Virus record (IMG/VR): IMGVR_UViG_2609459792_000007 | Strand: one strand, 5' to 3' | DNA: 64,000 bases | DNA from: a virus | Taxonomy: Duplodnaviria; Heunggongvirae; Uroviricota; Caudoviricetes | Shown here: piece by piece, positions 1 through 64,000 of the stretch | How positions within the stretch are numbered: position 1 is the stretch's first letter | Layout of the letters: every line of letters begins with the position of its first letter | Made by a program: the position numbers and the translations under genes | Notes under the pieces: generated by a model | Seen by the model: only the letters and a program-made list of their open reading frames with translations | Databases searched by the model: none | What the model was told of the DNA's origin: nothing

Positions 1-1
1 T

Positions 2-133
2 GGAATGATTCTTCATCACCAGATCGACCGCCTTAGTTGTCGTGCTTATTACGGCGGGATGTATCAGAAACATACGACGCATCACTTGCGTCACAGAGAC
101 TTGCTCAAGGGAGATGAGACGTGTCTGAGTTAG
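2..133 (+). CDS. C-terminal fragment of upstream gene, possibly tail assembly protein K-like
   Basis: Frame 2 is open from the window edge to TAG at 131-133; position immediately upstream of gpI-like and gpJ-like genes matches lambda K-I-J synteny. No motif recognised in the 44-aa fragment. Confidence 0.3.
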   Translation, partial: GMILHHQIDRLSCRAYYGGMYQKHTTHHLRHRDLLKGDETCLS

Positions 134-711
134 TTCATGTGCAGCTTGGCGGCCCTATGGCCAAACATTTTGGCCGCCACTGGCATCTAAAGGTGCGCAA
201 TACAAAACAGGCTCTGGATTTAATTGAGGCCAACAAGCCAGGGTTTAAAGCATGGATGAAGCGCAACATCAAAACCTATGACAGATACCACATCCAGATC
301 ACCAATAAACAGGGCCACAAGTGGTCTGTGGACGAGAGTGAATATCAGATGATGGGGCAGTCTGACAATATTGCAAAAATCCGCATTACCCCTGTTCCGC
401 GAGGAAGTGGTGGATCTGCTTTTGGATGGTTTCAGACGGTTGTTGGAGCAGTATTAATGGTTGCCTCGATATGGGTGCCCGCTCTTGCGCCTCTCGGTTT
501 GTCACTGATGATGGGCGGTATAGCGCAAATCATATCTCCGCAAGCCACTAACGAAAGTGTGAGGCAGGCGGATAACTCGAACTCTTATTACTTTGATGGA
601 CCTCAAAACACAACAAACCAGGGGAACCCTGTACAGCTTATCTATGGCGAGGAAATTTTAGTTGGCTCACAGGTCGTGAGTTCTTCTATCACCATCGACC
701 AGCTTATGTAA
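121..711 (+). CDS. tail assembly protein I-like
   Basis: 196 aa; C-terminal segment NSYYFDGPQNTTNQGNPVQLIYGEEILVGSQVVSS parallels lambda gpI (..NTYFSSLDNMVAQGNVLPVLYGEMRVGSRVVSQ..) as recalled; hydrophobic Gly/Ala-rich middle; directly upstream of J-like gene. Confidence 0.75.
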   Translation: MSELVHVQLGGPMAKHFGRHWHLKVRNTKQALDLIEANKPGFKAWMKRNIKTYDRYHIQITNKQGHKWSVDESEYQMMGQSDNIAKIRITPVPRGSGGSAFGWFQTVVGAVLMVASIWVPALAPLGLSLMMGGIAQIISPQATNESVRQADNSNSYYFDGPQNTTNQGNPVQLIYGEEILVGSQVVSSSITIDQLM

Positions 712-722
712 TCAAGGATTTT

Positions 723-3700
723 TTGGACATGGAACAGTTCAAGAAGAAAAAATTACCGCTTCTTATTGCCGGTGCTGGTGGCAAGAAAAGTAAAAGCTCC
801 AGCCGTACCCCGGTTGAAGCTGATGATACTGTCAATTCTCGTGCTATGGCAGCCATCCTCGACCTTCTTGGCGAGGGGGTTATCGGTGGCCTGGTAAATG
901 GCGCAAAGTCGATCTTCATCGACGATTTACCGATCTTGAATGAAGATGGCTCTTCCAACTTCAGCGGTATTACATGGGATTTTCGTGACGGCTCACAAGA
1001 CCAGACGCCAATGGCTGGTTTTGATTTTGTTGAAACGCCTAAGTCCGTAAATATTCAGCTTAAAAAAACACACGACGTTACGGTTTCAATCGATAACGAT
1101 GAAGCTGATCGCGTTCGTGTCATCATGAAATTCCCCTCTTTACGTAGCGTTGATAAAAGCTCTGGCGATACAAATGGCACTACGGTGAAGTACAAATTCC
1201 AGATCGCCAACGGAGACGCAACATTTTCTGATGTAGTGGCAGAAGGTGAGAAAAGCGTTGATATCACGCTAACGGCAAAGAAAACAGGCGTGTATTACCG
1301 TAGCTATGAGCTGAAACTACCTAAGCCTGGTCGTGCATACAAGGTTAGGGTGATTCGTCTTACAGATGATAACAGTAGCCAGTACCTCTACAACGACACA
1401 TGGGTTGATTCCATAGGTGAGATTGTCGACACGCCAATGAACTACCCTAACTCTGCTCTTGTTGGCTTGAAGGTCAATTCAGAGCAGTTTGGTAGCACAA
1501 TGCCTTCCCGTTCGTATTTGGTGCGCGGTATCAAAATCCGAGTACCGTCAAACTACAACGAATACACCAATACTTATGTCGGCGTATGGGACGGTACTTT
1601 TAAGCTGTTGTCTTCTTCAAACCCTGCGTGGATTCTCTACGATTTGCTTACCAATACTCGGTATGGTCTTGGGCAATTTGTGTCGGAATCCATGATTGAC
1701 CTCGGCCAGCTCTACCAGATTGGTCGATATTGTGACGAAGAGGTCGATGATGGCTTTGGGGGTAAAGAGAAACGCTTTGCAATCAATACGCAGATCACCA
1801 GTCGACAAGACGCATACCGATTAATTCAGGATATTGCCGGTGCATTCCGCGGCATGGTGTTTTGGGCTGGTGGCATGGTTAACATCATGCAGGATAGCCC
1901 ATCAGATCCGGTAATGATGTTTACCAACTCCAACGTCAAAGATGGACTGTTTACCTATAAAGGTTCTGCGCGTAAAGATCGCCCATCCGTTGCGCTCGTA
2001 ACCTACAACAACAAGGAGGACGGTTATAAGCAAAATATCGAGTACGTTGAAGATCAGGACGCAATGCGCCGTTATGGTGAGCGTAAAACAGAAGTCGTAG
2101 CATTTGGATGTACAAGCCGAGGCCAGGCTCACCGAGTTGGTTTGTGGCTTTTGTATACCGCCAGAATGGAGTCGGATGTAATTACATTTACTGCCGGCTT
2201 AGACGCCTCATTTCTGATGCCCGGTGAAACCGTTCTGATTCAGAACAAATATCGTGCAGGTAAACGTAACTCCGGTCGAATTGTGGAGTTTACCAAAAAC
2301 AGCATCACTCTCGATGCGCCTGTGTCGTTAGCTAAAAGCGGCAGCTTTATTCGGATATTGAATCAGGAAGGCAAAATCGTTGAACGTGATGTTCTTGAAA
2401 CTGGCGAAAACATAACAAAGGTTACGTTTTCAAAAGCTCTGTCGTCAGCGGAAACGCCTGTTTTGAACGGTGTCTGGACAATTACAGAACCAGATCTCGA
2501 ACCTATGCGCGTTCGCATCGTTAACATCGCGCAGGGGGAAACGCCGGGTAGCTTTGACATCACCGCTGTTGAGAACAATCCGTCTAAATATGAGGCAATC
2601 GACAATGGTGCAACGCTTATCCCGCAGAATACGACGGTATTGGACCCGACTTACTCTAAGCCATCTAATTTGCAAATCACTGAAGGGACTTATCTCTCAA
2701 GCCCGGGCAACCTGTCAGTAAAACTGACTGCAACATGGGAAGGAAAATCTCCAGAGTATTGGATCAGTTGGCGACGTTCTGATGAAAACAATGTATCGAA
2801 CTGGCAATCGGCGCGTGTAACCGAAGAGCAATACGAAATCGTTAATGTCGCGGAGAATGGACGCTACGACTTCCAACTGTATGCGGTTTCATTCAACGGT
2901 AAAAAAACAGAGATTATCAGTACCGTTTATCAGGTGTTGGGCACAATGACACCGCCGGATGCCCCAACGTCATTAACGGCCGTTGGAGACTATCGTAATG
3001 TGATACTGAATTGGGTTAATCCAGATTCGGTAGACCTTGATCACATTAATGTTTACGCATCCCAGACCAACAATCTGGATACGGCGAAACTGATCGCAGA
3101 GTCTGCAAGCACCACCTTTACACATGCTGGTCTTGGGGATAGCGAAACGTGGTATTACTGGGTTCGAGCATCGAACAAGCGAGGTATGTTAAGCCCTCCG
3201 AACTCAAACTTGGGTACAGAGGCGACAACTCGCGATGTACTGTCGTTCCTGGCTGGCAAAATTACATCTTCCGAGCTTGGTCAGGCTCTGCTTGAGGACA
3301 TCAACAGTAAAGCCTCTCAAGAAGCAGTTGACGAGTTAAATGAGCATATCAACCAGAGCGTCGAATCTTTGGAGGGGTCGGTAAACGACGTTAAGGAAGA
3401 TATAGCTGAATTAGATAAGCAGTTCAGCGATAACCTCGCGGGTTTTGAAATAAAATTCAACGAGCGTAGCGATGCTTTGGAGAACGCACAAACCGAGCTT
3501 AAAGGTGAGGTTTCGGCAACGATCGACAAGGTCAATGAAGCGTTTGAAAAAATTGATGCTACTGATGCTGCAATTGTTGAAATCGAAAACACCGTATCTG
3601 AACACGATAAAGCTCTCGCTAATACAGTCGAGGCAATAAAGGCTGCAAGAGACGAAGCGGCGGCTCTTATTGCTAAGGAAAGCGAGGCTCGTGTAGAAGG

Positions 3701-5453
3701 TGATGCCGCAAACGCTAAACAACTGGAAGTGTTGCAGTCGACGGTAGAGGAAAGTTCCGCAGCTGTTGAAGAAATGAAAAAGACGGTTGCAGAGGTCGAT
3801 CGTGCCAGTGCAGAACTGACTACGAACATTGAGGCGTTAGCCAAAACAAATATTGACCTGGCTCTTCGTCAAGATGAAGACCAGCACAAGCAGATGGTCA
3901 ATAACGCGAAGATCGCAACAACACAGAAAACCTTTGCTGATGATATGTCTGCAATGGCCACGAAGGTTGAGGAAATTCGCGTAGAAATTGGCGAAGACAT
4001 TAAGGCCAGTATTCTGGAAGAGTCCACCGCTCGTGCCGATGGCGATGAAGCGTTGGCAAAGCGTGTCACTCAGCTGCAATCTAAGTTTGAAGGAGATATC
4101 AGCGCGGCGATTAGTACAGAACAGGAGGCTCGTACATCTGCCGATGAAGCTTTGACGAAACAAATAACTCAGCTTGAGTCGAAAGTAAGCAACGATATTG
4201 TCGCAGCCATTAAGGAAGAGCAAGAAGCCCGAGCAACGGAAGATTCGGCTCTGGCAAGCCAGATCACCCAACTTCAGGCAAAAGTTGATGATGATATTTC
4301 TGCTGCAATACGCAGTGAGCAGGAGGCGCGTGCGAGCGGAGACTCTGCGTTAGCTAAACAAATAAACCAGCTTCAAGCAAAGGTTGACGGTGATATATCC
4401 GCCGCCATCACTCAGGAGCAGGAGGCCAGAGCAAGTGCTGACGAGGCGCTCTCACGAGAAATTAACAGCCTGCGGGCGCAGACCGGAACTGACATTGCCG
4501 CAGCCGTTGCTGTAGAGACAAAGGCAAGGACTGACGCCGATAGTGCATTGTCCAGCCAGATTACATCTCTTACAGCAAAAGCTAATGATCTCGAGGCGTC
4601 TCTTGCCAAAGAAACAACGGCTCGTGCAGATGGCGATACCGCTTTAACAAAAGAGGTTTCAAGTTTAAAAGCACAGACTGCGAAAGATATTAGTGCGGCC
4701 GTTGCAGTGGAAACGCAGGCTCGAACTGATGCTGACTCGGCGCTATCGTCTCAGATCACCAAGCTGACCTCTCAATACAAAGAGGATATTAAAGCGGCTG
4801 TAGCAACCGAAACGAAAACGCGTACAGAGCAAGATGCGGCACTGGCGACTCAAATCACAAACTTAGAGTCTCAAACAGCAGCCAACATTTCTGCGGCGGT
4901 CACAACTGAAACGACAGCGAGAACGCAGGCAGATAATGCACTAAGTGGGCGAATCGATACTCTGAAAGCAGAGGTGGATGGAAATACCGCGACAATTCAA
5001 CAGCAGGCAACAGCCATTGCTGATACCAACAAAAAAGTCTCAACCGCGTGGACGTTGAAAATGGAGACTTCAACGAGCGGAGGGCAGAAGTATGTTGCCG
5101 GTATTGCGCTTGGTATCGACACCACCGGTCTTTCTCAGTTTTTGGTGCAGGCGGACAGATTTGGTTTGGTCAACTCTGTTAACGGGAAGATCACCACGCC
5201 ATTTGTTATCGAAAACAGTATCGCCTATATGAATGGTGCGTATATCAAGGATGGCACAATCACCAATGCAAAAGTAGGCGATCTGCAATCTACCAATTTT
5301 GTTAGCGGTAGATCTGGATGGCGGTTCGGCAAAAATGGAACGCTTGAGATCAACGGTAATAGCGGCGGCAATGGGCGACTGGTCATAAATGGTCAGCGGA
5401 TTGACGTTTATGACGATAACAACGTCCTACGAGTAAGAATTGGCCTTCTGTGA
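723..5453 (+). CDS. host specificity protein J-like central tail fibre
   Basis: 1576 aa; N-terminal third carries lambda gpJ-like motifs (NPAWILYDLLTNTRYGLG, FRGMVFWAGGMV); central Ala/Glu-rich tandem repeat stalk; follows I-like gene. Confidence 0.85.
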   Translation: MDMEQFKKKKLPLLIAGAGGKKSKSSSRTPVEADDTVNSRAMAAILDLLGEGVIGGLVNGAKSIFIDDLPILNEDGSSNFSGITWDFRDGSQDQTPMAGFDFVETPKSVNIQLKKTHDVTVSIDNDEADRVRVIMKFPSLRSVDKSSGDTNGTTVKYKFQIANGDATFSDVVAEGEKSVDITLTAKKTGVYYRSYELKLPKPGRAYKVRVIRLTDDNSSQYLYNDTWVDSIGEIVDTPMNYPNSALVGLKVNSEQFGSTMPSRSYLVRGIKIRVPSNYNEYTNTYVGVWDGTFKLLSSSNPAWILYDLLTNTRYGLGQFVSESMIDLGQLYQIGRYCDEEVDDGFGGKEKRFAINTQITSRQDAYRLIQDIAGAFRGMVFWAGGMVNIMQDSPSDPVMMFTNSNVKDGLFTYKGSARKDRPSVALVTYNNKEDGYKQNIEYVEDQDAMRRYGERKTEVVAFGCTSRGQAHRVGLWLLYTARMESDVITFTAGLDASFLMPGETVLIQNKYRAGKRNSGRIVEFTKNSITLDAPVSLAKSGSFIRILNQEGKIVERDVLETGENITKVTFSKALSSAETPVLNGVWTITEPDLEPMRVRIVNIAQGETPGSFDITAVENNPSKYEAIDNGATLIPQNTTVLDPTYSKPSNLQITEGTYLSSPGNLSVKLTATWEGKSPEYWISWRRSDENNVSNWQSARVTEEQYEIVNVAENGRYDFQLYAVSFNGKKTEIISTVYQVLGTMTPPDAPTSLTAVGDYRNVILNWVNPDSVDLDHINVYASQTNNLDTAKLIAESASTTFTHAGLGDSETWYYWVRASNKRGMLSPPNSNLGTEATTRDVLSFLAGKITSSELGQALLEDINSKASQEAVDELNEHINQSVESLEGSVNDVKEDIAELDKQFSDNLAGFEIKFNERSDALENAQTELKGEVSATIDKVNEAFEKIDATDAAIVEIENTVSEHDKALANTVEAIKAARDEAAALIAKESEARVEGDAANAKQLEVLQSTVEESSAAVEEMKKTVAEVDRASAELTTNIEALAKTNIDLALRQDEDQHKQMVNNAKIATTQKTFADDMSAMATKVEEIRVEIGEDIKASILEESTARADGDEALAKRVTQLQSKFEGDISAAISTEQEARTSADEALTKQITQLESKVSNDIVAAIKEEQEARATEDSALASQITQLQAKVDDDISAAIRSEQEARASGDSALAKQINQLQAKVDGDISAAITQEQEARASADEALSREINSLRAQTGTDIAAAVAVETKARTDADSALSSQITSLTAKANDLEASLAKETTARADGDTALTKEVSSLKAQTAKDISAAVAVETQARTDADSALSSQITKLTSQYKEDIKAAVATETKTRTEQDAALATQITNLESQTAANISAAVTTETTARTQADNALSGRIDTLKAEVDGNTATIQQQATAIADTNKKVSTAWTLKMETSTSGGQKYVAGIALGIDTTGLSQFLVQADRFGLVNSVNGKITTPFVIENSIAYMNGAYIKDGTITNAKVGDLQSTNFVSGRSGWRFGKNGTLEINGNSGGNGRLVINGQRIDVYDDNNVLRVRIGLL
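4000..4990 (+). repeat. tandem coding repeats of about 93 bp (about 31 aa) inside the J-like gene
   Basis: About 12-14 consecutive units of the form DISAAI..EQEAR..AD.AL..QIT.L.AKV in the translation; predicted coiled coil. Boundaries approximate. Confidence 0.7.
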
Positions 5454-5546
5454 TGGTAGAAAAAAATATTTATATCGGTAAAAATAAGTAGGTACTTACT
5501 TAATGGTGGGCAAGGATAGCCCACCAAATCAAGGAGCATATTCAAC

Positions 5547-8500
5547 ATGTGGTACAGGGAAGGTACTATCACATTTACACAGGGTAGTAATACTCTGGTT
5601 GGGGTTGGGACAGCCTGGAACGTAACAGCTAATGGTGTGTTGCCGGGGATGATCGTCATTGGCCCCGACAATAAGCTGTATGAGATCAAGCGCGTAACAA
5701 GCGATACGAACATTGTTCTCTCAGAACCTTATACCGGTGAAACTCAGTCTGAAGTTCCGTGCCGAATCATTACTACCTATGAAGGCGACTTAACACAGTT
5801 TAGCGCGCGCTTTACCGCGCTAATGTCGCGTATGTCGGCTGATTCCAAGTCCATGCGTAGTTGGTTGACTGCTCTGGATGAGGTGACAATCGAGCGTGAA
5901 GACGGTACAGAAGTGACCGTTAAGCCGCTGATGCAGATCGTCAACGAGCACAACGAAAACGTTGAGTGGTATAAAAATAACACTGACGCGATTGATGCCG
6001 CTGGTGACAAAGCTCGTGAGGCGGCGGCCAGTGCTGCCGCAGCAGCAGAAAGCGCCAATACCGCTGGAGAAAAAGCATCTCAAGCGTCTCAAAGTGCATC
6101 CGCTGCGGCATCCTCACAAAGTGCCGCAAGTGCGAGTGCAACTGCTGCGAAAAAATCTGAAACGAACGCAGAATCAGCATATCTATCGGCAGCAGAATCA
6201 GCGTCTGTAGCGTCGACCAAAGCATCGGAGGCAGCAACATCTGCGTCCAGTGCCTCTGCATCTAAGGATGCAGCCAAAGCATCAGAGACTAACGCTTCAT
6301 CGAGTGCAAACGCGGCTGCATCATTTGCAACAGAAGCTGAAAATTCGTCTAAGGCAGCAAAAGCGTCAGAGACAAACGCAAAAGCATCTGAAACGGCAGC
6401 CGGGCAGAGTGCATCGTCTGCAAACAGTTCGAAATCTGCGGCAGAAGCGTCAGCAAGCGCAGCCTCAGCAAGTGCGGATAGTGCTTCATCAAGTGCAACT
6501 GCGGCAGGAAAATCTGCGGAAAGCGCGTCGTCATCAGCGACAACAGCTACCGCAAAAGCGACTGAGGCGACGAATCAGGCTACAGCTGCTAAAAATTCAG
6601 CATCGGCAGCAAAATCCTCTGAAACAAATGCAAAGGCTTCTGAAGATAATGCCGCTTCCTCTAAAGAGGCAGCTGCTGAATCTGCAAGTTCTGCGTCTGC
6701 ATCAGCCACCTCGGCATCTGCTTCAAAAGATGAGGCGACCAAGCAGGCATCAGCTGCGAAGGGGAGTGCTTCAACGGCATCCACGAAAGCAACAGAGGCG
6801 GCAGGTAGTGCGACGGCTGCATCTCAGAGCAAAGCTGCTGCTGAATCCGCTGCGACCCGTGCAGAAGCTGCCGCTGATCGTGCTGAAGAGATCGCCGGTG
6901 CAGTTGCGATGGAAGACGCAAGCCTTACCACCAAAGGTGTTGTGAAACTTAGCAGTGCTGTCGATAGCACCAGTGAATCGCTGGCCGCAACGCCAAAGGC
7001 AGTTAAAGCAGTCAATGACAATGCGAACAGCAGGGTGCCATCTAACCGAAAAATTAACGGGAAAGCACTGACTGCGGATATCACATTAACGCCGAAAGAT
7101 ATTGGTACTTTAAATTCAATAACGATGTCTTTCTCTGGCGGGGCCGGGTGGTTCAAACTGGCTACTGTTACAATGCCACAAGCGAGTTCCATCGTTTACA
7201 TCGCATTGATTGGTGGCGCTGGTTACAACGTCGGCTCCCCACATCAGGCAGGCATTTCAGAACTGGTTCTACGAGCAGGCAATGGAAACCCCAAAGGGAT
7301 TACAGGTGCTTTGTGGAAGCGTACAGCTGTCGGATTAACGAATTTCGCCTGGATCAACACATCCGGCGATACATATGATATTTACGTTGAAATTGGCAAT
7401 TATGCGACGAGTGTAAATATCCATTGGGATTGTACTGCAAATGCGTCAGTTTCTATTTATACATCGCCAACATATTCAGCGAGTAAGCCTTCCAGCGTTA
7501 CCGATGGTGTTGTTTATACGTTGTATAGCACACATCAGAAACCGACGCCGTTAGATATTGGAGCACTGCCAACAACCGGAGGAACAGTTTCAGGTCCGTT
7601 GTCTGTTACTGGTGGGATCACCGGAACATTAAATGGTAATGCAAGTACAGCAACGAAATTGCAGACGGCAAGATCTATCGGTGGAGTTGTTTTCGACGGT
7701 TCTGCAAATATTAACCTTCCAGGTGTAAACACTACGGGTAATCAGAACACCACTGGTAATGCTGCAACTGCTACAAAACTTCAGACGGCACGCACAATTG
7801 GCGGGGTAGCATTTGATGGCAGTGTCAATATCGACCTGCCGGGCGTGAATAAAGCAGGCAATCAGAGCACTACCGGCAATGCTGCAACCGCTACAAAACT
7901 ACAGACAGCGCGTACAATCAACGGTGTTAAGTTTGATGGTTCTGCGGACATAACGCTGACTCCTGCGAACCTTGACGTATACAGCAAAAGCGAAATAGAC
8001 AATAAAAAAGGGATGAGAAAATACACTTTTTCAGCGCCTGCAAATGCAGTAAGCGGTAAGTGGTATCCTATAGTCTTTCGCCGATCTGGAGGCAGTACCG
8101 ATGAATTAGCCTCACGAGTTGTGATAACTACTTATTCCTCAGCTGGCGGATACGCCATGAATAATTGTGAATTTAATGGGTTTGTTATGCCTGGCGGTTG
8201 GTCTGATCGCGGTTCATATGCGGCTGGTTTTTTCTCAATATATTCTACTGCTGAGCGAGCTATACACTCGATTATTTCAAGTGTGAAAGATGACGATTTG
8301 TGTAGTGTATTTTACGTTGAAGCCAGAGCATTCCCTATCAAGATATTTGCTGAGGAGGGCTTGAACGTAATTGTTCCAACGGCTGATTATGCAGTTGGTC
8401 AAACCACTTATAAGTGGGGGGCAACTGATCCTTTATCAGAAAGTACGAATGCACAGATAATTTTGGACTTTAAAAATGGACGAGGTTATTACTGTTCACA

Positions 8501-9704
8501 TCCATTTATTTCAAGTCTTTCAGGAAATGCTGCTACAGCAACGAAATTGCAGACTGCAAGAACTATCGGCGGCGTGGCCTTCGATGGATCTGCGAACATA
8601 AATTTGCCTGGTGTAAACACGGCAGGTAATCAGAATACAACGGGCAACGCGGCTACTGCTACGAAGTTGCAAACAGCGAGAAACATCAATGGTGTTAAGT
8701 TTGATGGCTCAGGCGATATCAACATTAATACATTGGTATCTCGTGGCCGAGTTACGGCGTTAAGCGGCTCTACTCAAGGCACTGCTGGCATTCAAATGTA
8801 CGAGGCGTACAACAATAGTTATCCGACCACGTATGGCAACGTATTGCACATGAAAGGTGCGAGTGCTGCTGGTGAGGGCGAGTTGCTTATTGGCTGGAGT
8901 GGTACGAGCGGTGCACATGCGCCGGTTTTCATTCGCTCCCGAAGAGATACCACTGATGCGGCATGGTCAGCGTGGGCGCAGGTATATACCGCTAAGGATT
9001 CAATCCCTGGTGTGAATACAACCGGTAATCAGAACACTACTGGTAATGCCGCAACCGCCACAAAATTGCAGACAGCAAGGAAAATTGCTGGTGTGGCGTT
9101 TGATGGCTCTGCCGATATTACTTTGACTGCGGCTAACCTTAATGCTTACACGAAAACAGAGGTAACAAACCTTCTAAGTTCCTATGCAAGCAGATCATCA
9201 CTGACAGGCTATAGTGGCAACCTGGATATTATTGCTGAAACACTGGTTGTCAAATCAGGCGGTAGTGGAGGGTTTGCTATATGGGATATTGGCACAACTA
9301 CTAGCGGTGCCAATATGTACATTGATCCAAACCCAGGTATCAATACAGTTTGGCGTTCAACATCTTCAAGGCGCTATAAAAAGGATATTGAAACATTACA
9401 AGATCGATATGCTGATGAACTTTTGTCATTAAGACCTGTTTGGTATCGTTCAATTTGTCGAGGTGACCGAAAGGATTGGGGGTATTACGGCCTTATTGCT
9501 GAAGAGGTTGGTGAGATTGCCCCGCAATATGTCCATTGGCGTGAACCAACAAATAATGATTCTCCAGAAGATATTTCCTCCAATGGTATGGTCGCTGAAG
9601 GAGTGATGTATGAACGTTTGGTTGTACCACTCATTCATCATATTCAGCAATTGACCAAAAGGGTTGAGGAGCTTGAAAAGAAGTTAAATTCACCTAAAGA
9701 ATAA
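5547..9704 (+). CDS. side tail fibre protein (Stf-like N-terminus, repeat shaft, C-terminal intramolecular chaperone-like domain)
   Basis: 1385 aa; Ala/Ser-rich region ending ..GSASTASTKATEAAGSA..SQSKAAAESAA..KGVVKLSSAVDSTSESLAATPKAVKAV resembles lambda Stf N-terminus as recalled; five or more copies of NAATATKLQTAR..GV.FDGS..I.LPGVNT.GNQNTTG; C-terminal about 130 aa resemble the self-cleaving chaperone domains of tailspikes and L-shaped fibres. Confidence 0.8.
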   Translation: MWYREGTITFTQGSNTLVGVGTAWNVTANGVLPGMIVIGPDNKLYEIKRVTSDTNIVLSEPYTGETQSEVPCRIITTYEGDLTQFSARFTALMSRMSADSKSMRSWLTALDEVTIEREDGTEVTVKPLMQIVNEHNENVEWYKNNTDAIDAAGDKAREAAASAAAAAESANTAGEKASQASQSASAAASSQSAASASATAAKKSETNAESAYLSAAESASVASTKASEAATSASSASASKDAAKASETNASSSANAAASFATEAENSSKAAKASETNAKASETAAGQSASSANSSKSAAEASASAASASADSASSSATAAGKSAESASSSATTATAKATEATNQATAAKNSASAAKSSETNAKASEDNAASSKEAAAESASSASASATSASASKDEATKQASAAKGSASTASTKATEAAGSATAASQSKAAAESAATRAEAAADRAEEIAGAVAMEDASLTTKGVVKLSSAVDSTSESLAATPKAVKAVNDNANSRVPSNRKINGKALTADITLTPKDIGTLNSITMSFSGGAGWFKLATVTMPQASSIVYIALIGGAGYNVGSPHQAGISELVLRAGNGNPKGITGALWKRTAVGLTNFAWINTSGDTYDIYVEIGNYATSVNIHWDCTANASVSIYTSPTYSASKPSSVTDGVVYTLYSTHQKPTPLDIGALPTTGGTVSGPLSVTGGITGTLNGNASTATKLQTARSIGGVVFDGSANINLPGVNTTGNQNTTGNAATATKLQTARTIGGVAFDGSVNIDLPGVNKAGNQSTTGNAATATKLQTARTINGVKFDGSADITLTPANLDVYSKSEIDNKKGMRKYTFSAPANAVSGKWYPIVFRRSGGSTDELASRVVITTYSSAGGYAMNNCEFNGFVMPGGWSDRGSYAAGFFSIYSTAERAIHSIISSVKDDDLCSVFYVEARAFPIKIFAEEGLNVIVPTADYAVGQTTYKWGATDPLSESTNAQIILDFKNGRGYYCSHPFISSLSGNAATATKLQTARTIGGVAFDGSANINLPGVNTAGNQNTTGNAATATKLQTARNINGVKFDGSGDININTLVSRGRVTALSGSTQGTAGIQMYEAYNNSYPTTYGNVLHMKGASAAGEGELLIGWSGTSGAHAPVFIRSRRDTTDAAWSAWAQVYTAKDSIPGVNTTGNQNTTGNAATATKLQTARKIAGVAFDGSADITLTAANLNAYTKTEVTNLLSSYASRSSLTGYSGNLDIIAETLVVKSGGSGGFAIWDIGTTTSGANMYIDPNPGINTVWRSTSSRRYKKDIETLQDRYADELLSLRPVWYRSICRGDRKDWGYYGLIAEEVGEIAPQYVHWREPTNNDSPEDISSNGMVAEGVMYERLVVPLIHHIQQLTKRVEELEKKLNSPKE

Positions 9705-9716
9705 ACAACTTCAATC

Positions 9717-9739
9717 GGGGCTGGAACTAAACCAGCCCC
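9717..9739 (+). terminator. hairpin downstream of tail fibre gene
   Basis: GGGGCTGG-AACTAAA-CCAGCCCC; weak U-tract follows. Confidence 0.4.
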
Positions 9740-9764
9740 TGCTTAAAAGTATAAGGATATATTT

Positions 9765-10019
9765 ATGAGCTATGGTGCACAGGTTTGGTCGCCATCAAGA
9801 CAGGAGATGGTCGATGCGTTGGCCCCTGTTTATTACCTCGATTATTTTACTCCCTCTGGTTCTGGAAGTAGAACATATGAGGTTGAGGCGGGATTGGGAA
9901 TCGACTATTACATAATGGACGTAACCAATGGGAAATACACAAGTCTTACGGTTTCTGGAAATACCATTTCATGGTCTGGAGCTAGTGGCAATTTAAACAT
10001 ATTGGTTTTTCAAAAATAA
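9765..10019 (+). CDS. hypothetical protein
   Basis: 84-aa ORF after the tail fibre gene; AT-rich; no motif recognised. Confidence 0.45.
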   Translation: MSYGAQVWSPSRQEMVDALAPVYYLDYFTPSGSGSRTYEVEAGLGIDYYIMDVTNGKYTSLTVSGNTISWSGASGNLNILVFQK

Positions 10020-10627
10020 TGTACGGAAGCAAGATATATCGATCTGACGGGAAGGTCTGGATGTCTCCTTCTTTGTCTCCTATCGTTTTTCAGAGAAAGC
10101 AGGTTGTTTCTTTGTCTGGCGGGACAGAGTTTAACACCCAAATATCTCCAGATCGTTCACCGATGATTTTTGTTGCCTATTCGAAAGCTGTTTCATTAAT
10201 AGCCAACAGAATAGTGCGTAACAACCAGGTGATTTACAGTTTCGGAGGTCAGGGTAGCGACTCTAGTGCCACGATATACGTATTTTCGAAAGGTATAGCC
10301 AAAAAAGAAACTTGGGGCATGAGTTTTTTCAATGCGCGAGGAGAGGAGATCTATAATACGGCAAATATCCCACTTTCATTTACCTTTCTTAATAATACGG
10401 AGTGGAACAGTTCTGGAGGGCATGTTTTTGATTACCCGCCAGCGATAATCCCAACATATGCAAATGTGTTCGCGGTTCCAGTACCGGGCGGGGCCATGAC
10501 AATGGTTTATGGATATGCGGCATATGGAAATACTGTTAGTTCCATATTCGTAAACCAACTTAATGGCGGCCATAGTTTTAGCGTAAATGGCAGAGTACCG
10601 GTAATAAATAGAAATCTGTATAACTGA
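10019..10627 (+). CDS. hypothetical protein
   Basis: 202-aa ORF, start overlaps previous stop; no motif recognised. Confidence 0.5.
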   Translation: MYGSKIYRSDGKVWMSPSLSPIVFQRKQVVSLSGGTEFNTQISPDRSPMIFVAYSKAVSLIANRIVRNNQVIYSFGGQGSDSSATIYVFSKGIAKKETWGMSFFNARGEEIYNTANIPLSFTFLNNTEWNSSGGHVFDYPPAIIPTYANVFAVPVPGGAMTMVYGYAAYGNTVSSIFVNQLNGGHSFSVNGRVPVINRNLYN

Positions 10628-10637
10628 TGAGTAAACG

Positions 10638-10868
10638 ATGAAAAGATTATTTCTAACAATAGCTGTTGTTCTCTCTCTTACTGGCTGTCAGAAATTGCCG
10701 ACACCCATATGTTATGGTGAGGCTATCATTGGTGGACAGGAGACAGTCATACCTATATATGCTGTTAAAAAGGTTAACGGCTATACCTTATACAAAGCGG
10801 GTAGCATCTATAACTGGCGATGGGTTGGAGTAGGTGCTTTCTCATCAGTGCGTTGCAATGCTGAATGA
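10638..10868 (+). CDS. small lipoprotein
   Basis: 76 aa; N-terminus MKRLFLTIAVVLSLTGCQ is a signal peptide with lipobox L-T-G-C. Confidence 0.55.
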   Translation: MKRLFLTIAVVLSLTGCQKLPTPICYGEAIIGGQETVIPIYAVKKVNGYTLYKAGSIYNWRWVGVGAFSSVRCNAE

Positions 10869-10937
10869 TAAGTAAGTACACACCTACAACAAAAGGGTGA
10901 AATGTGATATAAATCCGCCATCCCGATTTGACTTTTC

Positions 10938-11273
10938 ATGGAGGAAAACATGTCGAACGAGATGGCGGGCGTTACAACAGAGCAAGTTGAGCGTATTGCC
11001 GCGATCGTTGCTCGGGAGGTTGTTGGCAAATTAGGTAAAGAGCTACGTGAAGAAATTGGCCAGGAGGTCAATGATCAGCTGAAAACCTACTTTGGTGATA
11101 TGACCCCGGCGCAACATAGTATTCAACACTCCAATCTGGACAAACTCCTTAACCGGTTAGATTCCATCTCCAGTGGGTTCTTTGGCGGCATTGTTTCTAA
11201 AATAACGTCGTTCATTATTACCGCACTGCTTTTGGGGTTAGCCGCGTATGGCGTAAAAAATGGACTGCAATAA
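10938..11273 (+). CDS. hypothetical membrane protein (holin candidate by position)
   Basis: 111 aa with one C-terminal hydrophobic helix (ITSFIITALLLGLAAYGV); sits at the head of the putative lysis cassette. Confidence 0.4.
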   Translation: MEENMSNEMAGVTTEQVERIAAIVAREVVGKLGKELREEIGQEVNDQLKTYFGDMTPAQHSIQHSNLDKLLNRLDSISSGFFGGIVSKITSFIITALLLGLAAYGVKNGLQ

Positions 11274-11286
11274 CAGGAGATCAAGG

Positions 11287-11979
11287 ATGAAGACTCCGAG
11301 AGGCATTCGTAATAATAACCCCGGTAATCTTGATAAAGGATCACCGTGGCAAGGTCTGGTTGCGAATCCAGACGAACCGCGTTTTTGCACGTTTAAAGAC
11401 CCTGTTTGGGGGATTCGTGCGCTGGCGGTGACTCTAATTACCTACCACGACAAACGTCGCGCAAAAGACGGCTCAAGTATCGATACCATTCGTGAAGTTA
11501 TTGAACGTTGGGCACCGCCGAATGAAAACAACACTGACGCCTACATTAATGAGGTGTCTAAAGCCGTTGGTGTAACCGCAGACATGATCATCGATCTGCA
11601 TGATTACGACATCCTTCGACCTTTGGTTGAGGCAATCATTCGCCACGAGAATGGCCGGGGTCCGCTAAAAACGCTGAACACCTGGTATGCGGCAGAAGTT
11701 ATTGAGGAAGGTCTGCGTCGAGCTGGCGTTGTTAAGCCGGTGAAAACCGTGAAGGCTGTTCCTGTAACTAAAGAAACAGCAGGCGCAACTGTTACAGCAG
11801 GTATTGGTCTGGCGCAACTGGCCGATGTTATGCCGCAGGTTTCCGCTGCTATGGATAAGGCACAAGGCCATATCTCTAGCGGGGATACAGTACGCATCAT
11901 CTTCGGTATTGCCACTATTGTTGTGGCCGGATTCATTGCCTGGTCGCAGGTAAGAAAACACCAGAAAGGGATGGTCTAA
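11287..11979 (+). CDS. hypothetical protein, endolysin candidate by position only
   Basis: ORF-track start is 11260; ATG at 11287 (MKTPRGIRNNNPGN..) has an AGGAG RBS and avoids overlap. C-terminal hydrophobic helix. Lies between holin-like gene and Rz/Rz1-like pair; catalytic family not recognised. Confidence 0.4.
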   Translation: MKTPRGIRNNNPGNLDKGSPWQGLVANPDEPRFCTFKDPVWGIRALAVTLITYHDKRRAKDGSSIDTIREVIERWAPPNENNTDAYINEVSKAVGVTADMIIDLHDYDILRPLVEAIIRHENGRGPLKTLNTWYAAEVIEEGLRRAGVVKPVKTVKAVPVTKETAGATVTAGIGLAQLADVMPQVSAAMDKAQGHISSGDTVRIIFGIATIVVAGFIAWSQVRKHQKGMV

Positions 11980-11980
11980 T

Positions 11981-12232
11981 ATGCTAGGCAGCCTGATGAC
12001 AAAGCTAAAAGTTGCTTTGATTACGCTGGCTGCCGTTCTTTTCGTTCTGGTCGGCGCTTACACGATGGGCGGGAATGCAGCACGACGAGCAATGGAAGAG
12101 AAGGCAAAACAGGAAGACAGAAAACGACTTCAAAGCACAGTGGACGTCAAAAATGAAACACTTGATGAGTTACGGCGCAAGGATGCTTCTTCTGTTCATC
12201 ATGAGTTGCACAATAAGTGGTTGCGTGATTAA
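11981..12232 (+). CDS. Rz-like i-spanin (short)
   Basis: 83 aa; N-terminal TM helix (LKVALITLAAVLFVLVGAY) then charged helical region; overlaps an out-of-frame lipoprotein ORF. Confidence 0.45.
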   Translation: MLGSLMTKLKVALITLAAVLFVLVGAYTMGGNAARRAMEEKAKQEDRKRLQSTVDVKNETLDELRRKDASSVHHELHNKWLRD

Positions 12233-12383
12233 GCCTCAACCCGCTGGTGTGCTTTTCTGCGATGCGGCTACACCGCTATACATCAGCCGTGATGATCTCA
12301 TGACCGAAGAGACTGAAAGAGAGGTGCTTTTTCACAATATGATAGGGGAGCGATTGTGTGGATGGGGCAGAAAAGTACCATAA
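12153..12383 (+). CDS. Rz1-like o-spanin lipoprotein
   Basis: Internal Met of the 12075..12383 ORF gives MKHLMSYGARMLLLFIMSCTISGC (signal peptide plus lipobox I-S-G-C); starts inside and extends beyond the Rz-like gene in another frame. Confidence 0.5.
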   Translation: MKHLMSYGARMLLLFIMSCTISGCVIKPQPAGVLFCDAATPLYISRDDLMTEETEREVLFHNMIGERLCGWGRKVP

Positions 12384-12560
12384 CAGAAGAGGAGTTTTCT
12401 AACATAAAATTTGCATATTATTAGAGCACAAGGTAGATTTGGCACATGGATGTCAAGTAAATCATCCCTTGCATTAATGCTGCGACGCATACTCGTAGCC
12501 TCTAAACCCTGACAAGGGTCGCCGCTATGACATTAAGTTAATACCGGCTAAGGTGGACAC

Positions 12561-12944
12561 ATGCTGAACGAAAAACGTTCTATACAAACAATTCGCGATT
12601 GCACGAGTGTTATCGCAACTCATGTGCTGAATAAGCGCAAACTTGAGGTGCGTAAACTTAACAACGATGCGACTGCGCCAAAAGACACTCGCTTCATCGT
12701 AACTTTCAAAGACGATGTTGAGAATGCTGGTGCCAGTGTAAAACCGTTGGCTGAAGCGATTTTCCTGAACGATCGTGTTCGTTTCATTGTGAAGCCAGCA
12801 AAACAATACCCTGAATTAGCACGGTTTAGTGACCAATTCTCTGAAATTATTGAGAGTGCAATTCGCCGCTTTCTTAATACTCATGGTAGCATTGTCAGCA
12901 ATACAACTGCTGATGGTACTGCTCTAAGATGGCACCTACACTAG
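12561..12944 (+). CDS. hypothetical protein
   Basis: 127-aa ORF; no motif recognised. Confidence 0.45.
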   Translation: MLNEKRSIQTIRDCTSVIATHVLNKRKLEVRKLNNDATAPKDTRFIVTFKDDVENAGASVKPLAEAIFLNDRVRFIVKPAKQYPELARFSDQFSEIIESAIRRFLNTHGSIVSNTTADGTALRWHLH

Positions 12945-13681
12945 AACGCACATACTCTAAAAATCTTTATGAGTTTCCTCACCGTGGGGAAACTCGCGTT
13001 TCACGTTTTGGCTACCTCATCAACGAAGCATCGCTTTTCAAAATATCTGAAATAACCATTATCGAGCCTGATGATGATATCTGTCTGTATATCCTGATGG
13101 AGAAAGTTGGAGCACGAGATCAGGGTGAACTGATGGACTTCATTCTGGACAGAGGCGAAGATGGAATGTCTGATTCGGACATTATTCAAGCAATTCTGCG
13201 TTCCGACATGCTCGATCAGAGCAGAAACACGATAGCAGGCAGAATTGCATTGCGTGAATACACATTCATCGAGGATGGGGTAGAGATTGACTGCTATCAG
13301 ATTGCAGGTGTTGAAACAGAAAGAGCAATAAGGCAAAGGGGACTGTGCAACCTCACGTATCGCTTCCTCCTTCATTGGTACGAACATCTTGTCTGTGATT
13401 ACAATCAGACCATTCCTGGCGCAAAAATCTGGGCCGGTCCATTAATGCGAACAGGTGATGTAAGAATTTACAACGCAAAAACTGAGACGTTCGAGGATGT
13501 GTTAGGCGAATATGGGATGGGAAAAGAAACCGGCTTTTTGCCGTGGAACAGAGGATTGTTACTTGATCCAGAATTAAGCTCTTGGTTTCCAAATAAGGTG
13601 CAAGTTAACGTTGAGAAATTTATCGTACTTATCATCTCCCGCAAAACAAGAACCCCAGTTGGTTTATATCTAAAAGATTAA
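12929..13681 (+). CDS. hypothetical protein
   Basis: 250-aa ORF; no motif recognised. Confidence 0.5.
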   Translation: MAPTLERTYSKNLYEFPHRGETRVSRFGYLINEASLFKISEITIIEPDDDICLYILMEKVGARDQGELMDFILDRGEDGMSDSDIIQAILRSDMLDQSRNTIAGRIALREYTFIEDGVEIDCYQIAGVETERAIRQRGLCNLTYRFLLHWYEHLVCDYNQTIPGAKIWAGPLMRTGDVRIYNAKTETFEDVLGEYGMGKETGFLPWNRGLLLDPELSSWFPNKVQVNVEKFIVLIISRKTRTPVGLYLKD

Positions 13682-13686
13682 CAATT

Positions 13687-13710
13687 AGGCGACTTCTGTC
13701 GCCTTTTTTG
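13687..13710 (+). terminator. rho-independent terminator
   Basis: AGGCGAC-TTCT-GTCGCCT followed by TTTTTTG. Confidence 0.75.
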
Positions 13711-13857
13711 TTAACAGCCATTGATTCTCGCCTAAAAATTCTAAGGCAGCACCTACCATTTAACCTTTACACAGCAGCCGTAGGCATTTAGGCTATATCA
13801 CATATAAGAAAACAAGTTGTTTCAGACAATAATAATAGACGCAAAGGGAACTCTCCA

Positions 13858-14526
13858 ATGACCAAGATCTTTGTGGTTGGCGGCACAAAGGGCGGGCCTG
13901 GCAAATCCACCGTTGCCCAGCAAATTGCCGTTTGCCTGAAAGTCAAAAAGAAGAAGAAGGTTTATATCACTGATATAGATATTCAGCGCACGACAACAAG
14001 CTGGTGTGAAGACCGTCGACAGAACGAAGACCTTGAGCTGATTCCTTTTGCATACGTTCAGGATGACATCATTAAGCACCTAAAATCGCTTCAGGGTAGA
14101 GCTGAGTTTGTAGTGGTAGATGCTGGTGGCTTTGACTCCGAAATTCAGCGACAAGCGATGCTGATGGCCGACGTTATCATTATCCCGCTTCGTCCTAAGC
14201 GTCGTGATTTGAAATCTCTGCGTGACATCGATCCTATTATCGACAATGTTCGTAATGTAAACGATAAAGTGAAGGTCCGCGCGGTCATGAACCAGTGCCC
14301 GGCTTTGCCATCACAAGTGTCTCGCATTCTGGCGGCTAAAGAGATTGTCGAGACGTTTGGCATCGAGTCTGCGCCAGTCAATCTATATAACCGCAACGTC
14401 TACGATGATGCGGAAGAGTCAGGTCGTTCTATCTTTGAAATGACCGGTAGCGAGCGCGACAAAAAGGCGGAAGCCGAGTTTGAAGAATTTGTAGATTATC
14501 TGTTGAGTCTGGAGGAAGAAGAATAA
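13858..14526 (+). CDS. parA: ParA-family partition ATPase (small, type Ib-like)
   Basis: 222 aa; deviant Walker A VVGGTKGGPGKST at the N-terminus, no N-terminal HTH extension; followed by a small basic protein gene. Confidence 0.8.
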   Translation: MTKIFVVGGTKGGPGKSTVAQQIAVCLKVKKKKKVYITDIDIQRTTTSWCEDRRQNEDLELIPFAYVQDDIIKHLKSLQGRAEFVVVDAGGFDSEIQRQAMLMADVIIIPLRPKRRDLKSLRDIDPIIDNVRNVNDKVKVRAVMNQCPALPSQVSRILAAKEIVETFGIESAPVNLYNRNVYDDAEESGRSIFEMTGSERDKKAEAEFEEFVDYLLSLEEEE

Positions 14527-14885
14527 TGTCCATGAAAATGGGTGACCTAGCAAAGCGCAAAGAGCCTGATGCACCGGCTAAGAACACAACTCCTTTGCGC
14601 CAACCAGTCAGACCACAAGGACGCCCGACTCGTGGCAAAGAGAAAATTAAAAGCCGCACTATGTCACTGGAAGACGAATACTTCGAGCTTCTGGAAATGA
14701 TGAAGTTTATCCCTCGTTTCGAGAAGTTCACCCGCTCTGATGTGATTCGTGCTGCTATTTTCCATCTGGCAGAGAAGTCACCGCAGGAAATCGAGGACAT
14801 CGTGAAACTTAACGAGGCGATCACCGCTGCCGATGTCACGATGCGTACCGATGAAATCAAACGAGAGTTGATGAAGAAAGGTTAA
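14526..14885 (+). CDS. small ParB/ParG-like centromere-binding protein (putative)
   Basis: 119 aa; basic N-terminal tail and a ribbon-helix-helix-like segment; start overlaps parA stop (ATGA-type coupling). Confidence 0.5.
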   Translation: MSMKMGDLAKRKEPDAPAKNTTPLRQPVRPQGRPTRGKEKIKSRTMSLEDEYFELLEMMKFIPRFEKFTRSDVIRAAIFHLAEKSPQEIEDIVKLNEAITAADVTMRTDEIKRELMKKG

Positions 14886-14890
14886 AAATC

Positions 14891-14921
14891 ATGCATTGGC
14901 GCGTACATTGCGCCAATGCAT
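14891..14921 (-). terminator. terminator hairpin for the minus-strand GIY-YIG gene
   Basis: 12-bp stem (ATGCATTGGCGC / GCGCCAATGCAT) with 7-nt loop; the A-run upstream on + gives a U-tract for the minus-strand transcript. Confidence 0.5.
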
Positions 14922-14937
14922 AACTACAGTGTCAGCT

Positions 14938-15705
14938 TTATGCCGCGCTAACACTATGTTCAGTCCTAACCACCCCAACCTTCACAAAAGGGCTACCGTA
15001 GCTTGGTGGCTTCTTGATTAATTTGCCTACATACAGTTTTCTAATATGCTCATCGGCTATTCTGCCAACAAATTCATATCGTTTTGTGTCGGGGCCAAGA
15101 GCTATATCCCTTGTAAAGTACTGCTGAGAACCGGCTTTGACCCAGCATTCAATCTGATAAACTTCCATTATTAGCCCACCATATGTAGCGTAGGCATATT
15201 TGAGATTCTCGTCTCTTGGAACCTTTGCCCATACGCCACGCGTAGCTTCATATAATGCCAGAGCGGACATTCCTGATTTGTAGGTGCTGTTTAGCAGGAA
15301 GGCAAGACCGGCGTGCTCAGGAGCAATTTCAGTTTCCTCTTGCAGCACTAAGTGATGGTAGGCGTCCAGTGATATTCTGCCCATCATGGAACCACTTCCT
15401 CGAACCTTATTCGTAAGCTCTCCGACCCCCATAAGGTCGATGCATGTCGCCTCAACAAGTTTGGCTGTGGTTTCATCCATACCATGACGAAGAATATCTA
15501 TGCCTAATTTTTTATTAGCCAAAAGTTCTTTGATCCGCATGGATTTGGGAGAGTCATCGGGATACTTGATGTGATCGAGACAACGAGTCGATTTGCCTTT
15601 TCCTATGTAAAACGGTCTTTTCATCTTGTCTTCTGTATCATAGAGACAGTAAACATAGTATTTAGCCTTATCCAAGGATCTCGCGTATACCGATAAATCG
15701 TCCAT
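14938..15705 (-). CDS. GIY-YIG domain endonuclease with uncharacterised C-terminal domain
   Basis: 255 aa; N-terminus YYVYCLYD..PFYIGKGKSTRCLDH fits the GIY-YIG motif; one of only three minus-strand genes in the window. Confidence 0.7.
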   Translation of the reverse strand: MDDLSVYARSLDKAKYYVYCLYDTEDKMKRPFYIGKGKSTRCLDHIKYPDDSPKSMRIKELLANKKLGIDILRHGMDETTAKLVEATCIDLMGVGELTNKVRGSGSMMGRISLDAYHHLVLQEETEIAPEHAGLAFLLNSTYKSGMSALALYEATRGVWAKVPRDENLKYAYATYGGLIMEVYQIECWVKAGSQQYFTRDIALGPDTKRYEFVGRIADEHIRKLYVGKLIKKPPSYGSPFVKVGVVRTEHSVSAA

Positions 15706-15816
15706 TATTGCATCTCTTAGCTACTGACTAATGCGTTCTATTTTACACATAAGTTTTTAATCAATTTAACAGGCTCAAAGTGTAGAGCTTCTGGGCGTCT
15801 AAGACGACAAGTTATG

Positions 15817-15871
15817 CCTGCTTCTGTATATATAAATAATAAGTAACTTATTAAATATATACGGAAGCAGG
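15817..15871. repeat. long AT-looped hairpin element, copy A
   Basis: CCTGCTTCTGTATATAT..ATATATACGGAAGCAGG, 17-bp arms with one G-T pair; near-identical copy at 62065-62123; followed by T-rich tract. Confidence 0.7.
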
Positions 15872-15978
15872 TCTTTTAAAAGACACCACCAGAACAACTC
15901 CCTTCCGTTTCCACTTCCAAAAACTGCCACCAGTCGCTATCATCCGCTCATTGTGATAAGTAAGTAACTACCTACCAG

Positions 15979-16728
15979 GTGAGCCACATGAGCCAAATCT
16001 TTTTCGATACCATCGACAACGACCAGTACGACTTCATGACAGAGTGGAATACCGCTGTTATGGACAAGTGGGTCGCTGAAAACATTGGTTTGTCGCGCTG
16101 TAAAGACGAGGCTGAACTCTTCGAGACGAAGTGGTTTGATTACCGCGACATGCATCCTCTCATGGCCACCTGTCTTTTTACGGAGGCATACAAACGTCAG
16201 TACTCAAATATCATGCTGACGCACGGTCGCGAACACTTTGAAACAGCTCCGTTCACCACCGGGTTAAAACGCCTGCCTTATCAGGAGTTGTCGACTGCCA
16301 ATAAAACGTCGCTATGGAAAGCACGCCAGTTTGCGGATCGCTATTGCTGCTCATACGACTATTTTATCTCCACCGTTCTTTCCGCAGCTGCACGACGGCT
16401 GTGGGACAAGCTGCCGCGCCCACAGCATTTATGGCAGCCAGAGCTGGTTGAGATATTCGAAGAGAAATTAGCCAGACGCGCAACAACCCGTCTGGATGAC
16501 TCTCTGGTTAGTTTTAAGCATATGGGAGACATGCAGTTCAACCCGATTCAGGAAAGCTATTTTGAGTGGATTCTGGAGCGTTTACGCGCCATCCCCCGCA
16601 GCAAGCGCATACGCGCAATTTTCTCCGCTATCTGGCTAATGGAAATCGTTCCAGAGCGCCTTATTTCCGCCCACTTTCCAGAAGAACTGGAAGAAGCACG
16701 GCGGTTTATTGATCCCCTATCTAATTAA
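15979..16728 (+). CDS. hypothetical protein (first gene of the replication block)
   Basis: 249-aa ORF; no motif recognised. Confidence 0.5.
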   Translation: MSHMSQIFFDTIDNDQYDFMTEWNTAVMDKWVAENIGLSRCKDEAELFETKWFDYRDMHPLMATCLFTEAYKRQYSNIMLTHGREHFETAPFTTGLKRLPYQELSTANKTSLWKARQFADRYCCSYDYFISTVLSAAARRLWDKLPRPQHLWQPELVEIFEEKLARRATTRLDDSLVSFKHMGDMQFNPIQESYFEWILERLRAIPRSKRIRAIFSAIWLMEIVPERLISAHFPEELEEARRFIDPLSN

Positions 16729-16771
16729 CTAATACTAGAAAACAATTTGTTTAAAAAACAAAGGAAAGCAC

Positions 16772-18112
16772 ATGACCGAACTTTGCCATACAGGACGCGG
16801 GCTGTCCGAAGAGTTTGATGAAGATTTCCAGAACAGACTGACGGCATATTTTTGTCGTGATCACGAGTTTCTTACTCGTGCGGGAGATCTGGTTGTGCCT
16901 AGCCAATTTGCCAATGCGGCCAATGCCATATTGGTTAATATGGTTTCGGGCTATTACCGTATGTACAAGAGCGCGCCCTCTTCATCTGCAATTCTGGATA
17001 TGCTTAAGCGTGCGAAACGCGATAAGACTATCCGTGAGGAACTATTCGCCGATGTTGTTGCTGCGTTTAAGCGCATCCTTGCAGAAAAATTGTCCGATAC
17101 CTCGTACATGGTTGACCAGGTATCAACCTTCGCAAAAAGCGTAGCGTTTGATGATGCTCTGATTAAGGCTGCTGAACTGAAAGAGAAAGGCGACTTTCAG
17201 GGGGCGATGGCAATCATGGCCAAGGTTCAGCAGATTGGATCGAACGAAGCGACCGGAATCTATGACTACTACACCTCCGCAAGTGAGCGATTGAAAGCGC
17301 GTGAATATGAGGCTTCAGAGGAGTATGTGCCAAACAGCATTACAACTGGACTCCCTCTGCTCGATAGGTTGCTGTACCAAAAAGGCTGGGCGAAGCGTGA
17401 AATGGTGCTCTTCATGGGGTTCGCTAAATCCGGTAAATCGACCGCAATGGGTGAGTTTTCCATAAACGCAACGCTTGCTGGCTACAATGTTCTGTATCTC
17501 TCGCTGGAGGTTCACACCAACATTTTGTCCGACCGTTTTGATGCAAGATTGTCGGAGACGGAAATGTCCAAGTTGGTGGAACGGCGCGATGAAGTTCATC
17601 GTAAGTTGGCAGAGTTGGGAGCCTCTAAGGGGATTGGTAGTTTGTGGGTTGTTGAGCGTCCGTCAGGAAGTATGTCACCGGCAGATCTGGACCGTATGCT
17701 TAACAGCATGAAAGCCAACGGCATGGTGCCTGACATGGTTGTTGTCGACTACGCAGATTTGATGCGTGCCAGTTATGACCTTCGTGATGATCGCGCCAAC
17801 ATTCGTAGTATCTACACCGATTTACGTGCTCTTTATGACAAGCATAACGTTGCTGGTATCACGGCGTCGCAAACAAACCGTGAAGGTGGCGCGTCAGAAG
17901 TTGCCACAATGATGCACGCTGCCGACAACATCGAAAAAGTACGTATTGCTGACCTGGTAATAACGATCAACAAAACCGAAGAAGAAGAAGCGAAAGGAGA
18001 GGCTCGTCTCTACTTTGCTGGTTCGCGTAACCAGCAGGGAGGGATCAGCATTCGCGTTAAACAAAACCTCGAACAAATGCGCTTCATTGAGCGGATCTTA
18101 GACGTTACCTAA
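16772..18112 (+). CDS. DnaB-like replicative helicase
   Basis: 446 aa; C-terminal RecA-fold with Walker A GFAKSGKST and Walker B-like VVVDYADLM; conserved start context AAAGGAAAGCACATG. Confidence 0.7.
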   Translation: MTELCHTGRGLSEEFDEDFQNRLTAYFCRDHEFLTRAGDLVVPSQFANAANAILVNMVSGYYRMYKSAPSSSAILDMLKRAKRDKTIREELFADVVAAFKRILAEKLSDTSYMVDQVSTFAKSVAFDDALIKAAELKEKGDFQGAMAIMAKVQQIGSNEATGIYDYYTSASERLKAREYEASEEYVPNSITTGLPLLDRLLYQKGWAKREMVLFMGFAKSGKSTAMGEFSINATLAGYNVLYLSLEVHTNILSDRFDARLSETEMSKLVERRDEVHRKLAELGASKGIGSLWVVERPSGSMSPADLDRMLNSMKANGMVPDMVVVDYADLMRASYDLRDDRANIRSIYTDLRALYDKHNVAGITASQTNREGGASEVATMMHAADNIEKVRIADLVITINKTEEEEAKGEARLYFAGSRNQQGGISIRVKQNLEQMRFIERILDVT

Positions 18113-18193
18113 AAAATAAGCGTGGAGAACACCTCCACGCTTGATTCATTGGTGAAACAACTTTTCTTTTGCCAAACCACAAAAGAAAAACAC

Positions 18194-19375
18194 ATGAGCC
18201 TTTATGTTATATCAACATTTAGGTTGGTCACAATATTGCCTGTTAAAAGTGGAATTATCGTGAGCGAGCTGAAAGAGCTAATTACCGAATTAGATTTTGA
18301 ACAATGGTTGGACACTGAAGGTATCGTTTATCGACGTGGAGGCGTGAGTGCTCGCGGTCGTGAAGTGAATATCAAGGAGTGTCCGGTATGCGGCAGCTCC
18401 AACTGGAAGGTATATTTCAATCTGACCAGTGGCGTCGGCAAATGCTTTGCTGGTGATCATCCCGAAGAGATTCAGTTCAATAAGCTGGTCTTCCTCAAGC
18501 ACTACAGCGGTAAATCACGACGACAGTTCGAGGAATATGTGCAGAACGCTCTTCTTTCCCAGGGGTGGGCACCAAAGAAAGAAGAGCTAGTGCTTGCAAG
18601 CACAGTCGAGTTAGAGGGGCCAGTTGCACTCCCTCGTCATTACGAGCTTCCTATAGATGGCCGTCTTCCAGACTATCTGGTTGAACGAAACATATCACCT
18701 GAAATGGCAAAGTATTTTGACCTACGATACTGCGTCGAAGGCAAGCACGCTTATGTAGATCCGTATACAGATCAGGTAAAAGGGCAGATATTCGATATGC
18801 GAGTACTGATACCGGTTTACGATCTGGATGGGGTAATGAAGACATTTCAGGGACGAGACATTACCGGTACAGCAGAACGCCGCTACCTCTTTCCTATGCA
18901 GCTTCCAGCTTCAGGTAAATTTCTCTACAACGGCCATAATGCAGTCGGCAAACAGACTGTAGTTGTCTGTGAGGGTGCGTTCGATGTTATGGGGGTCAAA
19001 CGAGCTATTTTCGACGAAGAAACATTACGTGATTACGTGGAGCCAATAGGAACGTTCGGGATGCATCTATCTGGTAACACCACTCAGGATGCAGAAGATC
19101 AGTTAGGCGCGTTCCTGACGCTCAAGGCGCGTGGGTTACGTAATGTGATCATGATGTGGGATAGTGAAAAGCAAGCTATACGCAACACTATGGCCGCAGC
19201 CAGGCGACTGACCAGTATCGGTCTTAATGTCAAAGTTGCGTGTTTGGGTGAGGAAGGACTCGACCCGGGCGGTGCAACGCCAGAACAAATTATCAAAGCC
19301 TATTATCGGGCAAAACCGTATACCAAACAGTTGGAGTTGCAAAGCAAGGTTTTGGGCATTAAGGCGCTATCGTAA
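18194..19375 (+). CDS. DNA primase (zinc-binding, TOPRIM)
   Basis: Start moved from ORF-track 18122 to the ATG at 18194 preceded by AAAAGAAAAACACATG; CPVCGSS..C..H zinc-binding segment; TOPRIM-like VVCEGAFDVMG and MMWDSE. Confidence 0.6.
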   Translation: MSLYVISTFRLVTILPVKSGIIVSELKELITELDFEQWLDTEGIVYRRGGVSARGREVNIKECPVCGSSNWKVYFNLTSGVGKCFAGDHPEEIQFNKLVFLKHYSGKSRRQFEEYVQNALLSQGWAPKKEELVLASTVELEGPVALPRHYELPIDGRLPDYLVERNISPEMAKYFDLRYCVEGKHAYVDPYTDQVKGQIFDMRVLIPVYDLDGVMKTFQGRDITGTAERRYLFPMQLPASGKFLYNGHNAVGKQTVVVCEGAFDVMGVKRAIFDEETLRDYVEPIGTFGMHLSGNTTQDAEDQLGAFLTLKARGLRNVIMMWDSEKQAIRNTMAAARRLTSIGLNVKVACLGEEGLDPGGATPEQIIKAYYRAKPYTKQLELQSKVLGIKALS

Positions 19376-19450
19376 CAAGTGCCGCTAAAATAAGTAGATG
19401 ATTACTTATCTTTCTGTAAGAATACTTTCATCTGTTAGCTAGGAGTTGGT

Positions 19451-20233
19451 ATGAAAGACGAAATTCACAAATTAGCCTGCGACATCATTGATAAAACTGG
19501 TTTAGAAATCAGCGAGAGCAATCGACTAGACATCATTGAAAAAGCGGTAAAAACAGCAATGGATCATATCGCCACTCGTTTGGTTGAGATCCCGCTACCA
19601 GGGCTACCTTATCTGAAAGTTGAGTTACACGTATGGGGTGAACCTTCTTGTGCACGGCGTTCTGCATTAGTTGTTTTTATTAGCAAAGAAAACCCGCTCA
19701 GTCTTAAAGTGCAGGTTGGTGCATGGATGGATGGCAAAGTGATCTACACAAATACCGTTTTTTGTGCGCCAAACGACAGTATTATTGAAGAGGCTATTCA
19801 GGAATCACTTCTAACTATGCATAGCTTAGTTTTGCTGGAAGACAAGCAAAACTACGAAGAGTACTTACGGTCGATAAAAGGTGAGAGAACATTGTCACTT
19901 AGAGCCGATTTCGTTACCCCGACAAACCTGTTGGAAGTCTTGCTTAATAAAGGGGCTAATGATGCCGTAAATGTAATCAGAGAGAGTGAGTATGCGTCTC
20001 TTTGCGACATGTGCAAAAGCCAGTTGGATCTGGTGCATATCGTTATTGATGCTGGGAAGGCATGTGATGGCGTAATGGCGGAATTTGCTGGGAAGATGGT
20101 CAGGATTGCTAACGAATTACCGATGATAGAGCAAGAGGCTAAATCATACGCCACCAATCATGTCACAGAGCTTCTTGTCCCCTATCGCTTAGAAAGCAAT
20201 CAGCGCAAGATGATTAGCTGGGGAAGTTGGTAA
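19451..20233 (+). CDS. hypothetical protein
   Basis: 260-aa ORF; no motif recognised. Confidence 0.5.
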   Translation: MKDEIHKLACDIIDKTGLEISESNRLDIIEKAVKTAMDHIATRLVEIPLPGLPYLKVELHVWGEPSCARRSALVVFISKENPLSLKVQVGAWMDGKVIYTNTVFCAPNDSIIEEAIQESLLTMHSLVLLEDKQNYEEYLRSIKGERTLSLRADFVTPTNLLEVLLNKGANDAVNVIRESEYASLCDMCKSQLDLVHIVIDAGKACDGVMAEFAGKMVRIANELPMIEQEAKSYATNHVTELLVPYRLESNQRKMISWGSW

Positions 20234-20289
20234 TCTCTCCGCGCGTCGTTTTTTTACGCAAACAATGATAGGTAAGTACAAGATTATTT

Positions 20290-20772
20290 ATGGCGATAGT
20301 TGTGAAAGCTGATTTGTCAAAAATCCCCTCTATTTCAGGAAATAATGGTTATTCACTTCGTTGTGAGGAAGTAAAGATAAACGGTGAGTCGGCATATTGC
20401 AGTTACTCCGTTTGCCAGCACACCATTCTTGCCTTCAAAGAAAACCGTCTTCCTCGAACTTCTTTCCAGTCGTGCGCAACCGCTATTAAAGCAGGCAAAT
20501 GCAAGGCGTTAAAAATGATGGTTGAAGAGATTCGTAAAGGAGAATCTCTGTATTTCGAAGATATGACCGCACTCATTAAGGAGGTTGAAGAACGGAATAA
20601 ACAAGCCAGAACTATAAAACGAAAACGTGACAGTGTAACGATTAATAGCATGGTTAAGAAGAGCGCCACATCACAAACAGCGATCACTGACGTGTATGCG
20701 GCGTTGCTTGAAGAAACAACAAAAGAAACACATGAGCAAATCGATCAACATATGGAGGCAAAACAACAATGA
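20290..20772 (+). CDS. hypothetical protein
   Basis: 160-aa ORF with several Cys; no motif recognised. Confidence 0.45.
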   Translation: MAIVVKADLSKIPSISGNNGYSLRCEEVKINGESAYCSYSVCQHTILAFKENRLPRTSFQSCATAIKAGKCKALKMMVEEIRKGESLYFEDMTALIKEVEERNKQARTIKRKRDSVTINSMVKKSATSQTAITDVYAALLEETTKETHEQIDQHMEAKQQ

Positions 20773-22091
20773 AAAAGTTGATCGCACTTAAGCATAAGCT
20801 GGACGAAATGAAAGCTATGGGAACCAATGCAAAAAAAGAGGCATTGGCCAACATGGATGACTTTGAACAAAGCATGGTTTCATTGATGCTCAACCCTTTC
20901 ATCCGTTTTGGGGTAAAGAAATACAAAGTGGCAGAGCCGCTTAGTGAGTCCGTCCCAAGTGACGAAAAAGCCATTGATGTACTGAATAAGCTGGCCTCTC
21001 GCGAGCTGACGGGGAACGCAGCAATAGTTGCTGTTGAGTCTATCGTAGCGTCAATGTGCGCCGATGGGCAGGACGTGTTCCGTCGTTTCCTCTTAAAAGA
21101 CCCGAAAGCAGGTGTTGGGATTAGCCTATGCAACAAGGTTTTTGAGAATCCCATTCCGAAATTCGAGGTGCAGCTGGCGTCACCGTATAAAGAAAAAGGC
21201 GACAAATACCCCTTCAAGCCAAATCCTAAAGCAAAATGGCCGATGATTGGCAGTCTTAAGCTCGATGGTTTGCGAGTAATTTGCGAGGTTATTGTTGACG
21301 AGGAAGAGGTTAACTTCCTTTCTCGTACTGGTAATCCAATCACGTCTCTCGATCACCTAAAGCCAGCAATGCTCGAATTAGGCAAACTTTCAGGCCACAA
21401 ACACATCTTCTTCGATGGTGAAGGAACAGCCGGTTCATTTAACCAGTCCGTATCTGCATTGCGCAAAAAGAACGTGCAGGCAATTGGCGCTATTTATCAT
21501 GTTTTCGACTTCTTCCTACCGGAATGGCGGGCACAGGCTAAATCCAAAGAGTATGCAAAGACAGGTATGAAGCTGAAAGAGCGCCTGGCTATGCTGGTGG
21601 CGTTGTTCAAAAACGATCGCAGTGAAGGCTACGGACAAGACATTCACCTGCATCCGTTCTATATCATCCATAGCCACGAAGATTTCATCGAACGCTTTAT
21701 GAAACGCCTGGACGATAACGAAGAAGGGGAGATGGGCAAAGATCCGAACTCTGTTTACGAGTTTAAACGTACCCGCAGCTGGTGGAAGTTAAAAGACGAA
21801 GATTCAGAAGATGGTGAAATTATCGACTTTGAGCCGGGCGACCCGGACTCTGGTTTTGCCAACACACTTGGAAAAATTGTTATTCGTCTTGAAAACGGCG
21901 TCATCGTTCGTGCGAGCGGCATTAAGCATAAATATCTGGACGAGATCTGGAACAACAAAGAGAAGTACCGTGGTCGTATTGTTGAGGTTCATTGTCACGA
22001 GAAAACGCCGGATGGCAGCTTACGCCACCCACGACTGAAATGGCCGCGTTGCTTACGCGATACAGAAGATCGAATCGGAGATAAAGAATGA
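20769..22091 (+). CDS. ATP-dependent DNA ligase
   Basis: 440 aa; adenylation motif SLKLDGLRV (KxDG). Confidence 0.7.
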   Translation: MKKLIALKHKLDEMKAMGTNAKKEALANMDDFEQSMVSLMLNPFIRFGVKKYKVAEPLSESVPSDEKAIDVLNKLASRELTGNAAIVAVESIVASMCADGQDVFRRFLLKDPKAGVGISLCNKVFENPIPKFEVQLASPYKEKGDKYPFKPNPKAKWPMIGSLKLDGLRVICEVIVDEEEVNFLSRTGNPITSLDHLKPAMLELGKLSGHKHIFFDGEGTAGSFNQSVSALRKKNVQAIGAIYHVFDFFLPEWRAQAKSKEYAKTGMKLKERLAMLVALFKNDRSEGYGQDIHLHPFYIIHSHEDFIERFMKRLDDNEEGEMGKDPNSVYEFKRTRSWWKLKDEDSEDGEIIDFEPGDPDSGFANTLGKIVIRLENGVIVRASGIKHKYLDEIWNNKEKYRGRIVEVHCHEKTPDGSLRHPRLKWPRCLRDTEDRIGDKE

Positions 22092-22267
22092 TGCTCGGCT
22101 GGATGATTGCATTTTTAGCGGTTGGTTTTTTAATCGGTATTGTGGTGATGTCCAGTTGCATCAATGACTACATTAAAAGCGGTGTTATAGAACGACGCGG
22201 TCGTATTTATCGCATTGTAGAAATAACCCACACAGTGAAGGAGATTAAGGATGATCGTATTAAGTAA
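22088..22267 (+). CDS. small membrane protein (59 aa, below ORF-track cutoff)
   Basis: Read from sequence: MMLGWMIAFLAVGFLIGIVVMSS..GRIYRIVEITH; one TM helix then a basic tail; paralogous pattern to the two small genes that follow. Confidence 0.4.
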   Translation: MMLGWMIAFLAVGFLIGIVVMSSCINDYIKSGVIERRGRIYRIVEITHTVKEIKDDRIK

Positions 22268-22466
22268 GCGGGAGAAGGAAACGCTTCATGAAATCAGTAA
22301 GTGGCCGGAGTTCCCTGAGTACTGGAAGCCTAAAACGCGGGCTAAGTTAGAGCGGTTAGGGTTGGTTGCAAACGTTTCTGAAACGTGGTGTTCGGCCAAC
22401 TACCAGTTAACTGATAAAGGGAAAGTATTGCTACAGCAATTAGTAGAATCAGGAGCGTTAAAATGA
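22251..22466 (+). CDS. hypothetical protein
   Basis: 71-aa ORF; no motif recognised. Confidence 0.4.
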   Translation: MIVLSKREKETLHEISKWPEFPEYWKPKTRAKLERLGLVANVSETWCSANYQLTDKGKVLLQQLVESGALK

Positions 22467-22615
22467 TTCCATACATCTCATTAGCTTTTATGGGTGGCTT
22501 CCTTATTGGCTTCGGCATCTGTCGTGATTTAATTAAGCAGGAACTTAAAACCAAAACACTGTGCATCGGAAAGCGTGTGTATCGGGTAGTTCATGAAACA
22601 AAGGTTAGAAAATGA
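22463..22615 (+). CDS. small membrane protein (50 aa, below ORF-track cutoff)
   Basis: Read from sequence: MIPYISLAFMGGFLIGFGICRD..GKRVYRVVHETK; TM helix plus basic tail. Confidence 0.4.
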   Translation: MIPYISLAFMGGFLIGFGICRDLIKQELKTKTLCIGKRVYRVVHETKVRK

Positions 22616-22902
22616 GCAATTTAACTTCTTGGGACTGGTGGTTGGTCACCTATTTCTTAGCGGCTGGAGTAGCATTCGCCTTTTACGTAGGTCAGTTAGT
22701 CGTAAAACTGTTGCTGATTAAATTTGCTAGTCATAAACGTATCGATGATGGTCTGTGGCGTCTTGGCACCTTGGTGGAAACTCGCTACGGGCAACTTAAG
22801 GAGAACGAAACCATTACTATCCAAGCGAAACGATTCACTGCCACCATCACAAGAACACCTAGTCGTAGAGTGGCCTTGATCAAAAAAGTCACAACCGAAT
22901 AA
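22612..22902 (+). CDS. small membrane protein
   Basis: 96 aa; N-terminal TM helix (WWLVTYFLAAGVAFAFYVG), then ..LGTLVETRYG.. Confidence 0.45.
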   Translation: MSNLTSWDWWLVTYFLAAGVAFAFYVGQLVVKLLLIKFASHKRIDDGLWRLGTLVETRYGQLKENETITIQAKRFTATITRTPSRRVALIKKVTTE

Positions 22903-23681
22903 AAATACAATGATAAGTATTTACTTACTTATCTTATATGTATAAGATGACTTTGTTTTCGTTGAGACGCGACTGTTTGAACTTAAATACAAGTGCAAAC
23001 GAAGAAGTCTATCTGGCAGTAGCCTAATAAGCCAAACACCAGCGAGGTCAGTTTCCAGCCTCGTTACCGAAATGGGACACACTGAGCGAGTGTGATTGCA
23101 GAACGCAGGAGGGAACATTCATGTTCCCTCCGATGAAGTAACAGAATGGGCGGTTGGTATATTTTCAACTCCATATGACTCCCGGATTCTTAGCCACTGA
23201 CCGCCCATTCTGTTACGTCATTTTGTTCAATTATGTCGTTTATACTGGGTTAAAAAGCGGCGACGTAGCCCGGCTGGTATGGTCAGCCAGCACACAACGT
23301 TGAGGCCATTACATTTTTATCAATTCTAAGGTTCTATTCACAGAGATACCGGCGAGCGTTGATATGTAACATGTTGGGCAAACATTCAATCGGAGTAGTG
23401 GCCTCAACGTTGTGAAAATAGGATAGTTGTGTAGGTTTAACCACTGTTGCCATTGGTACCTGTTTTCACAACAAATGATTCCATACATCACATTGTATAA
23501 ATTACAAAGTAGGTGCTGTCCTCAGAAACATCATCTACTTAAATAATTTGCCTTCTACTATTGAGCGAAGTCGAAAGCGTCTGGCACTAACGAAAAGTGC
23601 AAGTAGCGGTGCGTTTCCTGGCAGAAACTAACACCGCCGCGATTGGCACTGTTGAGTAATAAATACTGGCAGTGCTGAATT

Positions 23682-23756
23682 GATGGTGTAGCTCAGCGGT
23701 AGAGCAGTTGGCTGTTAACCAACTGGTCGGTGGTTCGAATCCACCCACCATCGCCA
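23682..23756 (+). tRNA. tRNA-Asn (GTT)
   Basis: Cloverleaf read by hand: acceptor GATGGTG/CACCATC, D-arm GCTC-AGCGGTA-GAGC, anticodon loop CTGTTAA, T-arm GGTGG-TTCGAAT-CCACC, CCA encoded. Confidence 0.85.
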
Positions 23757-23761
23757 ATTTA

Positions 23762-23848
23762 GGGGAGTTAGTCCGTAGAGGTAGCGGGGTAGACTGTAAA
23801 TCTACTGTCATGGAGACTCGGGTGGTTCGACTCCATCACTCCCCACCA
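23762..23848 (+). tRNA. tRNA-Tyr (GTA), long variable arm
   Basis: Acceptor GGGGAGT/ACTCCCC, anticodon stem-loop GTAGA-CTGTAAA-TCTAC, long variable arm, TTCGA T-loop, CCA encoded; D-arm pairing atypical. Confidence 0.7.
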
Positions 23849-23852
23849 AATT

Positions 23853-23928
23853 GCCGGTTTAGCTCAGTTGGTAGAGCGCCTGCCTTGTAAGCAGGATGTC
23901 AGCGGTTCGAGTCCGTTAACCGGCACCA
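23853..23928 (+). tRNA. tRNA-Thr (TGT)
   Basis: Acceptor GCCGGTT/AACCGGC, D-arm GCTC-AGTTGGTA-GAGC, anticodon loop CTTGTAA, T-loop TTCGAGT, CCA encoded. Confidence 0.85.
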
Positions 23929-24142
23929 ATACAACGATAAGATCATTACGGTTAATCGTCGTTCATGTGCACAATGACTGGTCGAAAGGTAGTGATCTTA
24001 CCGTTGTGGTGGATTCGCAGACTGATGCGATAGCTTTCTTGGATGTTAGGGAAATGCGGCCGCAAATCTTCCCTTTCGCGAGCGGTGATCGTCCGTAGTC
24101 CTAATTGGCTGCACCGTATGCCGGAGATTCAGTACCGGCCAC

Positions 24143-24229
24143 CACAACGGCCGGAGAGTAGGGAGCATGGTGCTCAAGCGGTCTTGAAAACCGTCCCATT
24201 GCGCAAGCGATGATGGTTCGATTCCATTA
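24143..24229 (+). tRNA. tRNA-Ser (TGA), class II
   Basis: Acceptor GGAGAGT/ACTCTCC, anticodon stem-loop GCGGT-CTTGAAA-ACCGT, long variable arm, T-loop TTCGATT, CCA encoded; D-arm atypical. Confidence 0.65.
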
Positions 24230-24396
24230 CTCTCCGCCAGACACAGCGTTGAGCGGTTTGGCCTTTTAATCAACTCGATTAAGACTCCGCTAACATAAAC
24301 CAGACCGCTCAACGCTGTGATAGACAATTACGGCAGACGTTCTTAACCATAGCTTGCTAACATCCTAGCAACACTTTTTTTCAGCGCAAAATTCAA

Positions 24397-24418
24397 AGGG
24401 GCTTCGGCCCCTTTTTTG
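24397..24418 (+). terminator. rho-independent terminator after the tRNA cluster
   Basis: AGGGGC-TTCG-GCCCCT followed by TTTTTT. Confidence 0.8.
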
Positions 24419-24460
24419 CAACTGAAAGAGTCAAGTCTACGAACTTTGTAGGGAGAAATA

Positions 24461-24811
24461 ATGACCAGCAAAGAGAACACACCACTAAAAGTCACCCCTG
24501 AACACATTGAACAACTCATTCAAAGTGAACATTATTTCACTGCATATGATGCCAGCCACGGGGATAACTTCATCTCTGTTTACAATTCAAAAACAGATAT
24601 CGACAAAGGTCATGAGTCGTTAAAACTCTTAACGTTCTGCGTTATGGTTCTCAAAAATGGATATACCGTAACGGGAAAATCTGCGTGCGTAAGACCAGAA
24701 ATCTTCAACTTTGATGTTGGTCGTGAGTACGCTCGAAAAGATGCTATCGATCAAATCTGGCCCCTGGAAGGCTATCTCCTGAAGCAAAAGTGGCATGAGG
24801 CAAAGCAATGA
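24461..24811 (+). CDS. hypothetical protein
   Basis: 116-aa ORF; no motif recognised with confidence. Confidence 0.5.
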   Translation: MTSKENTPLKVTPEHIEQLIQSEHYFTAYDASHGDNFISVYNSKTDIDKGHESLKLLTFCVMVLKNGYTVTGKSACVRPEIFNFDVGREYARKDAIDQIWPLEGYLLKQKWHEAKQ

Positions 24812-25053
24812 CGATCACTATCTACGGACGAGATAACTGCTCATACTGCAAACGTGCGGTCGAGCTGGCGAAGCAACTAAAGGGACATGGCTACGGTGAT
24901 TATGAGTACATAGACATCACCACTGCCGGTATCGACAAGAAAAAACTAAGTGAAATTGTTGGTAAACCGGTAGAGACTATCCCCCAAGTACTGATCGATG
25001 GTCAACCGATTGGCGGATACACAGAACTGGCTGCATACGTCAGCACCCTCTGA
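24808..25053 (+). CDS. glutaredoxin (Grx1/NrdC-like)
   Basis: 81 aa; CSYC active site; GKPVETIPQVLIDGQPIGGYTELAAYV closely parallels E. coli Grx1 (GKPVETVPQIFIDQQHIGGYTDFAAWV) as recalled. Confidence 0.85.
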   Translation: MTITIYGRDNCSYCKRAVELAKQLKGHGYGDYEYIDITTAGIDKKKLSEIVGKPVETIPQVLIDGQPIGGYTELAAYVSTL

Positions 25054-25057
25054 TTTT

Positions 25058-25083
25058 AACGGCTCACAGGAGCCGTTTTTATT
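25058..25083 (+). terminator. rho-independent terminator
   Basis: AACGGCTC-ACAG-GAGCCGTT followed by TTTATT. Confidence 0.7.
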
Positions 25084-25133
25084 ACCACCAAACTCACTCC
25101 CATTTCCCTTAAAATTCAAAAAACAACGTCAAA

Positions 25134-25164
25134 ATGATTCCATACCTACTATGTATGGAATCAT
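25134..25164. promoter_or_regulatory. perfect 12-bp inverted repeat upstream of the recombinase gene
   Basis: ATGATTCCATAC-CTACTAT-GTATGGAATCAT; half-site ATGATTCCATAC also at 22463 and 23478; 17-mer ATGTATGGAATCATTAG recurs at 31181-31197. Confidence 0.5.
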
Positions 25165-25263
25165 TAGTGAAAATGAGTTACTTTTACTCTTGATCCTATA
25201 AGAATCTATGCCTAATATACTGTTTACTTATACAGTGAATCGGCGTAACTCGGTGATTGTCAT

Positions 25264-26367
25264 ATGAAAAATAGCTTTGACAGAGCACGCGCTGCGGAGA
25301 ACACCTCAAAAGAGGCGATTGAGTATCTCGAAAGAGCATCTCAAATGCAGGCCGTTATGATCTCGCAGGTTAGCATTGATATGAGATTCTCGGACGCATT
25401 CATGTTATTCACTCGCTTATCTCTGCTGATAACCAGACGTCGGCCAGAGATCGCTGTTCATTGTATTTTGATACATGTTTTGCCGCACATTGCCGATGTA
25501 AAAGTAAGTGACATTAATAGGTTCATGGTGAACCAGCTGGTCAACCCACTAATACTGGATGGCAAAATTGTTATGGGCCGCCGCGTTTTCTCTCTGATGA
25601 AACAGTTCCTTAGCTGGTGCGCCTTCCAGGGGATGATAGACGTGTCACCGTTAAACGATATGTCACTAAACAAAGTTGCCGGTGGCGCAAAGCCCACACC
25701 TCGCGAGCGGAAGCTGACCGACGCAGAGGTATGGGTGTTCTGGAATATATGGGACTACTTCAATGTGTGCGCTGGTACAAAATGGGCGGCCAGGCTGTGT
25801 CTTGTATCAGCAAGACGACCTGACGAAGTACTGCGGGCTAAAAAAAGTGAGTTCAATCTTAAGCGTGGGGTTTGGAATCAAGGCAAGAGAAACAAGTCAG
25901 CACGTGAGCATTCGCTGCCTTTAAGCACATTAATGCGCACATGCATTGAAGAGTTGTTCGAATACGGTAAAGACAGCCAGTGGCTCGTGCCTTCGAATAA
26001 AAAAATCGGGAAAGACCTTCCTATGTCTAAAGTGGCAATAGCCCAGGCATTACGTCGTATTCTGGAACGACCAGAACTGATGGAGCTTGAGCCATTTACA
26101 CCCCGAGATTTGCGCCGTACTGCGCGTAGTTACTTCCCAGCATTAGGCATAAGCCAGGAGGTATCACGCAAAATCATGAACCACAGTCTTGAGGGGATAG
26201 ATCGGGTCTACGACCGGCACGATTATATGGACGAGATGCGAGACGCCTTAGAAAGTTTCTCGACGTACATCGCATCAATCGTAGAGCAACCGGATTTAGA
26301 CGAAATTGACCACAAATTCAAGGGAGATCGTCTATCAACAGAGCTTATTCGTGTAAATTTTTCATAG
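25264..26367 (+). CDS. tyrosine recombinase / integrase (P4-family catalytic domain, atypical N-terminus)
   Basis: 367 aa; C-terminal catalytic residues in RDLRRTARSYF and NHSLEGIDRVYDRHDY; N-terminal about 60 aa do not resemble the usual arm-binding domain. Confidence 0.75.
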   Translation: MKNSFDRARAAENTSKEAIEYLERASQMQAVMISQVSIDMRFSDAFMLFTRLSLLITRRRPEIAVHCILIHVLPHIADVKVSDINRFMVNQLVNPLILDGKIVMGRRVFSLMKQFLSWCAFQGMIDVSPLNDMSLNKVAGGAKPTPRERKLTDAEVWVFWNIWDYFNVCAGTKWAARLCLVSARRPDEVLRAKKSEFNLKRGVWNQGKRNKSAREHSLPLSTLMRTCIEELFEYGKDSQWLVPSNKKIGKDLPMSKVAIAQALRRILERPELMELEPFTPRDLRRTARSYFPALGISQEVSRKIMNHSLEGIDRVYDRHDYMDEMRDALESFSTYIASIVEQPDLDEIDHKFKGDRLSTELIRVNFS

Positions 26368-26748
26368 AGACTTTATGGCCTCAACAACCTTTTGTGATGC
26401 GCCTTTCTCTTTACCGAATCGCTCGTTATACGCAGCAAGAACCTGTTTTTCGTCCTCGTTAAGAGGAGCGGTGCCTTCTTTGTATAAAAATGCTGCGAGT
26501 TCAGGTTGGCGTTCTTCCAGCACCATCATCATAAGACGACTTGGTTCAATACCCAGCGCCAGCGCCAGCGGACGAACCTTATCGATAGGCAAAGGAATTT
26601 TGCCACTTTTAATTAAAGAAAGGTTGTTGGCATTTTTATAACCAATAAGTCTGGCTATTTGGGCCTGACTCATAGGTGAGGATTCAATCAGCCCTGCGAT
26701 AAAAGCAGCATAGCGACTTTCTATAAATTCAATCTTGTTGTCAGACAT
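26362..26748 (-). CDS. HTH (XRE/CI-like) transcriptional repressor
   Basis: 128 aa; helix-turn-helix QAQIARLIGYKNANNLSLIKSG; no S24 peptidase domain; divergent from the downstream + genes across an AT-rich intergenic region. Confidence 0.65.
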   Translation of the reverse strand: MSDNKIEFIESRYAAFIAGLIESSPMSQAQIARLIGYKNANNLSLIKSGKIPLPIDKVRPLALALGIEPSRLMMMVLEERQPELAAFLYKEGTAPLNEDEKQVLAAYNERFGKEKGASQKVVEAIKSL

Positions 26749-26999
26749 TGTTACAACCTTTGCGCGTTTAATTCTCTCTGGTAAGTGCTTACCGATATTA
26801 CATCAAAGGTTAGGGTTGTAAAGCTATTATCATTTTTTTCGGCAGGCACTTGTAAGACCGAGCAAAGGTCCATGCATGGAGAAAAACTAGCCCAAAATAG
26901 GTAAGAAAATTAACTTGCATCTGATATAGATGTATTCAGTATTGATACAAATTTTAGTAGTATTCCTTACCATAGTATAAGTTAGAATGGATTGATTGA

Positions 27000-27212
27000 A
27001 TGAAAACCACTATTTCCAGCCTAATCGCTCTTGAGATCGGACACGTACAGAAATTAGCTGATGAGTGTGTAGCTGACATCCTCACCGATCTACCGAATGA
27101 GCAGATTCAGGTTGGTGTGAATGACACAACTGGCTTTATATTCGAACTTAACAACAAACGCTTCACGCTTCTCAATACCGGCTCCGGGTCTTTAGCCGTC
27201 AGAATCTGTTAA
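27000..27212 (+). CDS. hypothetical protein
   Basis: 70-aa ORF divergent from the repressor gene; no motif recognised. Confidence 0.4.
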   Translation: MKTTISSLIALEIGHVQKLADECVADILTDLPNEQIQVGVNDTTGFIFELNNKRFTLLNTGSGSLAVRIC

Positions 27213-27310
27213 CCCCTCTTCTCCCTGCGCGAATGGCTTAGTTCCCTGTTCGCGCAGTGCTACATTAAACACACTAGTAAATAATTTGTTTTCATAACAA
27301 AGGATTAGCC

Positions 27311-29419
27311 ATGTCTAAAAAACGTTCCATCAAAGAGGTTCAGGACTTCCGTGACAGTGTAAAACGAGTAGTCGCTCTCCTTTCAGGTAAAAACATCCCT
27401 GTTGCAGAACGAGGGGACGACGCTTATGTACGCTATAACGATGATGGAGAGCCAATTCTCGTAAACATCCCATCAATCCCGGATAACGCAACACCGGCAT
27501 TGATGAATGCTGTGCGCGGATTTCTCGATCATGAGGTTGCTCACATTTTGTTTACCGATATTCGTGTGTCCAACAAAATGAGAGAAAAAGGACGCGTTCC
27601 TTCCTGGTCGCTATGGAATGCCTTAGAAGACGTGTTCATCGAGCGAAAAATGGGTCAGGTCTTTAACGGAACAAGACGTAATCTGATGGCAACTCAGCGC
27701 CTTATAATCGAAAAAGTCTTTAAACCAAAGGCTTCAGAGGCTATTGCTTATTGTGGCAAAGATCAGCGCGCGCTTTTTCTAAACTTCTTTCTCTGTCCGG
27801 TTGTAAGAGCCTGGGATGGCCAAGCACCGTTCGTAGATTTCATGGATGAATATTGGCCTGTCATTGAGAAACCAATTTCATTATTAAAAGAACATGGTAT
27901 CGATGTGGCCGTGCGTAACATGTCTTGCACCGAGGATTGTGTAAAGGTGGCTGCGACCATAGCTAAGATCCTCAAAGACACTGAAAGTGAAAGCAAAGGT
28001 AAGGAGTCAGCTCCGGGAAAAACTTCCGATCCTTCAGACGCTGACCAGACGGATGCCTCTGGAGAAAACAATGAAGACAACGAAGATCATGAGACACCCT
28101 CATCGTTAGATAATCACAAATCTATTAAATCAGAGTCACATAGTAAGCACAAACATGATAATAACGACAGTGATGATTCAGATAATCCTGAATCATCAGA
28201 AACAATATTCGATGATACAGAAAATGATAAAGCGGTATCAGATTCTGATGCTTCTGATAACGCGGCGTCAGAATCATTAACCGCTGACCACGAAAAAAGA
28301 AAAACGACAGAAGACGGCTCTTCAGACATTCCAACTCCGTCAAAAATGAGTCTGGAAGAGGCTTTAGAGGAGTTGGATAGCATGGAAGATGAAGTCGGAG
28401 GCATGACAGAAGATGCGCTATCCGAAACGATTAAAAGCGAGTTAACAGAAAGCTCGAAAAGCGAATACAGGCCATACAATCGCTCATACGACTTCATCGG
28501 CTCGATTGATCAGGCAGAAGCCCATATCAAACGGCTTATTAAAACATTCTCCGATATTGATTTAGGTGGATATCCAATCAGCCGTTATCGCATCGTTCCT
28601 GAAGGCAACCAACTCTTCGACAAATATATTGAAAAGCACCTTTCGTCAGGTGTTTCGTCGACGCTGGCAAAAGACCTGGAACGTGCAATAGCAAGCAGAA
28701 ACAGAGTTCAGTTTATACCTGGCCAGCGTCGGGGGCGCATTCATGGTTCAAGTATCTACAGATTAACAATGAATGATGATCGCGTGTTTCGTAAAAAAGA
28801 AGAATCTAAAGCCGTTAACGCCTGTGTTCAACAAGTGATTGATTTATCGGGTTCAATGAGTGGCGAAACGATAAAACTAGCTCTTGCAAGTGCATATACC
28901 ATCGCCGATGCACTTGATCGAATAAATGTTCCCAACATTATCACCGGCTTCACTACATTTGGCAGTCATATGGCAGCAGGAGAACTTAAGGCTATCAAAT
29001 ATGAGTTCTCTCGCTTTGAATCTTTAATGCTACCTATCATCAAAAATTGGAATGAAAAAGCAAATTCTCGCGAAGTTCGCTCACGTATGGGGTGCGTAGG
29101 CTACACATTCCCACTTCTTAATAACGTGGATGGTGAAAGCATAGCCAGCCTTGCATCGTTATTTTCCGGTCGCTTGGAGGACAGGAAGATCATGCTTGTT
29201 CTGAGCGATGGCGCGCCGTGGGCTGTTGGGAGAGGTTTTGACGCCCATTTGCGTTCGGTTACGAAGCAAATTGAAACGCAGACTGACATTGATTTGATGG
29301 CAATTGGCATCATGACTGATGCACCGGAGAGATTTTACGCAAATCATGCCCTGGTAACTAGTGTTGATAGTCTTGGTTCATCTGTAGTTACTGAACTATC
29401 TCGTATCATTTTGAAGTAA
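27311..29419 (+). CDS. CobT-like protein with C-terminal von Willebrand factor A domain
   Basis: 702 aa; long acidic Asp/Ser/Glu-rich linker; vWA MIDAS-like motif VIDLSGSMSG near the C-terminus. Confidence 0.65.
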   Translation: MSKKRSIKEVQDFRDSVKRVVALLSGKNIPVAERGDDAYVRYNDDGEPILVNIPSIPDNATPALMNAVRGFLDHEVAHILFTDIRVSNKMREKGRVPSWSLWNALEDVFIERKMGQVFNGTRRNLMATQRLIIEKVFKPKASEAIAYCGKDQRALFLNFFLCPVVRAWDGQAPFVDFMDEYWPVIEKPISLLKEHGIDVAVRNMSCTEDCVKVAATIAKILKDTESESKGKESAPGKTSDPSDADQTDASGENNEDNEDHETPSSLDNHKSIKSESHSKHKHDNNDSDDSDNPESSETIFDDTENDKAVSDSDASDNAASESLTADHEKRKTTEDGSSDIPTPSKMSLEEALEELDSMEDEVGGMTEDALSETIKSELTESSKSEYRPYNRSYDFIGSIDQAEAHIKRLIKTFSDIDLGGYPISRYRIVPEGNQLFDKYIEKHLSSGVSSTLAKDLERAIASRNRVQFIPGQRRGRIHGSSIYRLTMNDDRVFRKKEESKAVNACVQQVIDLSGSMSGETIKLALASAYTIADALDRINVPNIITGFTTFGSHMAAGELKAIKYEFSRFESLMLPIIKNWNEKANSREVRSRMGCVGYTFPLLNNVDGESIASLASLFSGRLEDRKIMLVLSDGAPWAVGRGFDAHLRSVTKQIETQTDIDLMAIGIMTDAPERFYANHALVTSVDSLGSSVVTELSRIILK

Positions 29420-29514
29420 TTAAAACAGCCTTAATGATAAGTAACTACTTACCATAGTTAATGGTATATTTATATAAGAACTTGAACGCTCATTAGAGAA
29501 CAAAGGAAAAGCGC

Positions 29515-30750
29515 ATGACTACTACTGCACTGCAAAATGATAAAAATCCTTCTGATTACCTTGTTTGCAAGTGGTGCGGCAAATCATTTCACTATTTTAA
29601 GTCCCATGTAGCCAATGGTAATTGCGAGGGCATTCCTGAGTCAGTAAAAGATGCCGATCCTGACACCGTACTGAAAATGTACACAACGCAGTTTCCAGAT
29701 GAACCAACGCTATCGAAAAAGGCACTTGATGCAATTCAAGCTAAACGTGCCGAGCAAAAAAGCGAAATGGCGAAATCTTCTGGCTTGACCAGTAGCCCAG
29801 GCTACACAGGCACAGTTGAGTACAAGACAGATCTGGTCGCAGCTCACGAACTGCTAAACGTAACGGTGGAAGAACTCGGAACAAAACGTGGGACGCCGCT
29901 CATGGTTAGCGTCAACGTCAATACGCCGTATCCAGAGTTCGTTCCAGAAGTGAAGAAGGGCTACGTATATGGCGACTTCGAACTTATCAAAGATATTTTC
30001 ATGATGCTTGAACTTGGCATACCTGGCTATTTGTGGGGTCATGCAGGAACAGGCAAATCGTCATTGCCTACACAGCTATGTGCTTTGCTCAATCGTCCGT
30101 TGATCCGTGCCCAACATACAGCATCAATGGAAGAGGCACATGTTACGGGGCAAATTCTGGCGCGTGATGGCTCTACGTATTTCGAGCCTGGCTTGCTTGC
30201 GCTCGCAATGAAGCATGGCTGGGTTTACCTCGCGGATGAATACGACTTTGCGTTTCCACAAATTCTTGGCGTGTATCAGCCAGTGCTGGAAGGTGAGGCG
30301 TTGGTCATCAAAGAGGCAACTCCAGAATGGCGTCGCATTACTCCGCATGAACGGTTTGCTTTCATTGGCACTGGCAACACAAACGGTTCTGGTGATGAAA
30401 CCGGCTTGTACCAGGGTACAAACATCCAGAACGCCGCGAACTTTTCACGTTTTGGCATCGTTTCGAATGTGAAATACATGAGCAAAGAGGCAGAGATCAA
30501 CATGTTGATAAATGCCGGTATCGTGGATGAATACGCAGAAAAGATGGTTAAGTTTGCCGGTATCGTTCGCGATGGATACGAAGAACACCTTATCAGTCAG
30601 CCAATTGGCCCTCGTGAACTTTTGTTGTCGGCCAAGATTGGAATGATGCGAGGCGACTTTGTGACAGGTATTGAGCGTTCTTTCATTAACAAACTCCCTT
30701 CAGCTTCTGCACAAGCGGCTCGTGAAGTTGTTCAAAAAATATTTGGTTAA
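29515..30750 (+). CDS. CobS/MoxR-like AAA+ ATPase
   Basis: 411 aa; Walker A GHAGTGKSS, Walker B VYLADEYD; N-terminal Cys/His cluster (CKWCGKSFHYFKSH..C); immediately downstream of the vWA partner. Confidence 0.7.
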   Translation: MTTTALQNDKNPSDYLVCKWCGKSFHYFKSHVANGNCEGIPESVKDADPDTVLKMYTTQFPDEPTLSKKALDAIQAKRAEQKSEMAKSSGLTSSPGYTGTVEYKTDLVAAHELLNVTVEELGTKRGTPLMVSVNVNTPYPEFVPEVKKGYVYGDFELIKDIFMMLELGIPGYLWGHAGTGKSSLPTQLCALLNRPLIRAQHTASMEEAHVTGQILARDGSTYFEPGLLALAMKHGWVYLADEYDFAFPQILGVYQPVLEGEALVIKEATPEWRRITPHERFAFIGTGNTNGSGDETGLYQGTNIQNAANFSRFGIVSNVKYMSKEAEINMLINAGIVDEYAEKMVKFAGIVRDGYEEHLISQPIGPRELLLSAKIGMMRGDFVTGIERSFINKLPSASAQAAREVVQKIFG

Positions 30751-30802
30751 TCGTGCGTAAAGGATGTTTCGGCTCTCTTATCGCTGCTTCTGAAACTGGT
30801 AA

Positions 30803-30829
30803 GGCTTGTCTGGTGTGTCCAGACAAGCC
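30803..30829. promoter_or_regulatory. perfect hairpin in the cobS-dnaE intergenic region
   Basis: GGCTTGTCTGG-TGTGT-CCAGACAAGCC (11-bp stem); no U-tract. Confidence 0.4.
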
Positions 30830-30929
30830 CGATTGTCACCAATCAGCAAAAGAAGTTGCGATTTCGATGCATGGGAAGTTCGTAGGCTTCCCCAATGACA
30901 AAATCAAAAAACCAGAAAGGTAAAAACAC

Positions 30930-33900
30930 ATGAAGGCACTGATGGTTCGAACTGACTTCTCACTTGGGGAGTCGGCTCTAAAAGCAGAAAACGCGGTGAA
31001 GATTGCCAGAGAAGCTGGCTACACCGCTGTAATTTCAGCAGATAGCATGAATATTGCGAGCGTTATTCCACTACAACGTGCCGCTGGTGACGACATGGCG
31101 GTTATTTGTGGTGTGAAACTAAACATTGTTGATGATCCCACATACGAGCACCGGGCTAAACTTGCTAAAGAATCTATGAGATGTATGGAATCATTAGAGC
31201 GGGGACGTAACTACTCGTTTACCGCTCTAATTAAAAATGAGCAAGGATATCGCGACATCTGCGAACTAATGACGGCGGCCAACACACGAGAACAGTTCTA
31301 CTTTGTACCGCGTCTCTCGCTCGAACAGTTGGTTTCTACATATGCCAAAGGCAACATCATCCTGCTTACTTCCGACATCGGTAGCGTGTTCCAACGCAAC
31401 GATTTTGCAAAAATCATAAGCACACTGATTACAGCGGGTGGAAAAGACAACTTCTATAGTGTGGTTTATCCGCACCCTACCCCATTCTACGACCAGATTA
31501 ACGTCCGGGCGATGAAAGTCGCCAGCGCATTGAAAATAGAGCCAGTGGCGTTCTATCCCGCTTATTACGAATCGATCGACGATGCAGACATTAAAGACAT
31601 TGCGCACATGGTTACGAACAACATAAAAATCGACCAGCCGCATCGTCTGCGTATCCCCCACCAGCGAGATAACGCCGTCAATGGTCGCCGCCATCTCCTT
31701 GAGGCGCTTAAAGCCTTCTCCGTTCGCATGGATGTGCCGGTAACAGCTGCAATGGCCTCAACAACGCAGGACTCCATTATCGAAGCCTGTACATGGCGCT
31801 GGCATGAATTGCCACCAGCACTGCCCAAGATGGCAGACGACGAGCCTGCAACGCTGATGAAACTGGCTGTTGCAGGGCTGCGCAAACGTCTTACCACAAA
31901 AGAGTTTGGCTACACACCACCGGCTTCTGAGAACAGGGTTTATGTTGAGCGACTTAAGTACGAAATGGACACGCTTACTCGCCTGGGATTTTGTGGTTAC
32001 TTCCTGATGGTACGCGATCTGATGAATCACAGCCGTGAAACTGGCATTCCTGTCGGGCCTGGTCGTGGTTCCTCTGCCGGTTCTCTGGTGGCGTGGTGCA
32101 TAGGCATAACCAACGTCGACCCAATCCGTCACGGTCTTCTGTTTGAGCGTTTCATCAACCCTGAGCGTCTCGACTTGCCGGATGCGGACTTGGACTTCAG
32201 CCAGGCACGTCGCCATGAGGTGATCGAGTATCTGAATGAACGCTACGGCGAAGATTACGTTGCAGGCATTCCGAACTTCACCTACCTGGGCGCAGCCTCT
32301 GCACTACGTGATACCGCTCGTATTTATGGTGTGGAGTCCGCAGATATGGCGGTATCAAAAGAACTGAAGAACGCTGAGGATGATAGCCTTCCATTGGAAG
32401 AACTGCGCGAACAACTGGCAAGTCTCGACAAATACGCAACAAAATATCCTGATGCATTCAATGCAGCCTGCAAGTTACAAAGCCTTATGCGTGGCTTTGG
32501 TAGACATGCGGCAGGGATGATCGTAGCAGGTGTTCCTCTGACAGAACGTACACCGGTTGAGCGCCGTGGTGACGCGCGTTGTATCGCATTTGACAAGCGT
32601 TACTGCGAGGCTATGGGCCTAATTAAGCTGGACGTGCTTGGCCTGGCAACTCTCGATTTGCTCGATAGTGCAAAACGCTACATAAAAGAGAACACAGGTG
32701 AAGATATCAATCTTGATGCCATTTCTCTTGAAGATCGCAAGGTGCTGGATGGTTTTGCTGCTGGGTACACTCAAGGTGTTTTCCAGCTTGAATCAGGCCC
32801 AATGCGCAAGCTGCTTAAAGATTTAGGTGGTGGAATTGAGCCAATGAGCTTTAAAACGGTCGTCGCTACAACTGCGCTCTTCCGGCCGGGGCCAATTCAA
32901 TCAGGCATGTTGGATGACTATGTTTCTGTCGCCAAAGGCTTTATGACGCCGGAATCATTACACCCCGTTCTTGATGAACTTACCGCGGAAACAAATGGCG
33001 TGATTCTCTATCAGGAACAGACGATGAACGCGACTCGATTGCTTGCCGGCTTCACAATGGCTGAAGCTGACGCTGTGCGTTCCGCAATCGGTAAGAAGAA
33101 CATGGAAAAAATGAAGAGCATGGGCGAGAAGTTCATCGTTCAGGCTCAAGCTGGCTGGATAGACGTTGAGCTGGAAGATGGCACTACACAGCGCATTCAC
33201 CGTGCGGAACATTTTAAATGCGAAGACGGAACTCTGAAAACTGTCGAAGAGGCACTTGAGCACGGCGCAAAACTACCTATAAACGCAGTACGCGTTACAG
33301 CGTCACATCCAGGGCTATCAGAGATGAAAGCGAAGGAGATCTGGACCGCATTCGAAAAGAATGGTGCCTACCAGTTCAACAAATCACACTCTGTTGCTTA
33401 CTCCTTAATCAGCTATCAATCTATGTGGTTGAAAACTCATTATCCCGCAGAGTTTTTCGCTGCTGCTCTCACTATTCTTGGCGAAGATAAACACCAGGGG
33501 CTGGTTAAAGATGCGCTGACCTATGGTATTCGCGTATTGCCACCAGACGTTAACGTGTCATCTAACCGAATTGAGATCCGCACGCTTGAAGATGGCAGCC
33601 AGGTGCTGTATGCGCCCTTCTCTGCTGTGAAGGGGTGTTCTGAGAATGGCTGCCAGGCCATCATGAGAGCGCGAGAAAAGGTTGGTGGCAAATTCGAGTC
33701 ACTTGCGCAATTCGAAGAAGCTGTCGAGAAACGTGCCTGTAATAGTCGAGTGCGCGAATCGCTGCAAAAAGTAGGGGCGTTTGCATCCATCGAGCCAGGT
33801 AGTCTGCCAGCAACTGATCCAGAGCGCCTCCGCGACCAGGCAGAATTGATGGGAAACCTTGTCATAGACGCAGTTAAAGCCTCACGTCCGTTTGAGATGA

Positions 33901-34448
33901 ACCCCAAACGATCGGCTGAAATTAACGCACTCATGACACGGATGGCGGCTGAAATGGGCTTAGGTGATGAACTAATCCGCCCCAGCATTGGTATTAAGCC
34001 GAAAATCATGATCATTCTGGACAATGCAAACGGCAATGATGCTCGAACCGGTTACTTCATGGAGAACGGATACGACGATTTTAAGGCCAAGCTGTTGACG
34101 GCTGGAGATTTGCGCATGGGCGATCTCTATGTCACAGGCGTTTGCAAAAAGGTGAAAGACAAAGAAAAGGACTACACCAAAGACGAGATCGGCCAGTTCA
34201 CCGACTTTATGCGTGAAGAGATCAATCTGGTACGTCCGACCTATGTGCTGACGTGTGGCAGTCGGGCAACGGCATTGTTTAACAACAAAAACAAGCCATC
34301 CGATTTAGTCGGTAGGAAGGAGTATCTTCCAGACCTTGACGTTACAGTCTTTTACGGGTTTAACCCCAACATTCTTTACTTCAGACCTGAAGAGGGAGAA
34401 CGACTAGAAGCGATATTAGCCGACGTAGCAGAAACTATTAAGTCGTGA
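30930..34448 (+). CDS. dnaE: DNA polymerase III alpha-like (DnaE-type, N-terminal PHP domain)
   Basis: 1172 aa; polymerase core segment GFCGYFLMVRDLMNHSRETGIPVGPGRGSSAGSLVAWCIGITNVDPI and downstream DnaE-like blocks. Confidence 0.8.
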   Translation: MKALMVRTDFSLGESALKAENAVKIAREAGYTAVISADSMNIASVIPLQRAAGDDMAVICGVKLNIVDDPTYEHRAKLAKESMRCMESLERGRNYSFTALIKNEQGYRDICELMTAANTREQFYFVPRLSLEQLVSTYAKGNIILLTSDIGSVFQRNDFAKIISTLITAGGKDNFYSVVYPHPTPFYDQINVRAMKVASALKIEPVAFYPAYYESIDDADIKDIAHMVTNNIKIDQPHRLRIPHQRDNAVNGRRHLLEALKAFSVRMDVPVTAAMASTTQDSIIEACTWRWHELPPALPKMADDEPATLMKLAVAGLRKRLTTKEFGYTPPASENRVYVERLKYEMDTLTRLGFCGYFLMVRDLMNHSRETGIPVGPGRGSSAGSLVAWCIGITNVDPIRHGLLFERFINPERLDLPDADLDFSQARRHEVIEYLNERYGEDYVAGIPNFTYLGAASALRDTARIYGVESADMAVSKELKNAEDDSLPLEELREQLASLDKYATKYPDAFNAACKLQSLMRGFGRHAAGMIVAGVPLTERTPVERRGDARCIAFDKRYCEAMGLIKLDVLGLATLDLLDSAKRYIKENTGEDINLDAISLEDRKVLDGFAAGYTQGVFQLESGPMRKLLKDLGGGIEPMSFKTVVATTALFRPGPIQSGMLDDYVSVAKGFMTPESLHPVLDELTAETNGVILYQEQTMNATRLLAGFTMAEADAVRSAIGKKNMEKMKSMGEKFIVQAQAGWIDVELEDGTTQRIHRAEHFKCEDGTLKTVEEALEHGAKLPINAVRVTASHPGLSEMKAKEIWTAFEKNGAYQFNKSHSVAYSLISYQSMWLKTHYPAEFFAAALTILGEDKHQGLVKDALTYGIRVLPPDVNVSSNRIEIRTLEDGSQVLYAPFSAVKGCSENGCQAIMRAREKVGGKFESLAQFEEAVEKRACNSRVRESLQKVGAFASIEPGSLPATDPERLRDQAELMGNLVIDAVKASRPFEMNPKRSAEINALMTRMAAEMGLGDELIRPSIGIKPKIMIILDNANGNDARTGYFMENGYDDFKAKLLTAGDLRMGDLYVTGVCKKVKDKEKDYTKDEIGQFTDFMREEINLVRPTYVLTCGSRATALFNNKNKPSDLVGRKEYLPDLDVTVFYGFNPNILYFRPEEGERLEAILADVAETIKS

Positions 34449-34456
34449 TCCAATAA

Positions 34457-34484
34457 ACATGGCCTCTATGGCCATGTTTTCTCT
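34457..34484 (+). terminator. rho-independent terminator
   Basis: ACATGGCC-TCTAT-GGCCATGT followed by TTTCTCTT. Confidence 0.65.
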
Positions 34485-34573
34485 TATCCCCTCATATCCC
34501 CTATCCTCGAACTCCTTGCCTTATCATCACAATGATATAATCAATATAAGATGATAAGTAAAAAGGAAAGCAC

Positions 34574-35005
34574 ATGATCACCGATATTTACGAGAAAATA
34601 ATGTCTGATCTCGAGTTTGACCGAGACAATCTGGAGGAAGTCTGGCGTAGACAACCCCGCCTTTTAATGGAGTATGGCTCAAAACTCGCTCATGCAGAAA
34701 GAAGTGTCGCAGAGGCAAAACTTAACCTTGAAGCTGTTGAAGCAAAGCTATACGACACAGAGCGTAAGAACTTGAGTATGAACGGCATTAAGTTCAACGA
34801 GTCTGTACTGGACGCTAAGGTTAAAACGAACCCACAGTATCTATCTAAACGGCAGAAGTTGGATGAAGCACGGCACATCGCAGACATATACAAACATGCT
34901 GTCGCCGCCTTCACGCATCGCCGAGACATGATCGTTCAGGCGTCGAAGATGGCCATCGTTGAATTAGAGCGATTAGGCTCTGAACGCTTTATTACTCCCC
35001 GTTGA
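34574..35005 (+). CDS. hypothetical protein, possibly UvsY-like recombination mediator
   Basis: 143 aa, helical; weak resemblance to T4 UvsY as recalled (shared KV.T..QY segment and similar spacing); sits beside gp32-like SSB and RecA-like genes. Confidence 0.35.
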   Translation: MITDIYEKIMSDLEFDRDNLEEVWRRQPRLLMEYGSKLAHAERSVAEAKLNLEAVEAKLYDTERKNLSMNGIKFNESVLDAKVKTNPQYLSKRQKLDEARHIADIYKHAVAAFTHRRDMIVQASKMAIVELERLGSERFITPR

Positions 35006-35122
35006 TTTTTGATAGATAATAAGTAAGTACTGATCTATCATTTAACAGCTCGAAAGAGCCACGAATGAACGAAAGCCCAACGCGCATAGCGCCATCGGCC
35101 AAATCACAACAAGGAGAAACAC

Positions 35123-36151
35123 ATGTCTAAGACATTACTTGATTTGCTTAACAAAACTCGTGAAGACATTGCTGCCAAACGTGGTAACAACGTTGATCTG
35201 ACTCGCTTAAAAGACGGCGTCAACTATATCCGCATCTTCCCGAATAAAGACGACCCAAACGGTAAGTTCTTCCAGACTTTCGGTATGCACTACGTTAAGT
35301 ATCAGAACGAGGAAGGTAAAGAAGCAACCAACGCTTATATTTGTGAGCAACATACTCACGGTCGCGCTTGTCAGCTATGCGAAATGGTTATGGAAGGTCG
35401 CGCTCGTCACAAGGGTAACAAAGCAATGGAAGAACGCATCGGTCAAATGCGTGCCACTCCTCGCTACCTGGTCAACGGCATTCTTTCTGCTCGTGAGGAT
35501 TTCGCAGATGCTGAGAAATGCCAGTTAATCGAGCTACCGTCTACTGTATTCGATGATATCTGCAAAGCAATCACCGAAGACATCGCTGATGATATCGGTA
35601 ATCCACTGAGCAAAGAGGAAGGCTACGCATTCCTGATTAAACGTACTGGCTCTGGTCGCGATACCAAATATGACGTCTCGCCTAAGCGTAAAGTCTACAA
35701 AGGCGATATCGAAGATAAATTCTGGAACACCCAGCATGATCTGATCGCATACGCAAATCAGGCTGATGAAACTCGTCTTCTGTCGACAGTTCGCACTATG
35801 GGTCGTCTGATTGGCATCGCTGCACCAACTGCCGCAGCATCTGCACCAGCAATTTCCTCAACCGCGAAAACATCGGCTGCGGCACTACCTGGATTTGGCT
35901 CTGTCACTGGTCATACGGAGGGTGCGACTGCTGTAGCAACCGCTCACACCCCAGCTTCTGAACCAACCAGTCTGGTTGATGAAGAAATCCTCCGTGCCGT
36001 TGAAACTGAATTTAAACCAGAAGCAAGTTCCGCTGCCGTTGCCGTATCAGTCAAAGAGTCTGAAGCAGTCGCAGCGACATCTGTAGCAACCGCATCTGCG
36101 ACGGAAGATGAAGGTCTGGATGACCTACTGAGAGAGCTGGACTCTCTGTAA
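35123..36151 (+). CDS. single-stranded DNA-binding protein, T4 gp32-like
   Basis: 342 aa; Cys-X3-His-X5-Cys-X2-Cys zinc motif (CEQHTHGRACQLC); IRIFPNKDDPNGKFF parallels gp32 IRFLPSKNDEQAPFA as recalled; acidic C-terminal tail. Confidence 0.7.
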   Translation: MSKTLLDLLNKTREDIAAKRGNNVDLTRLKDGVNYIRIFPNKDDPNGKFFQTFGMHYVKYQNEEGKEATNAYICEQHTHGRACQLCEMVMEGRARHKGNKAMEERIGQMRATPRYLVNGILSAREDFADAEKCQLIELPSTVFDDICKAITEDIADDIGNPLSKEEGYAFLIKRTGSGRDTKYDVSPKRKVYKGDIEDKFWNTQHDLIAYANQADETRLLSTVRTMGRLIGIAAPTAAASAPAISSTAKTSAAALPGFGSVTGHTEGATAVATAHTPASEPTSLVDEEILRAVETEFKPEASSAAVAVSVKESEAVAATSVATASATEDEGLDDLLRELDSL

Positions 36152-36211
36152 TCCCATTACGTGACCAGTAAGGCGTCTACGGACGCCTTACTTTTTGGAA
36201 GGAATGTACCG

Positions 36212-37156
36212 GTGATTTATCTCTTCGTAGATGGCAATAGCCTGGGTTATTACCACCAACAATCTGACAAATTGCACAACGGCGAAATGGAAGTACAGGC
36301 TGCTTTCGGCTTTGTTAAGAACGTCCGTCGTTATGCCTCCATCCTCCATGCCCGACCTATGATTCTTTGGGATGGATTTAGTGACAAGCGTCGCGACTTT
36401 TACCCGGACTACAAAGCAAATCGCGACGACGATCCTGATATGAAAAAGATGAAGGAAGGCTTTGCTGTCCAGAAGCCATACATCCTCAAAATGATGACCG
36501 CGCTTGGTGTTAACCAAATCATTGCAAAAGATGCAGAAGCGGATGATCTGGCCGGGCTGCTGGTATCCCGCATGGCACCGCAGCCAACCGTTGAACACAT
36601 CTATCTGTTAACAGGCGATAGCGACTGGCTTCAGTTAGTTCGTGAAAACGTAAGCTGGGTAAGCCTGCGTGAAGACGCCAAAAACAAGCAGGTTAATTTT
36701 GAGCAATTTGCGGAGCTGACAGGATTCGCCACGCCTCGCGCATTTTTGGAAGCAAAAGCATTACAAGGCGATAACTCGGACAACATTAGCGGTGTTGGAG
36801 GCATTGGTGCTGGCGGTGCGAAAGAGCTGCTGCATGAATGGGGAAGTGTCGCAACGATGGTACGCGGCATCAACGACGGCTCAATCGTGGTTAATAAAGG
36901 GCGTCATAAGACCGCCTTCAACAAACTAGCGAAGAATGCCTTCAACGAGAAAACAGGCTGTCGAATGCTCGAAGCGTTCAAGAGAAACATCACGCTAATG
37001 AACCTGATTGAGACGAAGTTTCCGCCTACCGAAATCGAAACAATCAAAGGCAATCGTGACGTGAAAGCATTCGAGCAACTGTGCTACGAGCTGAATTTCC
37101 GTTCGTTCCTTGAAGACCTTGAAGTGTTTGTTCTTCCATTCGAAAGGTATTGCTAA
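36212..37156 (+). CDS. 5'-3' exonuclease / flap endonuclease
   Basis: PIN-like N-terminus VIYLFVDGNSLG and H3TH motif LQGDNSDNISGVGGIG. Start placed at GTG 36212 (RBS GGAAGGA) because the ORF-track start 36161 overlaps the upstream terminator hairpin. Confidence 0.75.
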   Translation: MIYLFVDGNSLGYYHQQSDKLHNGEMEVQAAFGFVKNVRRYASILHARPMILWDGFSDKRRDFYPDYKANRDDDPDMKKMKEGFAVQKPYILKMMTALGVNQIIAKDAEADDLAGLLVSRMAPQPTVEHIYLLTGDSDWLQLVRENVSWVSLREDAKNKQVNFEQFAELTGFATPRAFLEAKALQGDNSDNISGVGGIGAGGAKELLHEWGSVATMVRGINDGSIVVNKGRHKTAFNKLAKNAFNEKTGCRMLEAFKRNITLMNLIETKFPPTEIETIKGNRDVKAFEQLCYELNFRSFLEDLEVFVLPFERYC

Positions 37157-37422
37157 TGCTTAAATCGATTATTAATGGCGCTACAACCACCCCTACCCAA
37201 CTGGCAAAAGAGATTGTCTTTTATCACGGTGAGTACGCTGTCATCGCACTGCCGTCAATTCTAGGCGCTGCCGGAATGAAAGCGACAGATCGCGAGTTTG
37301 GATTAGTCAGCGAGCAGGTCGTAAAAATCCTCGCTCGTGTATCCAGACTCCTTAACCACGATGCGATTGTATTCGACGAATCCGCCGCTTTAAAACGAAT
37401 CAACGAAACAAAAGGAGCCTGA
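37150..37422 (+). CDS. hypothetical protein
   Basis: 90-aa ORF; no motif recognised. Confidence 0.4.
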   Translation: MLMLKSIINGATTTPTQLAKEIVFYHGEYAVIALPSILGAAGMKATDREFGLVSEQVVKILARVSRLLNHDAIVFDESAALKRINETKGA

Positions 37423-37424
37423 TC

Positions 37425-38498
37425 ATGGCAAAAGGAAAATCCGCACTGGCACTTGCTCTGAAAAAGAAAATCGGTAGCAACGACGAAATTCAGAAAGTAA
37501 CTCATTGGATTGACACAGGCTTTCCTCCGTTAAACAAAGCTATTTCCGGTCGTTACGATGGCGGTTTCCCATGTGGTCGTATCGTAGAAGTATTCGGGCC
37601 GCCAAGCGCGGGGAAAACCTTTTTGGCAACAGCAGCAATGATCTCCGCTCAGAAACAAGATGGTCTGGCGGTATTCCTCGATCATGAGAACAGTTTTGAC
37701 GTTGGCCTGGCGGTAGCCAATGGCTTGAATGCAGATGAGGATGACGGTCAGTGGGTATACAAGCAGCCAGATACCTTCGAAGACTCTGTAGAGTTGATCG
37801 GCACAATACTTAAATTGGTACGTGATGAAGAGCTTATCCCTGAATCAGCACCTATCTGTATCGTGGCTGACTCACTTGCGTCTATGGTTCCGAACTCCAA
37901 AGCCGAGAAGTTCGAAAAGATGGCTGAAGGCACTGCTAAAGACAAAGATCAGCTAAACATGAACGACAATACGGCGCTTGCTCGTGCGACGAGCGCAAAC
38001 TTCCCCACTCTGGCTTTGTGGGCACGCAAATATAACGCCTGCATTATTTTCTTGAATCAGGTTCGCACAAAAATCGGTGTAATGTTTGGCGACCCTACGA
38101 CGTCGCCAGGCGGCGATTCACCGAAGTTTTACGCTTCTGTGCGCATCCGTCTCGGTGCATCGGTGATGAAGGATGGTAAAGAGAAGATCGGTCAGGACGT
38201 AGGCGCAGAGTGCATCAAAAACAAAGTTGCACCACCGTATGGCAAGTGCACCTGGAAATTCTACTTCGATCCTACTCGTGGCCTCGACGTTATCGAATCG
38301 CTCGTCGAGTACATGCTGGAAGAAGGATACCTGCCAAAGAACGCCAGCGGTCGAGTAGAAATTGGTGACAAGAAATACACCAAATCACAGATCGTCGAGA
38401 TGTATCGGGAGAAGCCACTAGCTGAAATCATTGCGGCTTTACAGGCAATCGACGACCGGAGATCAAAAGACAATCCCACCGAGTCAGTAGAAGAGTAA
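37425..38498 (+). CDS. RecA-like recombinase
   Basis: 357 aa; Walker A GPPSAGKTF; IVADSLASMVP and FLNQVRTKIGVMFGDPTTSPGG..KFYASVRIRL parallel bacterial RecA blocks as recalled. Confidence 0.8.
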   Translation: MAKGKSALALALKKKIGSNDEIQKVTHWIDTGFPPLNKAISGRYDGGFPCGRIVEVFGPPSAGKTFLATAAMISAQKQDGLAVFLDHENSFDVGLAVANGLNADEDDGQWVYKQPDTFEDSVELIGTILKLVRDEELIPESAPICIVADSLASMVPNSKAEKFEKMAEGTAKDKDQLNMNDNTALARATSANFPTLALWARKYNACIIFLNQVRTKIGVMFGDPTTSPGGDSPKFYASVRIRLGASVMKDGKEKIGQDVGAECIKNKVAPPYGKCTWKFYFDPTRGLDVIESLVEYMLEEGYLPKNASGRVEIGDKKYTKSQIVEMYREKPLAEIIAALQAIDDRRSKDNPTESVEE

Positions 38499-38513
38499 AC
38501 ACAAGGCGTCCAC

Positions 38514-38539
38514 AGGACGCCTTTTTTATCTCTTGAAAA
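38514..38539 (+). terminator. rho-independent terminator
   Basis: AGGCGTCC-ACAG-GGACGCCT followed by TTTTTT. Confidence 0.8.
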
Positions 38540-38590
38540 TATATAAGTACTTACTTATCATTTTCACATAACAACCACATAGGAAAACAC

Positions 38591-38791
38591 ATGATCAAAA
38601 TCTATCTATTGGCAGTAGCCACAGGCCTTTCAGTGGCTCTCATCTACGGATTACTGGTTCCGTCGCTGATTTCTGCAAAGAGTGATTTGGCCGTCATGCT
38701 TGGAGTTATTGTTGGTTTTGGCGCTCCAGTAATCGGTCTTATTGGTGGTCGTAAGTTTATTAACTCATTAATCAAAGCAAAGGGGAAATAA
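38591..38791 (+). CDS. small integral membrane protein
   Basis: 66 aa with two hydrophobic helices; immediately upstream of the SPFH lipoprotein gene. Confidence 0.5.
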   Translation: MIKIYLLAVATGLSVALIYGLLVPSLISAKSDLAVMLGVIVGFGAPVIGLIGGRKFINSLIKAKGK

Positions 38792-38794
38792 GTA

Positions 38795-39625
38795 ATGAAG
38801 AAAGGTTTACTTGCAGTTGCTCTGGCGGCTATTTGCACAATGGGTCTTACTGGCTGTGATCGCGTAGAGCCTGGATACGTTGGCATCAAAGTAAACAAAT
38901 TAGGTGAAGACAAAGGGATTGGTGAAGTGGTTGGCGTTGGTCGCCAATGGACAGGTCTTAACACCGAACTTTACGTATTCCCGACCTTCAAACAAATGAA
39001 GACCTACGACGAGCCGTTCACATTCCAGATGAGTGACGGTACTGCTATTGGTCACAAAATTGGCGTTGCGTATCTGGTTAATCGTGACAAGGTAACGACG
39101 GTGTTCCAGACCTATCGCAAAGGCGTAGACGATATCACCGAATCAGATCTGCGTCAGAAAATTGCCGACTCTCTAAACCGTTTGGCCAGCCGTATGACCA
39201 CTGACTCATTTATCGACGGTGGTAAGGCACAATTGTTGGACAACGCACTGAAAGATATTCAGAAAGAGATGTCTCCGGTTGGTATTGAGGTACTGAGCCT
39301 GTCATGGGTTGGAAAGCCTGATTACCCAAAAACCGTCATTGAATCTATCAACGCCAAAGTAACGGCTAACCAGCGTACTCTGCAACGTCAGCAGGAAGTC
39401 GAACAGCGTAAAGCTGAGGCGAATATGCTGCGTGAACAGGCTAATGGTGAAGCTGATGCTATCCGTGCTCGTGCGCAAGCAGAAGCAGACGCCATTCGTC
39501 TGCGCGGTGAAGCTCTGCGTCAAAACCCGAACGTTATGGAACTGGAAGCCATCAATAAATGGAATGGCCAGTTACCGCAGTACATGACTCAAGGGGCTAA
39601 CACTCCTTTCATTACAGTGAAATAA
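38795..39625 (+). CDS. SPFH/band-7 domain lipoprotein
   Basis: 276 aa; signal peptide with lipobox L-T-G-C; central band-7-like region and C-terminal Ala/Glu/Arg-rich coiled coil. Confidence 0.6.
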   Translation: MKKGLLAVALAAICTMGLTGCDRVEPGYVGIKVNKLGEDKGIGEVVGVGRQWTGLNTELYVFPTFKQMKTYDEPFTFQMSDGTAIGHKIGVAYLVNRDKVTTVFQTYRKGVDDITESDLRQKIADSLNRLASRMTTDSFIDGGKAQLLDNALKDIQKEMSPVGIEVLSLSWVGKPDYPKTVIESINAKVTANQRTLQRQQEVEQRKAEANMLREQANGEADAIRARAQAEADAIRLRGEALRQNPNVMELEAINKWNGQLPQYMTQGANTPFITVK

Positions 39626-39643
39626 CTCTCTTTAAGAAGATCA

Positions 39644-39669
39644 GGCGTCCAGTTGGACGCCGTTTTATT
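39644..39669 (+). terminator. rho-independent terminator
   Basis: GGCGTCC-AGTT-GGACGCC followed by GTTTTATT. Confidence 0.8.
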
Positions 39670-39720
39670 CTCGTTATTATCACATACAAGAAAACAATTT
39701 GTTAAAAGGTAAAGTTAATT

Positions 39721-40545
39721 ATGCCCAACCACATTACAAACGAAATCCGAGTCATAGGTGGTACAAATAAACAACGCTTAGATTTCATACGTGCCATAAC
39801 TAACAAAAAAGGTCTAATTGACTTTAATACCATTTGCAGACGTCCGAAAAGTATAGAAATGGAAGAAAACAATCATATCAGGCGCATGGCCTCTGCAATG
39901 GCGGGCGAAACAGTTTACGACTACATGTTCGGTGAATTAAAGACTCCAGAACAGGTCGAATTAGCTATGCGTGAATCTGGAATGACACGCAAGGAAATTC
40001 GCAAAATCAAAGAGCAGGCTCTTATGCGGCTTGAGAATTATCGTCGCTATGGCTATTACTCATGGTTTGACTGGTCGCGAGCTAATTGGGGAACAAAATG
40101 GAATGCCTACAACATCGAAATGCCCGTAAAACGTATCCCTACACGTATTAAGTACGGCCATAATTTCCGCCATACACACATTCGAGCATATGCAAAACGA
40201 ATCTATAAAAAACGTCTTGCAAGACATGCCGCAACTGGTGGTGAGTTGGTGATTCGCTTTGAAACAGCCTGGTCTATGCCAAAACCAATTTATCAAGCGA
40301 TGGCTAGAAAGTTCCCGCACCTTGAGTTTGTAATACGTTATGCAGACGAAGACTTCGGCAATAACTGCGGATTCATTTTACTTCGCAACGGCAAATGGGA
40401 ATATGACTACATTGCACCGGCGAATAACGAACAATCGTCAGAAGAAAAAATCAAATGGCGCAAGTTCGCCTTTGAGTTATGTTGTCCTGGTATCACTCCA
40501 CAAGAATACGGTCTAAATGAAGAATACGAATACGCCGGATATTAA
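39721..40545 (+). CDS. hypothetical protein, possibly DUF1281/Api92-like
   Basis: 274 aa; N-terminal HITNEIRV and SRANWGTKWNAY resemble a motif pair I associate with DUF1281-type plasmid/phage proteins; recollection only. Confidence 0.4.
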   Translation: MPNHITNEIRVIGGTNKQRLDFIRAITNKKGLIDFNTICRRPKSIEMEENNHIRRMASAMAGETVYDYMFGELKTPEQVELAMRESGMTRKEIRKIKEQALMRLENYRRYGYYSWFDWSRANWGTKWNAYNIEMPVKRIPTRIKYGHNFRHTHIRAYAKRIYKKRLARHAATGGELVIRFETAWSMPKPIYQAMARKFPHLEFVIRYADEDFGNNCGFILLRNGKWEYDYIAPANNEQSSEEKIKWRKFAFELCCPGITPQEYGLNEEYEYAGY

Positions 40546-40578
40546 AGAATTGTCATTTGGCTTTACGCTCGAAGCATA

Positions 40579-41331
40579 GTGGTTAAGAAGATGAAAAGAA
40601 AAATTGAAGAACCAAAAACGACACTTAATAAACATGGGGAAAAAATTCAAACACACCCAGCGTTCGGTCTTGTGAAAACAAGCCGTGTTAGCACGACTGG
40701 CATTCGTCTATTTGATTCAGAACTGGAACATAGAGACTATATTGAAATAGGCGTTTACGAGGCTGAACTGTCCTTAGACAATGAACGAACCCGGCCACAA
40801 AGGAGTAGCAATAGACGGCCTTTAGTTGAAATTAGACTTAGCCAGGCACAATGGGCTGCTATGGTTAGCAGTTTTGGTGTGGGCGAAGGTGTGCCATGCA
40901 CTATTTCATATAAAACCATTGGCGACTCAATTAGAGTTCATGATATTGCCGAGCAAAAAAGTATTCGGCAAAAATTCAACGATCAAATAAAGGCAGCTAC
41001 GAATAGTGAGATTGATCGACTTAATCAGCAAGTTTCAGAGCTAGGTGAGCTTGTGAAAAAAGGAAGAGCTGGAAAACGTGACCTTGAAGAACTATATAGA
41101 AAACTTGCATCTGCTGTAGCTAACCTTCCTGAAAATCTGTGCTTTGCTACCGAATTAATGCAGGAGCAAATGGATGAAATTGTCTCATCTGGAAAGGCGG
41201 AGATTGAGGCGTATGTTGCAGGCACTGTTATGCGTAAAGGGTTAGCAGCATTAGGCACAGAATCATGCATTAACGATGATCCTACTGTCTCTATCACCAA
41301 AATGGAAAGCGGTAAAGAATTACTGCCATAA
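40579..41331 (+). CDS. hypothetical protein
   Basis: 250-aa ORF; no motif recognised. Confidence 0.5.
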   Translation: MVKKMKRKIEEPKTTLNKHGEKIQTHPAFGLVKTSRVSTTGIRLFDSELEHRDYIEIGVYEAELSLDNERTRPQRSSNRRPLVEIRLSQAQWAAMVSSFGVGEGVPCTISYKTIGDSIRVHDIAEQKSIRQKFNDQIKAATNSEIDRLNQQVSELGELVKKGRAGKRDLEELYRKLASAVANLPENLCFATELMQEQMDEIVSSGKAEIEAYVAGTVMRKGLAALGTESCINDDPTVSITKMESGKELLP

Positions 41332-41351
41332 ATGCATCTGAGGTACTGACA

Positions 41352-41741
41352 ATGCTTTTAATTCAACCTGGTTTCGGTTTAAAGATAAAAAAAGGGCATA
41401 TGTTTGGTGAGCGAGATTCCAAACGAAAAATTCTGTCTATTCGATTACCATTTATCACCATTCATTGGTTAAACAGAGAGTCAACCGATTATTGGTATAA
41501 ATGCGCAAGAGCAGCATTTAACGACCCTGACTGGTTTGTAGAAAATCACCACGCGGTTCGTCAGGCAAAAAGAAAGGCTAATACGACATATATGAAGGCA
41601 TATCAGGATGCCTGGGAAGAACATCGTGGCCGATACCAAAAAAACATTGAAAAACTTGAATCAGAAAATATGGACCTAAGAAGAAAACTCGGTGAAGCAC
41701 GTCGAGACATCGAAGCATATAAACGTCTTGTATCGGAGTGA
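41352..41741 (+). CDS. hypothetical protein
   Basis: 129-aa ORF; basic, C-terminal coiled coil. Confidence 0.45.
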   Translation: MLLIQPGFGLKIKKGHMFGERDSKRKILSIRLPFITIHWLNRESTDYWYKCARAAFNDPDWFVENHHAVRQAKRKANTTYMKAYQDAWEEHRGRYQKNIEKLESENMDLRRKLGEARRDIEAYKRLVSE

Positions 41742-41904
41742 ATATGACTTTACGTTGTTTTTTCAAAGGGCATAGTTTTTCACTATACAGAAACAGAAAT
41801 AATAATGGGGCATTCTACATATGTAGTAAATGTGGGAGGACAAAATATCTTCCAGATGTCAAATTTGAAGGTCCTTAAATGTTTGCATTAAATGGGCAAT
41901 ACAG

Positions 41905-42321
41905 ATGATCACAACAGACTTTTCTAAATTAAGTGATTTTGAAATTAACAGACGAGTATGTGAGGCTTTAGATATGGAGGAGTATTTCTTCATACCTGAT
42001 GACGAAGCAAATTTCGATTCGGAGATCCCCACTGACGAAAGAGGTCCTGTTTGGCAGACGTCAAAAAGGGATATTAATGGCTTCCGTGCTTCAAACGGAA
42101 ATTGCTTCAATCCTTGCAACAACCCGGCGGACGCAAAGCCTATTATCGTAGAGAACAGAATTGGCATTATTCCTGCGCCAGAAAATGGATTATGGAAGGC
42201 TGCGCATAGAAAGATTGGTAACGATAATACTCCATACCATATGACTCAAAATGTAAATCCACTCCGCGCCGCCATGATTGTCTTTCTGATGATGAAAGAA
42301 AGTGAGAGTTGTACCGATTAA
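41905..42321 (+). CDS. hypothetical protein
   Basis: 138-aa ORF; no motif recognised. Confidence 0.45.
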   Translation: MITTDFSKLSDFEINRRVCEALDMEEYFFIPDDEANFDSEIPTDERGPVWQTSKRDINGFRASNGNCFNPCNNPADAKPIIVENRIGIIPAPENGLWKAAHRKIGNDNTPYHMTQNVNPLRAAMIVFLMMKESESCTD

Positions 42322-42620
42322 TGAATATATACGATTTTTTTAAAAAACCTAACACATGTGTCAGAAAAGGGTATAGACCGTCAGTCATCGATTGCTGGTC
42401 GCTATCAGCAAATAATCTCAACAATGTATTCAAAATGCATTGGGAGTTTCTTTGTGAAGCGCGCGGCGTTCTCGACATGACAGTCAGAGAAGCAATTATC
42501 TGGATTCTTTGGTTTCCGGTAAGAACATTTATGACTCTGACGTACCCATTTATCTTCTGGATTTGGGGAACCGTCCTTTATTTCATATTAAAAGGAGAAG
42601 TAAAACATGGCAGCAATTAA
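42309..42620 (+). CDS. hypothetical membrane protein
   Basis: 103-aa ORF with Trp/Phe-rich hydrophobic segments. Confidence 0.4.
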   Translation: MYRLMNIYDFFKKPNTCVRKGYRPSVIDCWSLSANNLNNVFKMHWEFLCEARGVLDMTVREAIIWILWFPVRTFMTLTYPFIFWIWGTVLYFILKGEVKHGSN

Positions 42621-43032
42621 GAAACTCTACGATGCCGCAAACGCGGCTCTGGATGTTATTGATGATGAAGTATCAAAAGGCTTTCCTGAACCTGATTGGG
42701 CGCATCAACTACGAAATGCTATCGCCGAAATGAATCCACCAGATCCGACCACCGACGAGACAGACTGGCAGCGATTTATCCGTATGTACGCTCAGGAAAT
42801 AGGTCCAACGCCAACGGCAGAGCAAGCAATGCTGCTGAAATACTTCAAAGAGGCGGGAGAGGATTTACCAATTGATGACTCAGCATATTGGTTCCACTGC
42901 GCATGGCGTAAGTATGACGTGATATTCACACAAGGCATGGGGAGCAAAGATATGGTTGTGTGGCATCTACTCCATATAGACACAGCCGTTGACAGAGTCA
43001 TTGAACAGTTTTTCCCTAAACAAGAAGATTGA
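42607..43032 (+). CDS. hypothetical protein
   Basis: 141-aa ORF; no motif recognised. Confidence 0.45.
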   Translation: MAAIKKLYDAANAALDVIDDEVSKGFPEPDWAHQLRNAIAEMNPPDPTTDETDWQRFIRMYAQEIGPTPTAEQAMLLKYFKEAGEDLPIDDSAYWFHCAWRKYDVIFTQGMGSKDMVVWHLLHIDTAVDRVIEQFFPKQED

Positions 43033-43087
43033 TCGCCTATTCATAACTAACAAAATAAGTAAACACTAACCACAAAAGGAAAAACAC

Positions 43088-43363
43088 ATGAGAGTTTTAG
43101 TTCGAATCGTTACCAGCACTGTCTATGACGTGTTTCCGCTTTTTATGGTCAAAGCCGATGGTCTTAACGACGAAGAAACTGACGCGCTGATCCAGCGTAT
43201 TCTCGTTGAATATACAGGTCATGACGCTGATTCAGTGATGGTTGATGATGATGGTGTTTGTTGGCATAACGGCAACTGTTGGTACGTAGAAGAGACTCAA
43301 CAAATCAGTGATGAAGATGCCGCACATCTTGAGCGTATTTTAAGCATCAGCACTTTTGAGTGA
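43088..43363 (+). CDS. hypothetical protein
   Basis: 91-aa ORF; conserved start context AAAAGGAAAAACACATG. Confidence 0.5.
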   Translation: MRVLVRIVTSTVYDVFPLFMVKADGLNDEETDALIQRILVEYTGHDADSVMVDDDGVCWHNGNCWYVEETQQISDEDAAHLERILSISTFE

Positions 43364-43402
43364 GTTTACAGTAAAATTTATATAAGTTAGTATCTACCTA
43401 TC

Positions 43403-43582
43403 ATGAAGATTTTTATTGAATACTTGTTACTCATCGTGTCAATAGCTTTTGTCATCGACTGCATTTTCACTGGTGTCATTCGTAAAGTCTTTTCCCCGGT
43501 GAACGACGTAGTCATAAACGCTTTGGCTATCGTGCTCGTATTTAATTCAGCATTTGATGTAATCAAAGAGGTGGCAGCATGA
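43403..43582 (+). CDS. small membrane protein (59 aa, below ORF-track cutoff)
   Basis: Read from sequence: MKIFIEYLLLIVSIAFVIDCIFTGV..; two hydrophobic helices; stop overlaps the next start (ATGA). Confidence 0.35.
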   Translation: MKIFIEYLLLIVSIAFVIDCIFTGVIRKVFSPVNDVVINALAIVLVFNSAFDVIKEVAA

Positions 43583-43914
43583 AGGCCATCCCATTTGCGC
43601 TGTTGTTCCTTTCTTCGATCGTTGTGGCCGACACCACTGTTTATCAGTGTGAAATGTCTGTAGCCGACGTTAAGAATGGCGCTCTTACCGACGTCATAAA
43701 AGCACCATATGGAGCGATGGTCGTAGACAGCGGCGACCAGTTCTATGTTGTGCGTGACGATCGAGTGTTGTCATCCCCATATCTCACAAATCGTAATGGC
43801 AAATTAACCGGCGTCGGAGAAGACCACTTCGTATACAACAAATACAAGGGCTTCTATGGCGTTCACGCTTCTCAGCAAAGCTACCTTTTCGATGACTGCA
43901 AGGAGGTTGGATAA
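43579..43914 (+). CDS. hypothetical secreted protein
   Basis: 111 aa; N-terminal signal-peptide-like MKAIPFALLFLSSIVVA. Confidence 0.45.
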   Translation: MKAIPFALLFLSSIVVADTTVYQCEMSVADVKNGALTDVIKAPYGAMVVDSGDQFYVVRDDRVLSSPYLTNRNGKLTGVGEDHFVYNKYKGFYGVHASQQSYLFDDCKEVG

Positions 43915-44126
43915 TGGCATTAACACTGGCAGGTCTGGAAATCGAGAAAACAAGCGGCTACTGGCGTGCTAAGGGTTTCAAGCAGCCTGGCATTCTTGAG
44001 CGTCTGGAACGTGAAGATGGGTATATCGTCCACCAGCGGCGTGAATGGCGTATGTACGATCCAGAAACAGGAAAACTGACTACAAAAGCCGGAACACTTT
44101 GGGGTCTGTTGAAGAAAATACACTAA
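43914..44126 (+). CDS. hypothetical protein
   Basis: 70-aa ORF; no motif recognised. Confidence 0.4.
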   Translation: MALTLAGLEIEKTSGYWRAKGFKQPGILERLEREDGYIVHQRREWRMYDPETGKLTTKAGTLWGLLKKIH

Positions 44127-44133
44127 TAGCACC

Positions 44134-44616
44134 AACCACTGCGGTGAGTAGTCTACTCACCGCATTCGTATCCAGCTCATTATCCACTGTAGTCAGTAAC
44201 AAAACCTTCCTACATATCTGCTAACCACTGTAGCGAGTAGACAGCCTTTCATTCGCATCAAACAACCACTATGGTGAGTATTGGAGTGAGATGTCCAGCG
44301 GGTATCCACTATGGTGAGTAAGCCTTTGCTGTTTTCAGTGGATATCCACTCGCCACAGTGGATACGCTCAAAGATGAGGGCGACAACAACCACTATAGAC
44401 AGTAAATTTTCCAAGATACCCAGTGACCACTAACCTCGCAGCCCTTGTTTCATCAGTGTTAGTGATCACTAACATTTAATTCAGTATTTGCATTCTACTG
44501 CCTACAGTGGTTATCAACAGATAACGATACTCACTATAGTGGATAGCGAATTACAGATATAAGTAAGGCTCACTACAGTGGATAGTGAGTCTTACTACTA
44601 ACTACAGTGGTTGGGC
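44134..44616. repeat. iteron array downstream of repA (incA-like)
   Basis: About 10 copies of a 9-bp core CCACTRTAG in both orientations, e.g. AACCACTGCGGTGAGTA, ATCCACTGTAGTCAGTA, CACTATAGTGGATAG, AACTACAGTGGTTGG. Confidence 0.8.
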
Positions 44617-45671
44617 TATTTGCGAGTCTTTGCCTTGCGCAACTCTTCGAGAAGCGCCAGTTCTTCTTTACTCAACATGACCATTTTGCCTTCTTTTTCG
44701 TCAGGCACAACGTCGATAATGTCATCTTGATTCTCATCTGGGAGGCTATATTCCGTCTCATCATTATCGATTTTTGTTGATATTTGTGCCTGGCGTAACT
44801 TTGGCCGCCTATAGTGGATGACGAAGTAGACCGAGTTTCCGCGCTTAACTTCCGTGTAATCGAGATATCCTATCTCTCGCAGCTGTTCCATAGCCTTTCT
44901 TACCGTCGCATTCTGAGTAATAGTGCGACTTGTCAGATTAAGTCTGGCGCGTAAACGGGCTAGTGATATTGGTGCCGGATCAGGCGGCAAACTTTCAATA
45001 AAAGTATAAAGCGCCTGAGCGGATTCTTTTCTTGAGAGTTCGTTTATAGCCCGGAGTTGCAGAAGAACCTTTTTGTCGAACTGGTAGAGTTCGAAAATCT
45101 TGGGATCTGCTTTCAGTTCGACCGTATCGTGCTTGACACTATATTTTGCCGTTTGCACAAGATGCGTTACGTAAAACTCATCAGAGCCTTTGCTACGGAA
45201 CGAGATGGTATTTGTGGCAATACGGCTTAGCGAACTGTCCAGGCGTTTGCGTAACTTCGCTGATGACCTGGCGGTCGGAATGCCACACAGCCTTACAAAC
45301 TCAACGAACGGCAACGTGACAGTATCGCCAACGACCTTGTGTTTGGCAAACGCGTGGATTATTCCCACCCACGTTTTAAAGTCGTTATCCATATCAAGCC
45401 GAAGGCCAGAGATCCTTATGTCTTCGTACCCTTCGGCTTTTGCCAGAGACAGCTGTTTGAGTTCAGCAGAGGCATCCATAGAGACCATTTGCCCCTTTCT
45501 TCCTCTGGATGTCGATTTCAGCGTCGGAACGAAGAGGCCCAGACGCATCAAAGCAACAGGCTGAACAGTGTTATTAGTGTTAGGAACCAACGTAACAACT
45601 TCGCCTGTCTTTTTATCTGTTTCTGAAAATGCTTCAACGATCGCTATGTTTTTATTGCCGTTTTCGCTCAT
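44616..45671 (-). CDS. repA: plasmid replication initiator RepA (P1 RepA-like)
   Basis: 351 aa; [49 protein letters not shown] and [12 protein letters not shown] parallel P1 RepA as recalled; flanked on both sides by iterons. Confidence 0.85.
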
Positions 45672-45715
45672 TCCAAATGTCTCTTGTTATTCGACGGCTT
45701 TGGTGGCCTTTGCTG

Positions 45716-46330
45716 ATTACAGTGGATAGTAGCACTCATCACAGCGGTTATCCTACCGTCTATAGTGGTTTTTCTCCTCTCTATAGTGGTTGCTTTGCTC
45801 CCTATAGTGGATTGTTCGCTCTCTATAGTGGATATCGATCATGTCTGAAGGCAGATGGCACAACGGTTTGAGGTGGGCGGGGATCTTATTGGGTCTTTAT
45901 GGGTCTCTTTGGTTCTCTTTGTGATCTGAATTACTGGATCGGGCCTGTGGATAAAAATCAGAGAATTTCAAGAACAGGTAACTCTACTCTTCTGTGGATA
46001 TTTAAGGACATAAGAATCATGACTAAGAGTAGAGTTTAAAATATATCTATGTATATCAGTATGTTAATGAAGAATTAAGTCATTAAGTTATCCATAAAAG
46101 ACAATGTGCTCTACTCTCTACAGTGGATATATACAGCTCTCCAGAGTGGTTGTTTTACTCTTCATAGCGGTTATTCAGCTCTCTACAGAGGTTTCTTTGC
46201 TCTCCATAGTGGATGGCAACACCCTTTCAGACCAGTAACCGCAACGGCTAGAGGCGATCGGGGATCTCTTTGGATCTTCTATTTGATCTTACTTGGGATC
46301 TCTTATTTGGATCTATCCAGTGGATAACTG
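45716..46330. other. iteron-type replication origin upstream of repA (iterons, DnaA boxes, GATC cluster, AT-rich tract)
   Basis: About 11 iterons (CTCTATAGTGGTT-type) at roughly 20-bp spacing in two groups (45716-45836, 46119-46215); DnaA box TGTGGATAA at 45946-45954 and near-consensus at 45994-46002 and 46319-46327; six GATC within 46257-46313; AT-rich 46020-46100. Confidence 0.8.
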
Positions 46331-46414
46331 GGATAAGTAAAACAGGCAAATGCAGATTAAGGTATGCCTAATGAGTTATCGTAGCATCGGCCAATAACTA
46401 CTGAAAAAACGATT

Positions 46415-47059
46415 ATGGATCTAAAACGCACGCGCTGGGTTCGTCGTCTTGAGGACGGCTCCTACACTATCGAATCAAATTCCAACCTGAATAAGCAGAA
46501 GTTACTTTGTGATATCTGCGGTATAGCGGCGAAGTGCCCGATCTACGAAACCAGAATTAAACTTGATAAGGCTGGTGTGAACTTTCATTTGAATAGTTGT
46601 ATCAGGTACGTTCCATTGCTCGCATTTCGTAAACCGATCATCGGATTGGATGCGCCCTACTTCAACACACTCCGTTCAGGGGTAACGTGGCGAGATCGTT
46701 TATCACCAGACAAGCTGATTTGCCTCGTATCCGCAGACACAGGGAAAATCATCCGTTTTGGGAAAGTAGACAAGGTTTACTCAGGCCCAGTTGACGAGAT
46801 GTTGCGGAAACACAGCCGGTTTAATCACCTCTGCATGGGTGGTGAGAAAATCGAGAAGGTTGAAGAAGTGATCCGCAAATCCTACGGACACTTCCTGACC
46901 AAAGATAGCCTGCTCACTGCAATCTACATCAGACATGTAAAACGTGAGTTCGACCTTGAATACCATAGCGAAGAAGAACTGAACCTTGTCGATCCACGTC
47001 CTAAAGCTGGCGTCATAAGCATAAATGCAGCGCGTAAAAAGCCCACTGACGCGCTGTAA
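46415..47059 (+). CDS. hypothetical protein
   Basis: 214-aa ORF; no motif recognised. Confidence 0.5.
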   Translation: MDLKRTRWVRRLEDGSYTIESNSNLNKQKLLCDICGIAAKCPIYETRIKLDKAGVNFHLNSCIRYVPLLAFRKPIIGLDAPYFNTLRSGVTWRDRLSPDKLICLVSADTGKIIRFGKVDKVYSGPVDEMLRKHSRFNHLCMGGEKIEKVEEVIRKSYGHFLTKDSLLTAIYIRHVKREFDLEYHSEEELNLVDPRPKAGVISINAARKKPTDAL

Positions 47060-47313
47060 CCCTCCAGATCGTATATTGGCGTAGATAGAATCTACGCCCC
47101 CTCAAAATAGCTCTCATAGCGTTCTACAGTGATCCTGTCTTATTTTTAGTCATACAGACAAGCAAAGTTGCGCCACGATAAATAGGTATATACTTACTTA
47201 TAAATTTTGTATATTAAGGCGCTCGTTTCATTCCTAACATACCGTTATGCATAGTTGTTTACCTCCTCATTGCTCTTAGAATTTGTATCAAAATAACCAC
47301 AAAGGAAAAACAC

Positions 47314-48399
47314 ATGACTTTGCCATACGGCGTCATTTCTGACTGCCACTACCACAAATGGGATGCGTTCTCCACGACGAACGCTGAGGGGCTTAACTCC
47401 AGACTTGAAATACAGTTGGAAGCAACGAAAGAAGCAGCCATCGCCATGAAGAAGGCCGGTTGTAAGTACATGTTGGTTGCCGGTGATACATTTCACGTCC
47501 GAGGAACTGTGTCCCCTTCTGTTTTGCATTACGTAACTGAAACGTACAAGTGGATTATCAACGAGCTTGATCTGACAGTAGTAATGCTGGCCGGTAATCA
47601 CGATCTTGAAACCAACGATTCAGTATATAGCGCCAACGCAGCAGCATCGCTGAGTTCTATCGGCGTGGTAATCGTATGTGGCAAGCGCCCACACTCAATA
47701 AAAATTGGTGATGTGACTGTCCACCTGATTAGCTGGCGTAACAATCATGCGGAGCTTATCAGCGATCTGAAAGCATTACGTAAGAGCGTAGAAGGTGATA
47801 ATCATGACGTTGTTATCCATACATCCATTAACAAAGCCATTCCAACAATGCCTGACGTCGGTATCGATGCGCAGGAGTTAAAGGATATCGGCTTTCGTCT
47901 CGTGCTTAGTGGGCATTACCACAACCACAAAGAGGTCATTCCTGGAGTTATCAGTGTCGGTGCACTGACTCATCAAAATTGGGGAGATGTTGGATCTCTG
48001 GCTGGCTACATGATCGTAAACCCGGACGGCAGTTTCAGTCACTACGAAACCAGTGCGCCTAAATTCATTAACCTGGAAGATGATGTTGCTGATGACCAAA
48101 TTCGCGGCAACTACGTGCGTTTCCGCGCCTTAATTGAGAACGATGAAGAAGGCATTAAGTACCAGAACATCCTCAAAACAATGGGTGCAAAAGGTGTCGT
48201 GTGCAACTTCATCCGTAAGTCATCAATGATGGAAGGTACAGCCAGCACAACTGAAACCAGCAAAATCGATAGCCTTGGAGAGTCGGTATCTGCTTATTGC
48301 AAGATTGTCCACGATACTGACGGCGGATTTGATCTGAGCAAATTGGATATTTTGTGTCAGGAAATCCTCACCGAAGCGGAGAGTTCGGAGGCTGTGTGA
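47314..48399 (+). CDS. SbcD/Mre11-like nuclease (T4 gp47-like)
   Basis: 361 aa; metallophosphoesterase motifs VAGDTFH and LAGNHD; followed by SbcC-like ATPase gene. Confidence 0.75.
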   Translation: MTLPYGVISDCHYHKWDAFSTTNAEGLNSRLEIQLEATKEAAIAMKKAGCKYMLVAGDTFHVRGTVSPSVLHYVTETYKWIINELDLTVVMLAGNHDLETNDSVYSANAAASLSSIGVVIVCGKRPHSIKIGDVTVHLISWRNNHAELISDLKALRKSVEGDNHDVVIHTSINKAIPTMPDVGIDAQELKDIGFRLVLSGHYHNHKEVIPGVISVGALTHQNWGDVGSLAGYMIVNPDGSFSHYETSAPKFINLEDDVADDQIRGNYVRFRALIENDEEGIKYQNILKTMGAKGVVCNFIRKSSMMEGTASTTETSKIDSLGESVSAYCKIVHDTDGGFDLSKLDILCQEILTEAESSEAV

Positions 48400-48628
48400 A
48401 GCAAAGTCGTTATGGGAGCTTTCGAGACTTTGCCATCACGATGAAAAGACTTGAACGAGGCCAGACGGTGATTTTTCACAAGCCCTCCCCGCCACAAGGA
48501 AATCCCGTAGCGTTTTATCTTGGAAGGTTAACAAGAAAAGGCGTATTGAGGCGCAGATCCTTCCCGGCGCATACGGAGTTCAGATTGAAAGAAGGCCAAA
48601 AGCTAACACACGGTATCAGAGGTGTTAT

Positions 48629-50545
48629 ATGAAGTTTTTAAAGCTCCAGGTTGAGAATTTTATGGCTATCGCCAGCGCGGAGGTCGAGTTAGATCAGCGT
48701 GGTTTAGTGCTTATTCAGGGTGTTAATAGTGATGATAGTTCCGCATCAAGTAATGGCTCTGGAAAGTCAACTCTAATGAATAGCCTGATGTGGTGTCTTT
48801 ATGGCGAAACAGCTCATGGTGTGAAGGGTGACGATGTGTTGTCTACCGACCATGAAAAGAACTGTCGTGTTGCAGTAACCATCGAGGATGAAGGCAAGAG
48901 ATACGCAATCATTCGTCACCGTAAACACAAAGAGTTCAAAAATCGTCTTATCGTTCGTGGTGAAGATGGCGATATGACGAAAGGCAAAGATGCGCTGACG
49001 CAGGAGTTCGTCGAGCGTCTGATCGGTGCATCTAAAGAGGTTTTCATGGCTTCCATCTATGCGAGCCAAGAAGCTATGCCAGATTTACCTGGAATGTCCG
49101 ACAAAAACCTCAAAACCATCGTAGAAGAAGCCGCTGGCGTTGACAGACTGACACGCGCCTACGCTATTGCTCGTGAGCGAGCTAATGCAGCTGCCGCACG
49201 TATGGATGTGGTTAAAACCAAATTGGAGTCGACAATCTCGACCATTGAGGCAACACAGTCAGAAATTGAGTCAGCGAAAGCCTCCTCTGAATCATGGGAG
49301 CAAGAGCGTTCTAAACGTTATGACGATGCCCTGGCTGGGCTGGCCAGTGCCGAAGTTGAGTTAACGGAAGTTGAACTTGAGATCCGCACTCTTCCCGAAC
49401 AGATACGTGATACCGAGAAGGCAATCGAAAGTGAGCGCAAAAAGTTAGCCTCAAAAGAAGAACATGACGCCAAGTTGCTCAAAGTTCGTGGTGCGATAAC
49501 TGATATTCGGGCAAGCATCAAAGCTACAGAAAATAGTCAGGCTGATGCAATGAACCGCGCGCGTAATTTTAAGACCAAAGCAGAAGAGGTTGGTACTAAA
49601 GTGGGATCACCATGCCCTACTTGTGGCAAAGCCTACTGCGAAGAAGATCTATCAACGGTGAAGGAGAGTTTCATTGAACAAGCACGTCAGGAAATTGGTC
49701 AGGCGAAGACACTTGCAGAGGCAATGGCTAAACACAAAACGAATCTTGAGAAAGCGTTAAGCATTGAGTCTGCCCTTGTTAAAACGACACCTGATGTAAC
49801 GGCTATCATTGCCCGGATTGAAGAGCTTACGAAACAACTCTCATCTTTGCGTCATCGTGAGAAGGAGGTTGTTGCTATTGAGTCTCTTGTGACTCGTGCT
49901 CGTACTGAGGTCGATCGTATATCAAAAGAGATTAATCCGTTTATTGCTCTTATCGCCAGACACGAAGATAACTTGGTATCCAGTAAGTCTACCTTCAAGT
50001 CCTTAAAAGATGAGTTGAAGGCTATTCAGGAACAAACGTTGCTATTGGAAAAAGCTCGTCAGGTCTACTCTCCTGCCGGGGTGCGTTCTCATATTTTGAC
50101 GTCTGTTACGCCTTTCCTGAATACACGCACTGCCGAGTATCTCAATACGTTGTCTGACGGGAATATTACTGCTGAGTGGTCGACGATGGATGTCACTAAA
50201 AAAGGTGAGTATCGCGACAAATTCAACATTAGTGTGCAGAAGAAAGGTTCAAGTAAGTCGTTCCAGACCCTCTCTGGTGGTGAGAAGCGGAAGGTTCGCA
50301 TTGCGTGTTCTTTGGCATTGCAGGATCTGGTTAGTAACCGGGCGAGTAAAAACATCGATTTGTTTATCGGCGACGAAATTGACGATGCACTCGATACAGC
50401 CGGTCTTGAACGCCTCATGGGTATTCTGGAGTCCAAAGCTCGCGAGCGAGGTACTGTGCTGATTATCTCCCATAAAGAGATGAAGTCATGGTTCCGGGAA
50501 ACTATTACGCTGGAAGTTAAAGAGGGGCGCAGCTATGTCGTTTAA
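48629..50545 (+). CDS. SbcC/Rad50-like ATPase (T4 gp46-like)
   Basis: 638 aa; Walker A NGSGKST, long coiled coil with CPTCGKAYC zinc-hook-like motif, ABC signature LSGGEKRKV and Walker B LFIGDEID. Confidence 0.8.
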   Translation: MKFLKLQVENFMAIASAEVELDQRGLVLIQGVNSDDSSASSNGSGKSTLMNSLMWCLYGETAHGVKGDDVLSTDHEKNCRVAVTIEDEGKRYAIIRHRKHKEFKNRLIVRGEDGDMTKGKDALTQEFVERLIGASKEVFMASIYASQEAMPDLPGMSDKNLKTIVEEAAGVDRLTRAYAIARERANAAAARMDVVKTKLESTISTIEATQSEIESAKASSESWEQERSKRYDDALAGLASAEVELTEVELEIRTLPEQIRDTEKAIESERKKLASKEEHDAKLLKVRGAITDIRASIKATENSQADAMNRARNFKTKAEEVGTKVGSPCPTCGKAYCEEDLSTVKESFIEQARQEIGQAKTLAEAMAKHKTNLEKALSIESALVKTTPDVTAIIARIEELTKQLSSLRHREKEVVAIESLVTRARTEVDRISKEINPFIALIARHEDNLVSSKSTFKSLKDELKAIQEQTLLLEKARQVYSPAGVRSHILTSVTPFLNTRTAEYLNTLSDGNITAEWSTMDVTKKGEYRDKFNISVQKKGSSKSFQTLSGGEKRKVRIACSLALQDLVSNRASKNIDLFIGDEIDDALDTAGLERLMGILESKARERGTVLIISHKEMKSWFRETITLEVKEGRSYVV

Positions 50546-51278
50546 ATTAAGCCGCTCGCAGTTTTTGCAGGTATTTGCAGTGATGCAGTCGATAAAACTG
50601 ATCAATGGGCATACTTCCAATGGTGCGGCTCCACGTATTCTGTGGGGCAGCAACAATATTGACGGAGTACAATTCGCCGCGTTGCTTGGTCTAATATCCG
50701 AGACGCCATTGATGCAAAGTTTGAAATCACTACCACCTGGATGTATTGCGCCGATCCTGATTAATCCTTTTGTTGAGGGGGGATATCTTCCCAACGTCGG
50801 GCCTGGGTTTATTGCATCCCATGAAACTGAAGATCTTAACATTAATAGCGAAGGGTTCTTTGGGGGAATGGGTGCGCATCACTGTATGGCTTTCACGAAC
50901 CTTATTCGACTTGCCAATAAGCGGGTGGATAGTTTGGCATCGCCAGGTGATGCTTTTACTGGTTTCCTTATCCAAAGGAGGGATAAAAAGTACAGTGCGG
51001 ACAAACTACAGTTTGTTGGTAAGTATGGAGAAATGGTAGAAATCGAACTTCAGCTCCCTCATGTTTTAGCAAACGATAGTGCAGACAGTCGGAGGCTATT
51101 GGGCATCATGCGTCATTTCATAGCAAGTGGTGTTAAACATGCCGCAGATAAACGTGTCACGCAGGAAAATGAGTATTCAGACTTTGCAAACTATCCCCAA
51201 CCAACGTTGCAAACGGCAATAGTAGCCAATTCGTTGGAGGCGAGATTATTGGAAAACCCTATATGGGGAACATGGTAA
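50535..51278 (+). CDS. hypothetical protein
   Basis: 247-aa ORF; no motif recognised. Confidence 0.5.
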   Translation: MSFKLSRSQFLQVFAVMQSIKLINGHTSNGAAPRILWGSNNIDGVQFAALLGLISETPLMQSLKSLPPGCIAPILINPFVEGGYLPNVGPGFIASHETEDLNINSEGFFGGMGAHHCMAFTNLIRLANKRVDSLASPGDAFTGFLIQRRDKKYSADKLQFVGKYGEMVEIELQLPHVLANDSADSRRLLGIMRHFIASGVKHAADKRVTQENEYSDFANYPQPTLQTAIVANSLEARLLENPIWGTW

Positions 51279-51287
51279 GGAGACTAT

Positions 51288-51857
51288 ATGAGTAAAAAAA
51301 TCAGCGTAGTTGGTGTTGATCCCTCAATGAGCAACTTTGGGCTTGCTGTGGGCACTTTAGACCTTGAGACGGACGAACTTGAGATTCACGGCCTTACTCT
51401 TGTTGAGACTAAAGCGGGGAGTAACAAAAAGACCGTTCGTGTGAACAGTGACGATCTGCGCCGCGCCAGTGAAATATGGCGTGTTGCGAAGCCAATCATT
51501 GATAAGGCAAATATGGTTTTTTGTGAGCTACCGGTTGGGAGCCAAAACTCTCGTTCGCAGACGTCTTACGGTATTTGTATCGGTGTACTTGCGTGTGTGG
51601 ATAAGCCATTGATCCAGGTTACTCCAAACGAAATCAAGCATTTTGTCGGCAATAAACTTACTACATCGAAAGAAGAGATTATCCAGTGGGCTACGAAAAA
51701 ACACCCTAAAGCACCGTGGCTGCGTCGTAAGCAATCTGGACAGGATGTTCTCGTGAACAAAAACGAACATTTGGCTGATGCGGTGGCTGCCATCCATACC
51801 GGTATGCAAACAGATCAGTTCCGCCAGGTGCGCGATGTTCTTAAGTCTCTCATTTGA
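51288..51857 (+). CDS. RuvC-like Holliday junction resolvase (putative)
   Basis: 189 aa; VVGVDPSMSNFGLAV parallels RuvC ILGIDPG..TGYGV; acidic FCELP; C-terminal EHLADAVAAIHTG parallels RuvC DAADALAIAITH. Confidence 0.55.
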   Translation: MSKKISVVGVDPSMSNFGLAVGTLDLETDELEIHGLTLVETKAGSNKKTVRVNSDDLRRASEIWRVAKPIIDKANMVFCELPVGSQNSRSQTSYGICIGVLACVDKPLIQVTPNEIKHFVGNKLTTSKEEIIQWATKKHPKAPWLRRKQSGQDVLVNKNEHLADAVAAIHTGMQTDQFRQVRDVLKSLI

Positions 51858-51891
51858 TTTCATTGATAGGTAAGTGCTTATCTATTAACAT

Positions 51892-51922
51892 GGGCCACTA
51901 TATTTAGTGGCCCTCTTTATTT
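51892..51922 (+). terminator. terminator-like hairpin upstream of nrdA
   Basis: GGGCCACT-ATATTT-AGTGGCCC followed by TCTTTATTT. Confidence 0.55.
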
Positions 51923-51930
51923 GGTGATAC

Positions 51931-54246
51931 ATGATAAGCATCGTAAAACGTAACGGCCAAACAGAGCCGTTATCCGAAGAAAAATACAACCGCGTCGTAA
52001 TGTATGGCGTAGAAGGCATTCGTGGTGTAAGCGCATCCGCTGTAGCAATGGGAGCTGCGGCCAGCATTTTTGATGGGATTACCACCAGCCAGTTGCATGA
52101 GGCTTTGGTTAAATCTGCCGCTGATTTGATCTCACCAGAAGCACCAAATTACTCACAGGTGGCTGCCCGCCTGAACATTTTTAAAATCCGCAAAGATGCC
52201 TTCGGTCGTTACGACTATCCGAACTTCTACCAACACATTGTCAAGAACGTTAACAAGGGCGTTTATGACAAGGATTTGCTGACACATTATTCGTTTGAAG
52301 AGATCGAAGAACTCGGCAATTACATTAAGCCGAAACGTGACGATCTTTTTGGCTATGCAGCTACGGTGCAGTTGCAAAGCAAATACCTCGTTCAAAACCG
52401 TGTTACTGGTGAGATTCATGAGGGGCCGCAACATATCTATATGCTGGTAGGCATGTGTCTGTTCCAGAATTGGGAAGACGACTGCGCTGGCAAAACACGT
52501 ATGGAGATGGTCAAAGGTTTCTATGACGTTACAAGTACGTTCAAACTGTCTCTGCCCACACCAATCATGGCCGGCGTCCGTACTCCAACCCGTCAGTTCT
52601 CCAGTTGTGTGCTGATTGAGTCTGGCGATAGTCTGAAAGGGATTAGTGCAGCTTCAGCCGCAATTATCGACTACGTTTCACGTCGTGCTGGAATTGGTAT
52701 TGGTTTTGGCCGTATCCGTGCGCTGGGCAGCGAGATCCGCAATGGTGAAGCCACCCATACTGGAGTTATTCCATTCCTGAAGCATTTCCAGACGGCTGTT
52801 AAATCTTGTTCGCAAGGTGGTGTTCGTGGTGGCGCAGCAACAGCGTTTTACCCGATCTGGCATCTTGAAGTTGAAAGTCTGCTGGTGGTGAAAAATAACC
52901 GTGGTATTGATGAAAACCGCGTTCGCCATCTTGATTACGGCGTCATGAGTAACCGTCTAATGTACCGTCGACTCGTCAGAAGCGAGAACATCACTCTGTT
53001 CAGCCCGCATGATGTGCCTGATATGTACGAAGCCTTCTTCACAGACCAGGAGCTGTTTGAAAAGCTGTACCATAAATACGAAGCCGATGATTCAATTCGC
53101 AAGAAGTCAGTACCTGCCATTGAGCTGTTCTCATCTCTGATGCAGGAACGAGCGTCCACGGGCCGAATTTATATTGCGAACGTCGATCATATTAACGAGC
53201 ATGGCGCTTTCATTCCTGCTCTTGCACCTGTTCGCCAGTCAAACCTGTGCATGGAGATCACTCTACCCACTCGTCCACTGGCATTTACCGACGACCCGAA
53301 CGGTGAGATCGCGCTATGCACTTTATCCGCTTTTAACCTCGGAGCCATCCGTTCACTGGAGTCTCTTAAAGAGGTGGCGTTCTATGCCGTTGCTGCACTG
53401 GATTCGTTACTGGATTATCAAGACTATCCGATGGAGGCAGCCGAAGTGCCTGCCAAAGCTCGTCGTAGCTTGGGAATTGGTGTAACCAACTTTGCTTATT
53501 ACCTGGCAAAGAATGGCGTTCGTTATTCTGATACCGCTGGCAATAAACTGGTGCATGAAACGTTCGAAGCTATCCAGTATTACCTTCTTGATGCCAGCTG
53601 CCGACTTGCTGAAGCAAAAGGTGAGTGTGACTGGTTTGAGCAGACCAAGTACGCAATTGGTCAGTTGCCGATCGACCATTACCGTTCTTCATTAGACGAA
53701 AGTGGCGAAACCAACTTTGAGTTAAAGATGCCGTGGGAAGAACTGCGTGAACGTATTGCAAAATACGGCCTTCGCAACTCCACACTGACGGCACAAATGC
53801 CATGCGAGACTTCCAGCCAGATCACTAATTCCACCAACGGCATCGAACCGCCTCGTGGACCGGTGTCGGTGAAATCTTCTAAGGACGGCATCGTTAAGAT
53901 GGTCGTGCCTGAGTTTGAAAAACTGAAGGAACAGTATGAATACCTGTGGGATATGCCGGACAACCGCGGCTATCTGACAAAGGTGGCGATCATCCAGAAG
54001 TTCTTTGACCAGGCTATTTCAGCCAATACCAACTATGACCCTTCTCGCTTTGAAGGCGATAAAGTCCCAATGATGACGCTACTGTCAGATTTGCTTCTCG
54101 CCTACAAGATGGGAGTTAAAACGCTTTACTACCACAACACCAGAGATGGGGCAGGAAAGCGTGATGACGACGAACCGCAGAATCCACTGACGCAAGCTGT
54201 AGCCGTCGAGCCAGAAGATGAGTGCGACGGAGCCTGCAAAATCTGA
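51931..54246 (+). CDS. nrdA: ribonucleoside-diphosphate reductase large subunit (class Ia)
   Basis: 771 aa; near-colinear with E. coli NrdA as recalled (KYLVQNRVTGEI, SCSQGGVRGGAAT, NLC.EI, C-terminal ..CDGACKI). Confidence 0.95.
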   Translation: MISIVKRNGQTEPLSEEKYNRVVMYGVEGIRGVSASAVAMGAAASIFDGITTSQLHEALVKSAADLISPEAPNYSQVAARLNIFKIRKDAFGRYDYPNFYQHIVKNVNKGVYDKDLLTHYSFEEIEELGNYIKPKRDDLFGYAATVQLQSKYLVQNRVTGEIHEGPQHIYMLVGMCLFQNWEDDCAGKTRMEMVKGFYDVTSTFKLSLPTPIMAGVRTPTRQFSSCVLIESGDSLKGISAASAAIIDYVSRRAGIGIGFGRIRALGSEIRNGEATHTGVIPFLKHFQTAVKSCSQGGVRGGAATAFYPIWHLEVESLLVVKNNRGIDENRVRHLDYGVMSNRLMYRRLVRSENITLFSPHDVPDMYEAFFTDQELFEKLYHKYEADDSIRKKSVPAIELFSSLMQERASTGRIYIANVDHINEHGAFIPALAPVRQSNLCMEITLPTRPLAFTDDPNGEIALCTLSAFNLGAIRSLESLKEVAFYAVAALDSLLDYQDYPMEAAEVPAKARRSLGIGVTNFAYYLAKNGVRYSDTAGNKLVHETFEAIQYYLLDASCRLAEAKGECDWFEQTKYAIGQLPIDHYRSSLDESGETNFELKMPWEELRERIAKYGLRNSTLTAQMPCETSSQITNSTNGIEPPRGPVSVKSSKDGIVKMVVPEFEKLKEQYEYLWDMPDNRGYLTKVAIIQKFFDQAISANTNYDPSRFEGDKVPMMTLLSDLLLAYKMGVKTLYYHNTRDGAGKRDDDEPQNPLTQAVAVEPEDECDGACKI

Positions 54247-54352
54247 CATATGGTGGGGGATATCCCCACCTTCTCTTTGATTTGTAAGCCTTGTTTAAAC
54301 ATATAAGATAACAACTTGTTTAAACGCACCAAAAAAGAAAAAGGAAAAACAC

Positions 54353-55495
54353 ATGTCATATTCAACGTTCCGTTTGGGTGCTAATGATGCAACCAAAGAG
54401 CCTATGTTCCTCGGACAATCTGTCAACGTGGCACGTTACGATCAGCAAAAATACCGTGATTTTGAAAAGTTGATTGAACGTCAATTGTCTTTCTTCTGGC
54501 GGCCGGAAGAAGTTGATATTTCGAGCGATCGTATCGACTTCAACACGAAGCTGCGGGACCACGAACGTCACATTTTTCTGAGCAATCTCCGTTATCAAAC
54601 GTTACTCGATTCAGTTCAGGGACGTAGCCCAAATGCAACGCTGCTGCCGCTTATCTCTATTCCTGAACTGGAAACGTGGGTTGAAACATGGTCTTTCTCT
54701 GAGACTATCCATAGCCGCAGCTACACCCACATTATTCGTGGCATGGTGGACGATCCGAGCATTGTTTTTGACGGTATTGTTACGGATGAAGAAATCATCA
54801 ACCGAGCGATCAGTATCTCTGCTGAATATGACAGGCTTTATGGGATGACCTGCGAGCGCCAGTCGTTAGGTGAGAAGGAGTTTGAACGTCTGTACGTAAA
54901 TGAATATGGCTGGGAGCCATACCCTTTGCACCGTCAGCTTTTCCGCACGTTGGTGTCCATTAATGCGCTTGAGGCGATCCGTTTCTATGTAAGTTTTGCA
55001 TGTACGTTTGCCTTTGGCGAACGGAAGTTGCTTGAGGGTAACACCAAAATTATGCGCTTTATTGCCCGTGATGAAGCTCTGCATTGCGAAGGAACTGAAC
55101 GCATGATCCGCTTCATGCGTACCGGTCGCGAAGGTTTATTGTGGAAAGAGATTGCTGCTGATGAAGAAAACGTCATTTACGACACCATGAAATCAGTCGC
55201 CGAACAAGAAATGAACTGGGCAGACTATCTCTTCAAAGACGGTTCGATGATTGGTTTAAACGCGGATATTCTCAAAACCTATGTAAAATACCGCACCAAT
55301 CTGGCTATGAATCGTCTTGGCCTGAAGGCTTTATTTCCAGAGGTTACCACCGATCCGCTGGTCTGGATGAACAAGTGGTTGTTAACCGACACACTGCAAA
55401 TTGCACCACAAGAGGCAGAGCAAAGCACATATCTGGTAGGTCAGATCGATTCTACCGTGGATAAGGCTTCTCTAAGCCAGTTTGCTGACCTGTAA
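54353..55495 (+). CDS. nrdB: ribonucleoside-diphosphate reductase small subunit (class Ia)
   Basis: 380 aa; near-colinear with E. coli NrdB as recalled ([59 protein letters not shown]). Confidence 0.95.
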
Positions 55496-55572
55496 ACCGA
55501 TACAAAGCATTATGTGGCCTGGCAACGCTGGGCCACAATGGATCACAAGAATTAAGAAGGAACAAAACTAGC

Positions 55573-56442
55573 ATGAACTTTACCAAACTGACTGACCACC
55601 TGAAACTTGCCACCGATCGACTCATTGGATTTAAGCCAGAACCATATGAGTTGCATGAAGGTCATGGTGTAGCTACTGAAAGTATTTACAAGATGGTCGA
55701 TCAGTTTCATGAACTCTTCCAGCATCCGAGACGCGTTATGCCGACACCAGAGCTGCTTCGTCTCCGTGCAAGCCTGATTCATGAAGAAGCTGTAGTGGAA
55801 GGTATTCCAGCCGCAATGAATGGGGATATTGAGCAACTGCTGGATGCAATGGCCGACTTTTTATACGTTGGTGTTGGTACGATGGTCGCCATCAAAGGTG
55901 GTATTTCTACCGGCATGACCTATTACACGCAGGAACAGAGCATTGATCGCTTTATGCAGACAATTTTTGTGCCTGGTAACACTGTTTTCGATGATATGGC
56001 AATGCCATTTCAGGAAGCTCGTGAGGCGTCATGTATGCTCGAAGAGCTGGCAGATAAACTTGAGAACAAGACTGTTAAGGATTCTGAGCTGATTCAGGAA
56101 CTGCGCCGTGTCATGAACAAAATCTATGTGGCGTGCATGATGACCTATCGACTGGCTGATTTCCTCGGTATCAATGTAGTCGAGCTGGTTGGCGAAATTC
56201 ATCGGTCTAACATGACAAAATTATGGCCTGCTGATGTTGAGGAACGTCGCCAGGCTGTGGCCAACTGCAAATACGACTCTTCAGATCTGGGATTCCGCCA
56301 TGCTGATGGCACCGATAAGATGATCGGTTTTCGAATTTCCGATGGAAAGATTCTGAAGTCTCCAACCTATAGTGATGTCGATTTATCCTCCTTTGTTGAG
56401 CAAGCTAAAGCCTCGGCAATGTACGGAATGATCAAAAAATAA
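55573..56442 (+). CDS. hypothetical protein, possibly all-alpha NTP pyrophosphohydrolase (MazG-like)
   Basis: 289 aa; acidic pattern LIHEEAVVEG..DIEQLLDAMADFLYV resembles MazG-type EExxE..ExxD spacing; weak. Confidence 0.3.
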   Translation: MNFTKLTDHLKLATDRLIGFKPEPYELHEGHGVATESIYKMVDQFHELFQHPRRVMPTPELLRLRASLIHEEAVVEGIPAAMNGDIEQLLDAMADFLYVGVGTMVAIKGGISTGMTYYTQEQSIDRFMQTIFVPGNTVFDDMAMPFQEAREASCMLEELADKLENKTVKDSELIQELRRVMNKIYVACMMTYRLADFLGINVVELVGEIHRSNMTKLWPADVEERRQAVANCKYDSSDLGFRHADGTDKMIGFRISDGKILKSPTYSDVDLSSFVEQAKASAMYGMIKK

Positions 56443-56510
56443 TTGTAGGTAGTTATCTATCTGTGTATATTGCGTTGGCGCGTTAAATTTCTGAAACAAC
56501 TATTCGTTTT

Positions 56511-56537
56511 TGGTGGCCTATGGCCACCATTTTTTTA
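56511..56537 (+). terminator. rho-independent terminator
   Basis: TGGTGGCC-TAT-GGCCACCA followed by TTTTTTTA. Confidence 0.75.
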
Positions 56538-56613
56538 TCTGTCTGGTCTTGTTCTCTCAATAAATGTAAACTCACGCAATGAATAAGTGGTTACTTATCT
56601 TTGTGAGGTTTTT

Positions 56614-57717
56614 GTGTCACTCCTTTTGAATCGTGAGCATACGAACGGTCAGGTAACAAACGCATCGTATGCAAAAGTTATTGAGACGGTGCTTAAAAGC
56701 GGCGTGCAGGCTGATGATCGCACAGGCACTGGTACTTTAAGCACCTGCTACGTTCCCTCTTACTACATGCTTACTGGTGGGACTGTGCCGCTTATTTCTG
56801 GAAAGGCGGTAAATCTTAAGCCACTGCTTGTCGAACTTGAGTGGTATCTGAAAGGCACGGGCAACATCCAATTTCTCAAGGATAACGGCGTTAAGATTTG
56901 GGATGCATGGGCCGATGAGAATGGCGATTTGGGGCCGGTTTACGGTAAGCAGTGGCGTCGATGGGAAGATACCCGCATCGTGAGCCATAGTGAATATCTG
57001 AGCAAGATCGATACTTTCCGTGAACGCGGGTACAAAGTCGAGGGATACCTGGGTATCAGTGAAGATCGCGTAGTGCTGTCCCGTGAAATCGATCAGCTAC
57101 AGCGTATTGTCGATACACTGCGCACGAACCCTACCGATCGTCGCATCATGCTTAACGCATGGAACGTAGGCGAGCTTGAGGATATGAAACTGCCACCTTG
57201 CCACTTTGTCTTCTCTTTGTGGAGTCGTGAGCTTGATTTTGAAACCCGTTTAACGATGGCAACTGACATTGGTCTTCAACACAGTCGCCTCGGTTATGAG
57301 TCTATCTACACCAAGATGCTATACGATCTGGAGATGGACGGCAGTGTTACTGAAACTGAACTGGATGAACTTGGAATCCCCAAACGCATCCTCAACTCCT
57401 GCCTCGTACAGCGTAGCGTAGACACTTTTGTTGGTATGCCATTCAATATTGCTGGCTATGGCATTCTCACTCATTTTCTCGCGAAGATTACGGGTCACAT
57501 GGCCGGTGCATTTGTGCATTTTGGCTTTGACGTGCATTTATACAATAACCACATGGAAAGTGTGTGTGAGCTAATGAAACGACAGGCTCCAGAGCATTCA
57601 GATCCGGTCGTTATTTTCCCTCATGAATGGTCTGAGCTGGATGATTTCAAATGGGACGATATTCTGATTCTTGGCTATGACCCTCTACCGTGGATCAAGG
57701 TTCCAGTGGCGGTGTGA
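56614..57717 (+). CDS. thyA: thymidylate synthase (ThyA family, with insertions)
   Basis: DRTGTGT, GDLGPVYGKQWRRW, catalytic LPPCH, RSVDTFVGMPFNIAGY. Start moved to GTG 56614 (RBS GAGG) because the ORF-track start 56587 lies inside the intergenic motif. Pyrimidine hydroxymethylase not excluded. Confidence 0.8.
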   Translation: MSLLLNREHTNGQVTNASYAKVIETVLKSGVQADDRTGTGTLSTCYVPSYYMLTGGTVPLISGKAVNLKPLLVELEWYLKGTGNIQFLKDNGVKIWDAWADENGDLGPVYGKQWRRWEDTRIVSHSEYLSKIDTFRERGYKVEGYLGISEDRVVLSREIDQLQRIVDTLRTNPTDRRIMLNAWNVGELEDMKLPPCHFVFSLWSRELDFETRLTMATDIGLQHSRLGYESIYTKMLYDLEMDGSVTETELDELGIPKRILNSCLVQRSVDTFVGMPFNIAGYGILTHFLAKITGHMAGAFVHFGFDVHLYNNHMESVCELMKRQAPEHSDPVVIFPHEWSELDDFKWDDILILGYDPLPWIKVPVAV

Positions 57718-57730
57718 TATGGCAAGAGGT

Positions 57731-58132
57731 ATGTATGTCTTATGCGAAATTGAAGGTGTGCTGGCAAATACAAGCCATCGTAAATCTGTATCTGACGCGG
57801 ATGCAGGCCAGCTCATTGCCGGTGATGAACTCATTTTCCCCACCAGCCGTATGTTGCGTGGTTTTGCTCGCTCAGGGGCTGAAGTGGTGCTTATCAGTAG
57901 CCGCTCTGAAACTCTTGAAGCGCCAACTAAACGATGGCTGAAAGATTTTGGCGTTGATTATGACTGGCTTCATCTCGTACCGAATGGCACCAGTTATGAG
58001 AAGCATATTAAGCGCACATTAGCGGAGCATAAAGGCGATCTGCTTATCGCTGCGCTGGTGCACGATCCTCGACTCCGTGCCGCTTTAGCCGACTCTCACC
58101 ATCGACCGGTCATCTATGAGGTGAGCAAATGA
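57731..58132 (+). CDS. hypothetical protein
   Basis: Start chosen at ATG 57731 (RBS AAGAGG) within the 57671..58132 ORF; no confident motif. Confidence 0.4.
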   Translation: MYVLCEIEGVLANTSHRKSVSDADAGQLIAGDELIFPTSRMLRGFARSGAEVVLISSRSETLEAPTKRWLKDFGVDYDWLHLVPNGTSYEKHIKRTLAEHKGDLLIAALVHDPRLRAALADSHHRPVIYEVSK

Positions 58133-58605
58133 AGATGATCGCTGCTGTTGGCCGTAACTATGAGATCGGCATAGCGAATGAACTCCCCTGGCGTTGTTCT
58201 ACCGATCTGAAGCTATTTAAGAGACTCACCAAAAACGCCACTGTCGTTATGGGGCGTAAAACGATGGAAAGTCTCAAACGCCCTCTTCCAGAGCGTCATA
58301 ACCTCGTTTTGACGCGCTCTCATGGCTTTGTACCAAATGGATTCTACCCTGCTGGTGTGGATGATGTGTTGCGATTACCAGAGCCTGTGTGGGTGATTGG
58401 CGGGGAACAAATTTACTCGCTATTCATGCCGCATGTTGAAGAGATTTGGCTCTCCCACATCGGCGTTGATGTGCCAAACGCTGATGCATTCTTCCCGGCA
58501 AGCATGATGCGTAACTTAGGCTTTGTGCCTGTTGAAACAGCTTATACCCAACGAGCCAGCGAGGAAGAGCCTGGCTTTTCGCAGATCGTATACAGAAGGT
58601 CGTAA
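58129..58605 (+). CDS. folA: dihydrofolate reductase
   Basis: 158 aa; MIAAVGRNYEIG..LPW..DLKLFKRLT..VVMGRKT..SL.RPLPERHN and VIGGEQIY parallel E. coli FolA as recalled. Confidence 0.85.
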   Translation: MKMIAAVGRNYEIGIANELPWRCSTDLKLFKRLTKNATVVMGRKTMESLKRPLPERHNLVLTRSHGFVPNGFYPAGVDDVLRLPEPVWVIGGEQIYSLFMPHVEEIWLSHIGVDVPNADAFFPASMMRNLGFVPVETAYTQRASEEEPGFSQIVYRRS

Positions 58606-59249
58606 TGGATTACCGGATTGGGATCACTGGTGCTCAGGGCAGTGGGAAAACAACCCTGGCTAAATATATCGACAAACATTACGGAATCCCTTACGTGGAT
58701 GCTGGTGTCGGAAGTTTGATGAGCCGCCTCGGTGTTCGAGTAGGTGAGTCTATGACTCTATATGAGCGGCTTCAGATTCAAATGGAAATAGCAAAGCATA
58801 TAGAGCTACTTACGCGTGGTGTTGAAGGCTTTGTTATCGATCGCACACCTGCTGATGTTATGGCCTACACGTTGGATTTGGTCGGCCATACCAATGAAGA
58901 TCGGTGTATTGAGTTAGCCCTCGATATCGAAAAGTTTTGCCACAAAACTGCTATTTCAAACTTTAACGCCATTGCTGGCTTACGCCCGGGAGTCGCTCTC
59001 TCCGAGCGAGATTACTTGCGTTCACAACGAGCATCATTAGACCGTCTGTATGTCGCTCGTATTGATGCGTTGATGTGCGGGGAACTGACAAAAATTCACC
59101 TACATCCGCAAAGGGGAGATCTGCAAACCTTCGTCGTTTCCAACCGATATCGCACAGTTGAAGCAAGAGCCAGATCAGTAATGAGAATGCTAGATAACGC
59201 AGTAGAAAAGATAGAAAACCGCTTCTGTGGCCGAGTGACCGTTCATTAG
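58605..59249 (+). CDS. P-loop NTPase, putative (deoxy)nucleotide kinase
   Basis: 214 aa; Walker A GITGAQGSGKTT at the N-terminus; located in the nucleotide-metabolism cluster. Confidence 0.5.
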   Translation: MDYRIGITGAQGSGKTTLAKYIDKHYGIPYVDAGVGSLMSRLGVRVGESMTLYERLQIQMEIAKHIELLTRGVEGFVIDRTPADVMAYTLDLVGHTNEDRCIELALDIEKFCHKTAISNFNAIAGLRPGVALSERDYLRSQRASLDRLYVARIDALMCGELTKIHLHPQRGDLQTFVVSNRYRTVEARARSVMRMLDNAVEKIENRFCGRVTVH

Positions 59250-59310
59250 AAATTGTTCGCCTCTTCGACATTGCAACAATAAAACTCTCAAAATGGGTTA
59301 AGGATAAAAA

Positions 59311-59730
59311 ATGTTTAGTGAAATGTTGCTTGAAGATGAACTGGATCGGAAAACAACAGAGGCTTTGATTCGTGTAGCGGACGAACATTCCCGGTCGCTT
59401 ATGACCGATCGAGAGGCTCGTCTGGCTATTCGTGCCATATTCGAAACTGCGCAGGGGCTTGTTGGCGCACAAGTAGGTGAAGCCATTAACATCGCCATGT
59501 CTCAGTTCAGTGAAGACAGTAAAAAGCCTCTGTTTCCTATGCATTTGATGCTGGCTGGTGGCACGGTGCTTTATATCTCTGTTTGTCTGGATAGCAACCA
59601 AATCAATATTCTCAACACTGCGTCAGGTAAGTGGAAAGATCCGATTGTCTGTGAAACCAGTGAAGAAACTTTGAAAAAAGCGGCTCAATTTGTACGTAGC
59701 GCACTACTTAAGGGCGCTAAGAAGTTGTAA
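59311..59730 (+). CDS. hypothetical protein
   Basis: 139-aa ORF; no motif recognised. Confidence 0.45.
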   Translation: MFSEMLLEDELDRKTTEALIRVADEHSRSLMTDREARLAIRAIFETAQGLVGAQVGEAINIAMSQFSEDSKKPLFPMHLMLAGGTVLYISVCLDSNQINILNTASGKWKDPIVCETSEETLKKAAQFVRSALLKGAKKL

Positions 59731-59739
59731 GGAGTTCTG

Positions 59740-60297
59740 ATGACAACGATTGTTGCAGGCATCGATATCGAGTCTACGGGACTGGATTTCCTTGCTGGTC
59801 ATAAAATTATTGAAATCGCAATTACCCGCTATGAACTGGAGACACAGAGACATATTGATAGTCTGGAGATGCGTTTTAACCCTCGCAGAAACATAGATCC
59901 GAAAGCTCAAGCCGTTCATGGCATTTCATTGGAACAGCTCGCAGCTGAACCTTTGTTGTCAAATCATGCCAGCGAAATTGGCGCTTATATGGGGGCATGT
60001 AGTGCGTGGATTGCTCATAACGGTGAAGCGTTTGATATACCATTTATTCGACACGAGTTTTCAGGGTATGGAGTAAGACTGCCAGATGTTCCTGTTATAG
60101 ATACTATGTTATCGGGATTGTGGGCCACAGAAGACGGTAAACGTCCCCGCCTTGAAGAGTTGGCCTTCTCTCTTGGCTTTATATACGATCATGCCAAAGC
60201 ACATAGCGCCTTATATGACACAAACTTAATGATGCAATGCTTCTTTAAGGCACGTAATAAGTACGGATTTTTTAAATTACCCTCTGAAATTGTGTAA
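59740..60297 (+). CDS. DnaQ-like 3'-5' exonuclease (DEDDh)
   Basis: 185 aa; Exo I GIDIESTGL, Exo II AHNGEAFDIPFI, C-terminal H..YD. Confidence 0.7.
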   Translation: MTTIVAGIDIESTGLDFLAGHKIIEIAITRYELETQRHIDSLEMRFNPRRNIDPKAQAVHGISLEQLAAEPLLSNHASEIGAYMGACSAWIAHNGEAFDIPFIRHEFSGYGVRLPDVPVIDTMLSGLWATEDGKRPRLEELAFSLGFIYDHAKAHSALYDTNLMMQCFFKARNKYGFFKLPSEIV

Positions 60298-60303
60298 AGC
60301 AAA

Positions 60304-60341
60304 AGCCTACTTTAAAGAGAGTTTAAAGTAGGCTTTCTTTT
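60304..60341 (+). terminator. rho-independent terminator
   Basis: AGCCTACTTTAAA-loop-TTTAAAGTAGGCT followed by TTCTTTT. Confidence 0.7.
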
Positions 60342-60457
60342 AAAGAACAGTCGCCTTTCAATCATTTCCTGCCTGTATTTAATACTTTTCCGCCTGATAG
60401 GTTTAGTCAAAATGTAGCCATCGAAACGCAAATGTAACCAAACAGAAGGAGACTTAC

Positions 60458-61267
60458 ATGAGTTCGGTTGAAAATGTAATGACAAATGATGATCTGGACG
60501 AACTGACAGCTATGTTGCAATCACTTGATGAACCGGTAAAAAAAGCTGCACAGGTTGAGAATACTGATGATATTGACGATCTGCTTCTAGGCCTCGATGC
60601 TGGCGTAGCCATGAGTTCTGATGATGTTGCCGAAGAACTGTTCAATGAAGAAAAAGCAGGTGATTTCAGCTCCGCTTTAAATGAGTTGGAGTTAGCGCAT
60701 GAGCCTATAAACGTAATTAACACTGAAAGTGGTGAAGCTGCCGAAAACGAGCCAGAACAATTGGGATTTATTGAGGTTGAAGATTGTGTTGAGGTTAATG
60801 ATGAATTAAAAGTTCAACAGTCAAATGATAGCAATACAAATAAAAAAGCTCGTACTGCAAGAGGTCCTCGTTTTACTTTAAGTGATAAAGATGATTCGTT
60901 TTTCAATAAAGCAGGCTTAGAAAAAGATATTTTCTTAGACGCTTACGAAAACGCGCCTGTCAAAGCAAAGGATAAGATATTAAACCTTCTTAATTGGTTT
61001 AGCGGAGGTCCAGATATTAGTGTTTACACGGTAATTTCCATGAGACACCTTCTCACAGAAAAGAAGGCTACAAGTAATAGTATTAAGATTGCTTTAATGA
61101 GCAATCCAGAAAAACCGTATCCGCTTAACACTGCGTCAACTCAGGCTGGGCAAATGATGGCTGTATTTCCAGCTACAGGAATTGCTGTTAGAGACGGTGG
61201 AAATCTAACATTGAACGAAGAATCACCGATCGTTAAGAAGTTTGTCGCGGAGTACACTATTGGATGA
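60458..61267 (+). CDS. hypothetical acidic protein
   Basis: 269 aa; highly acidic N-terminal half. Confidence 0.5.
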   Translation: MSSVENVMTNDDLDELTAMLQSLDEPVKKAAQVENTDDIDDLLLGLDAGVAMSSDDVAEELFNEEKAGDFSSALNELELAHEPINVINTESGEAAENEPEQLGFIEVEDCVEVNDELKVQQSNDSNTNKKARTARGPRFTLSDKDDSFFNKAGLEKDIFLDAYENAPVKAKDKILNLLNWFSGGPDISVYTVISMRHLLTEKKATSNSIKIALMSNPEKPYPLNTASTQAGQMMAVFPATGIAVRDGGNLTLNEESPIVKKFVAEYTIG

Positions 61268-61343
61268 CGTTCCCCTACTGAAAATAAAGCCCATAGAGAG
61301 CTTTATAGTGCTGGGTAAGCTAACCCATACCCAGCACCACAAA

Positions 61344-61389
61344 AACGCGTCAGAGAGCTTCTCGTTTGCATTTCTGGCGCGTTTTATTT
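61344..61389 (+). terminator. terminator-like hairpin
   Basis: AACGCGTCAGA..TCTGGCGCGTT (one mismatch) followed by TTATTTG. Confidence 0.5.
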
Positions 61390-61449
61390 GATTGCCAGAC
61401 ATAAAATCAAATGCAAAAATAGGTATTTACTTACCTATCGAGAAAGAAG

Positions 61450-62043
61450 ATGATTGCAGCCGAAAAAATCAAACAGCGAAAGCGCGACAACTCTCTTCGT
61501 GACCTCTGGAGAACACCTGATTGGCTGTTTTCTGCCATTCAACGTTATCTTGGAGTGACATTTGATGTTGACGTTGCCTGCAACAAGGACAATGCAAAGC
61601 TGCCTAATTTCATAGGCGTTGAGCGTGATGCTTTGAAATCTGAATGGGGACAGCCAGGTACAATTGCCTTCCTCAATCCACCCTACTCCAAAATCTCCCC
61701 CTGGATTGATGCGGCTATACGTGAGCAGGCTCGCGGAGTTACAACAGTGATGCTAATTCCTCAATCCCTAGATACAAAGTGGTATGAGCGTGCAACAGAG
61801 TGTGCGAATGAGACGATTATTCTGTCTGGTGGCCGCGTAGCGTTTGTCGAGCCTGACGTCAATCTGGGTCAGGTAGAAGTAAACATCAACCCAGGTGGCA
61901 GTATGCTCGTTGTTTTTCGAGGATTCTGTCAGGACGCTGGGCACTCTATAAGCAAGATCCCTTTGGACGTCATGAAAAGTCTGGGAGGGTATGATCCTGC
62001 GAATGTGATCAGGAAAAAAAGACCATCAAAGAAGGCTGCTTAG
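61450..62043 (+). CDS. dam: DNA N6-adenine methyltransferase (phage Dam-type)
   Basis: 197 aa; catalytic motif FLNPPYS; size and motif fit the small phage N6-adenine methyltransferase family; target specificity not determinable. Confidence 0.7.
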   Translation: MIAAEKIKQRKRDNSLRDLWRTPDWLFSAIQRYLGVTFDVDVACNKDNAKLPNFIGVERDALKSEWGQPGTIAFLNPPYSKISPWIDAAIREQARGVTTVMLIPQSLDTKWYERATECANETIILSGGRVAFVEPDVNLGQVEVNINPGGSMLVVFRGFCQDAGHSISKIPLDVMKSLGGYDPANVIRKKRPSKKAA

Positions 62044-62064
62044 TTTGTTCTGGCGTCTGTAATT

Positions 62065-62123
62065 AGCCTGCTTCTGTATATATAAATAACTACATATTAA
62101 TTATTAATATACGGAAGCAGGCT
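62065..62123. repeat. long AT-looped hairpin element, copy B
   Basis: AGCCTGCTTCTGTATATAT..ATATACGGAAGCAGGCT; shares flanking TTCTGGCGTCT with copy A at 15817-15871; followed by GTTTTGT. Confidence 0.7.
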
Positions 62124-62204
62124 GTTTTGTATCAGAGACTCCAGACCTGAACATCACTACAGAATCCACTAGAACCCCTTCCCAGACGCTTTAAAATCGA
62201 TTTT

Positions 62205-62459
62205 ATGAATCACTTTAAGGAAACTAACATGTCATACCCGACTAATGTCGTTGCGCTCGTAGAGAGCGATTTTCTGGCCCAGGCCCGTGAAATGATGAAA
62301 GATCGCGAGCAGGCTTTCAACTTGTACGAATGGGCAATTAAGTGCTTGCATCTTGGGGAGCATCGCGAACTTGTTGAACAGCTTTTAGGTGAGTTGATCA
62401 ACGAGGTGTTTGCCTTGAATGTTCAACTACATGGTCGAGAAAATAATCAATCGAAATGA
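62205..62459 (+). CDS. hypothetical protein
   Basis: 84-aa ORF; no motif recognised. Confidence 0.45.
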   Translation: MNHFKETNMSYPTNVVALVESDFLAQAREMMKDREQAFNLYEWAIKCLHLGEHRELVEQLLGELINEVFALNVQLHGRENNQSK

Positions 62460-63043
62460 TAGATAAGTACAAACTATTCATAAAGTGAATTGTAAGTGCT
62501 AAGATCTGATAGTTTCCAGTCGTAGACTGGAGACTCGACCTGATGGGTGGGGGTAAGCGTCACTGGCGTCAGGTTTAAAAAAGCTCACTACCAGCGTAGA
62601 ACCGGTGCCGTTTAGGTGTCGGGGAAGGGGGAACCAAAGTGAGCGGAGACAAGGGTCACTTTATGATTGTCGAGTCTGGGGTGTTTCGAGAGGTTGAATC
62701 CAGTACTCCCCTTCATAAAGTGTGGGAAGATCTCGGTTCTGGGGTGCTGTCATCCATAACTTCCCAAGTCTAAGCTGGCAGTAGACTTAGGCCATAACTT
62801 TTCAGGTTATGAAACGACCAGGTTGGTGAGGGATTTTTATACTCACCTCCCTGGGAGAGTATTACCTGAAAAGACAACCTCTCACTTCGTTCGAGGTGAA
62901 CTTCACTCACTTCGTTCGTTCAGTTCAGGTTTATAAAAACCTGTTCTGGGAAGTAATTTGTTTATTTTAATAATTATTAACACGCACGCGTGTGCGCACG
63001 CGCGAGGAAAAAAATCGGCGCGGCGCTTGATTCAGGAGTTTAT

Positions 63044-63634
63044 ATGACGACGAAGACACCAGCCCGATCGCAAGAAAAAACTCGCAAAAAAGCCAAAAAC
63101 AAAACTTCTCCCCGCACCAATTCCACAACGCCTGTCGTAGAGTTCAATCCCCAGCTTAAAACCGTGAAAATCTTCAGTGATGGCTCTTGCCTTAAAAATC
63201 CGGGTGGCCCGGGCGGTTACGGTATAGTTCTCCAGTATCGTGGTGAGGAACGCGAGTTCTCAGATGGTTTTCATAGCACCACCAATAACCGCATGGAGAT
63301 GATGGGGGCACTTATCGGGCTGGAGCGTTTGAAATATCCATGCAACGTTATTTTGCACTCTGATAGCCAGTATCTGAAAAACGGCATGACACTGTGGATG
63401 AAATGGTGGAAACGCAATGGATGGATGACTTCTGACAAAAAACCGGTAAAGAATGTTGATCTGTGGAAGCGTCTGGATGAGGCCGCAAGTCGACATAATG
63501 TTCGCTGGAAGTGGGTTAAAGGCCACGCCGGGCATCGTGAAAATGAAATATGTGATCGACTCGCGAAGATCGCAGCTTTTTCCGCAGCAGATATGCCTCA
63601 CAAGAAAGATATTGGTTTTGTTTATAACAAATAG
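63044..63634 (+). CDS. rnhA: ribonuclease HI
   Basis: [69 protein letters not shown] parallels E. coli RnhA as recalled; start placed at ATG 63044 (RBS CAGGAG) rather than ORF-track 62990, which lies in a GC palindrome. Confidence 0.85.
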
Positions 63635-63782
63635 TAAGTAAGTCTTTACCTATCATTTTAAATCATGTATCTTATCGGCGTCAGGATGACAATGTGTCGG
63701 TAAGACACAGTTCCAGGATGGAACGAGAAAGGCGGCTGGCAATCGCCAGCCGCAACTCTTTCTGACACTGGATGGAGTCCAC

Positions 63783-64000
63783 ATGGCACGTCAAACCTAT
63801 TTCACTTCTGCAACTAAACGTCCTCGTTCACTACGTCAAATTTTGGCCGAATTATTTAGCGGTCGTGTTCTGTCACGTCTTGATGAACTAGAGACTGCCG
63901 TTCGGTTGCTGAATGAACGTTTAGATAAGCAAGCGTCAGTTGTTGCGAACGTGGGGGCGATTGTTACCTCTGGTTCTTCACGCGAAGCGAAAAGTACACG
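63783..64000 (+). CDS. hypothetical protein, N-terminal fragment running off the window
   Basis: ATG at 63783 (MARQTYFTSATKRP..) open to the window edge; no motif recognised. Confidence 0.35.
   Translation, partial: MARQTYFTSATKRPRSLRQILAELFSGRVLSRLDELETAVRLLNERLDKQASVVANVGAIVTSGSSREAKST

Follow-up and report, generated by a model that had tools for sequence, protein, structure and literature searches.

We found that a leader of common form, AAGGA followed by a run of A and then CAC directly before ATG, marks the starts of replication, recombination and nucleotide-metabolism genes in the window, i.e., the whole stretch of 64,000 nucleotides of viral DNA analyzed here. Its location at true gene starts, its enrichment, the class of genes that carry it, its conservation pattern and its low predicted structure are directly supported by the data. 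Our leading explanation, held tentatively and with not quite even confidence, is that the motif may be an unstructured ribosome-loading module that is specific to this lineage and serves early/middle genes with independent translation, with a CAC core that acts at the RNA level. The initial annotation had proposed an extended start context on at least nine genes, and all ten start regions that it named were confirmed by sequence. The motif string was not found in a text search of the literature and is not mentioned in the Cyrano/LF82 paper (PMC9928086); apparently, it has not been described before. Extended, regulon-specific start contexts are a known kind of feature, and the motif is a new form of such a context.

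Identity of the element

The region of the window between 29 and 49 kb was 96.6% identical to Escherichia phage Cyrano (OV696614.1, the phage-plasmid pLF82) and 80% identical to Salmonella phage SSU5 (megablast). Judging from these matches, the window is part of an SSU5-type (SSU5-like) E. coli phage-plasmid. It spans tail genes and then a replication, recombination and nucleotide-metabolism block, with nearly all genes on the + strand and four tRNA genes. Rfam searches returned tRNAs only, and the motif matched no RNA family there. Phage-plasmids of the SSU5 type occur widely in E. coli, Salmonella and Klebsiella, in some cases with resistance genes; to our knowledge, almost nothing has been reported on the regulation of these genomes of approximately 100 kb.

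Occurrence and form of the motif

The exact 16-mer AAAGGAAAAACACATG occurred three times (43075-43090, 47301-47316 and 54340-54355), at the genes starting at 43088, 47314 and 54353. When up to two mismatches were allowed, seven sites were found versus 0.12 expected from shuffled sequences, and none of 100 shuffles reached seven. The commonest 9-mer in the window was AAACACATG, present eight times and only on the + strand (0.92 copies expected for the two strands together). All of these copies were on the gene strand, each at an ATG opening an ORF. The corresponding gene-strand counts of AAACACATG were 11 in Cyrano and 10 in SSU5, and it was absent from both the E. coli sample and phage lambda. 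Exact matches to AAAGGAAAAACACATG in IMG/VR and GTDB genomes were, among the matches listed, single and evidently chance copies in unrelated taxa; the informative quantity is the number of copies per genome and not the mere presence of the 16-mer.

A longer form of about 22 nt, AACCACA(A)AGGAAAAACACATG, was common to five sites. Except for the primase site, which has AAGAAAA, the Shine-Dalgarno (SD) element (AAGGA, AGGA or GGAG) ended 8-9 nt before ATG (6-10 nt in relatives), and the stretch from SD to AUG consisted of A and C only, without U. The motif ATG was the first possible ORF start at 16772, 29515, 30930, 34574, 35123, 38591, 43088, 47314 and 54353, and these starts agreed with the Cyrano and SSU5 annotations. 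Both features of an SD-led translation-initiation region, i.e., the SD spacing and a position at the first usable start of a conserved ORF, were therefore found. Also, the predicted unpaired probability over -18..+6, calculated for Cyrano starts, was 0.60 for motif genes versus 0.47 for other genes (p=5e-4), and individual predicted folds of motif leaders agreed with low pairing.

The context was less uniform than had been proposed. CACATG, described as invariant, was present at all named starts but 29515, which has CGCATG. The starts at 16772 and 34574 have AAAGGAAAGCACATG (...GGAAAGCACATG), which is one base shorter and has G at -4, the start at 38591 has ATAGGAAAACACATG, and that at 35123 has GGAG. 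Similarly, a purine-rich SD was common to the named starts, with the exception that 18194, which is internal to a longer ORF, lacks GG (AAAAGAAAAACACATG). Two further gene starts with CACATG, at 12561 and 15988, have other SD types and were absent from the initial list; an additional CACATG, at 20732, opens an ORF of only 19 codons shortly before the ligase gene.

Individual gene starts

All sites described below are on the + strand. The DnaB-like helicase gene start (16757..16774) is AACAAAGGAAAGCAC-ATG, the variant with G at -4. CAC was present in 18 of 18 distinct orthologous upstream sequences of this gene; in these relatives, spacing shifted from GGA+6 to GGA+10, and ACAC still adjoined ATG. 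The primase gene start (18175..18196) is AACCACAAAAGAAAAACAC-ATG, with an SD without GG, and the site was kept in six distinct relatives. A hairpin predicted upstream pairs with its purine tract. The motif ATG at 18194 lies 72 nt inside a longer ORF opening at GTG 18122, and the Cyrano and SSU5 records place the start at a GTG located 66 nt downstream of the motif ATG. On sequence grounds, ATG 18194 is the probable true start of primase, and the Cyrano and SSU5 records examined appear to annotate its start wrongly.

The cobS-like gene start (29502..29517) is AAAGGAAAAGCGC-ATG, in which CGC replaces CAC; the corresponding start in SSU5 and other clades reads GGAAAA(A)CAC. At the DNA polymerase III alpha gene (30917..30932, AAGGTAAAAACAC-ATG), CAC was found in all eight distinct relatives, and the TAA of a small upstream ORF falls within the motif. 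The UvsY-like gene (34560..34576, AAAAGGAAAGCAC-ATG) had the motif only in the clade resembling the window, i.e., in 4 of 41 distinct upstream sequences, and is preceded by TGATATAAT, an extended -10 sequence. For the gp32-like SSB gene (35104..35125, ATCACAACAAGGAGAAACAC-ATG), the 125-nt upstream region was nearly invariant as a whole in relatives; position -3 was C in the clade of the window and T in most others.

The gene for a 66-aa membrane protein (38571..38593, AACCACATAGGAAAACAC-ATG) showed GGAAA(A)CACATG in all distinct relatives (17 upstream sequences). The motif was fixed at this gene even though protein identity dropped to 57% and the adjacent leader diverged; a terminator-like hairpin and TTGAAA-17-TATCAT precede it. 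The start of the gene for a 91-aa acidic protein (43069..43090) is AACCACAAAAGGAAAAACAC-ATG, and its SSU5 orthologue has GGAGAAAACAC-ATG. At the SbcD-like nuclease gene (47295..47316, AACCACAAAGGAAAAACAC-ATG), 11 of 16 distinct relatives had CAC and 13 of 16 had [CT]AC. The ribonucleotide reductase (RNR) beta gene start (54340..54355) is AAAGGAAAAACAC-ATG, and GG[GA]AAA(0-2)CAC was present in 17 of 26 distinct relatives, the remaining leader being unrelated between clades.

CAC with a different SD was found at the starts of a 246-aa hypothetical gene (15973..15990, CAGGTGAGCCAC-ATG), where 24 of 35 distinct relatives had CAC, and of a 127-aa gene (12546..12563, TAAGGTGGACAC-ATG). The candidate site at the 19-codon ORF (20717..20734, ACAAAAGAAACAC-ATG) is located 37 nt before the ligase ATG and was kept in three clades, but it lies within the coding sequence of the upstream gene.

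Genes that carry the motif

According to the Cyrano annotation, the motif carriers are genes for the DnaB-like helicase, primase, cobS-like protein, DNA polymerase III alpha, UvsY, gp32-like SSB, small membrane protein, 91-aa protein, SbcD and RNR beta. The initial annotation had proposed an alignment of all start codons in the complete genome, and in the complete Cyrano genome the start contexts bore out the motif: CAC was the top triplet at -3..-1, occurring at 13 of 123 starts versus 1.35% expected (p=1.5e-8). None of 26 structural and lysis genes had CAC. Among non-structural genes, the motif was found in 15 of 55 whose upstream gap was 40 nt or longer versus 0 of 28 with shorter gaps, where the count of 15 includes two near-variants (CGC and TAC). 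In all 15 motif genes, the intergenic DNA upstream was 43 nt or longer. Besides, none of the motif genes was among the genes reported to be expressed in Cyrano lysogeny, which include the repressor, toxin-antitoxins, CYRAN_43 and others (PMC9928086), and the leftward repA and repressor genes lacked the motif. These data support the view that the motif genes are a coherent rightward, non-structural DNA-metabolism set.

As controls, we examined starts in the host and in phage lambda. CAC preceded none of 70 annotated genes in an E. coli K-12 sample, which includes ribosomal-protein operons and is rich in ribosomal-protein genes, and none of 72 starts in phage lambda. The difference between Cyrano (13/123) and the combined E. 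coli sample and lambda (0/142) was significant (Fisher's test, p=3e-5). The lambdoid Ead/Ea22 homologues have only the C-terminal third in common, so their starts are not orthologous.

Conservation in relatives

For relatives, approximately 240 IMG/VR loci were collected that surround the genes for gp32, RNR beta and helicase, and orthologous starts were anchored with tblastn. Conservation was measured as mean pairwise identity among distinct orthologous upstream sequences for 10 motif and 12 control genes from the same genomes. For the ten motif genes, identity reached 0.80-0.91 at -1..-6, compared with 0.66-0.72 in the SD and 0.5-0.6 in the sequence before it. The twelve control genes showed the reverse pattern, which is the usual one, with 0.65-0.69 over the SD and 0.49-0.63 in the spacer (-1..-6). 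This comparison upheld the earlier claim that the spacer is conserved beyond the SD element, and it indicates that the start-adjacent bases are under purifying selection beyond the SD. Positions -4 and -5 accepted G or U, CAC was held, and CAC was phased to AUG and not to the SD.

The absence of the motif from orthologous genes had been named as grounds for rejecting it; instead, orthologues in SSU5 and in approximately 200 IMG/VR loci kept it. SSU5 retained ...ACAC-ATG at the helicase, primase, cobS, polymerase, membrane-protein, SbcD, RNR-beta and further starts. A[AG]CACATG occurred at 0.65-2.5 per 10 kb on the gene strand and approximately zero on the opposite strand in three clades. The set of carriers differed among lineages. 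For example, a distant clade (approximately 80% RNR-beta identity) had gained the motif on RuvC-, hyp76- and hyp78-like genes, and in one clade the motif had decayed at SbcD and RNR beta. The RuvC start of the distant clade showed a 16-nt replacement that resulted in identity over 19 nt with the helicase start. Motif identity was 0.77 between orthologous sites, 0.69 between non-orthologous sites within the window and 0.63 between non-orthologous sites across genomes; the last two values gave only a weak signal of concerted evolution within genomes, and this possibility was set aside.

Possible explanations

If the motif is a ribosome-loading module, SSU5-type phage-plasmids would use it for their rightward replication, recombination and nucleotide-metabolism block. 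AAGGA would pair with the 3' end of 16S rRNA 8-9 nt before AUG, and the oligo-A, near-pure A/C leader would neither fold on itself nor offer false start codons, so that the site would stay open. Purifying selection would maintain the module, which would be copied or re-evolved onto different genes in each lineage. We infer that the module determines how efficiently these genes are translated, that CAC contributes to this effect, and that CAC, as a core conserved in its own right, is read at the RNA level. The AAGGA-A(n) part makes a good start site for E. coli. In randomized-spacer screens in E. coli, A-rich spacers were the most efficient, giving the highest expression (PMC7264876). C was unfavorable in E. 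coli spacers (PMC7264876), and U is favored at -1 via pairing with A37 of initiator tRNA (PMC10018350); therefore, CAC is not an obvious optimum, which agrees with the earlier view that the context is more than ribosome binding needs. Also, the lack of CAC in the E. coli sample and in lambda indicates that the host ribosome alone does not select it. Both points count against the ribosome-loading explanation. In addition, since -4 and -5 tolerate G or U and CAC does not, a leader described as A/C-only and structure-free leaves the position-specific core unaccounted for. As CAC is unexplained by known E. coli preferences, a trans-acting reader remains plausible. The (A)AACAC-AUG core, with or without upstream AACCACA, may then be the operator of a putative phage (or host) RNA-binding protein that co-regulates about a dozen early/middle mRNAs and resembles T4 RegA in function without being its homologue; this is the main rival reading, which we consider possible if unlikely. 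The features consistent with such an operator are that CAC is fixed relative to AUG while SD spacing varies, that the spacer is kept better than the SD, that CAC is neither the E. coli optimum nor seen in the host sample or lambda, that the gene set is T4-like (UvsY, gp32, SbcCD, RNR, helicase/primase and polymerase), that different genes acquired the motif in other lineages, and that five sites have about 22 nt in common. Nevertheless, the motif was not kept at UvsY and had decayed at SbcD and RNR beta in one clade, and searches for a homologue to match the RegA-like site suggested by the initial annotation were negative: Pfam detected no RegA family (Translat_reg) among 20 hypothetical proteins of the window, and the best tblastn match to an approximate T4 RegA sequence in the window, Cyrano and SSU5 had an E of 2.4. 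A search among small proteins for a candidate RNA-binding protein gave none, and the basic small proteins of the element had no informative features as a candidate reader. The 91-aa protein, whose own mRNA has a perfect motif (43088), was ruled out as a self-regulated repressor as it is strongly acidic. In its more specific form, in which (A)AACAC-AUG would be a regulon-wide operator through which a phage protein unrelated to RegA gates the T4-like replication, recombination and nucleotide-metabolism genes, we regard this reading as rather unlikely; if true, gating could act, for example, at the switch from plasmid maintenance to lytic growth.

The similarity among sites might also be mainly historical, with leaders or start cassettes of 16-20 nt spread by recombination or gene conversion and the motif being a microhomology or "linker" in which CAC has no function of its own. 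This scenario fits the RuvC start of the distant clade, which is identical to the helicase start over 19 nt, as well as identical 16- and 17-mers that recur within a genome and differ between genomes, and the slightly higher non-orthologous identity within the window than across genomes. However, orthologous identity (0.77) exceeded within-genome identity (0.69), and CAC outlasted randomized adjacent leaders at the membrane-protein, helicase and polymerase genes. This persistence through leader divergence requires selection and not history alone, and we find a purely historical origin improbable. Even less probable, in our opinion, is recognition of the motif by an RNA-based regulator or a general post-transcriptional regulator of the host, such as an sRNA seed, Hfq (ARN repeats AGG-AAA-AAC) or CsrA (ACA..GGA). 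Resemblance of the motif to the consensus sites of Hfq and CsrA, and the predicted single-strandedness of the sites, would suit these readers, but they would leave CAC unexplained. CsrA leaders have at least two GGA located 10-63 nt apart, typically in hairpin loops, whereas each short motif leader has a single GGA that is not presented in a hairpin. With regard to antisense control, no complementary RNA was encoded in the window, Cyrano or SSU5: a pattern search allowing G-U wobble recovered only the antisense strand of motif-type starts, all 14 distinct best sites in an RNAduplex scan of the whole Cyrano genome were likewise on the cis-antisense strand of such starts, and Rfam, as noted, found only tRNAs. 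We consider it very unlikely that the motif belongs to a promoter or initially transcribed region common to these genes, with conservation being transcriptional. Some genes do have a conserved -10-like TATCA(A/T) 24-38 nt before ATG, and AACCACA...CAC could be an entire short 5'UTR starting at a CA. Footprints in relatives revealed terminator-like hairpins and promoter-like blocks, but at variable distances upstream of the motif (approximately 23 nt for the membrane-protein gene, approximately 75 nt for gp32 and >100 nt for SbcD), whereas the motif itself adjoins ATG, lacks -10/-35 features and keeps a strict phase with the start codon and not with upstream elements. Promoter-like matches were not above shuffles, and the earlier suggestion of a promoter part did not hold. 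The most remote of the scenarios considered is that, under stress, MazF-type toxins specific for ACA cut at the ACA just before AUG and leave near-leaderless mRNAs; ACA is present at -4..-2 at most sites, but the same leaders also hold upstream ACA sites, and the MazF leaderless-mRNA model is contested.

Several other candidates were discarded. A by-product of upstream coding was ruled out because the motif sites are intergenic, and a -1 frameshift slippery site and a DnaA box were dropped by inspection. AAAACACAUG is complementary at 9 of 10 positions to what we take to be an internal, base-paired 16S segment, CAUGUGGUUU, and this match was judged to be due to chance (approximately 0.05-0.3 expected).

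The motif, being common to about a dozen lytic DNA-metabolism genes, offers a testable handle on post-transcriptional control in the SSU5 family. It is of interest as a start element that is kept more strongly than the SD bases, unlike host start contexts, and it is useful as a marker of true start codons. Besides, its leader is a compact natural test piece for the effect of the three pre-AUG bases on E. coli initiation.

Comparison with known systems

The motif has much in common with SD initiation regions of E. coli, including the same AAGGA 8-9 nt upstream, an oligo-A spacer, an unstructured leader and a location at true gene starts. Unlike these regions, its spacer and three pre-AUG bases are kept better than the SD and are common to unrelated genes, and it has C at -1 and -3, which published screens rated unfavorable. 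The operators of T4 RegA, and the T4 early-gene start consensus, likewise overlap the start codon in many early DNA-metabolism genes. The RegA consensus is an AU-rich element overlapping AUG. As in T4, several early DNA-metabolism mRNAs share the site here (helicase, primase, DNA polymerase III alpha, UvsY, gp32, SbcD, RNR beta and others), and the T4 set is partly homologous to the motif set (UvsY, gp32, gp46/47-like SbcCD and NrdAB). The differences are that a RegA homologue was not found in the searches described above and that the motif is A/C-rich and not AU-rich. The autogenous operator of T4 gene 32 has a possible parallel in the gp32-like SSB gene, whose exceptionally conserved leader of approximately 75 nt ends in the motif. 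Long-leader conservation here is specific to SSB, and the other motif genes keep the last 10-20 nt only. Finally, the T7 gene 10 epsilon, AU-rich S1-binding elements and CA-repeat enhancers are likewise short, unstructured sequences near the start that raise initiation; these are located upstream of the SD or downstream of AUG and are unphased, whereas the motif is phased to the start codon.

Candidate operators and transcription units

G+C-rich terminator-like hairpins followed by T-runs are located at window positions 34455-34479 and 38503-38523, where they adjoin, on the upstream side, the promoter-like site of UvsY and that of the membrane-protein gene, respectively; therefore, the genes carrying the motif (AAGGA, an A-run and CAC directly before ATG) appear to be the first genes of their own transcription units. 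We found about 17 copies of an inverted repeat, TA(A/G)GTA-N(2-8)-TAC(C/T)TA, in the window (at 5485, 10869, 15957, 19391, 22914, 29438, 35020, 38544, 43383, 47179, 51867, 56446, 61420 and 63635, among others). The copies inspected were intergenic and mostly lay 13-180 nt upstream of a gene start, and late genes in Cyrano were among those preceded by such copies. In the membrane-protein and gp32 promoters the repeat fills the spacer between -35 and -10, and it showed no variation there among relatives. This element is a candidate operator or common promoter element. Besides, the palindrome aGAAAACAAnTTGTTTaa (13811, 16741, 27280, 39693 and 54310, with a degenerate copy at 18156) occurs in the window 18-37 nt upstream of the starts of five genes (ParA, helicase, cobT-like, o39721 and RNR-beta). 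Several SSU5 and Cyrano genes are likewise preceded by it. It is kept in relatives and represents a candidate second class of operator.

Translation starts

The motif and a conserved N-terminus suggested that the true primase start is probably the ATG at 18194 (region 18122-18260), whereas the start annotated in Cyrano and SSU5 is a GTG 66 nt downstream. The purine tract immediately upstream of ATG 18194 takes part in an 8-bp hairpin, UUCUUUUG/CAAAAGAA (z=-3.8). A motif-type start, AAAGAAACACATG, was also found 37 nt upstream of the ligase ATG (20717-20792; SSU5 counterpart at about 39575-39630). In three clades this start opens a small ORF, 5-19 codons long. The SSU5 version of the ORF overlaps at both ends: its start codon shares ATGA with the stop codon of the preceding gene, and its stop codon shares TAATG with the start codon of ligase. 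The ORF may be a "bridge" for coupling or, alternatively, a coincidence of coding sequence.

Replication region and gene content

The leftward repA gene (44616-45671) is flanked by iteron-like repeats at 44336-44576 and 45720-45823; CTATAGTGG occurs four times with 21-bp spacing at 45760-45823, and copies of CAGTGGATA are present on either side of repA. Comparison of gene content (window 34448-34574 versus Cyrano 50263-52241) showed that Cyrano has, between Pol III alpha and UvsY, a hicAB toxin-antitoxin pair that is missing from the window. The RecA-like gene encodes 357 aa in the window but spans 2340 nt in Cyrano, which suggests an insertion in the latter. Four tRNAs (Asn, Tyr, Thr and Ser) are encoded in the window, versus three annotated in Cyrano.

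Leader of the gp32-like SSB gene

The 125-nt region preceding the gp32-like SSB gene (window 34998-35125) showed nearly no variation across 38 distinct relatives, a conservation far above that of other leaders. Small hairpins (GCUC-GAAA-GAGC and GCGC-AUA-GCGC) lie within this leader, and its fold z-score was only -1.9. The leader could be autoregulatory, as that of T4 gene 32 is.

What the first reader, a model, noticed from the sequence alone, without database searches (positions are those of the whole stretch)
22088..22902. Three tandem paralogous small membrane proteins
Three consecutive small ORFs (59, 50 and 96 aa; two below the ORF-track cutoff) each start with one transmembrane helix followed by a basic segment with a shared R.YR.VE.T / LVETRYG pattern, suggesting local duplication. 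Tandem small TM proteins in phages are often holin/antiholin-like, toxin-like or exclusion factors.
Basis: seen in the sequence. Interest (0 to 1): 0.45.

Follow-up and report, generated by a model that had tools for sequence, protein, structure and literature searches.

The report
Small membrane-protein genes after phage ligase
Four (not three) tiny overlapping genes follow the DNA ligase of an SSU5-type phage-plasmid: three are real single-pass membrane proteins, two of them true paralogues, and one is a soluble probable DNA-binding protein; function is unknown, and they are probably dispensable lytic-phase membrane factors, not holins.

Summary
The window is an SSU5-like phage-plasmid (98% identical to E. 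coli LF82 phage Cyrano). Region 22088-22902 holds four overlapping, translationally coupled genes behind the DNA ligase:
- A: 59 aa, one TM helix.
- C: 50 aa, one TM helix.
- D: 96 aa, one TM helix.

All four are real genes (dN/dS about 0.05-0.4, conserved synteny). A and C are genuine old paralogues of one orphan family, with GxxxG in the helix and a cytoplasmic G-[RK]-R-[IV]-Y-R-[IV]-V-x-x-T tail. D shares only the architecture; homology to A/C is not supported.

The conserved unit is the C-D pair. A and B are add-ons, and 13 close relatives have lost A. C/D are replaced by an unrelated gene in some lineages and absent from distant ones.

Published LF82 RNA-seq puts B, C and D at the detection floor in the plasmid state, like the ligase. 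A complete holin-endolysin-spanin cassette lies 10 kb upstream. So lytic-phase accessory membrane proteins fit best; holin, plasmid-addiction toxin and lysogen-expressed exclusion fit poorly. The mechanism remains inferred.

In passing: the 780-nt spacer between D and the tRNA cluster is a conserved, covarying structured RNA with no Rfam match.

The parts
20769..22091 (+). ATP-dependent DNA ligase, last large gene of the helicase-primase-ligase operon. Its TGA overlaps the ATG of gene A (ATGA).
   Evidence: phrog_114, E=2.3e-125; annotated as DNA ligase in Cyrano and SSU5.
22088..22267 (+). Gene A, 59 aa, single-pass membrane protein of the A/C family (phrog_4381). Equals SSU5_045; unannotated in Cyrano.
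   Evidence: dN/dS 0.05-0.2. GGAG lies 7 nt before the start. 36 homologues, all from Enterobacterales, most on contigs of about 100-112 kb.
22106..22162 (+). Predicted TM helix of A (aa 7-25), containing G13-x-x-x-G17. Both glycines are invariant across the A and C families.
   Evidence: KD19 = 2.60; invariant columns G13 and G17 in alignment A1; AF2 helix with pLDDT 80-90.
22199..22228 (+). Cytoplasmic tail motif of A, G-R-I-Y-R-I-V-E-I-T. R39, Y41, R42 and T47 are invariant in A and C.
   Evidence: The AF2 secondary structure here is low confidence (pLDDT 57-59).
22251..22466 (+). Gene B, 71 aa, soluble, probable winged-helix protein (phrog_4054). Equals CYRAN_37 ('putative transcriptional regulator') and SSU5_046. 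Its start lies 17 nt inside A and its stop overlaps the start of C.
   Evidence: Seven of 9 family members give sub-threshold hits to Pfam HTH_45 (best E=0.0065); weak hit to the Csa3 wHTH.
22463..22615 (+). Gene C, 50 aa, single-pass membrane protein and paralogue of A (phrog_6302). Equals CYRAN_38 and SSU5_047. TM at aa 2-20 with G12-x-x-x-G16.
   Evidence: dN/dS 0.08-0.4.
22568..22600 (+). Cytoplasmic tail motif of C, G-K-R-V-Y-R-V-V-H-E-T.
   Evidence: Nearly invariant in 35 C variants; aligned with the A motif.
22612..22902 (+). Gene D, 96 aa, single-pass membrane protein (phrog_4507). Equals CYRAN_39 and SSU5_048; named 'C-type natriuretic protein' in many NCBI records. Invariant core K-R-I-D-D-x-L-W-R-L-G...Y-G-x-L-K...K-R-F-T.
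   Evidence: dN/dS 0.15-0.36. AF2: helix 6-59 plus beta-hairpin 67-71/76-80, mean pLDDT 62.7.
22663..22719 (+). Predicted TM helix of D (aa 18-36).
   Evidence: KD19 = 2.00; no K/R in the N-terminal flank and 13 K/R in the C-terminal flank.
22077..22092 (+). Left copy of an imperfect 16-nt direct repeat, GGAGATAAAGAATGAT (Shine-Dalgarno plus start of A). With the right copy it brackets the 163-nt segment missing in A-less relatives.
   Evidence: Sequence; alignment of A-less loci L004, L009, L025 and L036 against the window.
22240..22255 (+). Right copy of the direct repeat, GGAGATTAAGGATGAT (Shine-Dalgarno plus start of B).

Best explanation
Shown: the interval is the translationally coupled tail of the helicase-primase-ligase operon of an SSU5-like phage-plasmid. 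It encodes four small proteins. A and C are ancient paralogues of one orphan family. By the positive-inside rule they are predicted to be N-out/C-in single-pass inner-membrane proteins, with an invariant GxxxG in the helix and a short basic cytoplasmic tail, G-[RK]-R-[IV]-Y-[RK]-[IV]-V-x-x-T. D is a third bitopic protein with the same architecture but no demonstrable homology. B is a soluble, probable winged-helix protein. The evolutionarily stable unit is the C-D pair, always adjacent and overlapping; A (with B) is an add-on that close relatives lose by a 163-nt deletion between two repeated SD/start regions. B, C and D are silent in the plasmid state, as the ligase is, and the C-D slot is replaceable. 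Inferred: they are made together with the replication proteins after induction. They probably associate in the membrane through their TM helices (GxxxG; C with D, A as an alternative partner) and act from the cytoplasmic face, through their basic tails, on a host or incoming-phage target at the inner membrane. This would be a lytic-phase host-takeover or exclusion function of the kind carried out by other small phage membrane proteins. They are not the holin.
For: - Real genes: conserved synteny in about 80 loci, low dN/dS, SD motifs 7 nt upstream, and ATGA overlaps.
- A/C paralogy.
- Topology: no K/R before the TM and 9-13 after it.
- C-D core: cassette types are ABCD 59, -BCD 13 and --CD 6 loci. 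A-like, B-like, C-like and D-like genes are all present in a Klebsiella-type relative with 70% ligase identity.
- Accessory nature: A is lost in 13 loci. The 3' half of C plus D is replaced by an unrelated 138-aa tail-anchored ORF in L073/L074. The cassette is absent from Xenorhabdus and Morganella relatives, where the slot holds a RelE-like/HTH pair or other cargo. Related elements carry Tad2-like, Acb2/Tad1-like and Lar-like genes a few kb downstream.
- Expression: CYRAN_37-39 have log2(FPKM+5) of 2.3-3.0 in overnight LB culture of the lysogen, equal to the ligase (2.45/2.66) and the terminase, against 6.4-6.8 for the repressor. They are not on the authors' moron list (PMC9928086).
- No sigma-70-like promoter or terminator separates them from the replication genes.
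- The lysis cassette is elsewhere.
Against: - No experiment or homology links any of the four proteins to a function. Pfam, NCBIfam, PADLOC, PHROGs, PDB sequence search and a fold search all return nothing usable.
- TM-TM association and C-D pairing are inferred only from the GxxxG motif, co-occurrence and gene overlap.
- AF2 models are low confidence (pLDDT 62.7 and 70.0). For A the model gives one continuous helix rather than a folded tail.
- Lytic expression is inferred from silence in lysogeny and from operon position, not measured after induction.
- Tight coupling to the ligase fits a replication-linked role equally well.
- In some LF82 conditions B and D read about 2-4-fold above the ligase, so an internal promoter is not excluded.
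Confidence: 0.45

Rival explanations
1. Membrane organisers of phage DNA replication. The bitopic proteins (with the winged-helix protein B) would tether replicating phage DNA or the replisome to the inner membrane through their basic cytoplasmic tails, working like phi29 p16.7 and p1.
For: The genes are the overlapping, translationally coupled end of the helicase-primase-ligase operon in every lineage that has them. Their expression is as low as the ligase's in lysogeny. The tails carry net charges of +3 to +7. A probable DNA-binding winged-helix protein sits in the cassette.
Against: The genes are dispensable or replaceable. A is lost in 13 loci. C/D are replaced by an unrelated gene in L073/L074. 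The cassette is absent from Xenorhabdus and Morganella relatives that keep the same ligase and replication genes. No similarity to p16.7/p1 or to any DNA-binding fold was found. The A/C tails are only about 25-35 residues long.
Confidence: 0.15
2. Lysis-timing regulators (antiholin or holin accessory). The small TM proteins would bind the holin of the distant lysis cassette through helix-helix contacts, as T4 RI does although it is not encoded next to the holin gene t.
For: The generic holin-like build is present: small size, one TM helix and a charged C-terminus. A GxxxG helix-packing motif is present.
Against: A full holin-endolysin-Rz(-Rz1) cassette lies 10 kb away, with none of these genes next to it. 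There is no significant match to any holin or antiholin family. The predicted periplasmic parts are only about 1-17 residues long, so periplasmic sensing of the RI type is implausible.
Confidence: 0.1
3. Toxin-like peptides. The hydrophobic peptides would be membrane-damaging toxins, either an addiction module with B as regulator or antitoxin, or abortive-infection effectors.
For: Their size and hydrophobicity resemble type I toxins. The same slot holds a RelE-like/HTH pair in a Xenorhabdus relative. Cyrano carries several toxin-antitoxin systems elsewhere.
Against: An addiction module must be expressed in the plasmid state, yet B, C and D are at the detection floor there, whereas Cyrano's KacT, HicA and RelE modules are on the authors' list of expressed morons. 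There is no Hok/Gef or other toxin family match. The genes have no promoter of their own and are translationally coupled to the ligase. The strongly conserved cytoplasmic tail motif points to a specific interaction rather than generic membrane damage.
Confidence: 0.06
4. Lysogenic-conversion exclusion or defence genes, expressed from the resident plasmid to block incoming phages (SieA or HK97 gp15 type).
For: Small inner-membrane proteins are the usual build of such factors. The slot lies at the edge of a variable accessory region.
Against: They are not expressed above background in the LF82 lysogen and are not on the moron list. No PADLOC match was found.
Confidence: 0.05

Closest known systems
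T4 Imm and Sp, and similar small inner-membrane exclusion or takeover proteins made early in lytic infection (own knowledge of the T4 literature)
   Same: Very small phage-encoded inner-membrane proteins that are made during lytic development, are accessory, and are dispensable for growth.
   Different: No sequence or profile similarity. Imm has two TM segments (own knowledge). No exclusion phenotype has been tested here. These genes are coupled to a replication operon.
phi29 p16.7 and p1, membrane proteins that organise phage DNA replication (own knowledge)
   Same: An N-terminal membrane anchor with a cytoplasmic basic C-terminal part, encoded with early/replication genes.
   Different: p16.7 has a coiled coil and a folded DNA-binding domain of about 60 residues, whereas the A/C tails are 25-35 residues. 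No homology was found. The cassette is dispensable in relatives with the same replication genes.
SPO1 gp56 and Kil-type small phage inhibitors of host cell division (own knowledge)
   Same: Small bitopic, phage-encoded membrane proteins that act on a host envelope machine during host takeover.
   Different: They come from unrelated phages and hosts. No similarity is detectable, and no division phenotype has been tested.
Holins and antiholins (lambda S105/S107, T4 T/RI)
   Same: Small size, TM helix, charged C-terminus, and helix-helix packing motifs.
   Different: These genes are not in the lysis cassette, which is complete without them. They match no holin family and have almost no periplasmic domain.
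Hok/Gef and other type I toxins
   Same: Peptides of about 50 aa with one N-terminal TM helix. C even shows a superficial K-[ST]-L-C...R-x-Y-R resemblance to Hok (my inspection only).
   Different: No Pfam Hok_Gef hit at E<=1. The Cys is not conserved in the C family. The charge distribution predicts the opposite topology. They are operon-embedded and silent in the plasmid state.

Membership tests
A/C small-TM family (the paralogy claim) | A and C share significant sequence similarity over their full length | tested here: met
   BLASTP E=2e-5; hhalign E=1.9e-5, 46 columns; shuffle p about 0.001 and cross-family HMM hits; invariant G13, G17, R39, Y41, R42 and T47; bridging intermediates P0109, P0118, P0119 and P0120.
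A/C small-TM family (the paralogy claim) | D belongs to the same family | tested here: not met
   No BLASTP alignment. hhalign probability 0.3-3.4%, E 0.013-0.22. Shuffle p 0.24 and 0.71. The D HMM hits no A or C ORF below E=8.
Holin / antiholin | Encoded in or next to the lysis cassette (endolysin, spanins) | tested here: not met
   The lysis cassette lies at window 10938-12383 (endolysin phrog_873 E=6e-89, Rz-like spanin phrog_1275). Cyrano's holin, endolysin, Rz and Rz1 are CYRAN_22-25. The small genes lie 10 kb downstream.
Holin / antiholin | Profile match to a described holin or antiholin family | tested here: not met
   The only hit is phrog_2359 (holin) at E=0.042, restricted to D residues 8-34, which is the TM segment. 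Nothing in Pfam.
Holin / antiholin | Forms membrane lesions or shifts lysis timing | not testable with these tools
   Needs induction experiments.
Hok/Gef and other type I toxins | Profile match to a toxin family, and a stand-alone locus with its own promoter and antisense RNA | tested here: not met
   No Hok_Gef or other toxin family hit at E<=1. The genes overlap each other and the ligase. No promoter-like site lies on the + strand between 19000 and 24600.
Plasmid addiction (toxin-antitoxin) module | Expressed while the element is maintained as a plasmid | tested here: not met
   CYRAN_37-39 are at the detection floor in overnight LB culture of the lysogen, whereas Cyrano's KacT, HicA/B and RelE genes are listed as expressed morons (PMC9928086).
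Prophage-expressed superinfection exclusion / defence systems | Match to a known defence protein model, and expression in the lysogen | tested here: not met
   No PADLOC hits for A, C or D. Expression is at background in the lysogen. An exclusion phenotype was not testable.
phi29 p16.7/p1-type membrane replication organisers | N-terminal TM anchor, cytoplasmic C-terminal part, encoded with replication genes | tested here: met
   Hydropathy and charge distribution. Position as the tail of the helicase-primase-ligase operon. These are predictions only.
phi29 p16.7/p1-type membrane replication organisers | Homology, or a folded DNA-binding domain | tested here: not met
   No Pfam, PDB or fold match. 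The AF2 models show only a helix (A), or a helix plus a hairpin (D), at low confidence.
Natriuretic peptide family (NCBI product name of D) | Match to the natriuretic-peptide domain | tested here: not met
   Pfam scans of D and of 14 D-family members at E<=1 list only Tetrabrachion and DUF6559 as weak hits, with no natriuretic-peptide family. The name is carried by many records and appears to be a propagated misnomer.
Winged-helix DNA-binding proteins (gene B) | Profile match above threshold to a wHTH family | tested here: inconclusive
   Seven of 9 B-family members hit Pfam HTH_45, and others hit HTH_27, DUF6293_C or WH_AprA, all below the gathering score (best E=0.0065). Csa3 wHTH E=0.0015. 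PDB profile search: PA1607 (an HxlR-type protein, from my own knowledge) at E=0.72.
Bacterial lipoproteins (A contains V-M-S-S-C) | Conserved lipobox Cys after a positively charged n-region | tested here: not met
   There is no K/R in the first six residues. The Cys is absent in A-family variants A5 and A6 and in P0119 and P0120.

The most novel reading that the evidence does not exclude
A, C and D (possibly all descended from one ancestral bitopic protein; the TM helix and an aromatic-Arg motif align in register at hhalign E=0.013) form a hetero-oligomeric inner-membrane platform. This platform would recruit the winged-helix protein B and/or replicating phage DNA. It would be a Gram-negative, phage-plasmid counterpart of the phi29 p16.7/p1 membrane replication organisers, built from unrelated 50-100-aa proteins.
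Probability: 0.12. Interest if true: 0.6.

Novelty: new member of a known kind. Interest (0 to 1): 0.3.

Why it matters
These genes sit in a clinically widespread element. The 815-nt cassette matches 751 PLSDB plasmids (Klebsiella, Escherichia, Enterobacter, Salmonella, Yersinia, Citrobacter and others). It also matches 210 of 5,426 complete E. coli genomes, always on plasmids.

The genes are also poorly handled by annotation:
- A is missing from the curated Cyrano record.
- The C-like gene with a TTG start is not called in L083.
- D carries the propagated name 'C-type natriuretic protein'.

In itself, a set of small phage membrane proteins of unknown function is ordinary.

Tried and rejected
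- Family and structure searches all gave nothing above threshold for A, C or D: Pfam, NCBIfam and PADLOC, a PDB sequence-profile search for D, and Foldseek of the D model against BFVD (0 hits at E<=0.001).
- The B profile against PDB also found nothing significant.
- AF2 models were low confidence: D pLDDT 62.7 and A pLDDT 70.0. My expectation that the A/C tail is a beta-hairpin was not supported, because AF2 drew one long helix at low confidence.
Both prediction jobs were then spent on D and A.
- The first attempt at the homologue search for A timed out and was repeated.
- Widening the A/C and D profiles with distant members did not rescue A/C-D homology.
- A Hok-like reading of C was rejected. 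I saw K-T-L-C...R-V-Y-R by eye, but there is no Pfam hit, the Cys is not conserved, and the predicted topology is the opposite.
- A lipoprotein reading of A (V-M-S-S-C) was rejected.
- I checked Y. pestis pMT1 as a well-studied relative. The CO92 copy lacks the ligase region altogether.
- A literature search for 'C-type natriuretic protein' together with 'plasmid' found nothing.
- P0097, a D-like hit carrying Pfam Phage_gp49_66, is a deletion chimera of D with the gene beyond the tRNAs, not a clue to function.
Full report
**What the window is.** The region is 97.6-98.2% identical to Escherichia phage Cyrano (the phage-plasmid pLF82 of E. coli LF82) and to 'phage CMS-2020a', and 78% identical to Salmonella phage SSU5. 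The window carries:
- a lysis cassette at 10938-12383 (Cyrano annotation);
- a DnaB-like helicase (16772-18112), a primase (18122-19375) and an ATP-dependent DNA ligase (20769-22091);
- four tRNA genes at 23682-24239.

**The observation.** Between the ligase and the tRNAs there are four small ORFs on the + strand, not three.

| Gene | Coordinates | Length |
|---|---|---|
| A | 22088-22267 | 59 aa |
| B | 22251-22466 | 71 aa |
| C | 22463-22615 | 50 aa |
| D | 22612-22902 | 96 aa |

- The ligase/A, B/C and C/D junctions are ATGA overlaps. B starts 17 nt inside A. Each start has an SD-like motif 7 nt upstream.
- A, C and D each have one strongly hydrophobic N-terminal segment, with no K/R before it and 9-13 K/R after it. 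The positive-inside rule therefore predicts N-out/C-in topology (an inference). B has no hydrophobic segment.
- SSU5 annotates all four genes (SSU5_045-048). Cyrano annotates only B, C and D.

**Are they genes?** Yes.
- I fetched 80 IMG/VR loci through the ligase (84-100% identity). The cassette is present behind the ligase in nearly all of them.
- Substitutions are conservative in the TM segments, and the tails are almost invariant.
- Nei-Gojobori dN/dS against the window is 0.05-0.2 for A, 0.08-0.4 for C and 0.15-0.36 for D. For B the synonymous sites are saturated, so no ratio could be computed.
- Each protein has its own PHROG, all of unknown function.

**Are they paralogues?** A and C are; D is not demonstrably so.
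- BLASTP A-C: E=2e-5, 33% identity over 45 residues.
- Family profiles align end to end: hhalign E=1.9e-5, probability 78%, 46 columns.
- In 20,000 shuffles that keep the TM and tail compartments, p is about 0.001.
- An HMM built from A alone hits all 87 C-type ORFs as its next-best targets (best 1.4e-9). The C HMM hits A ORFs (best 1.3e-3).
- In a joint alignment, G13 and G17 (a GxxxG motif in the helix) and R39, Y41, R42 and T47 are invariant.
- A full HMMER scan of 1.84 billion representative proteins with the joint profile found only 22 proteins. Among them are intermediates that combine C-like N-termini with A-like tails, such as P0118 (MMIPYI...RRRVYRVVEITE) and P0119/P0120.
- D gives no BLASTP alignment with A or C. 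hhalign probabilities are 0.3-3.4% even after adding distant members, and shuffle p is 0.24 and 0.71.
- The best A/C-D profile alignment does place the TM helix and an aromatic-Arg pair (VYR against LWR) in register at E=0.013. It is compatible with very remote kinship or convergence, but it is not evidence.

**Anatomy of the cassette across relatives.** Counts are approximate, because some contigs end inside the cassette.

| Cassette type | Loci | Where |
|---|---|---|
| lig-A-B-C-D | 59 | window, SSU5, Kluyvera, and a Klebsiella-type element with only 70% ligase identity |
| lig-B-C-D | 13 | close relatives |
| lig-C-D only | 6 | Cronobacter/Enterobacter-type and other elements with about 74% ligase identity, which carry a single A/C-family gene followed by a divergent D |

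- In the lig-B-C-D loci exactly 163 nt are missing. The missing segment is bounded by two copies of GGAGATwAAGrATGAT (22077-22092 and 22240-22255), which are the SD/start regions of A and B. As a result B becomes coupled to the ligase stop codon.
- The C-D pair is therefore the stable unit. The A/C duplication predates the split of these lineages. In this sample A is always accompanied by B (on L087 as well), with three apparent exceptions: the 669-bp contig L086, and L021 and L078, where ORF calling missed a B that tblastn finds.
- In four loci C is truncated and D is missing (L072, L073, L074, L079). In L073, and in L074 which has the same coordinates, the 3' half of C and all of D are replaced by an unrelated 138-aa ORF with a C-terminal hydrophobic segment.
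- In Xenorhabdus hominickii and Morganella psychrotolerans elements (ligase 56-57% identical) the slot holds a RelE-like/HTH pair, or two unrelated proteins of about 255 aa.
- The cassette is thus persistent within Enterobacteriaceae-type SSU5 elements, but dispensable and swappable.
- Its reach is wide: 751 PLSDB plasmids and 210 of 5,426 complete E. coli genomes, never on a chromosome.

**What the proteins look like.**
- Nothing in Pfam, NCBIfam, PADLOC or PDB sequences matches A, C or D.
- AF2 gives D a helix at 6-59 followed by a beta-hairpin at 67-71/76-80 (mean pLDDT 62.7).
- AF2 gives A one helix at 3-57, with a confident TM part and a low-confidence tail (mean pLDDT 70.0). The tail structure is unresolved.
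- A Foldseek search with the D model returned nothing significant.
- B looks like a small winged-helix protein. Seven of 9 family members hit Pfam HTH_45, all below threshold. Weak hits to the Csa3 wHTH and to PA1607 point the same way. This is suggestive only.
- The NCBI product name of D, 'C-type natriuretic protein', has no support in any profile search.

**When are they made?**
- A simple scan finds no sigma-70-like promoter on the + strand between 19000 and 24600, and no convincing terminator inside the cassette.
- The LF82 study (PMC9928086) lists the genes of each prophage that are expressed at least 5-fold above local background in the lysogen. For Cyrano the list includes the repressor and three toxin-antitoxin modules, but not CYRAN_37-39.
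- The S1 Table of that study gives log2(FPKM+5) in overnight LB:

| Gene | log2(FPKM+5), two replicates |
|---|---|
| B (CYRAN_37) | 2.97 / 2.32 |
| C (CYRAN_38) | 2.32 / 2.32 (the floor) |
| D (CYRAN_39) | 2.83 / 3.00 |
| ligase | 2.45 / 2.66 |
| small terminase | 2.98 / 2.67 |
| repressor | 6.75 / 6.39 |

- In the other conditions of that table B and D rise to about 5-6, which is 2-4-fold above the ligase. A weak internal promoter is therefore not excluded.
- Gene A is unannotated in Cyrano and has no value.
- B, C and D therefore behave like lytic genes and are silent in the plasmid state.

**Mechanism.**
- Shown: the cassette holds real, conserved genes for three predicted bitopic proteins plus one soluble protein, translationally coupled to the replication operon; B, C and D are silent in lysogeny; the genes are dispensable and replaceable; and they are not part of the lysis cassette.
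- Inferred: N-out/C-in topology; helix-helix association through the invariant GxxxG; C-D partnership (from strict adjacency, overlap and co-retention); and action of the conserved basic tails at the cytoplasmic face of the inner membrane.
- I judge a lytic-phase host-takeover or exclusion role the most likely class, at about 0.3-0.35. The reasons are that the slot behaves as an accessory swap site, that related elements carry anti-defence genes (Tad2-like, Acb2/Tad1-like, Lar-like) a few kb downstream, and that small bitopic phage proteins of this build usually act this way (own knowledge).
- Rivals:
  - A replication-tether role (phi29 p16.7/p1-like) is the main rival, at about 0.15. Operon coupling and the presence of B favour it; dispensability disfavours it.
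  - Antiholin, about 0.1.
  - Toxin, about 0.06.
  - Lysogen-expressed exclusion, about 0.05.
- The overall confidence of 0.45 combines near-certainty about what the genes are with this modest confidence in mechanism.

**Comparison with the known, and novelty.** The proteins are not members of any described family. By architecture they are further examples of small phage single-pass membrane proteins of unknown function. The A/C family is an orphan confined to SSU5-like elements. This is a new member of a known kind, of modest interest.

**Noticed in passing: a structured RNA after D.**
- The 780-nt 'spacer' between the D stop codon and tRNA-Asn (22903-23681) is more conserved at the nucleotide level than the small proteins. 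Identity is 72-82% over about 400 nt, even in lineages whose D I estimate at only about 35% identical, and in those that lost D.
- It folds into many helices with compensatory changes.
  - 5' part (15 lineages): 97 pairs and 97.9% of cells paired. 17 pairs change on both sides, against 5.1 +/- 1.8 in shuffles (0 of 500 reached it) and 2-6 in slid controls.
  - 3' part (10 lineages): 53 pairs, 9 of them compensatory.
- U-G pairs indicate that the + strand is the RNA.
- An invariant palindrome and a promoter-like TTTACT...TATAAG lie just after the D stop.
- Rfam 15 gives only 14-17-bit tmRNA-model hits, and no GOLLD or ROOL.
- Large ornate phage RNAs such as ROOL and GOLLD are likewise 'often near tRNA islands' (PMC12286853). 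That is a positional analogy only.
- This element deserves its own follow-up and may be more interesting than the finding itself.

Noticed in passing
window 22903-23681 (+), especially 22955-23320 and 23293-23472: The whole spacer between gene D and the tRNA cluster is a conserved, highly structured candidate ncRNA of about 400-780 nt. It shows 72-82% nt identity across lineages whose D proteins I estimate at about 35-73% identical. The 5' part has 97 predicted pairs, 17 of them compensatory (0 of 500 shuffles reach this). The 3' part has 53 pairs, 9 of them compensatory. Long stems lie at 23133-23154/23200-23221, 23293-23312/23395-23414 and 23409-23422/23459-23472. A covarying hairpin with variable loop length lies at 23108-23131. 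Rfam has no match apart from 14-17-bit tmRNA-model hits. Its position next to a phage tRNA island recalls ROOL and GOLLD, but neither model hits it.
   Followed up: partly
window 22913-22946: Immediately after the D stop codon there is an almost invariant AT-rich palindrome, ATAAGTA-TTTACT-TACTTAT. It overlaps a promoter-like TTTACT ... TATAAG pair. It could be an operator plus promoter for the downstream RNA/tRNA region, and a candidate site for the winged-helix protein B. The consensus promoter scan did not report it.
   Followed up: no
window 22088-22267; L001 4189-4365; L083 6401-6559: Small genes are under-annotated. Gene A is absent from the curated Cyrano record although it is 95% identical there. 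The C-like gene of the Klebsiella-type element L083 (TTG start) was not called by the source's gene caller. Many plasmid records list only three 'hypothetical proteins' over the four genes.
   Followed up: yes
window 22612-22902: The D family is widely named 'C-type natriuretic protein' in NCBI records (SSU5_048 and many plasmids). No profile search supports this, so it looks like a propagated misannotation.
   Followed up: yes
L073 5846-6262 (also L074): In L073 and L074 the 3' half of C and all of D are replaced by an unrelated 138-aa ORF with a C-terminal hydrophobic segment, while the downstream structured RNA is kept. L072 and L079 show the same C truncation and D loss but were not inspected for the replacement ORF.
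   Followed up: partly
L096 4978-5688; L097 4904-6426: In distant SSU5-like elements of Xenorhabdus hominickii and Morganella psychrotolerans the post-ligase slot has different contents. Xenorhabdus carries what looks like a RelE/ParE-like toxin with an HTH antitoxin (my reading of the sequences). Morganella carries two unknown proteins of about 255 aa. This marks the slot as an accessory-gene hotspot.
   Followed up: partly
L083 9594-10381; L089 8168-8689; L091 7430-7636: A few kb downstream of the cassette, related elements carry Tad2-like, Acb2/Tad1-hairpin and Lar (restriction alleviation) Pfam hits, plus a HEPN_Toprim_N gene. This forms an anti-defence/defence island next to the replication operon.
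   Followed up: no
window 23762-23848 and 24046-24327 (-); L001 5906-6118: The window has four tRNAs (Asn, Tyr, Thr, Ser), whereas Cyrano annotates three and lacks Tyr. Cyrano's CYRAN_40 is listed as an expressed 'moron' in PMC9928086. It is a minus-strand ORF that overlaps tRNA-Thr and tRNA-Ser, so its signal may simply be tRNA reads.
   Followed up: no
P0097 (protein found): A 106-aa protein fuses the first 56 or so residues of D to the C-terminal part of the gp49/66-family protein encoded beyond the tRNAs (window 24461-24811). This implies a natural deletion that removes the end of D, the structured RNA and the tRNA cluster in at least one element.
   Followed up: no
L100/L101 (Y. pestis CO92 pMT1, NC_003134.1): pMT1 shares the SSU5-type structural, recombination and RepA modules. 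It lacks the helicase-primase-ligase region and the small-gene cassette. Its accessory cargo (caf1 operon, phospholipase D, IS elements) lies next to the SSU5-type integrase gene.
   Followed up: partly

What the first reader, a model, noticed from the sequence alone, without database searches (positions are those of the whole stretch)
22935..23680. ORF-free, highly structured region of about 750 bp upstream of the tRNA cluster
The segment has no convincing ORF but several stable inverted repeats: a perfect 11-bp palindrome GGAGGGAACAT/ATGTTCCCTCC (23108-23131), a 16-bp stem GTAACAGAATGGGCGG/CCGCCCATTCTGTTAC enclosing about 48 nt and followed by a T-tract (23138-23222), and a 14-15-bp inverted repeat CAACGTTGAGGCCA/TGGCCTCAACGTTG spanning 23296-23411. 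This pattern suggests one or more small RNAs, or a recombination/attachment region.
Basis: seen in the sequence. Interest (0 to 1): 0.55.

Follow-up and report, generated by a model that had tools for sequence, protein, structure and literature searches.

The report
Phage RNA mimicking and targeting tmRNA
The "empty" 750 bases are the leader of a phage tRNA operon, and they begin with an unannotated RNA gene that copies the message part of the bacterial ribosome-rescue RNA (tmRNA), carries a different tag, and has a 5' end complementary to the host tmRNA, so the phage may block or reprogram ribosome rescue.

Summary
The window is an SSU5-like phage-plasmid. The stretch is the roughly 730-nt leader of a plus-strand tRNA operon and consists of conserved hairpins with compensatory changes and plus-strand G-U pairs.

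The main result was not in the finding. Positions 22955-23107 encode a tmRNA-derived RNA:
- an A-U-A motif 4-6 nt upstream of a GCA resume codon
- a start-less 10-codon tag (ANEEVYLAVA, then two stops)
- a helix enclosing the stop codon
- two pseudoknots with strong covariation

It has no tRNA-like domain, so it is not a tmRNA. Its first 24 nt are antisense to E. coli ssrA nt 82-104, which hold the frame-setting bases, the resume codon and codons 3-5. All 71 distinct 5' domains in 246 copies keep this two-arm complementarity, while the linker between the arms varies freely.

The family occurs in 766 of 50,697 phage genomes and 258 of 5,426 E. coli genomes, and I saw it annotated as an RNA nowhere.

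Best reading: the RNA docks on host tmRNA and blocks or replaces its tag template. This is inferred and untested. The recombination-site idea has no support.

The parts
22920..22948 (+). Putative sigma-70 promoter: -35 TTTACT (22920-25), 17-nt spacer, -10 TAAGAT (22943-48). The predicted start is G22955. It overlaps a conserved 8-bp palindrome, GATAAGTA/TACTTATC (22911-22932).
   Evidence: Read from the sequence. It matches the consensus at 8 of 12 positions, so the tool's 9-of-12 scan did not call it. Both hexamers keep their position across the SSU5 family. In other contexts near-consensus promoters sit 6-8 nt upstream of the same GUUUUCG: TTGACA-N17-TATAGT in L004 and TTGACA-N17-TAATCT in L257. 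In L007 a TTGACA-N17-TAGATT sits about 14 nt upstream of it. Inferred, not shown.
22955..23107 (+). Core gene: a tmRNA-derived RNA that has the message-like part but no tRNA-like domain.
   Evidence: Homologous copies occur in 766 phage records and in 258 E. coli genomes, never annotated. There is a weak Rfam beta_tmRNA hit at 22985-23078 (E 0.066). ARAGORN reads the homologous tag as a tmRNA tag in Mooglevirus.
22955..22978 (+). 5' antisense anchor. Arm 1, GUUUUCGUUG (22955-64), pairs with E. coli ssrA nt 95-104. AGAC forms an internal loop. Arm 2, GCGACUGUUU (22969-78), pairs with ssrA nt 82-91, which include U85, A86, the -1 triplet and G90-C91 of the resume codon.
   Evidence: Duplex of 20 bp with 2 G-U pairs, dG -26.3 kcal/mol. 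The arms stay paired when the full-length RNAs are co-folded. All 71 distinct 5' domains pair with at least 6 of ssrA 85-92 and at least 7 of 97-104. Binding to the host site is predicted to be 2-22 (typically about 10) kcal/mol stronger than to the RNA's own equivalent site. Shuffle z is only -2.05 for this subclass, against -4.3 to -5.1 for the lambdoid classes.
22979..22994 (+). Single-stranded A-rich linker ending ...AUACAAGU just before the resume codon.
   Evidence: Across 149 distinct copies, -8 A, -6 A, -4 A and -3 A are invariant, -5 is U in 135 and C in 14 (this window has C), and -1 is U in 148. This matches A84-U85-A86 of E. coli tmRNA (numbering). The role of those bases in frame setting is established knowledge (Miller et al. 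2008, PMC2481249, listed but not read here).
22995..23030 (+). Tag reading frame: GCA AAC GAA GAA GTC TAT CTG GCA GTA GCC TAA TAA, which reads ANEEVYLAVA followed by two stops.
   Evidence: The frame is always 10 codons plus a stop, with 24 peptide variants of the form A-N/K-D/E/S-x-x-x-L/K-x-A/V-A. Synonymous variation occurs (GCN at the last Ala, TAT/TAC, TTT/TTC). In 94 of 120 distinct copies an in-frame stop lies upstream, and in 91 of these no start codon lies between.
23013..23042 (+). Helix-5-like stem enclosing the stop codons: CUGG (23013-16) with CCAG (23039-42).
   Evidence: The stem covaries across the family in a scan not biased toward this sequence: CUGG/CCAG, CUGAU/AUCAG, UGAU/AUCA, UGCAA/UUGCA, AAAGC/GCUUU.
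23043..23077 (+). Pseudoknot a. Stem 1: CGAGG (23043-47) with CCUCG (23059-63). Stem 2: loop UUCCA (23053-57) with UGGGA (23073-77).
   Evidence: Stem 1 has at least 6 arm types, all paired. Stem 2 variants are CCGA/UCGG, CCAG/CUGG, CCAA/UUGG, UUCCA/UGGGA, UUCCA/UGGAA and CUCCA/UGGAG. Formal count on alignment A4: 99.3% of cells paired, 7 of 14 pairs compensatory, covariation 0.416 against 0.173 in shuffles (0 of 500 reach it), and sliding the partners drops pairing to 50.5% or less.
23078..23107 (+). Pseudoknot b. Stem 1: CACAC (23078-82) with GUGUG (23090-94). Stem 2 is only tentative in this window (loop GCGA with UUGC).
   Evidence: Stem 1 has 8 arm types, all paired. In other classes stem 2 is strongly supported: GCCCUGA/UCAGGGC, GCCCAC/GUGGGC, GGCGGGAG/CUCCCGCC, ACCCUGA/UCAGGGU. 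It is not resolved for the SSU5 subclass.
23108..23131 (+).
   Evidence: 6 of the 8 predicted pairs show compensatory changes across 26 relatives, and the sequence differs completely between subgroups. It is absent in L145.
23133..23221 (+).
   Evidence: 24 pairs are conserved, 6 of them with compensatory changes, and many are G-U on the plus strand (for example GU:23 at the base pair and GU:13, GU:11 higher up).
23275..23293 (+). Small conserved hairpin GCUGG/CCAGC inside the conserved segment GACGUAGCCCGGCUGG...AGCCAGC.
   Evidence: The sequence is conserved in all SSU5-like groups, including the Klebsiella group. No covariation is available.
23293..23414 (+). It belongs to a family of cassettes closed by CACAAC...GUUGUG.
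   Evidence: 19 pairs, 2 of them compensatory (GC:15/AU:11 at one). Plus-strand G-U and U-G pairs occur (GU:7, UG:5, UG:8). It is precisely absent in L132.
23409..23472 (+). Hairpin GUGAAAAUAGG/CCUGUUUUCAC.
   Evidence: Found. Arm variants seen in the alignment are GUGAAAGCAGG/CCUGGUUUCAC and GUGGCCACGG/CCGUGGCCAC. No formal count was made.
23474..23489 (+). Invariant box AAUGAUUCCAUACAUC, function unknown.
   Evidence: Conserved in every SSU5-like group. RNAalifold pairs it with the 5' acceptor strand of tRNA-Asn, but the pairs never vary. The box is also kept in the Klebsiella-type loci L010, L028, L044, L073 and L082, in which ARAGORN found no tRNA-Asn in the stretch examined.
23584..23676 (+). 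Three more conserved hairpins just upstream of tRNA-Asn: 23584-23600, 23603-23641 and 23646-23676.
   Evidence: Compensatory pairs occur in the first two (CG:20/UA:5, AU:20/GC:6, GC:19/AU:6). The third is specific to some subgroups.
23682..24239 (+). Downstream genes of the same transcription unit: tRNA-Asn, tRNA-Tyr and tRNA-Thr, a 224-nt structured insert, and tRNA-Ser.
   Evidence: ARAGORN and Rfam. No terminator is predicted between the promoter and these genes.

Best explanation
The ORF-free stretch is the leader of a rightward phage tRNA operon and is a chain of conserved RNA hairpins. Its first roughly 150 nt (22955-23107) are a gene for a tmRNA-derived RNA. This RNA keeps what a ribosome needs to resume translation on tmRNA: the A-U-A motif at -6 to -4, a GCA resume codon, a 10-codon tag with a stop inside a helix, and two downstream pseudoknots. 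It has lost the tRNA-like domain.

In place of the upstream part of tmRNA it carries a two-arm antisense sequence. The arms are complementary to the single-stranded resume region of the host's own tmRNA (E. coli ssrA nt 82-91 and 95-104).

Proposed mechanism (inferred):
- The RNA docks on host tmRNA next to pseudoknot 1 and masks the host's frame-setting bases, resume codon and first codons.
- Its own linker and resume codon then sit at about the same distance from the host tRNA-like domain and SmpB.
- Rescued ribosomes would therefore add the phage tag (...YLAVA) instead of ...YALAA, or at the least host tagging would be blocked.
- In effect it would be a trans-supplied coding piece for a tmRNA assembled from host and phage parts.

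The downstream long hairpins are most likely processing or stabilising modules, or further small RNAs. Their 20-22-bp stems are of the length that RNase III cuts.

My confidence by step:
- real conserved plus-strand RNA family: 0.9
- derived from the tmRNA message domain: 0.8
- pairs with host tmRNA: 0.55
- its tag is actually translated on hijacked tmRNA: 0.35
For: Shown by computation:
1. The tag frame is conserved as a peptide without a start codon: 24 variants, always 10 codons plus a stop, with synonymous changes.
2. -6 A and -4 A are invariant and -5 is U in 135 of 149 copies, as at A84-U85-A86 of E. coli tmRNA.
3. The stop-enclosing helix and both pseudoknots covary.
4. ARAGORN itself reads the homologous Mooglevirus copy as a tmRNA tag, ANDNVFLAVA, and Rfam gives a weak beta_tmRNA hit on the window copy.
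5. The 5' domain is antisense to E. coli ssrA. The window copy forms 20 bp, dG -26.3. The HK620 class pairs nt 1-42 with ssrA 54-105, dG -39.6, z -5.1. Class B gives dG -46.1, z -4.3, and a 35-nt Smith-Waterman match to the reverse complement of ssrA 68-104 scoring 34 against a null maximum of 28 or less.
6. All 71 distinct 5' domains keep both arms, while the linker between them varies in length and sequence. Arm substitutions are wobble-compatible with the host target, for example GCGGCUGUUUUU and GCGAUUAUUUUU against GCGACUAUUUUU.
7. The arms fit the host site better than the RNA's own site in all 40 domains scored, by 2-22 (typically about 10) kcal/mol. None of the 24 phage tags retains the host's GAC-GAA-AAC that arm 1 would bind.
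8. The arms stay paired in a full-length co-fold.
9. The element sits 6-8 nt downstream of promoter -10 hexamers in unrelated contexts, or directly after an NCCA-ended tRNA-like hairpin, which fits a defined 5' end at G1.
10. Hairpin covariation and plus-strand G-U pairs support RNA rather than DNA structure.
Against: - No transcript, 5' end, RNA-RNA contact or tagged peptide has been observed. Everything is sequence-based.
- For the window's own subclass the duplex energy is only z -2.05 against shuffles (12 of 300). It is not significant for the Klebsiella-SSU5 and Felixounavirus subclasses (z about -1.2).
- The family members are homologous, so the shared arms are not independent observations.
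- All known hosts share one ssrA target sequence, so arm-target covariation could not be tested. The one attempt failed: Erwinia phage arm 2 (GCUUCUAUUUUU) predicted a different host -1 triplet, and a genome scan found no such enterobacterial ssrA. That phage would therefore carry two mismatches.
- An 8-nt seed could equally target some mRNA.
- Whether a ribosome can load a template tethered this way is unknown.
- Pseudoknot b stem 2 is unresolved in this window.
- The window promoter matches only 8 of 12 positions and was not called by the scan.
Confidence: 0.5

Rival explanations
1. Pure antisense inhibitor or sponge. The RNA pairs with host tmRNA and shuts down or slows trans-translation, for example to prevent degradation tagging of phage proteins or to push rescue to ArfA/ArfB. 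Its own tag frame is never translated, and the tmRNA-like 3' domain only stabilises the RNA or helps it find tmRNA or ribosomes.
For: It rests on the same complementarity evidence. It needs no unusual ribosome mechanics. The masked positions (U85, A86, the -1 triplet and the resume codon) are the ones needed to start tagging.
Against: It does not explain several features:
- the frame is always 10 codons with a conserved stop
- the peptide pattern AN[DE]...[LK]x[AV]A persists through synonymous changes
- the A-U-A frame-setting motif is invariant at -6 and -4
. RNA-structure constraints on codons 7-10 could account for part of this.
Confidence: 0.2
2. A self-contained phage system or decoy that does not act through host tmRNA pairing. 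Either the RNA is the coding piece of a phage-encoded split tmRNA whose tRNA-like piece lies elsewhere (for example the 24001-24150 module or T-arm-containing hairpins), or it titrates proteins that bind the message and pseudoknot region of tmRNA (S1, RNase R).
For: - tRNA-like hairpins with T-arms and NCCA ends flank many copies.
- A module with an acceptor-like 7-12-bp stem next to a T-arm-like hairpin lies at 24001-24150 and in 53 of 206 loci.
- ARAGORN assembles a 'permuted tmRNA' in Mooglevirus.
Against: - No tRNA-like partner is consistently present. ARAGORN calls a tmRNA in only 2 of about 187 loci, and there its 5' domain is really part of tRNA-Lys.
- Phage Cyrano and SSU5 lack the 24001-24150 module.
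- The candidate modules have no G3-U70 pair and no CCA end.
- The RNA's 5' end is not complementary to any of them.
Confidence: 0.1
3. An ordinary structured leader. The hairpins are only processing signals (RNase III, P or E) for the tRNA operon, and the tmRNA-like piece is a decaying fragment of captured ssrA with no function.
For: - It lies in the leader or spacers of tRNA genes in every context.
- Individual hairpins can be lost.
- The 20-22-bp stems suit RNase III.
Against: A decaying fragment would not keep covarying pseudoknots, a fixed 10-codon frame and both antisense arms in at least seven unrelated phage groups: Ounavirinae, Ackermannviridae, P22-like, SSU5-like, 45-kb Klebsiella phages, about 71-kb Salmonella phages and P1-like phages.
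Confidence: 0.1
4. A DNA-level element: an attachment or recombination site, an origin, or a cluster of MITE-like palindromes.
For: - An integrase gene lies 1.6 kb downstream (25264-26367).
- Hairpin cassettes closed by CACAAC/GUUGUG come and go between relatives.
Against: - G-U pairs are found on the plus strand only.
- The elements are co-oriented with the tRNAs everywhere.
- The same core occurs in virulent phages.
- No similarity to the E. coli chromosome was found outside prophages.
Confidence: 0.04
5. A small protein. In this window an ATG at 22948 is in frame with the tag, which would give a 26-aa peptide ending in ANEEVYLAVA.
For: The frame is open from ATG 22948 to TAA 23025.
Against: - The ATG lies inside the -10 hexamer, upstream of the predicted start, and has no Shine-Dalgarno sequence.
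- In 94 of 120 distinct copies an in-frame stop lies upstream of the tag, and in 91 of them there is no start codon in between.
- 1-2-nt indels fall upstream of the tag within the SSU5 family.
Confidence: 0.03

Closest known systems
tmRNA (SsrA), mRNA-like domain with helix 5 and the pseudoknots (Rfam RF00023 and the permuted families RF01849-51, RF04321)
   Same: - GCA resume codon preceded by A-U-A at -6 to -4.
- A 10-residue tag starting AN[DE] and ending in a hydrophobic-Ala-type C-terminus.
- A UAA stop inside a helix, followed by H-type pseudoknots.
- ARAGORN recognises the tag in one subgroup.
   Different: - No tRNA-like domain: no acceptor stem with G3-U70, no T-arm, no CCA.
- No pseudoknot 1.
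- Two downstream pseudoknots rather than three.
- About 150 nt instead of 363.
- No Rfam hit at gathering score.
- The 5' part is antisense to tmRNA rather than homologous to it.
Two-piece (permuted) tmRNA of Alpha- and Betaproteobacteria and cyanobacteria
   Same: The tag template sits on a separate RNA that is held to the tRNA-like piece only by base pairing.
   Different: In two-piece tmRNA both pieces come from one permuted gene and pair through the acceptor stem and helix 2. Here the presumed partner is the complete host tmRNA, the contact is to its message region, and the two RNAs are encoded by different genomes.
Phage-encoded tmRNAs (mycobacteriophages such as Bxz1, Bacillus phage G) and the tRNA-like-domain-only RNA of mycobacteriophage DS6A (PMC4131195, PMC11915505)
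   Same: A phage genome carries tmRNA-derived sequence. The DS6A RNA is a partial tmRNA that inhibits host tmRNA.
   Different: Those are complete tmRNAs or the tRNA-like half. This RNA is the complementary, message-only half plus an antisense anchor, and it is found in enterobacterial phages. The 2014 survey identified ssrA in no plasmid or viral genome other than mycobacteriophages and Bacillus phage G.
Trans-acting antisense and sponge RNAs of phages and prophages with 5'-end seeds (for example the prophage anti-sRNAs AgvB and AsxR, or P1/P7 C4 RNA processed by RNase P); cited from my own knowledge
   Same: A short conserved 5'-terminal seed, a defined 5' end produced by transcription start or tRNA-type processing, and a host RNA as the presumed target.
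   Different: The presumed target is tmRNA itself, and the effector part imitates the target's own coding region.
Large structured phage RNAs next to tRNA genes (GOLLD, ROOL) and the T4 tRNA-cluster stable RNAs C and D; cited from my own knowledge
   Same: Structured non-coding RNA embedded in phage tRNA clusters.
   Different: No Rfam match to GOLLD or ROOL. The region is modular, made of independent hairpins that can be lost one at a time, rather than one large fold.

Membership tests
tmRNA (SsrA) | tRNA-like domain: acceptor stem with a G3-U70 pair, a T-arm and a 3' CCA | tested here: not met
   ARAGORN finds no tmRNA in the window, nor in any locus except two Mooglevirus loci. In those two its 5' domain is really part of tRNA-Lys. 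Rfam at E <= 10 over 22850-24470 gives no tRNA-like-domain hit, including the permuted tRNA-like-domain-only model.
tmRNA (SsrA) | Start-less tag reading frame that opens with an alanine resume codon and ends in a stop | tested here: met
   GCA...UAA, always 10 codons, 24 peptide variants. In 91 of 120 distinct copies there is an upstream in-frame stop and no start codon.
tmRNA (SsrA) | Frame-setting bases upstream of the resume codon (U85 and A86 in E. coli) | tested here: met
   -6 A in 149 of 149, -5 U in 135 of 149 (C in this window), -4 A in 149 of 149.
tmRNA (SsrA) | Stop codon inside helix 5, followed by pseudoknots | tested here: met
   The stop-enclosing helix covaries. Two H-type pseudoknots: 99.3% of cells paired and 7 of 14 pairs compensatory. 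There are two pseudoknots, not three.
tmRNA (SsrA) | Pseudoknot 1 and helix 2 linking the message to the tRNA-like domain | tested here: not met
   The 39-57 nt upstream of the tag are instead complementary to host ssrA. No conserved internal pseudoknot could be established there.
tmRNA (SsrA) | Rfam gathering score | tested here: not met
   Best hit is beta_tmRNA at 14.4 bits against a gathering score of 84.
Two-piece tmRNA coding piece | The 5' end forms the acceptor stem with a co-encoded acceptor piece, in a permuted gene order | tested here: not met
   The 5' GUUUUCG has no complementary ...CGAAAAC-N-CCA partner in the window (sequence reading; the nearest is CGAAAAG at 23591-97). Flanking tRNA-like hairpins are self-contained.
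Trans-acting antisense RNA against host tmRNA | Conserved complementarity to an accessible region of the target | tested here: met
   20 bp in the window and up to about 40 bp in the lambdoid classes, aimed at ssrA 54-105. Both arms are kept in 71 of 71 distinct 5' domains. That nt 79-107 of tmRNA are single-stranded is established knowledge, not tested here.
Trans-acting antisense RNA against host tmRNA | Covariation between the antisense arms and the target in hosts with different ssrA | tested here: inconclusive
   All identified hosts share the same target sequence. For the Erwinia phage, a scan for the predicted variant ssrA found none, and the host's real ssrA could not be fetched.
Trans-acting antisense RNA against host tmRNA | The transcript exists and contacts tmRNA in vivo | not testable with these tools
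   No expression or interaction data were available. Literature searches found nothing.
Phage attachment site / recombination site | Identity with a bacterial tRNA or tmRNA gene 3' end, or mapped junctions | not tested
   Only indirect evidence. E. coli chromosomes match the core only through what appear to be prophage copies (14 chromosomal places; the two listed are about 74% identical, like HK620).
GOLLD / ROOL large phage RNAs | Match to the Rfam covariance model | tested here: not met
   No hit at gathering score or at E <= 10.

The most novel reading that the evidence does not exclude
Enterobacterial phages and phage-plasmids encode a 'tag-swap' RNA. It is a tRNA-domain-less surrogate message that base-pairs with the host's tmRNA at the resume site. 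The host tRNA-like domain and SmpB would still rescue stalled ribosomes, but the ribosomes would then translate a phage-chosen tag (...LAVA, ...LMAA or ...LAAA instead of ...ALAA). The phage would thereby take control of the fate of proteins from stalled ribosomes. This would be the first case of a parasite reprogramming trans-translation, and the first natural tmRNA assembled from RNAs of two genomes.
Probability: 0.35. Interest if true: 0.95.

Novelty: new variant of a known kind. Interest (0 to 1): 0.8.

Why it matters
Trans-translation is the main ribosome-rescue and quality-control pathway of bacteria, and it is an antibiotic target. Several phages are known to depend on it, but no phage factor that acts on tmRNA's message has been described. 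The searches here found none. The tmRNA surveys I consulted report complete tmRNAs (mycobacteriophages, Bacillus phage G) and one tRNA-like-domain-only RNA (DS6A). The 2025 database counts 79 phage entries but does not name them.

An RNA family present in about 1.5% of sequenced phage genomes, in about 5% of complete E. coli genomes (on SSU5-like plasmids), and on Yersinia pestis pMT1 would give three things:
- a directly testable case of a parasite rewriting or blocking the host degradation tag
- a natural design for tethering a new template to tmRNA
- a reason to annotate these "empty" spacers

Even if only the conservative part holds, a large, well-supported RNA family with two pseudoknots is missing from Rfam and from genome annotation.

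Tried and rejected
- **Rfam.** Gathering threshold on the whole window and E <= 10 on 22850-24470 gave only tRNAs plus a weak beta_tmRNA hit. There was no riboswitch, ribozyme, GOLLD, ROOL or Y-RNA (YrlA scored 15 bits inside a tRNA).
- **ARAGORN for a tmRNA.** None in the window or in SSU5 relatives.
- **A tRNA-like partner.**
  - The 5' GUUUUCG as an acceptor strand: no CGAAAAC-N-CCA partner.
  - The loop of hairpin 23133-23221 has 9- and 10-nt matches to the ssrA T-loop and pseudoknot 1 (E 0.4-1.7). They are not conserved in relatives, so I treated them as chance.
  - The 24001-24150 module looks tRNA-like but is absent from close relatives.
- **More antisense segments to ssrA in the rest of the leader.** A short-word BLAST found nothing beyond 7-10-mers.
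- **Internal pseudoknot 1 in the 5' domain.** Candidate pairings (GUUUUC/GAAAC, CUUUG/CAAAG) do not hold across classes or in register, so I dropped the idea in favour of pairing in trans.
- **Cis pairing of the 5' domain with the RNA's own resume region.** It is weaker than with the host site, by 2-22 (typically about 10) kcal/mol.
- **Protein coding.**
  - The minus-strand 65-aa ORF (22921-23118) recurs in SSU5 relatives but is broken in frame by 1-2-nt indels, and its start point varies.
  - The plus-strand 26-aa ORF is not conserved.
- **Promoter and terminator scan.** It called no promoter and no terminator in the region. The promoter is therefore argued from conservation only.
- **Literature.** Eight searches found no description of this RNA. 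No expression data for pMT1 or pHCM2 were retrieved.
- **Covariance model built from non-SSU5 members.** Considered as a test of the window copy, but skipped as redundant with BLAST homology and the structural parsing.
Full report
**1. What the window is**

The window is an SSU5-like phage-plasmid of E. coli. The stretch with its flanks is 96-98% identical to Escherichia phage CMS-2020a and phage Cyrano, and the stretch itself to about 185 E. coli plasmids of roughly 110 kb. It is 77-80% identical over part of its length to Salmonella phage SSU5, to Klebsiella, Enterobacter and Cronobacter plasmids, and to Yersinia pestis pMT1.

The finding lies between a small plus-strand ORF (22612-22902) and four plus-strand tRNA genes:
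- tRNA-Asn, 23682-23756
- tRNA-Tyr, 23762-23848
- tRNA-Thr, 23853-23928
- tRNA-Ser, 24153-24239

The same roughly 750-bp unannotated gap sits upstream of tRNA-Asn in SSU5 and Cyrano.

**2. The observation**

The stretch folds with z = -8.5 on the plus strand and -11.4 on the minus strand against shuffles. Only short ORFs occur. Across 35 diverse relatives they are not conserved in place or frame, and 1-2-nt indels lie inside them.

**3. The hairpins are conserved plus-strand RNA structure**

I collected SSU5-like relatives from plasmids, phages and IMG/VR contigs and reduced them to 35 representatives less than 97% identical to each other. I then folded alignments of separate modules.

- **Hairpin 23108-23131.** 6 of its 8 predicted pairs show compensatory changes, and the sequence is completely different between subgroups.
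- **Hairpin 23133-23221.** 24 conserved pairs, 6 of them compensatory. Many are G-U as read on the plus strand, for example 23 of 26 sequences at the base pair.
- **Hairpin 23293-23414.** 19 pairs, 2 of them compensatory (one splits GC:15 and AU:11), plus G-U and U-G pairs on the plus strand.
- **Two of the three hairpins in 23584-23676** also show compensatory pairs.

G-U pairs would be A-C mismatches on the other strand, so the selected structure is a plus-strand RNA. Single modules are cleanly missing in some relatives: L132 lacks the 23293-23414 hairpin and L145 lacks 23108-23131. The leader is therefore modular.

No terminator is predicted before the tRNAs, so the stretch is most simply the leader of the tRNA operon.

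**4. The unexpected part: a tmRNA-like gene at the left end**

A distant BLAST of the stretch showed that about 100 nt (22943-23097) are roughly 76% identical to unannotated spacers in unrelated phages:
- the Felixounavirus tRNA array
- the late-gene leader of HK620, between qut and the late terminator
- upstream of tRNA-Ser in Klebsiella phage Carvaje

Reading these sequences shows a shared reading frame with no start codon:
- window: GCA AAC GAA GAA GTC TAT CTG GCA GTA GCC TAA TAA, which reads ANEEVYLAVA and two stops
- Mijalis: ANDNVFLAVA
- HK620 and Carvaje: ANEEMYLAVA

E. coli tmRNA encodes ANDENYALAA. ARAGORN reads the Mooglevirus copy as a tmRNA tag. Rfam gives a weak beta_tmRNA hit on the window copy (E 0.066).

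**5. Size and diversity of the family**

Three pattern scans of IMG/VR plus fetched records gave 246-248 copies with 149 distinct sequences and 24 tag peptides.

- The third scan was anchored upstream of the tag, so it was not biased toward ...LAVA. It revealed ANDDVVLMAA, ANDDLMLMAA, ANDDLMLAAA and others.
- The frame is always 10 codons plus a stop.
- The peptide pattern is A-N/K-D/E/S-x-x-x-L/K-x-A/V-A.
- Synonymous variation is present: all four GCN codons at the last Ala, TAT/TAC, TTT/TTC.
- In 94 of 120 distinct copies an in-frame stop lies upstream, and in 91 of them there is no start codon before the tag.
- Upstream of the resume codon, -8 A, -6 A, -4 A and -3 A are invariant and -5 is U in 135 of 149. 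These positions correspond to A84-U85-A86 of E. coli tmRNA, whose role in choosing the frame is established (Miller et al. 2008, PMC2481249, listed but not read here).

**6. Structure downstream of the tag**

A helix encloses the stop codon, as helix 5 does in tmRNA, and it covaries: CUGG/CCAG, CUGAU/AUCAG, UGAU/AUCA, UGCAA/UUGCA, AAAGC/GCUUU.

Two H-type pseudoknots follow.

- **Pseudoknot a.** Its loop (CCGA, CCAG or CCAA) pairs with a downstream UCGG, CUGG or UUGG. In the SSU5 class the loop UUCCA or CUCCA pairs with UGGGA, UGGAA or UGGAG.
- **Pseudoknot b, stem 1.** It occurs as CGCAC/GUGUG, CGCAU/AUGUG, CGUAC/GUAUG, CGCAG/CUGUG, CGGAU/AUCUG, CACAC/GUGUG and CAGAC/GUCUG.
- **Pseudoknot b, stem 2.** It has many fully compensated forms, but it is not resolved for the window's subclass.

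A formal count on a 29-sequence MAFFT alignment that excludes the SSU5 class gives:
- 99.3% of cells paired
- 7 of 14 pairs with changes on both sides
- covariation score 0.416 against 0.173 in shuffles (0 of 500 reach it)
- 50.5% or less paired when the partners are slid

**7. It is not a tmRNA**

No tRNA-like domain is found. ARAGORN finds none in the window, in SSU5 relatives, or in all but two of the loci held at that point. In the two Mooglevirus calls, the '5' tRNA domain' is part of a real tRNA-Lys. Rfam's tRNA-like-domain-only permuted model does not hit.

tRNA-like hairpins flank many copies. Some have T-arms, and some end in ...UUUCCA directly abutting the GUUUUCG start. They vary from genome to genome and are self-contained.

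**8. The 5' domain is antisense to the host's tmRNA**

Every copy begins with GUUUUCG. I fetched E. coli ssrA (L187:301-663). Its resume codon is G90, pseudoknot 1 spans 47-78 and the linker spans 79-89.

GUUUUCGU is the exact reverse complement of ssrA 97-104 (ACGAAAAC, within tag codons 3-5). The complementarity extends further:

- **Window.** RNA nt 1-10 pair with ssrA 95-104, and nt 15-24 (GCGACUGUUU) pair with ssrA 82-91 (AAAUAGUCGC). That second site holds U85, A86, the -1 triplet and the first two bases of the resume codon. In total there are 20 bp with 2 G-U pairs and a 4x3 internal loop, dG -26.3 kcal/mol.
- **HK620 class.** Nt 1-42 pair with ssrA 54-105, dG -39.6.
- **Class B.** dG -46.1. 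Nt 1-35 align to the reverse complement of ssrA 68-104 with a score of 34 against a null maximum of 28 or less.

Against dinucleotide-preserving shuffles, z is:
- -5.1 for the HK620 class
- -4.3 for class B
- -2.05 for the window class (12 of 300 shuffles reach it)
- about -1.2 for the Klebsiella-SSU5 and Felix classes

Energy alone is therefore convincing only for the lambdoid classes.

Four further observations carry weight:
- All 71 distinct 5' domains pair with at least 6 of ssrA 85-92 and at least 7 of 97-104. The segment between the arms varies in length and sequence (AA, UGAGAC, CACGUUA, CAGCAAUCAA and others).
- Arm substitutions are wobble-compatible with the fixed target. GCGGCUGUUUUU and GCGAUUAUUUUU both still pair where GCGACUAUUUUU would.
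- Predicted binding to the host site is stronger than to the RNA's own equivalent site in all 40 domains scored, by 2-22 (typically about 10) kcal/mol. None of the 24 phage tags retains GAC-GAA-AAC, and the RNA's own -3 to -1 is AAU, ACU or AGU rather than GUC. The RNA thus avoids binding itself.
- The arms stay paired when the full-length RNAs are co-folded, with a net gain of -9.8 kcal/mol for the window and -12.6 for HK620.

**9. Expression signals (inferred)**

In the window, TTTACT-N17-TAAGAT ends 6 nt before G22955. It matches the consensus at only 8 of 12 positions, and the scan did not call it. Both hexamers keep their position across the SSU5 family.

Elsewhere, near-consensus promoters end 7-8 nt before the same GUUUUCG: Mijalis has TTGACA-N17-TATAGT and Erwinia phage Roscha1 has TTGACA-N17-TAATCT. 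In other contexts the GUUUUCG directly follows an NCCA-ended tRNA-like hairpin. This is consistent with a defined 5' end at G1.

**10. How it most likely works**

*Shown:* a conserved RNA with tmRNA-type resume signals, a tag frame and pseudoknots, no tRNA-like domain, and a conserved two-arm complementarity to the host tmRNA resume region.

*Inferred:* the RNA docks on host tmRNA just 3' of pseudoknot 1. In the lambdoid classes it also invades the 3' strand of pseudoknot 1. It masks the host's frame-setting bases, resume codon and first codons. Its own 16-nt linker (nt 25-40) and resume codon then sit at about the distance from pseudoknot 1 that the host's 11-nt linker provides. A ribosome rescued by the host tRNA-like domain and SmpB would then resume on the phage frame and add a phage tag.

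The weaker version is plain inhibition of host tagging.

I cannot say what the altered tag does. The phage tags change exactly those C-terminal positions and vary at SspB-contact positions.

My probabilities:
- real RNA family: 0.9
- derived from tmRNA: 0.8
- pairs with host tmRNA: 0.55
- tag swap: 0.35

**11. Distribution and novelty**

The core matches 766 of 50,697 phage records: Salmonella 272, Escherichia 229, Klebsiella 110, Erwinia 46, plus Shigella, Serratia, Citrobacter, Enterobacter, Cronobacter, Vibrio and Pantoea. The phage groups include Ounavirinae, Ackermannviridae, P22-like, 45-kb Klebsiella siphoviruses, about 71-kb Salmonella phages, SSU5-like and a P1-like phage. In the records listed, the annotation under the match is 'none' or a hypothetical protein.

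It is also present in 258 of 5,426 complete E. coli genomes, almost always on plasmids, and has no RNA annotation in any listed RefSeq record.

The 2014 tmRNA survey lists phage ssrA only in mycobacteriophages and Bacillus phage G, plus the tRNA-like-domain-only RNA of DS6A. The 2025 database paper counts 79 phage sequences without naming them. Eight full-text searches found no description of this RNA or of any antisense RNA to tmRNA.

I file it as a new variant of a known kind: a tmRNA-derived RNA. If the hijack is real, the mechanism would be new in category.

**12. Limits**

- Nothing here shows a transcript, an RNA-RNA contact or a tagged protein.
- The copies are homologous, so they are not independent evidence.
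- All hosts share one target sequence, and the only attempt at a host-covariation test failed.
- Statistical support for the duplex is modest for the window's own subclass.
- The functions of the downstream hairpins and of the invariant box at 23474-23489 remain unknown.

Noticed in passing
window 23929-24152 (especially 24001-24150): A 224-nt structured insert lies between tRNA-Thr and tRNA-Ser. It is absent from the close relative Cyrano but shared at about 94% identity with phages P7 and D6. It contains a 12-bp closing stem (CCGUUGUGGUGG/CCACCACAACGG), a hairpin CGCAGACUGAUGCG, and a T-arm-like hairpin GCCGG...CCGGC that directly abuts the 3' strand of the closing stem. This layout resembles a tRNA-like domain but has no CCA end and no G3-U70 pair. 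The same module (GUGGUG-AAUGCGCAGGCUGAUGCGC...GCCGGAGAUCAGCACCGGC-CACCAC) lies within 1.5 kb downstream of the tmRNA-like core in 53 of 206 loci, and both of its hairpins covary.
   Followed up: partly
window 24242-24319 and 24393-24416: After tRNA-Ser there is another hairpin with 20-nt arms (CACAGCGUUGAGCGGUUUGG/CCAGACCGCUCAACGCUGUG), of the same CACARC...GYUGUG type as the one at 23293-23414. A GC-rich hairpin with a T-run (AAAGGGGCTTCGGCCCCTTTTTT) follows and probably ends the operon. The scan tool did not call it as a terminator.
   Followed up: no
window 22911-22932: A conserved 8-bp palindrome, GATAAGTA-TTTACT-TACTTATC, is centred on the putative -35 hexamer and is kept in all SSU5-like groups. 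It could be an operator, or the terminator of the upstream gene.
   Followed up: no
window 23474-23489: The box AAUGAUUCCAUACAUC is invariant. It is conserved even in the Klebsiella-type relatives, which otherwise diverge after about 23290 and in which ARAGORN found no tRNA-Asn in the stretch examined. RNAalifold pairs it with the 5' acceptor strand of tRNA-Asn about 200 nt downstream, but those pairs never vary.
   Followed up: partly
L083 (Yersinia pestis pMT1, NC_004835) 1544-2008: pMT1 keeps the tmRNA-like RNA (tag ANEDTYLAVA) and the first hairpins. The homology ends about 10 nt before caf1R, so the F1 capsule locus appears to be inserted into this leader.
   Followed up: no
L004 (Citrobacter phage Mijalis) about 1978-2045: A tRNA 3' half (T-arm GAAGGUUCGAUUCCUUC, acceptor strand ACCCUUC, then G-CCA) is followed after only 4 nt by the matching 5' half (GAAGGGU-UA and a D-arm GUGUAAUGGCAGCAC). 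This is the order expected of a circularly permuted tRNA-like gene. ARAGORN used it as the '3' tRNA domain' of its permuted-tmRNA call.
   Followed up: no
L006, L014, L023, L026 and other lambdoid prophage contigs, flanking the core: A family of long hairpin cassettes reads CACAAC-AGGUAAGAGCA...UGCUCUUUCC(A/G)-GUUGUG. Their loops vary widely, some contain a canonical T-arm (GGGUUCGAAUCCC), and some end in NCCA directly abutting the next RNA. They look like tRNA-type punctuation for processing, or like mobile cassettes.
   Followed up: partly
L087 (Salmonella pSTM_Phi) just upstream of tRNA-Asn: An extra mini tRNA-like sequence of about 60 nt (GGGAGUUGCUGGGCGGCCAGUUAGGAGCUGGCGUGAGGUUCGAUUCCUCAGCUCCCCG) has a 7-bp acceptor stem and a T-arm but no anticodon arm. 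ARAGORN did not call it.
   Followed up: no
window 22612-22902: The small upstream ORF is annotated 'C-type natriuretic protein' in SSU5 and several plasmids. For a 96-aa phage protein with a predicted N-terminal membrane helix, this is almost certainly a propagated mis-annotation.
   Followed up: no
L260 (Punavirus P1 isolate MH422554) 595-760: A P1-like phage carries a divergent copy of the tmRNA-like RNA (tag ANDDLMMVAA) directly after a terminator. Its pseudoknots have different sequence from those of the other classes.
   Followed up: no
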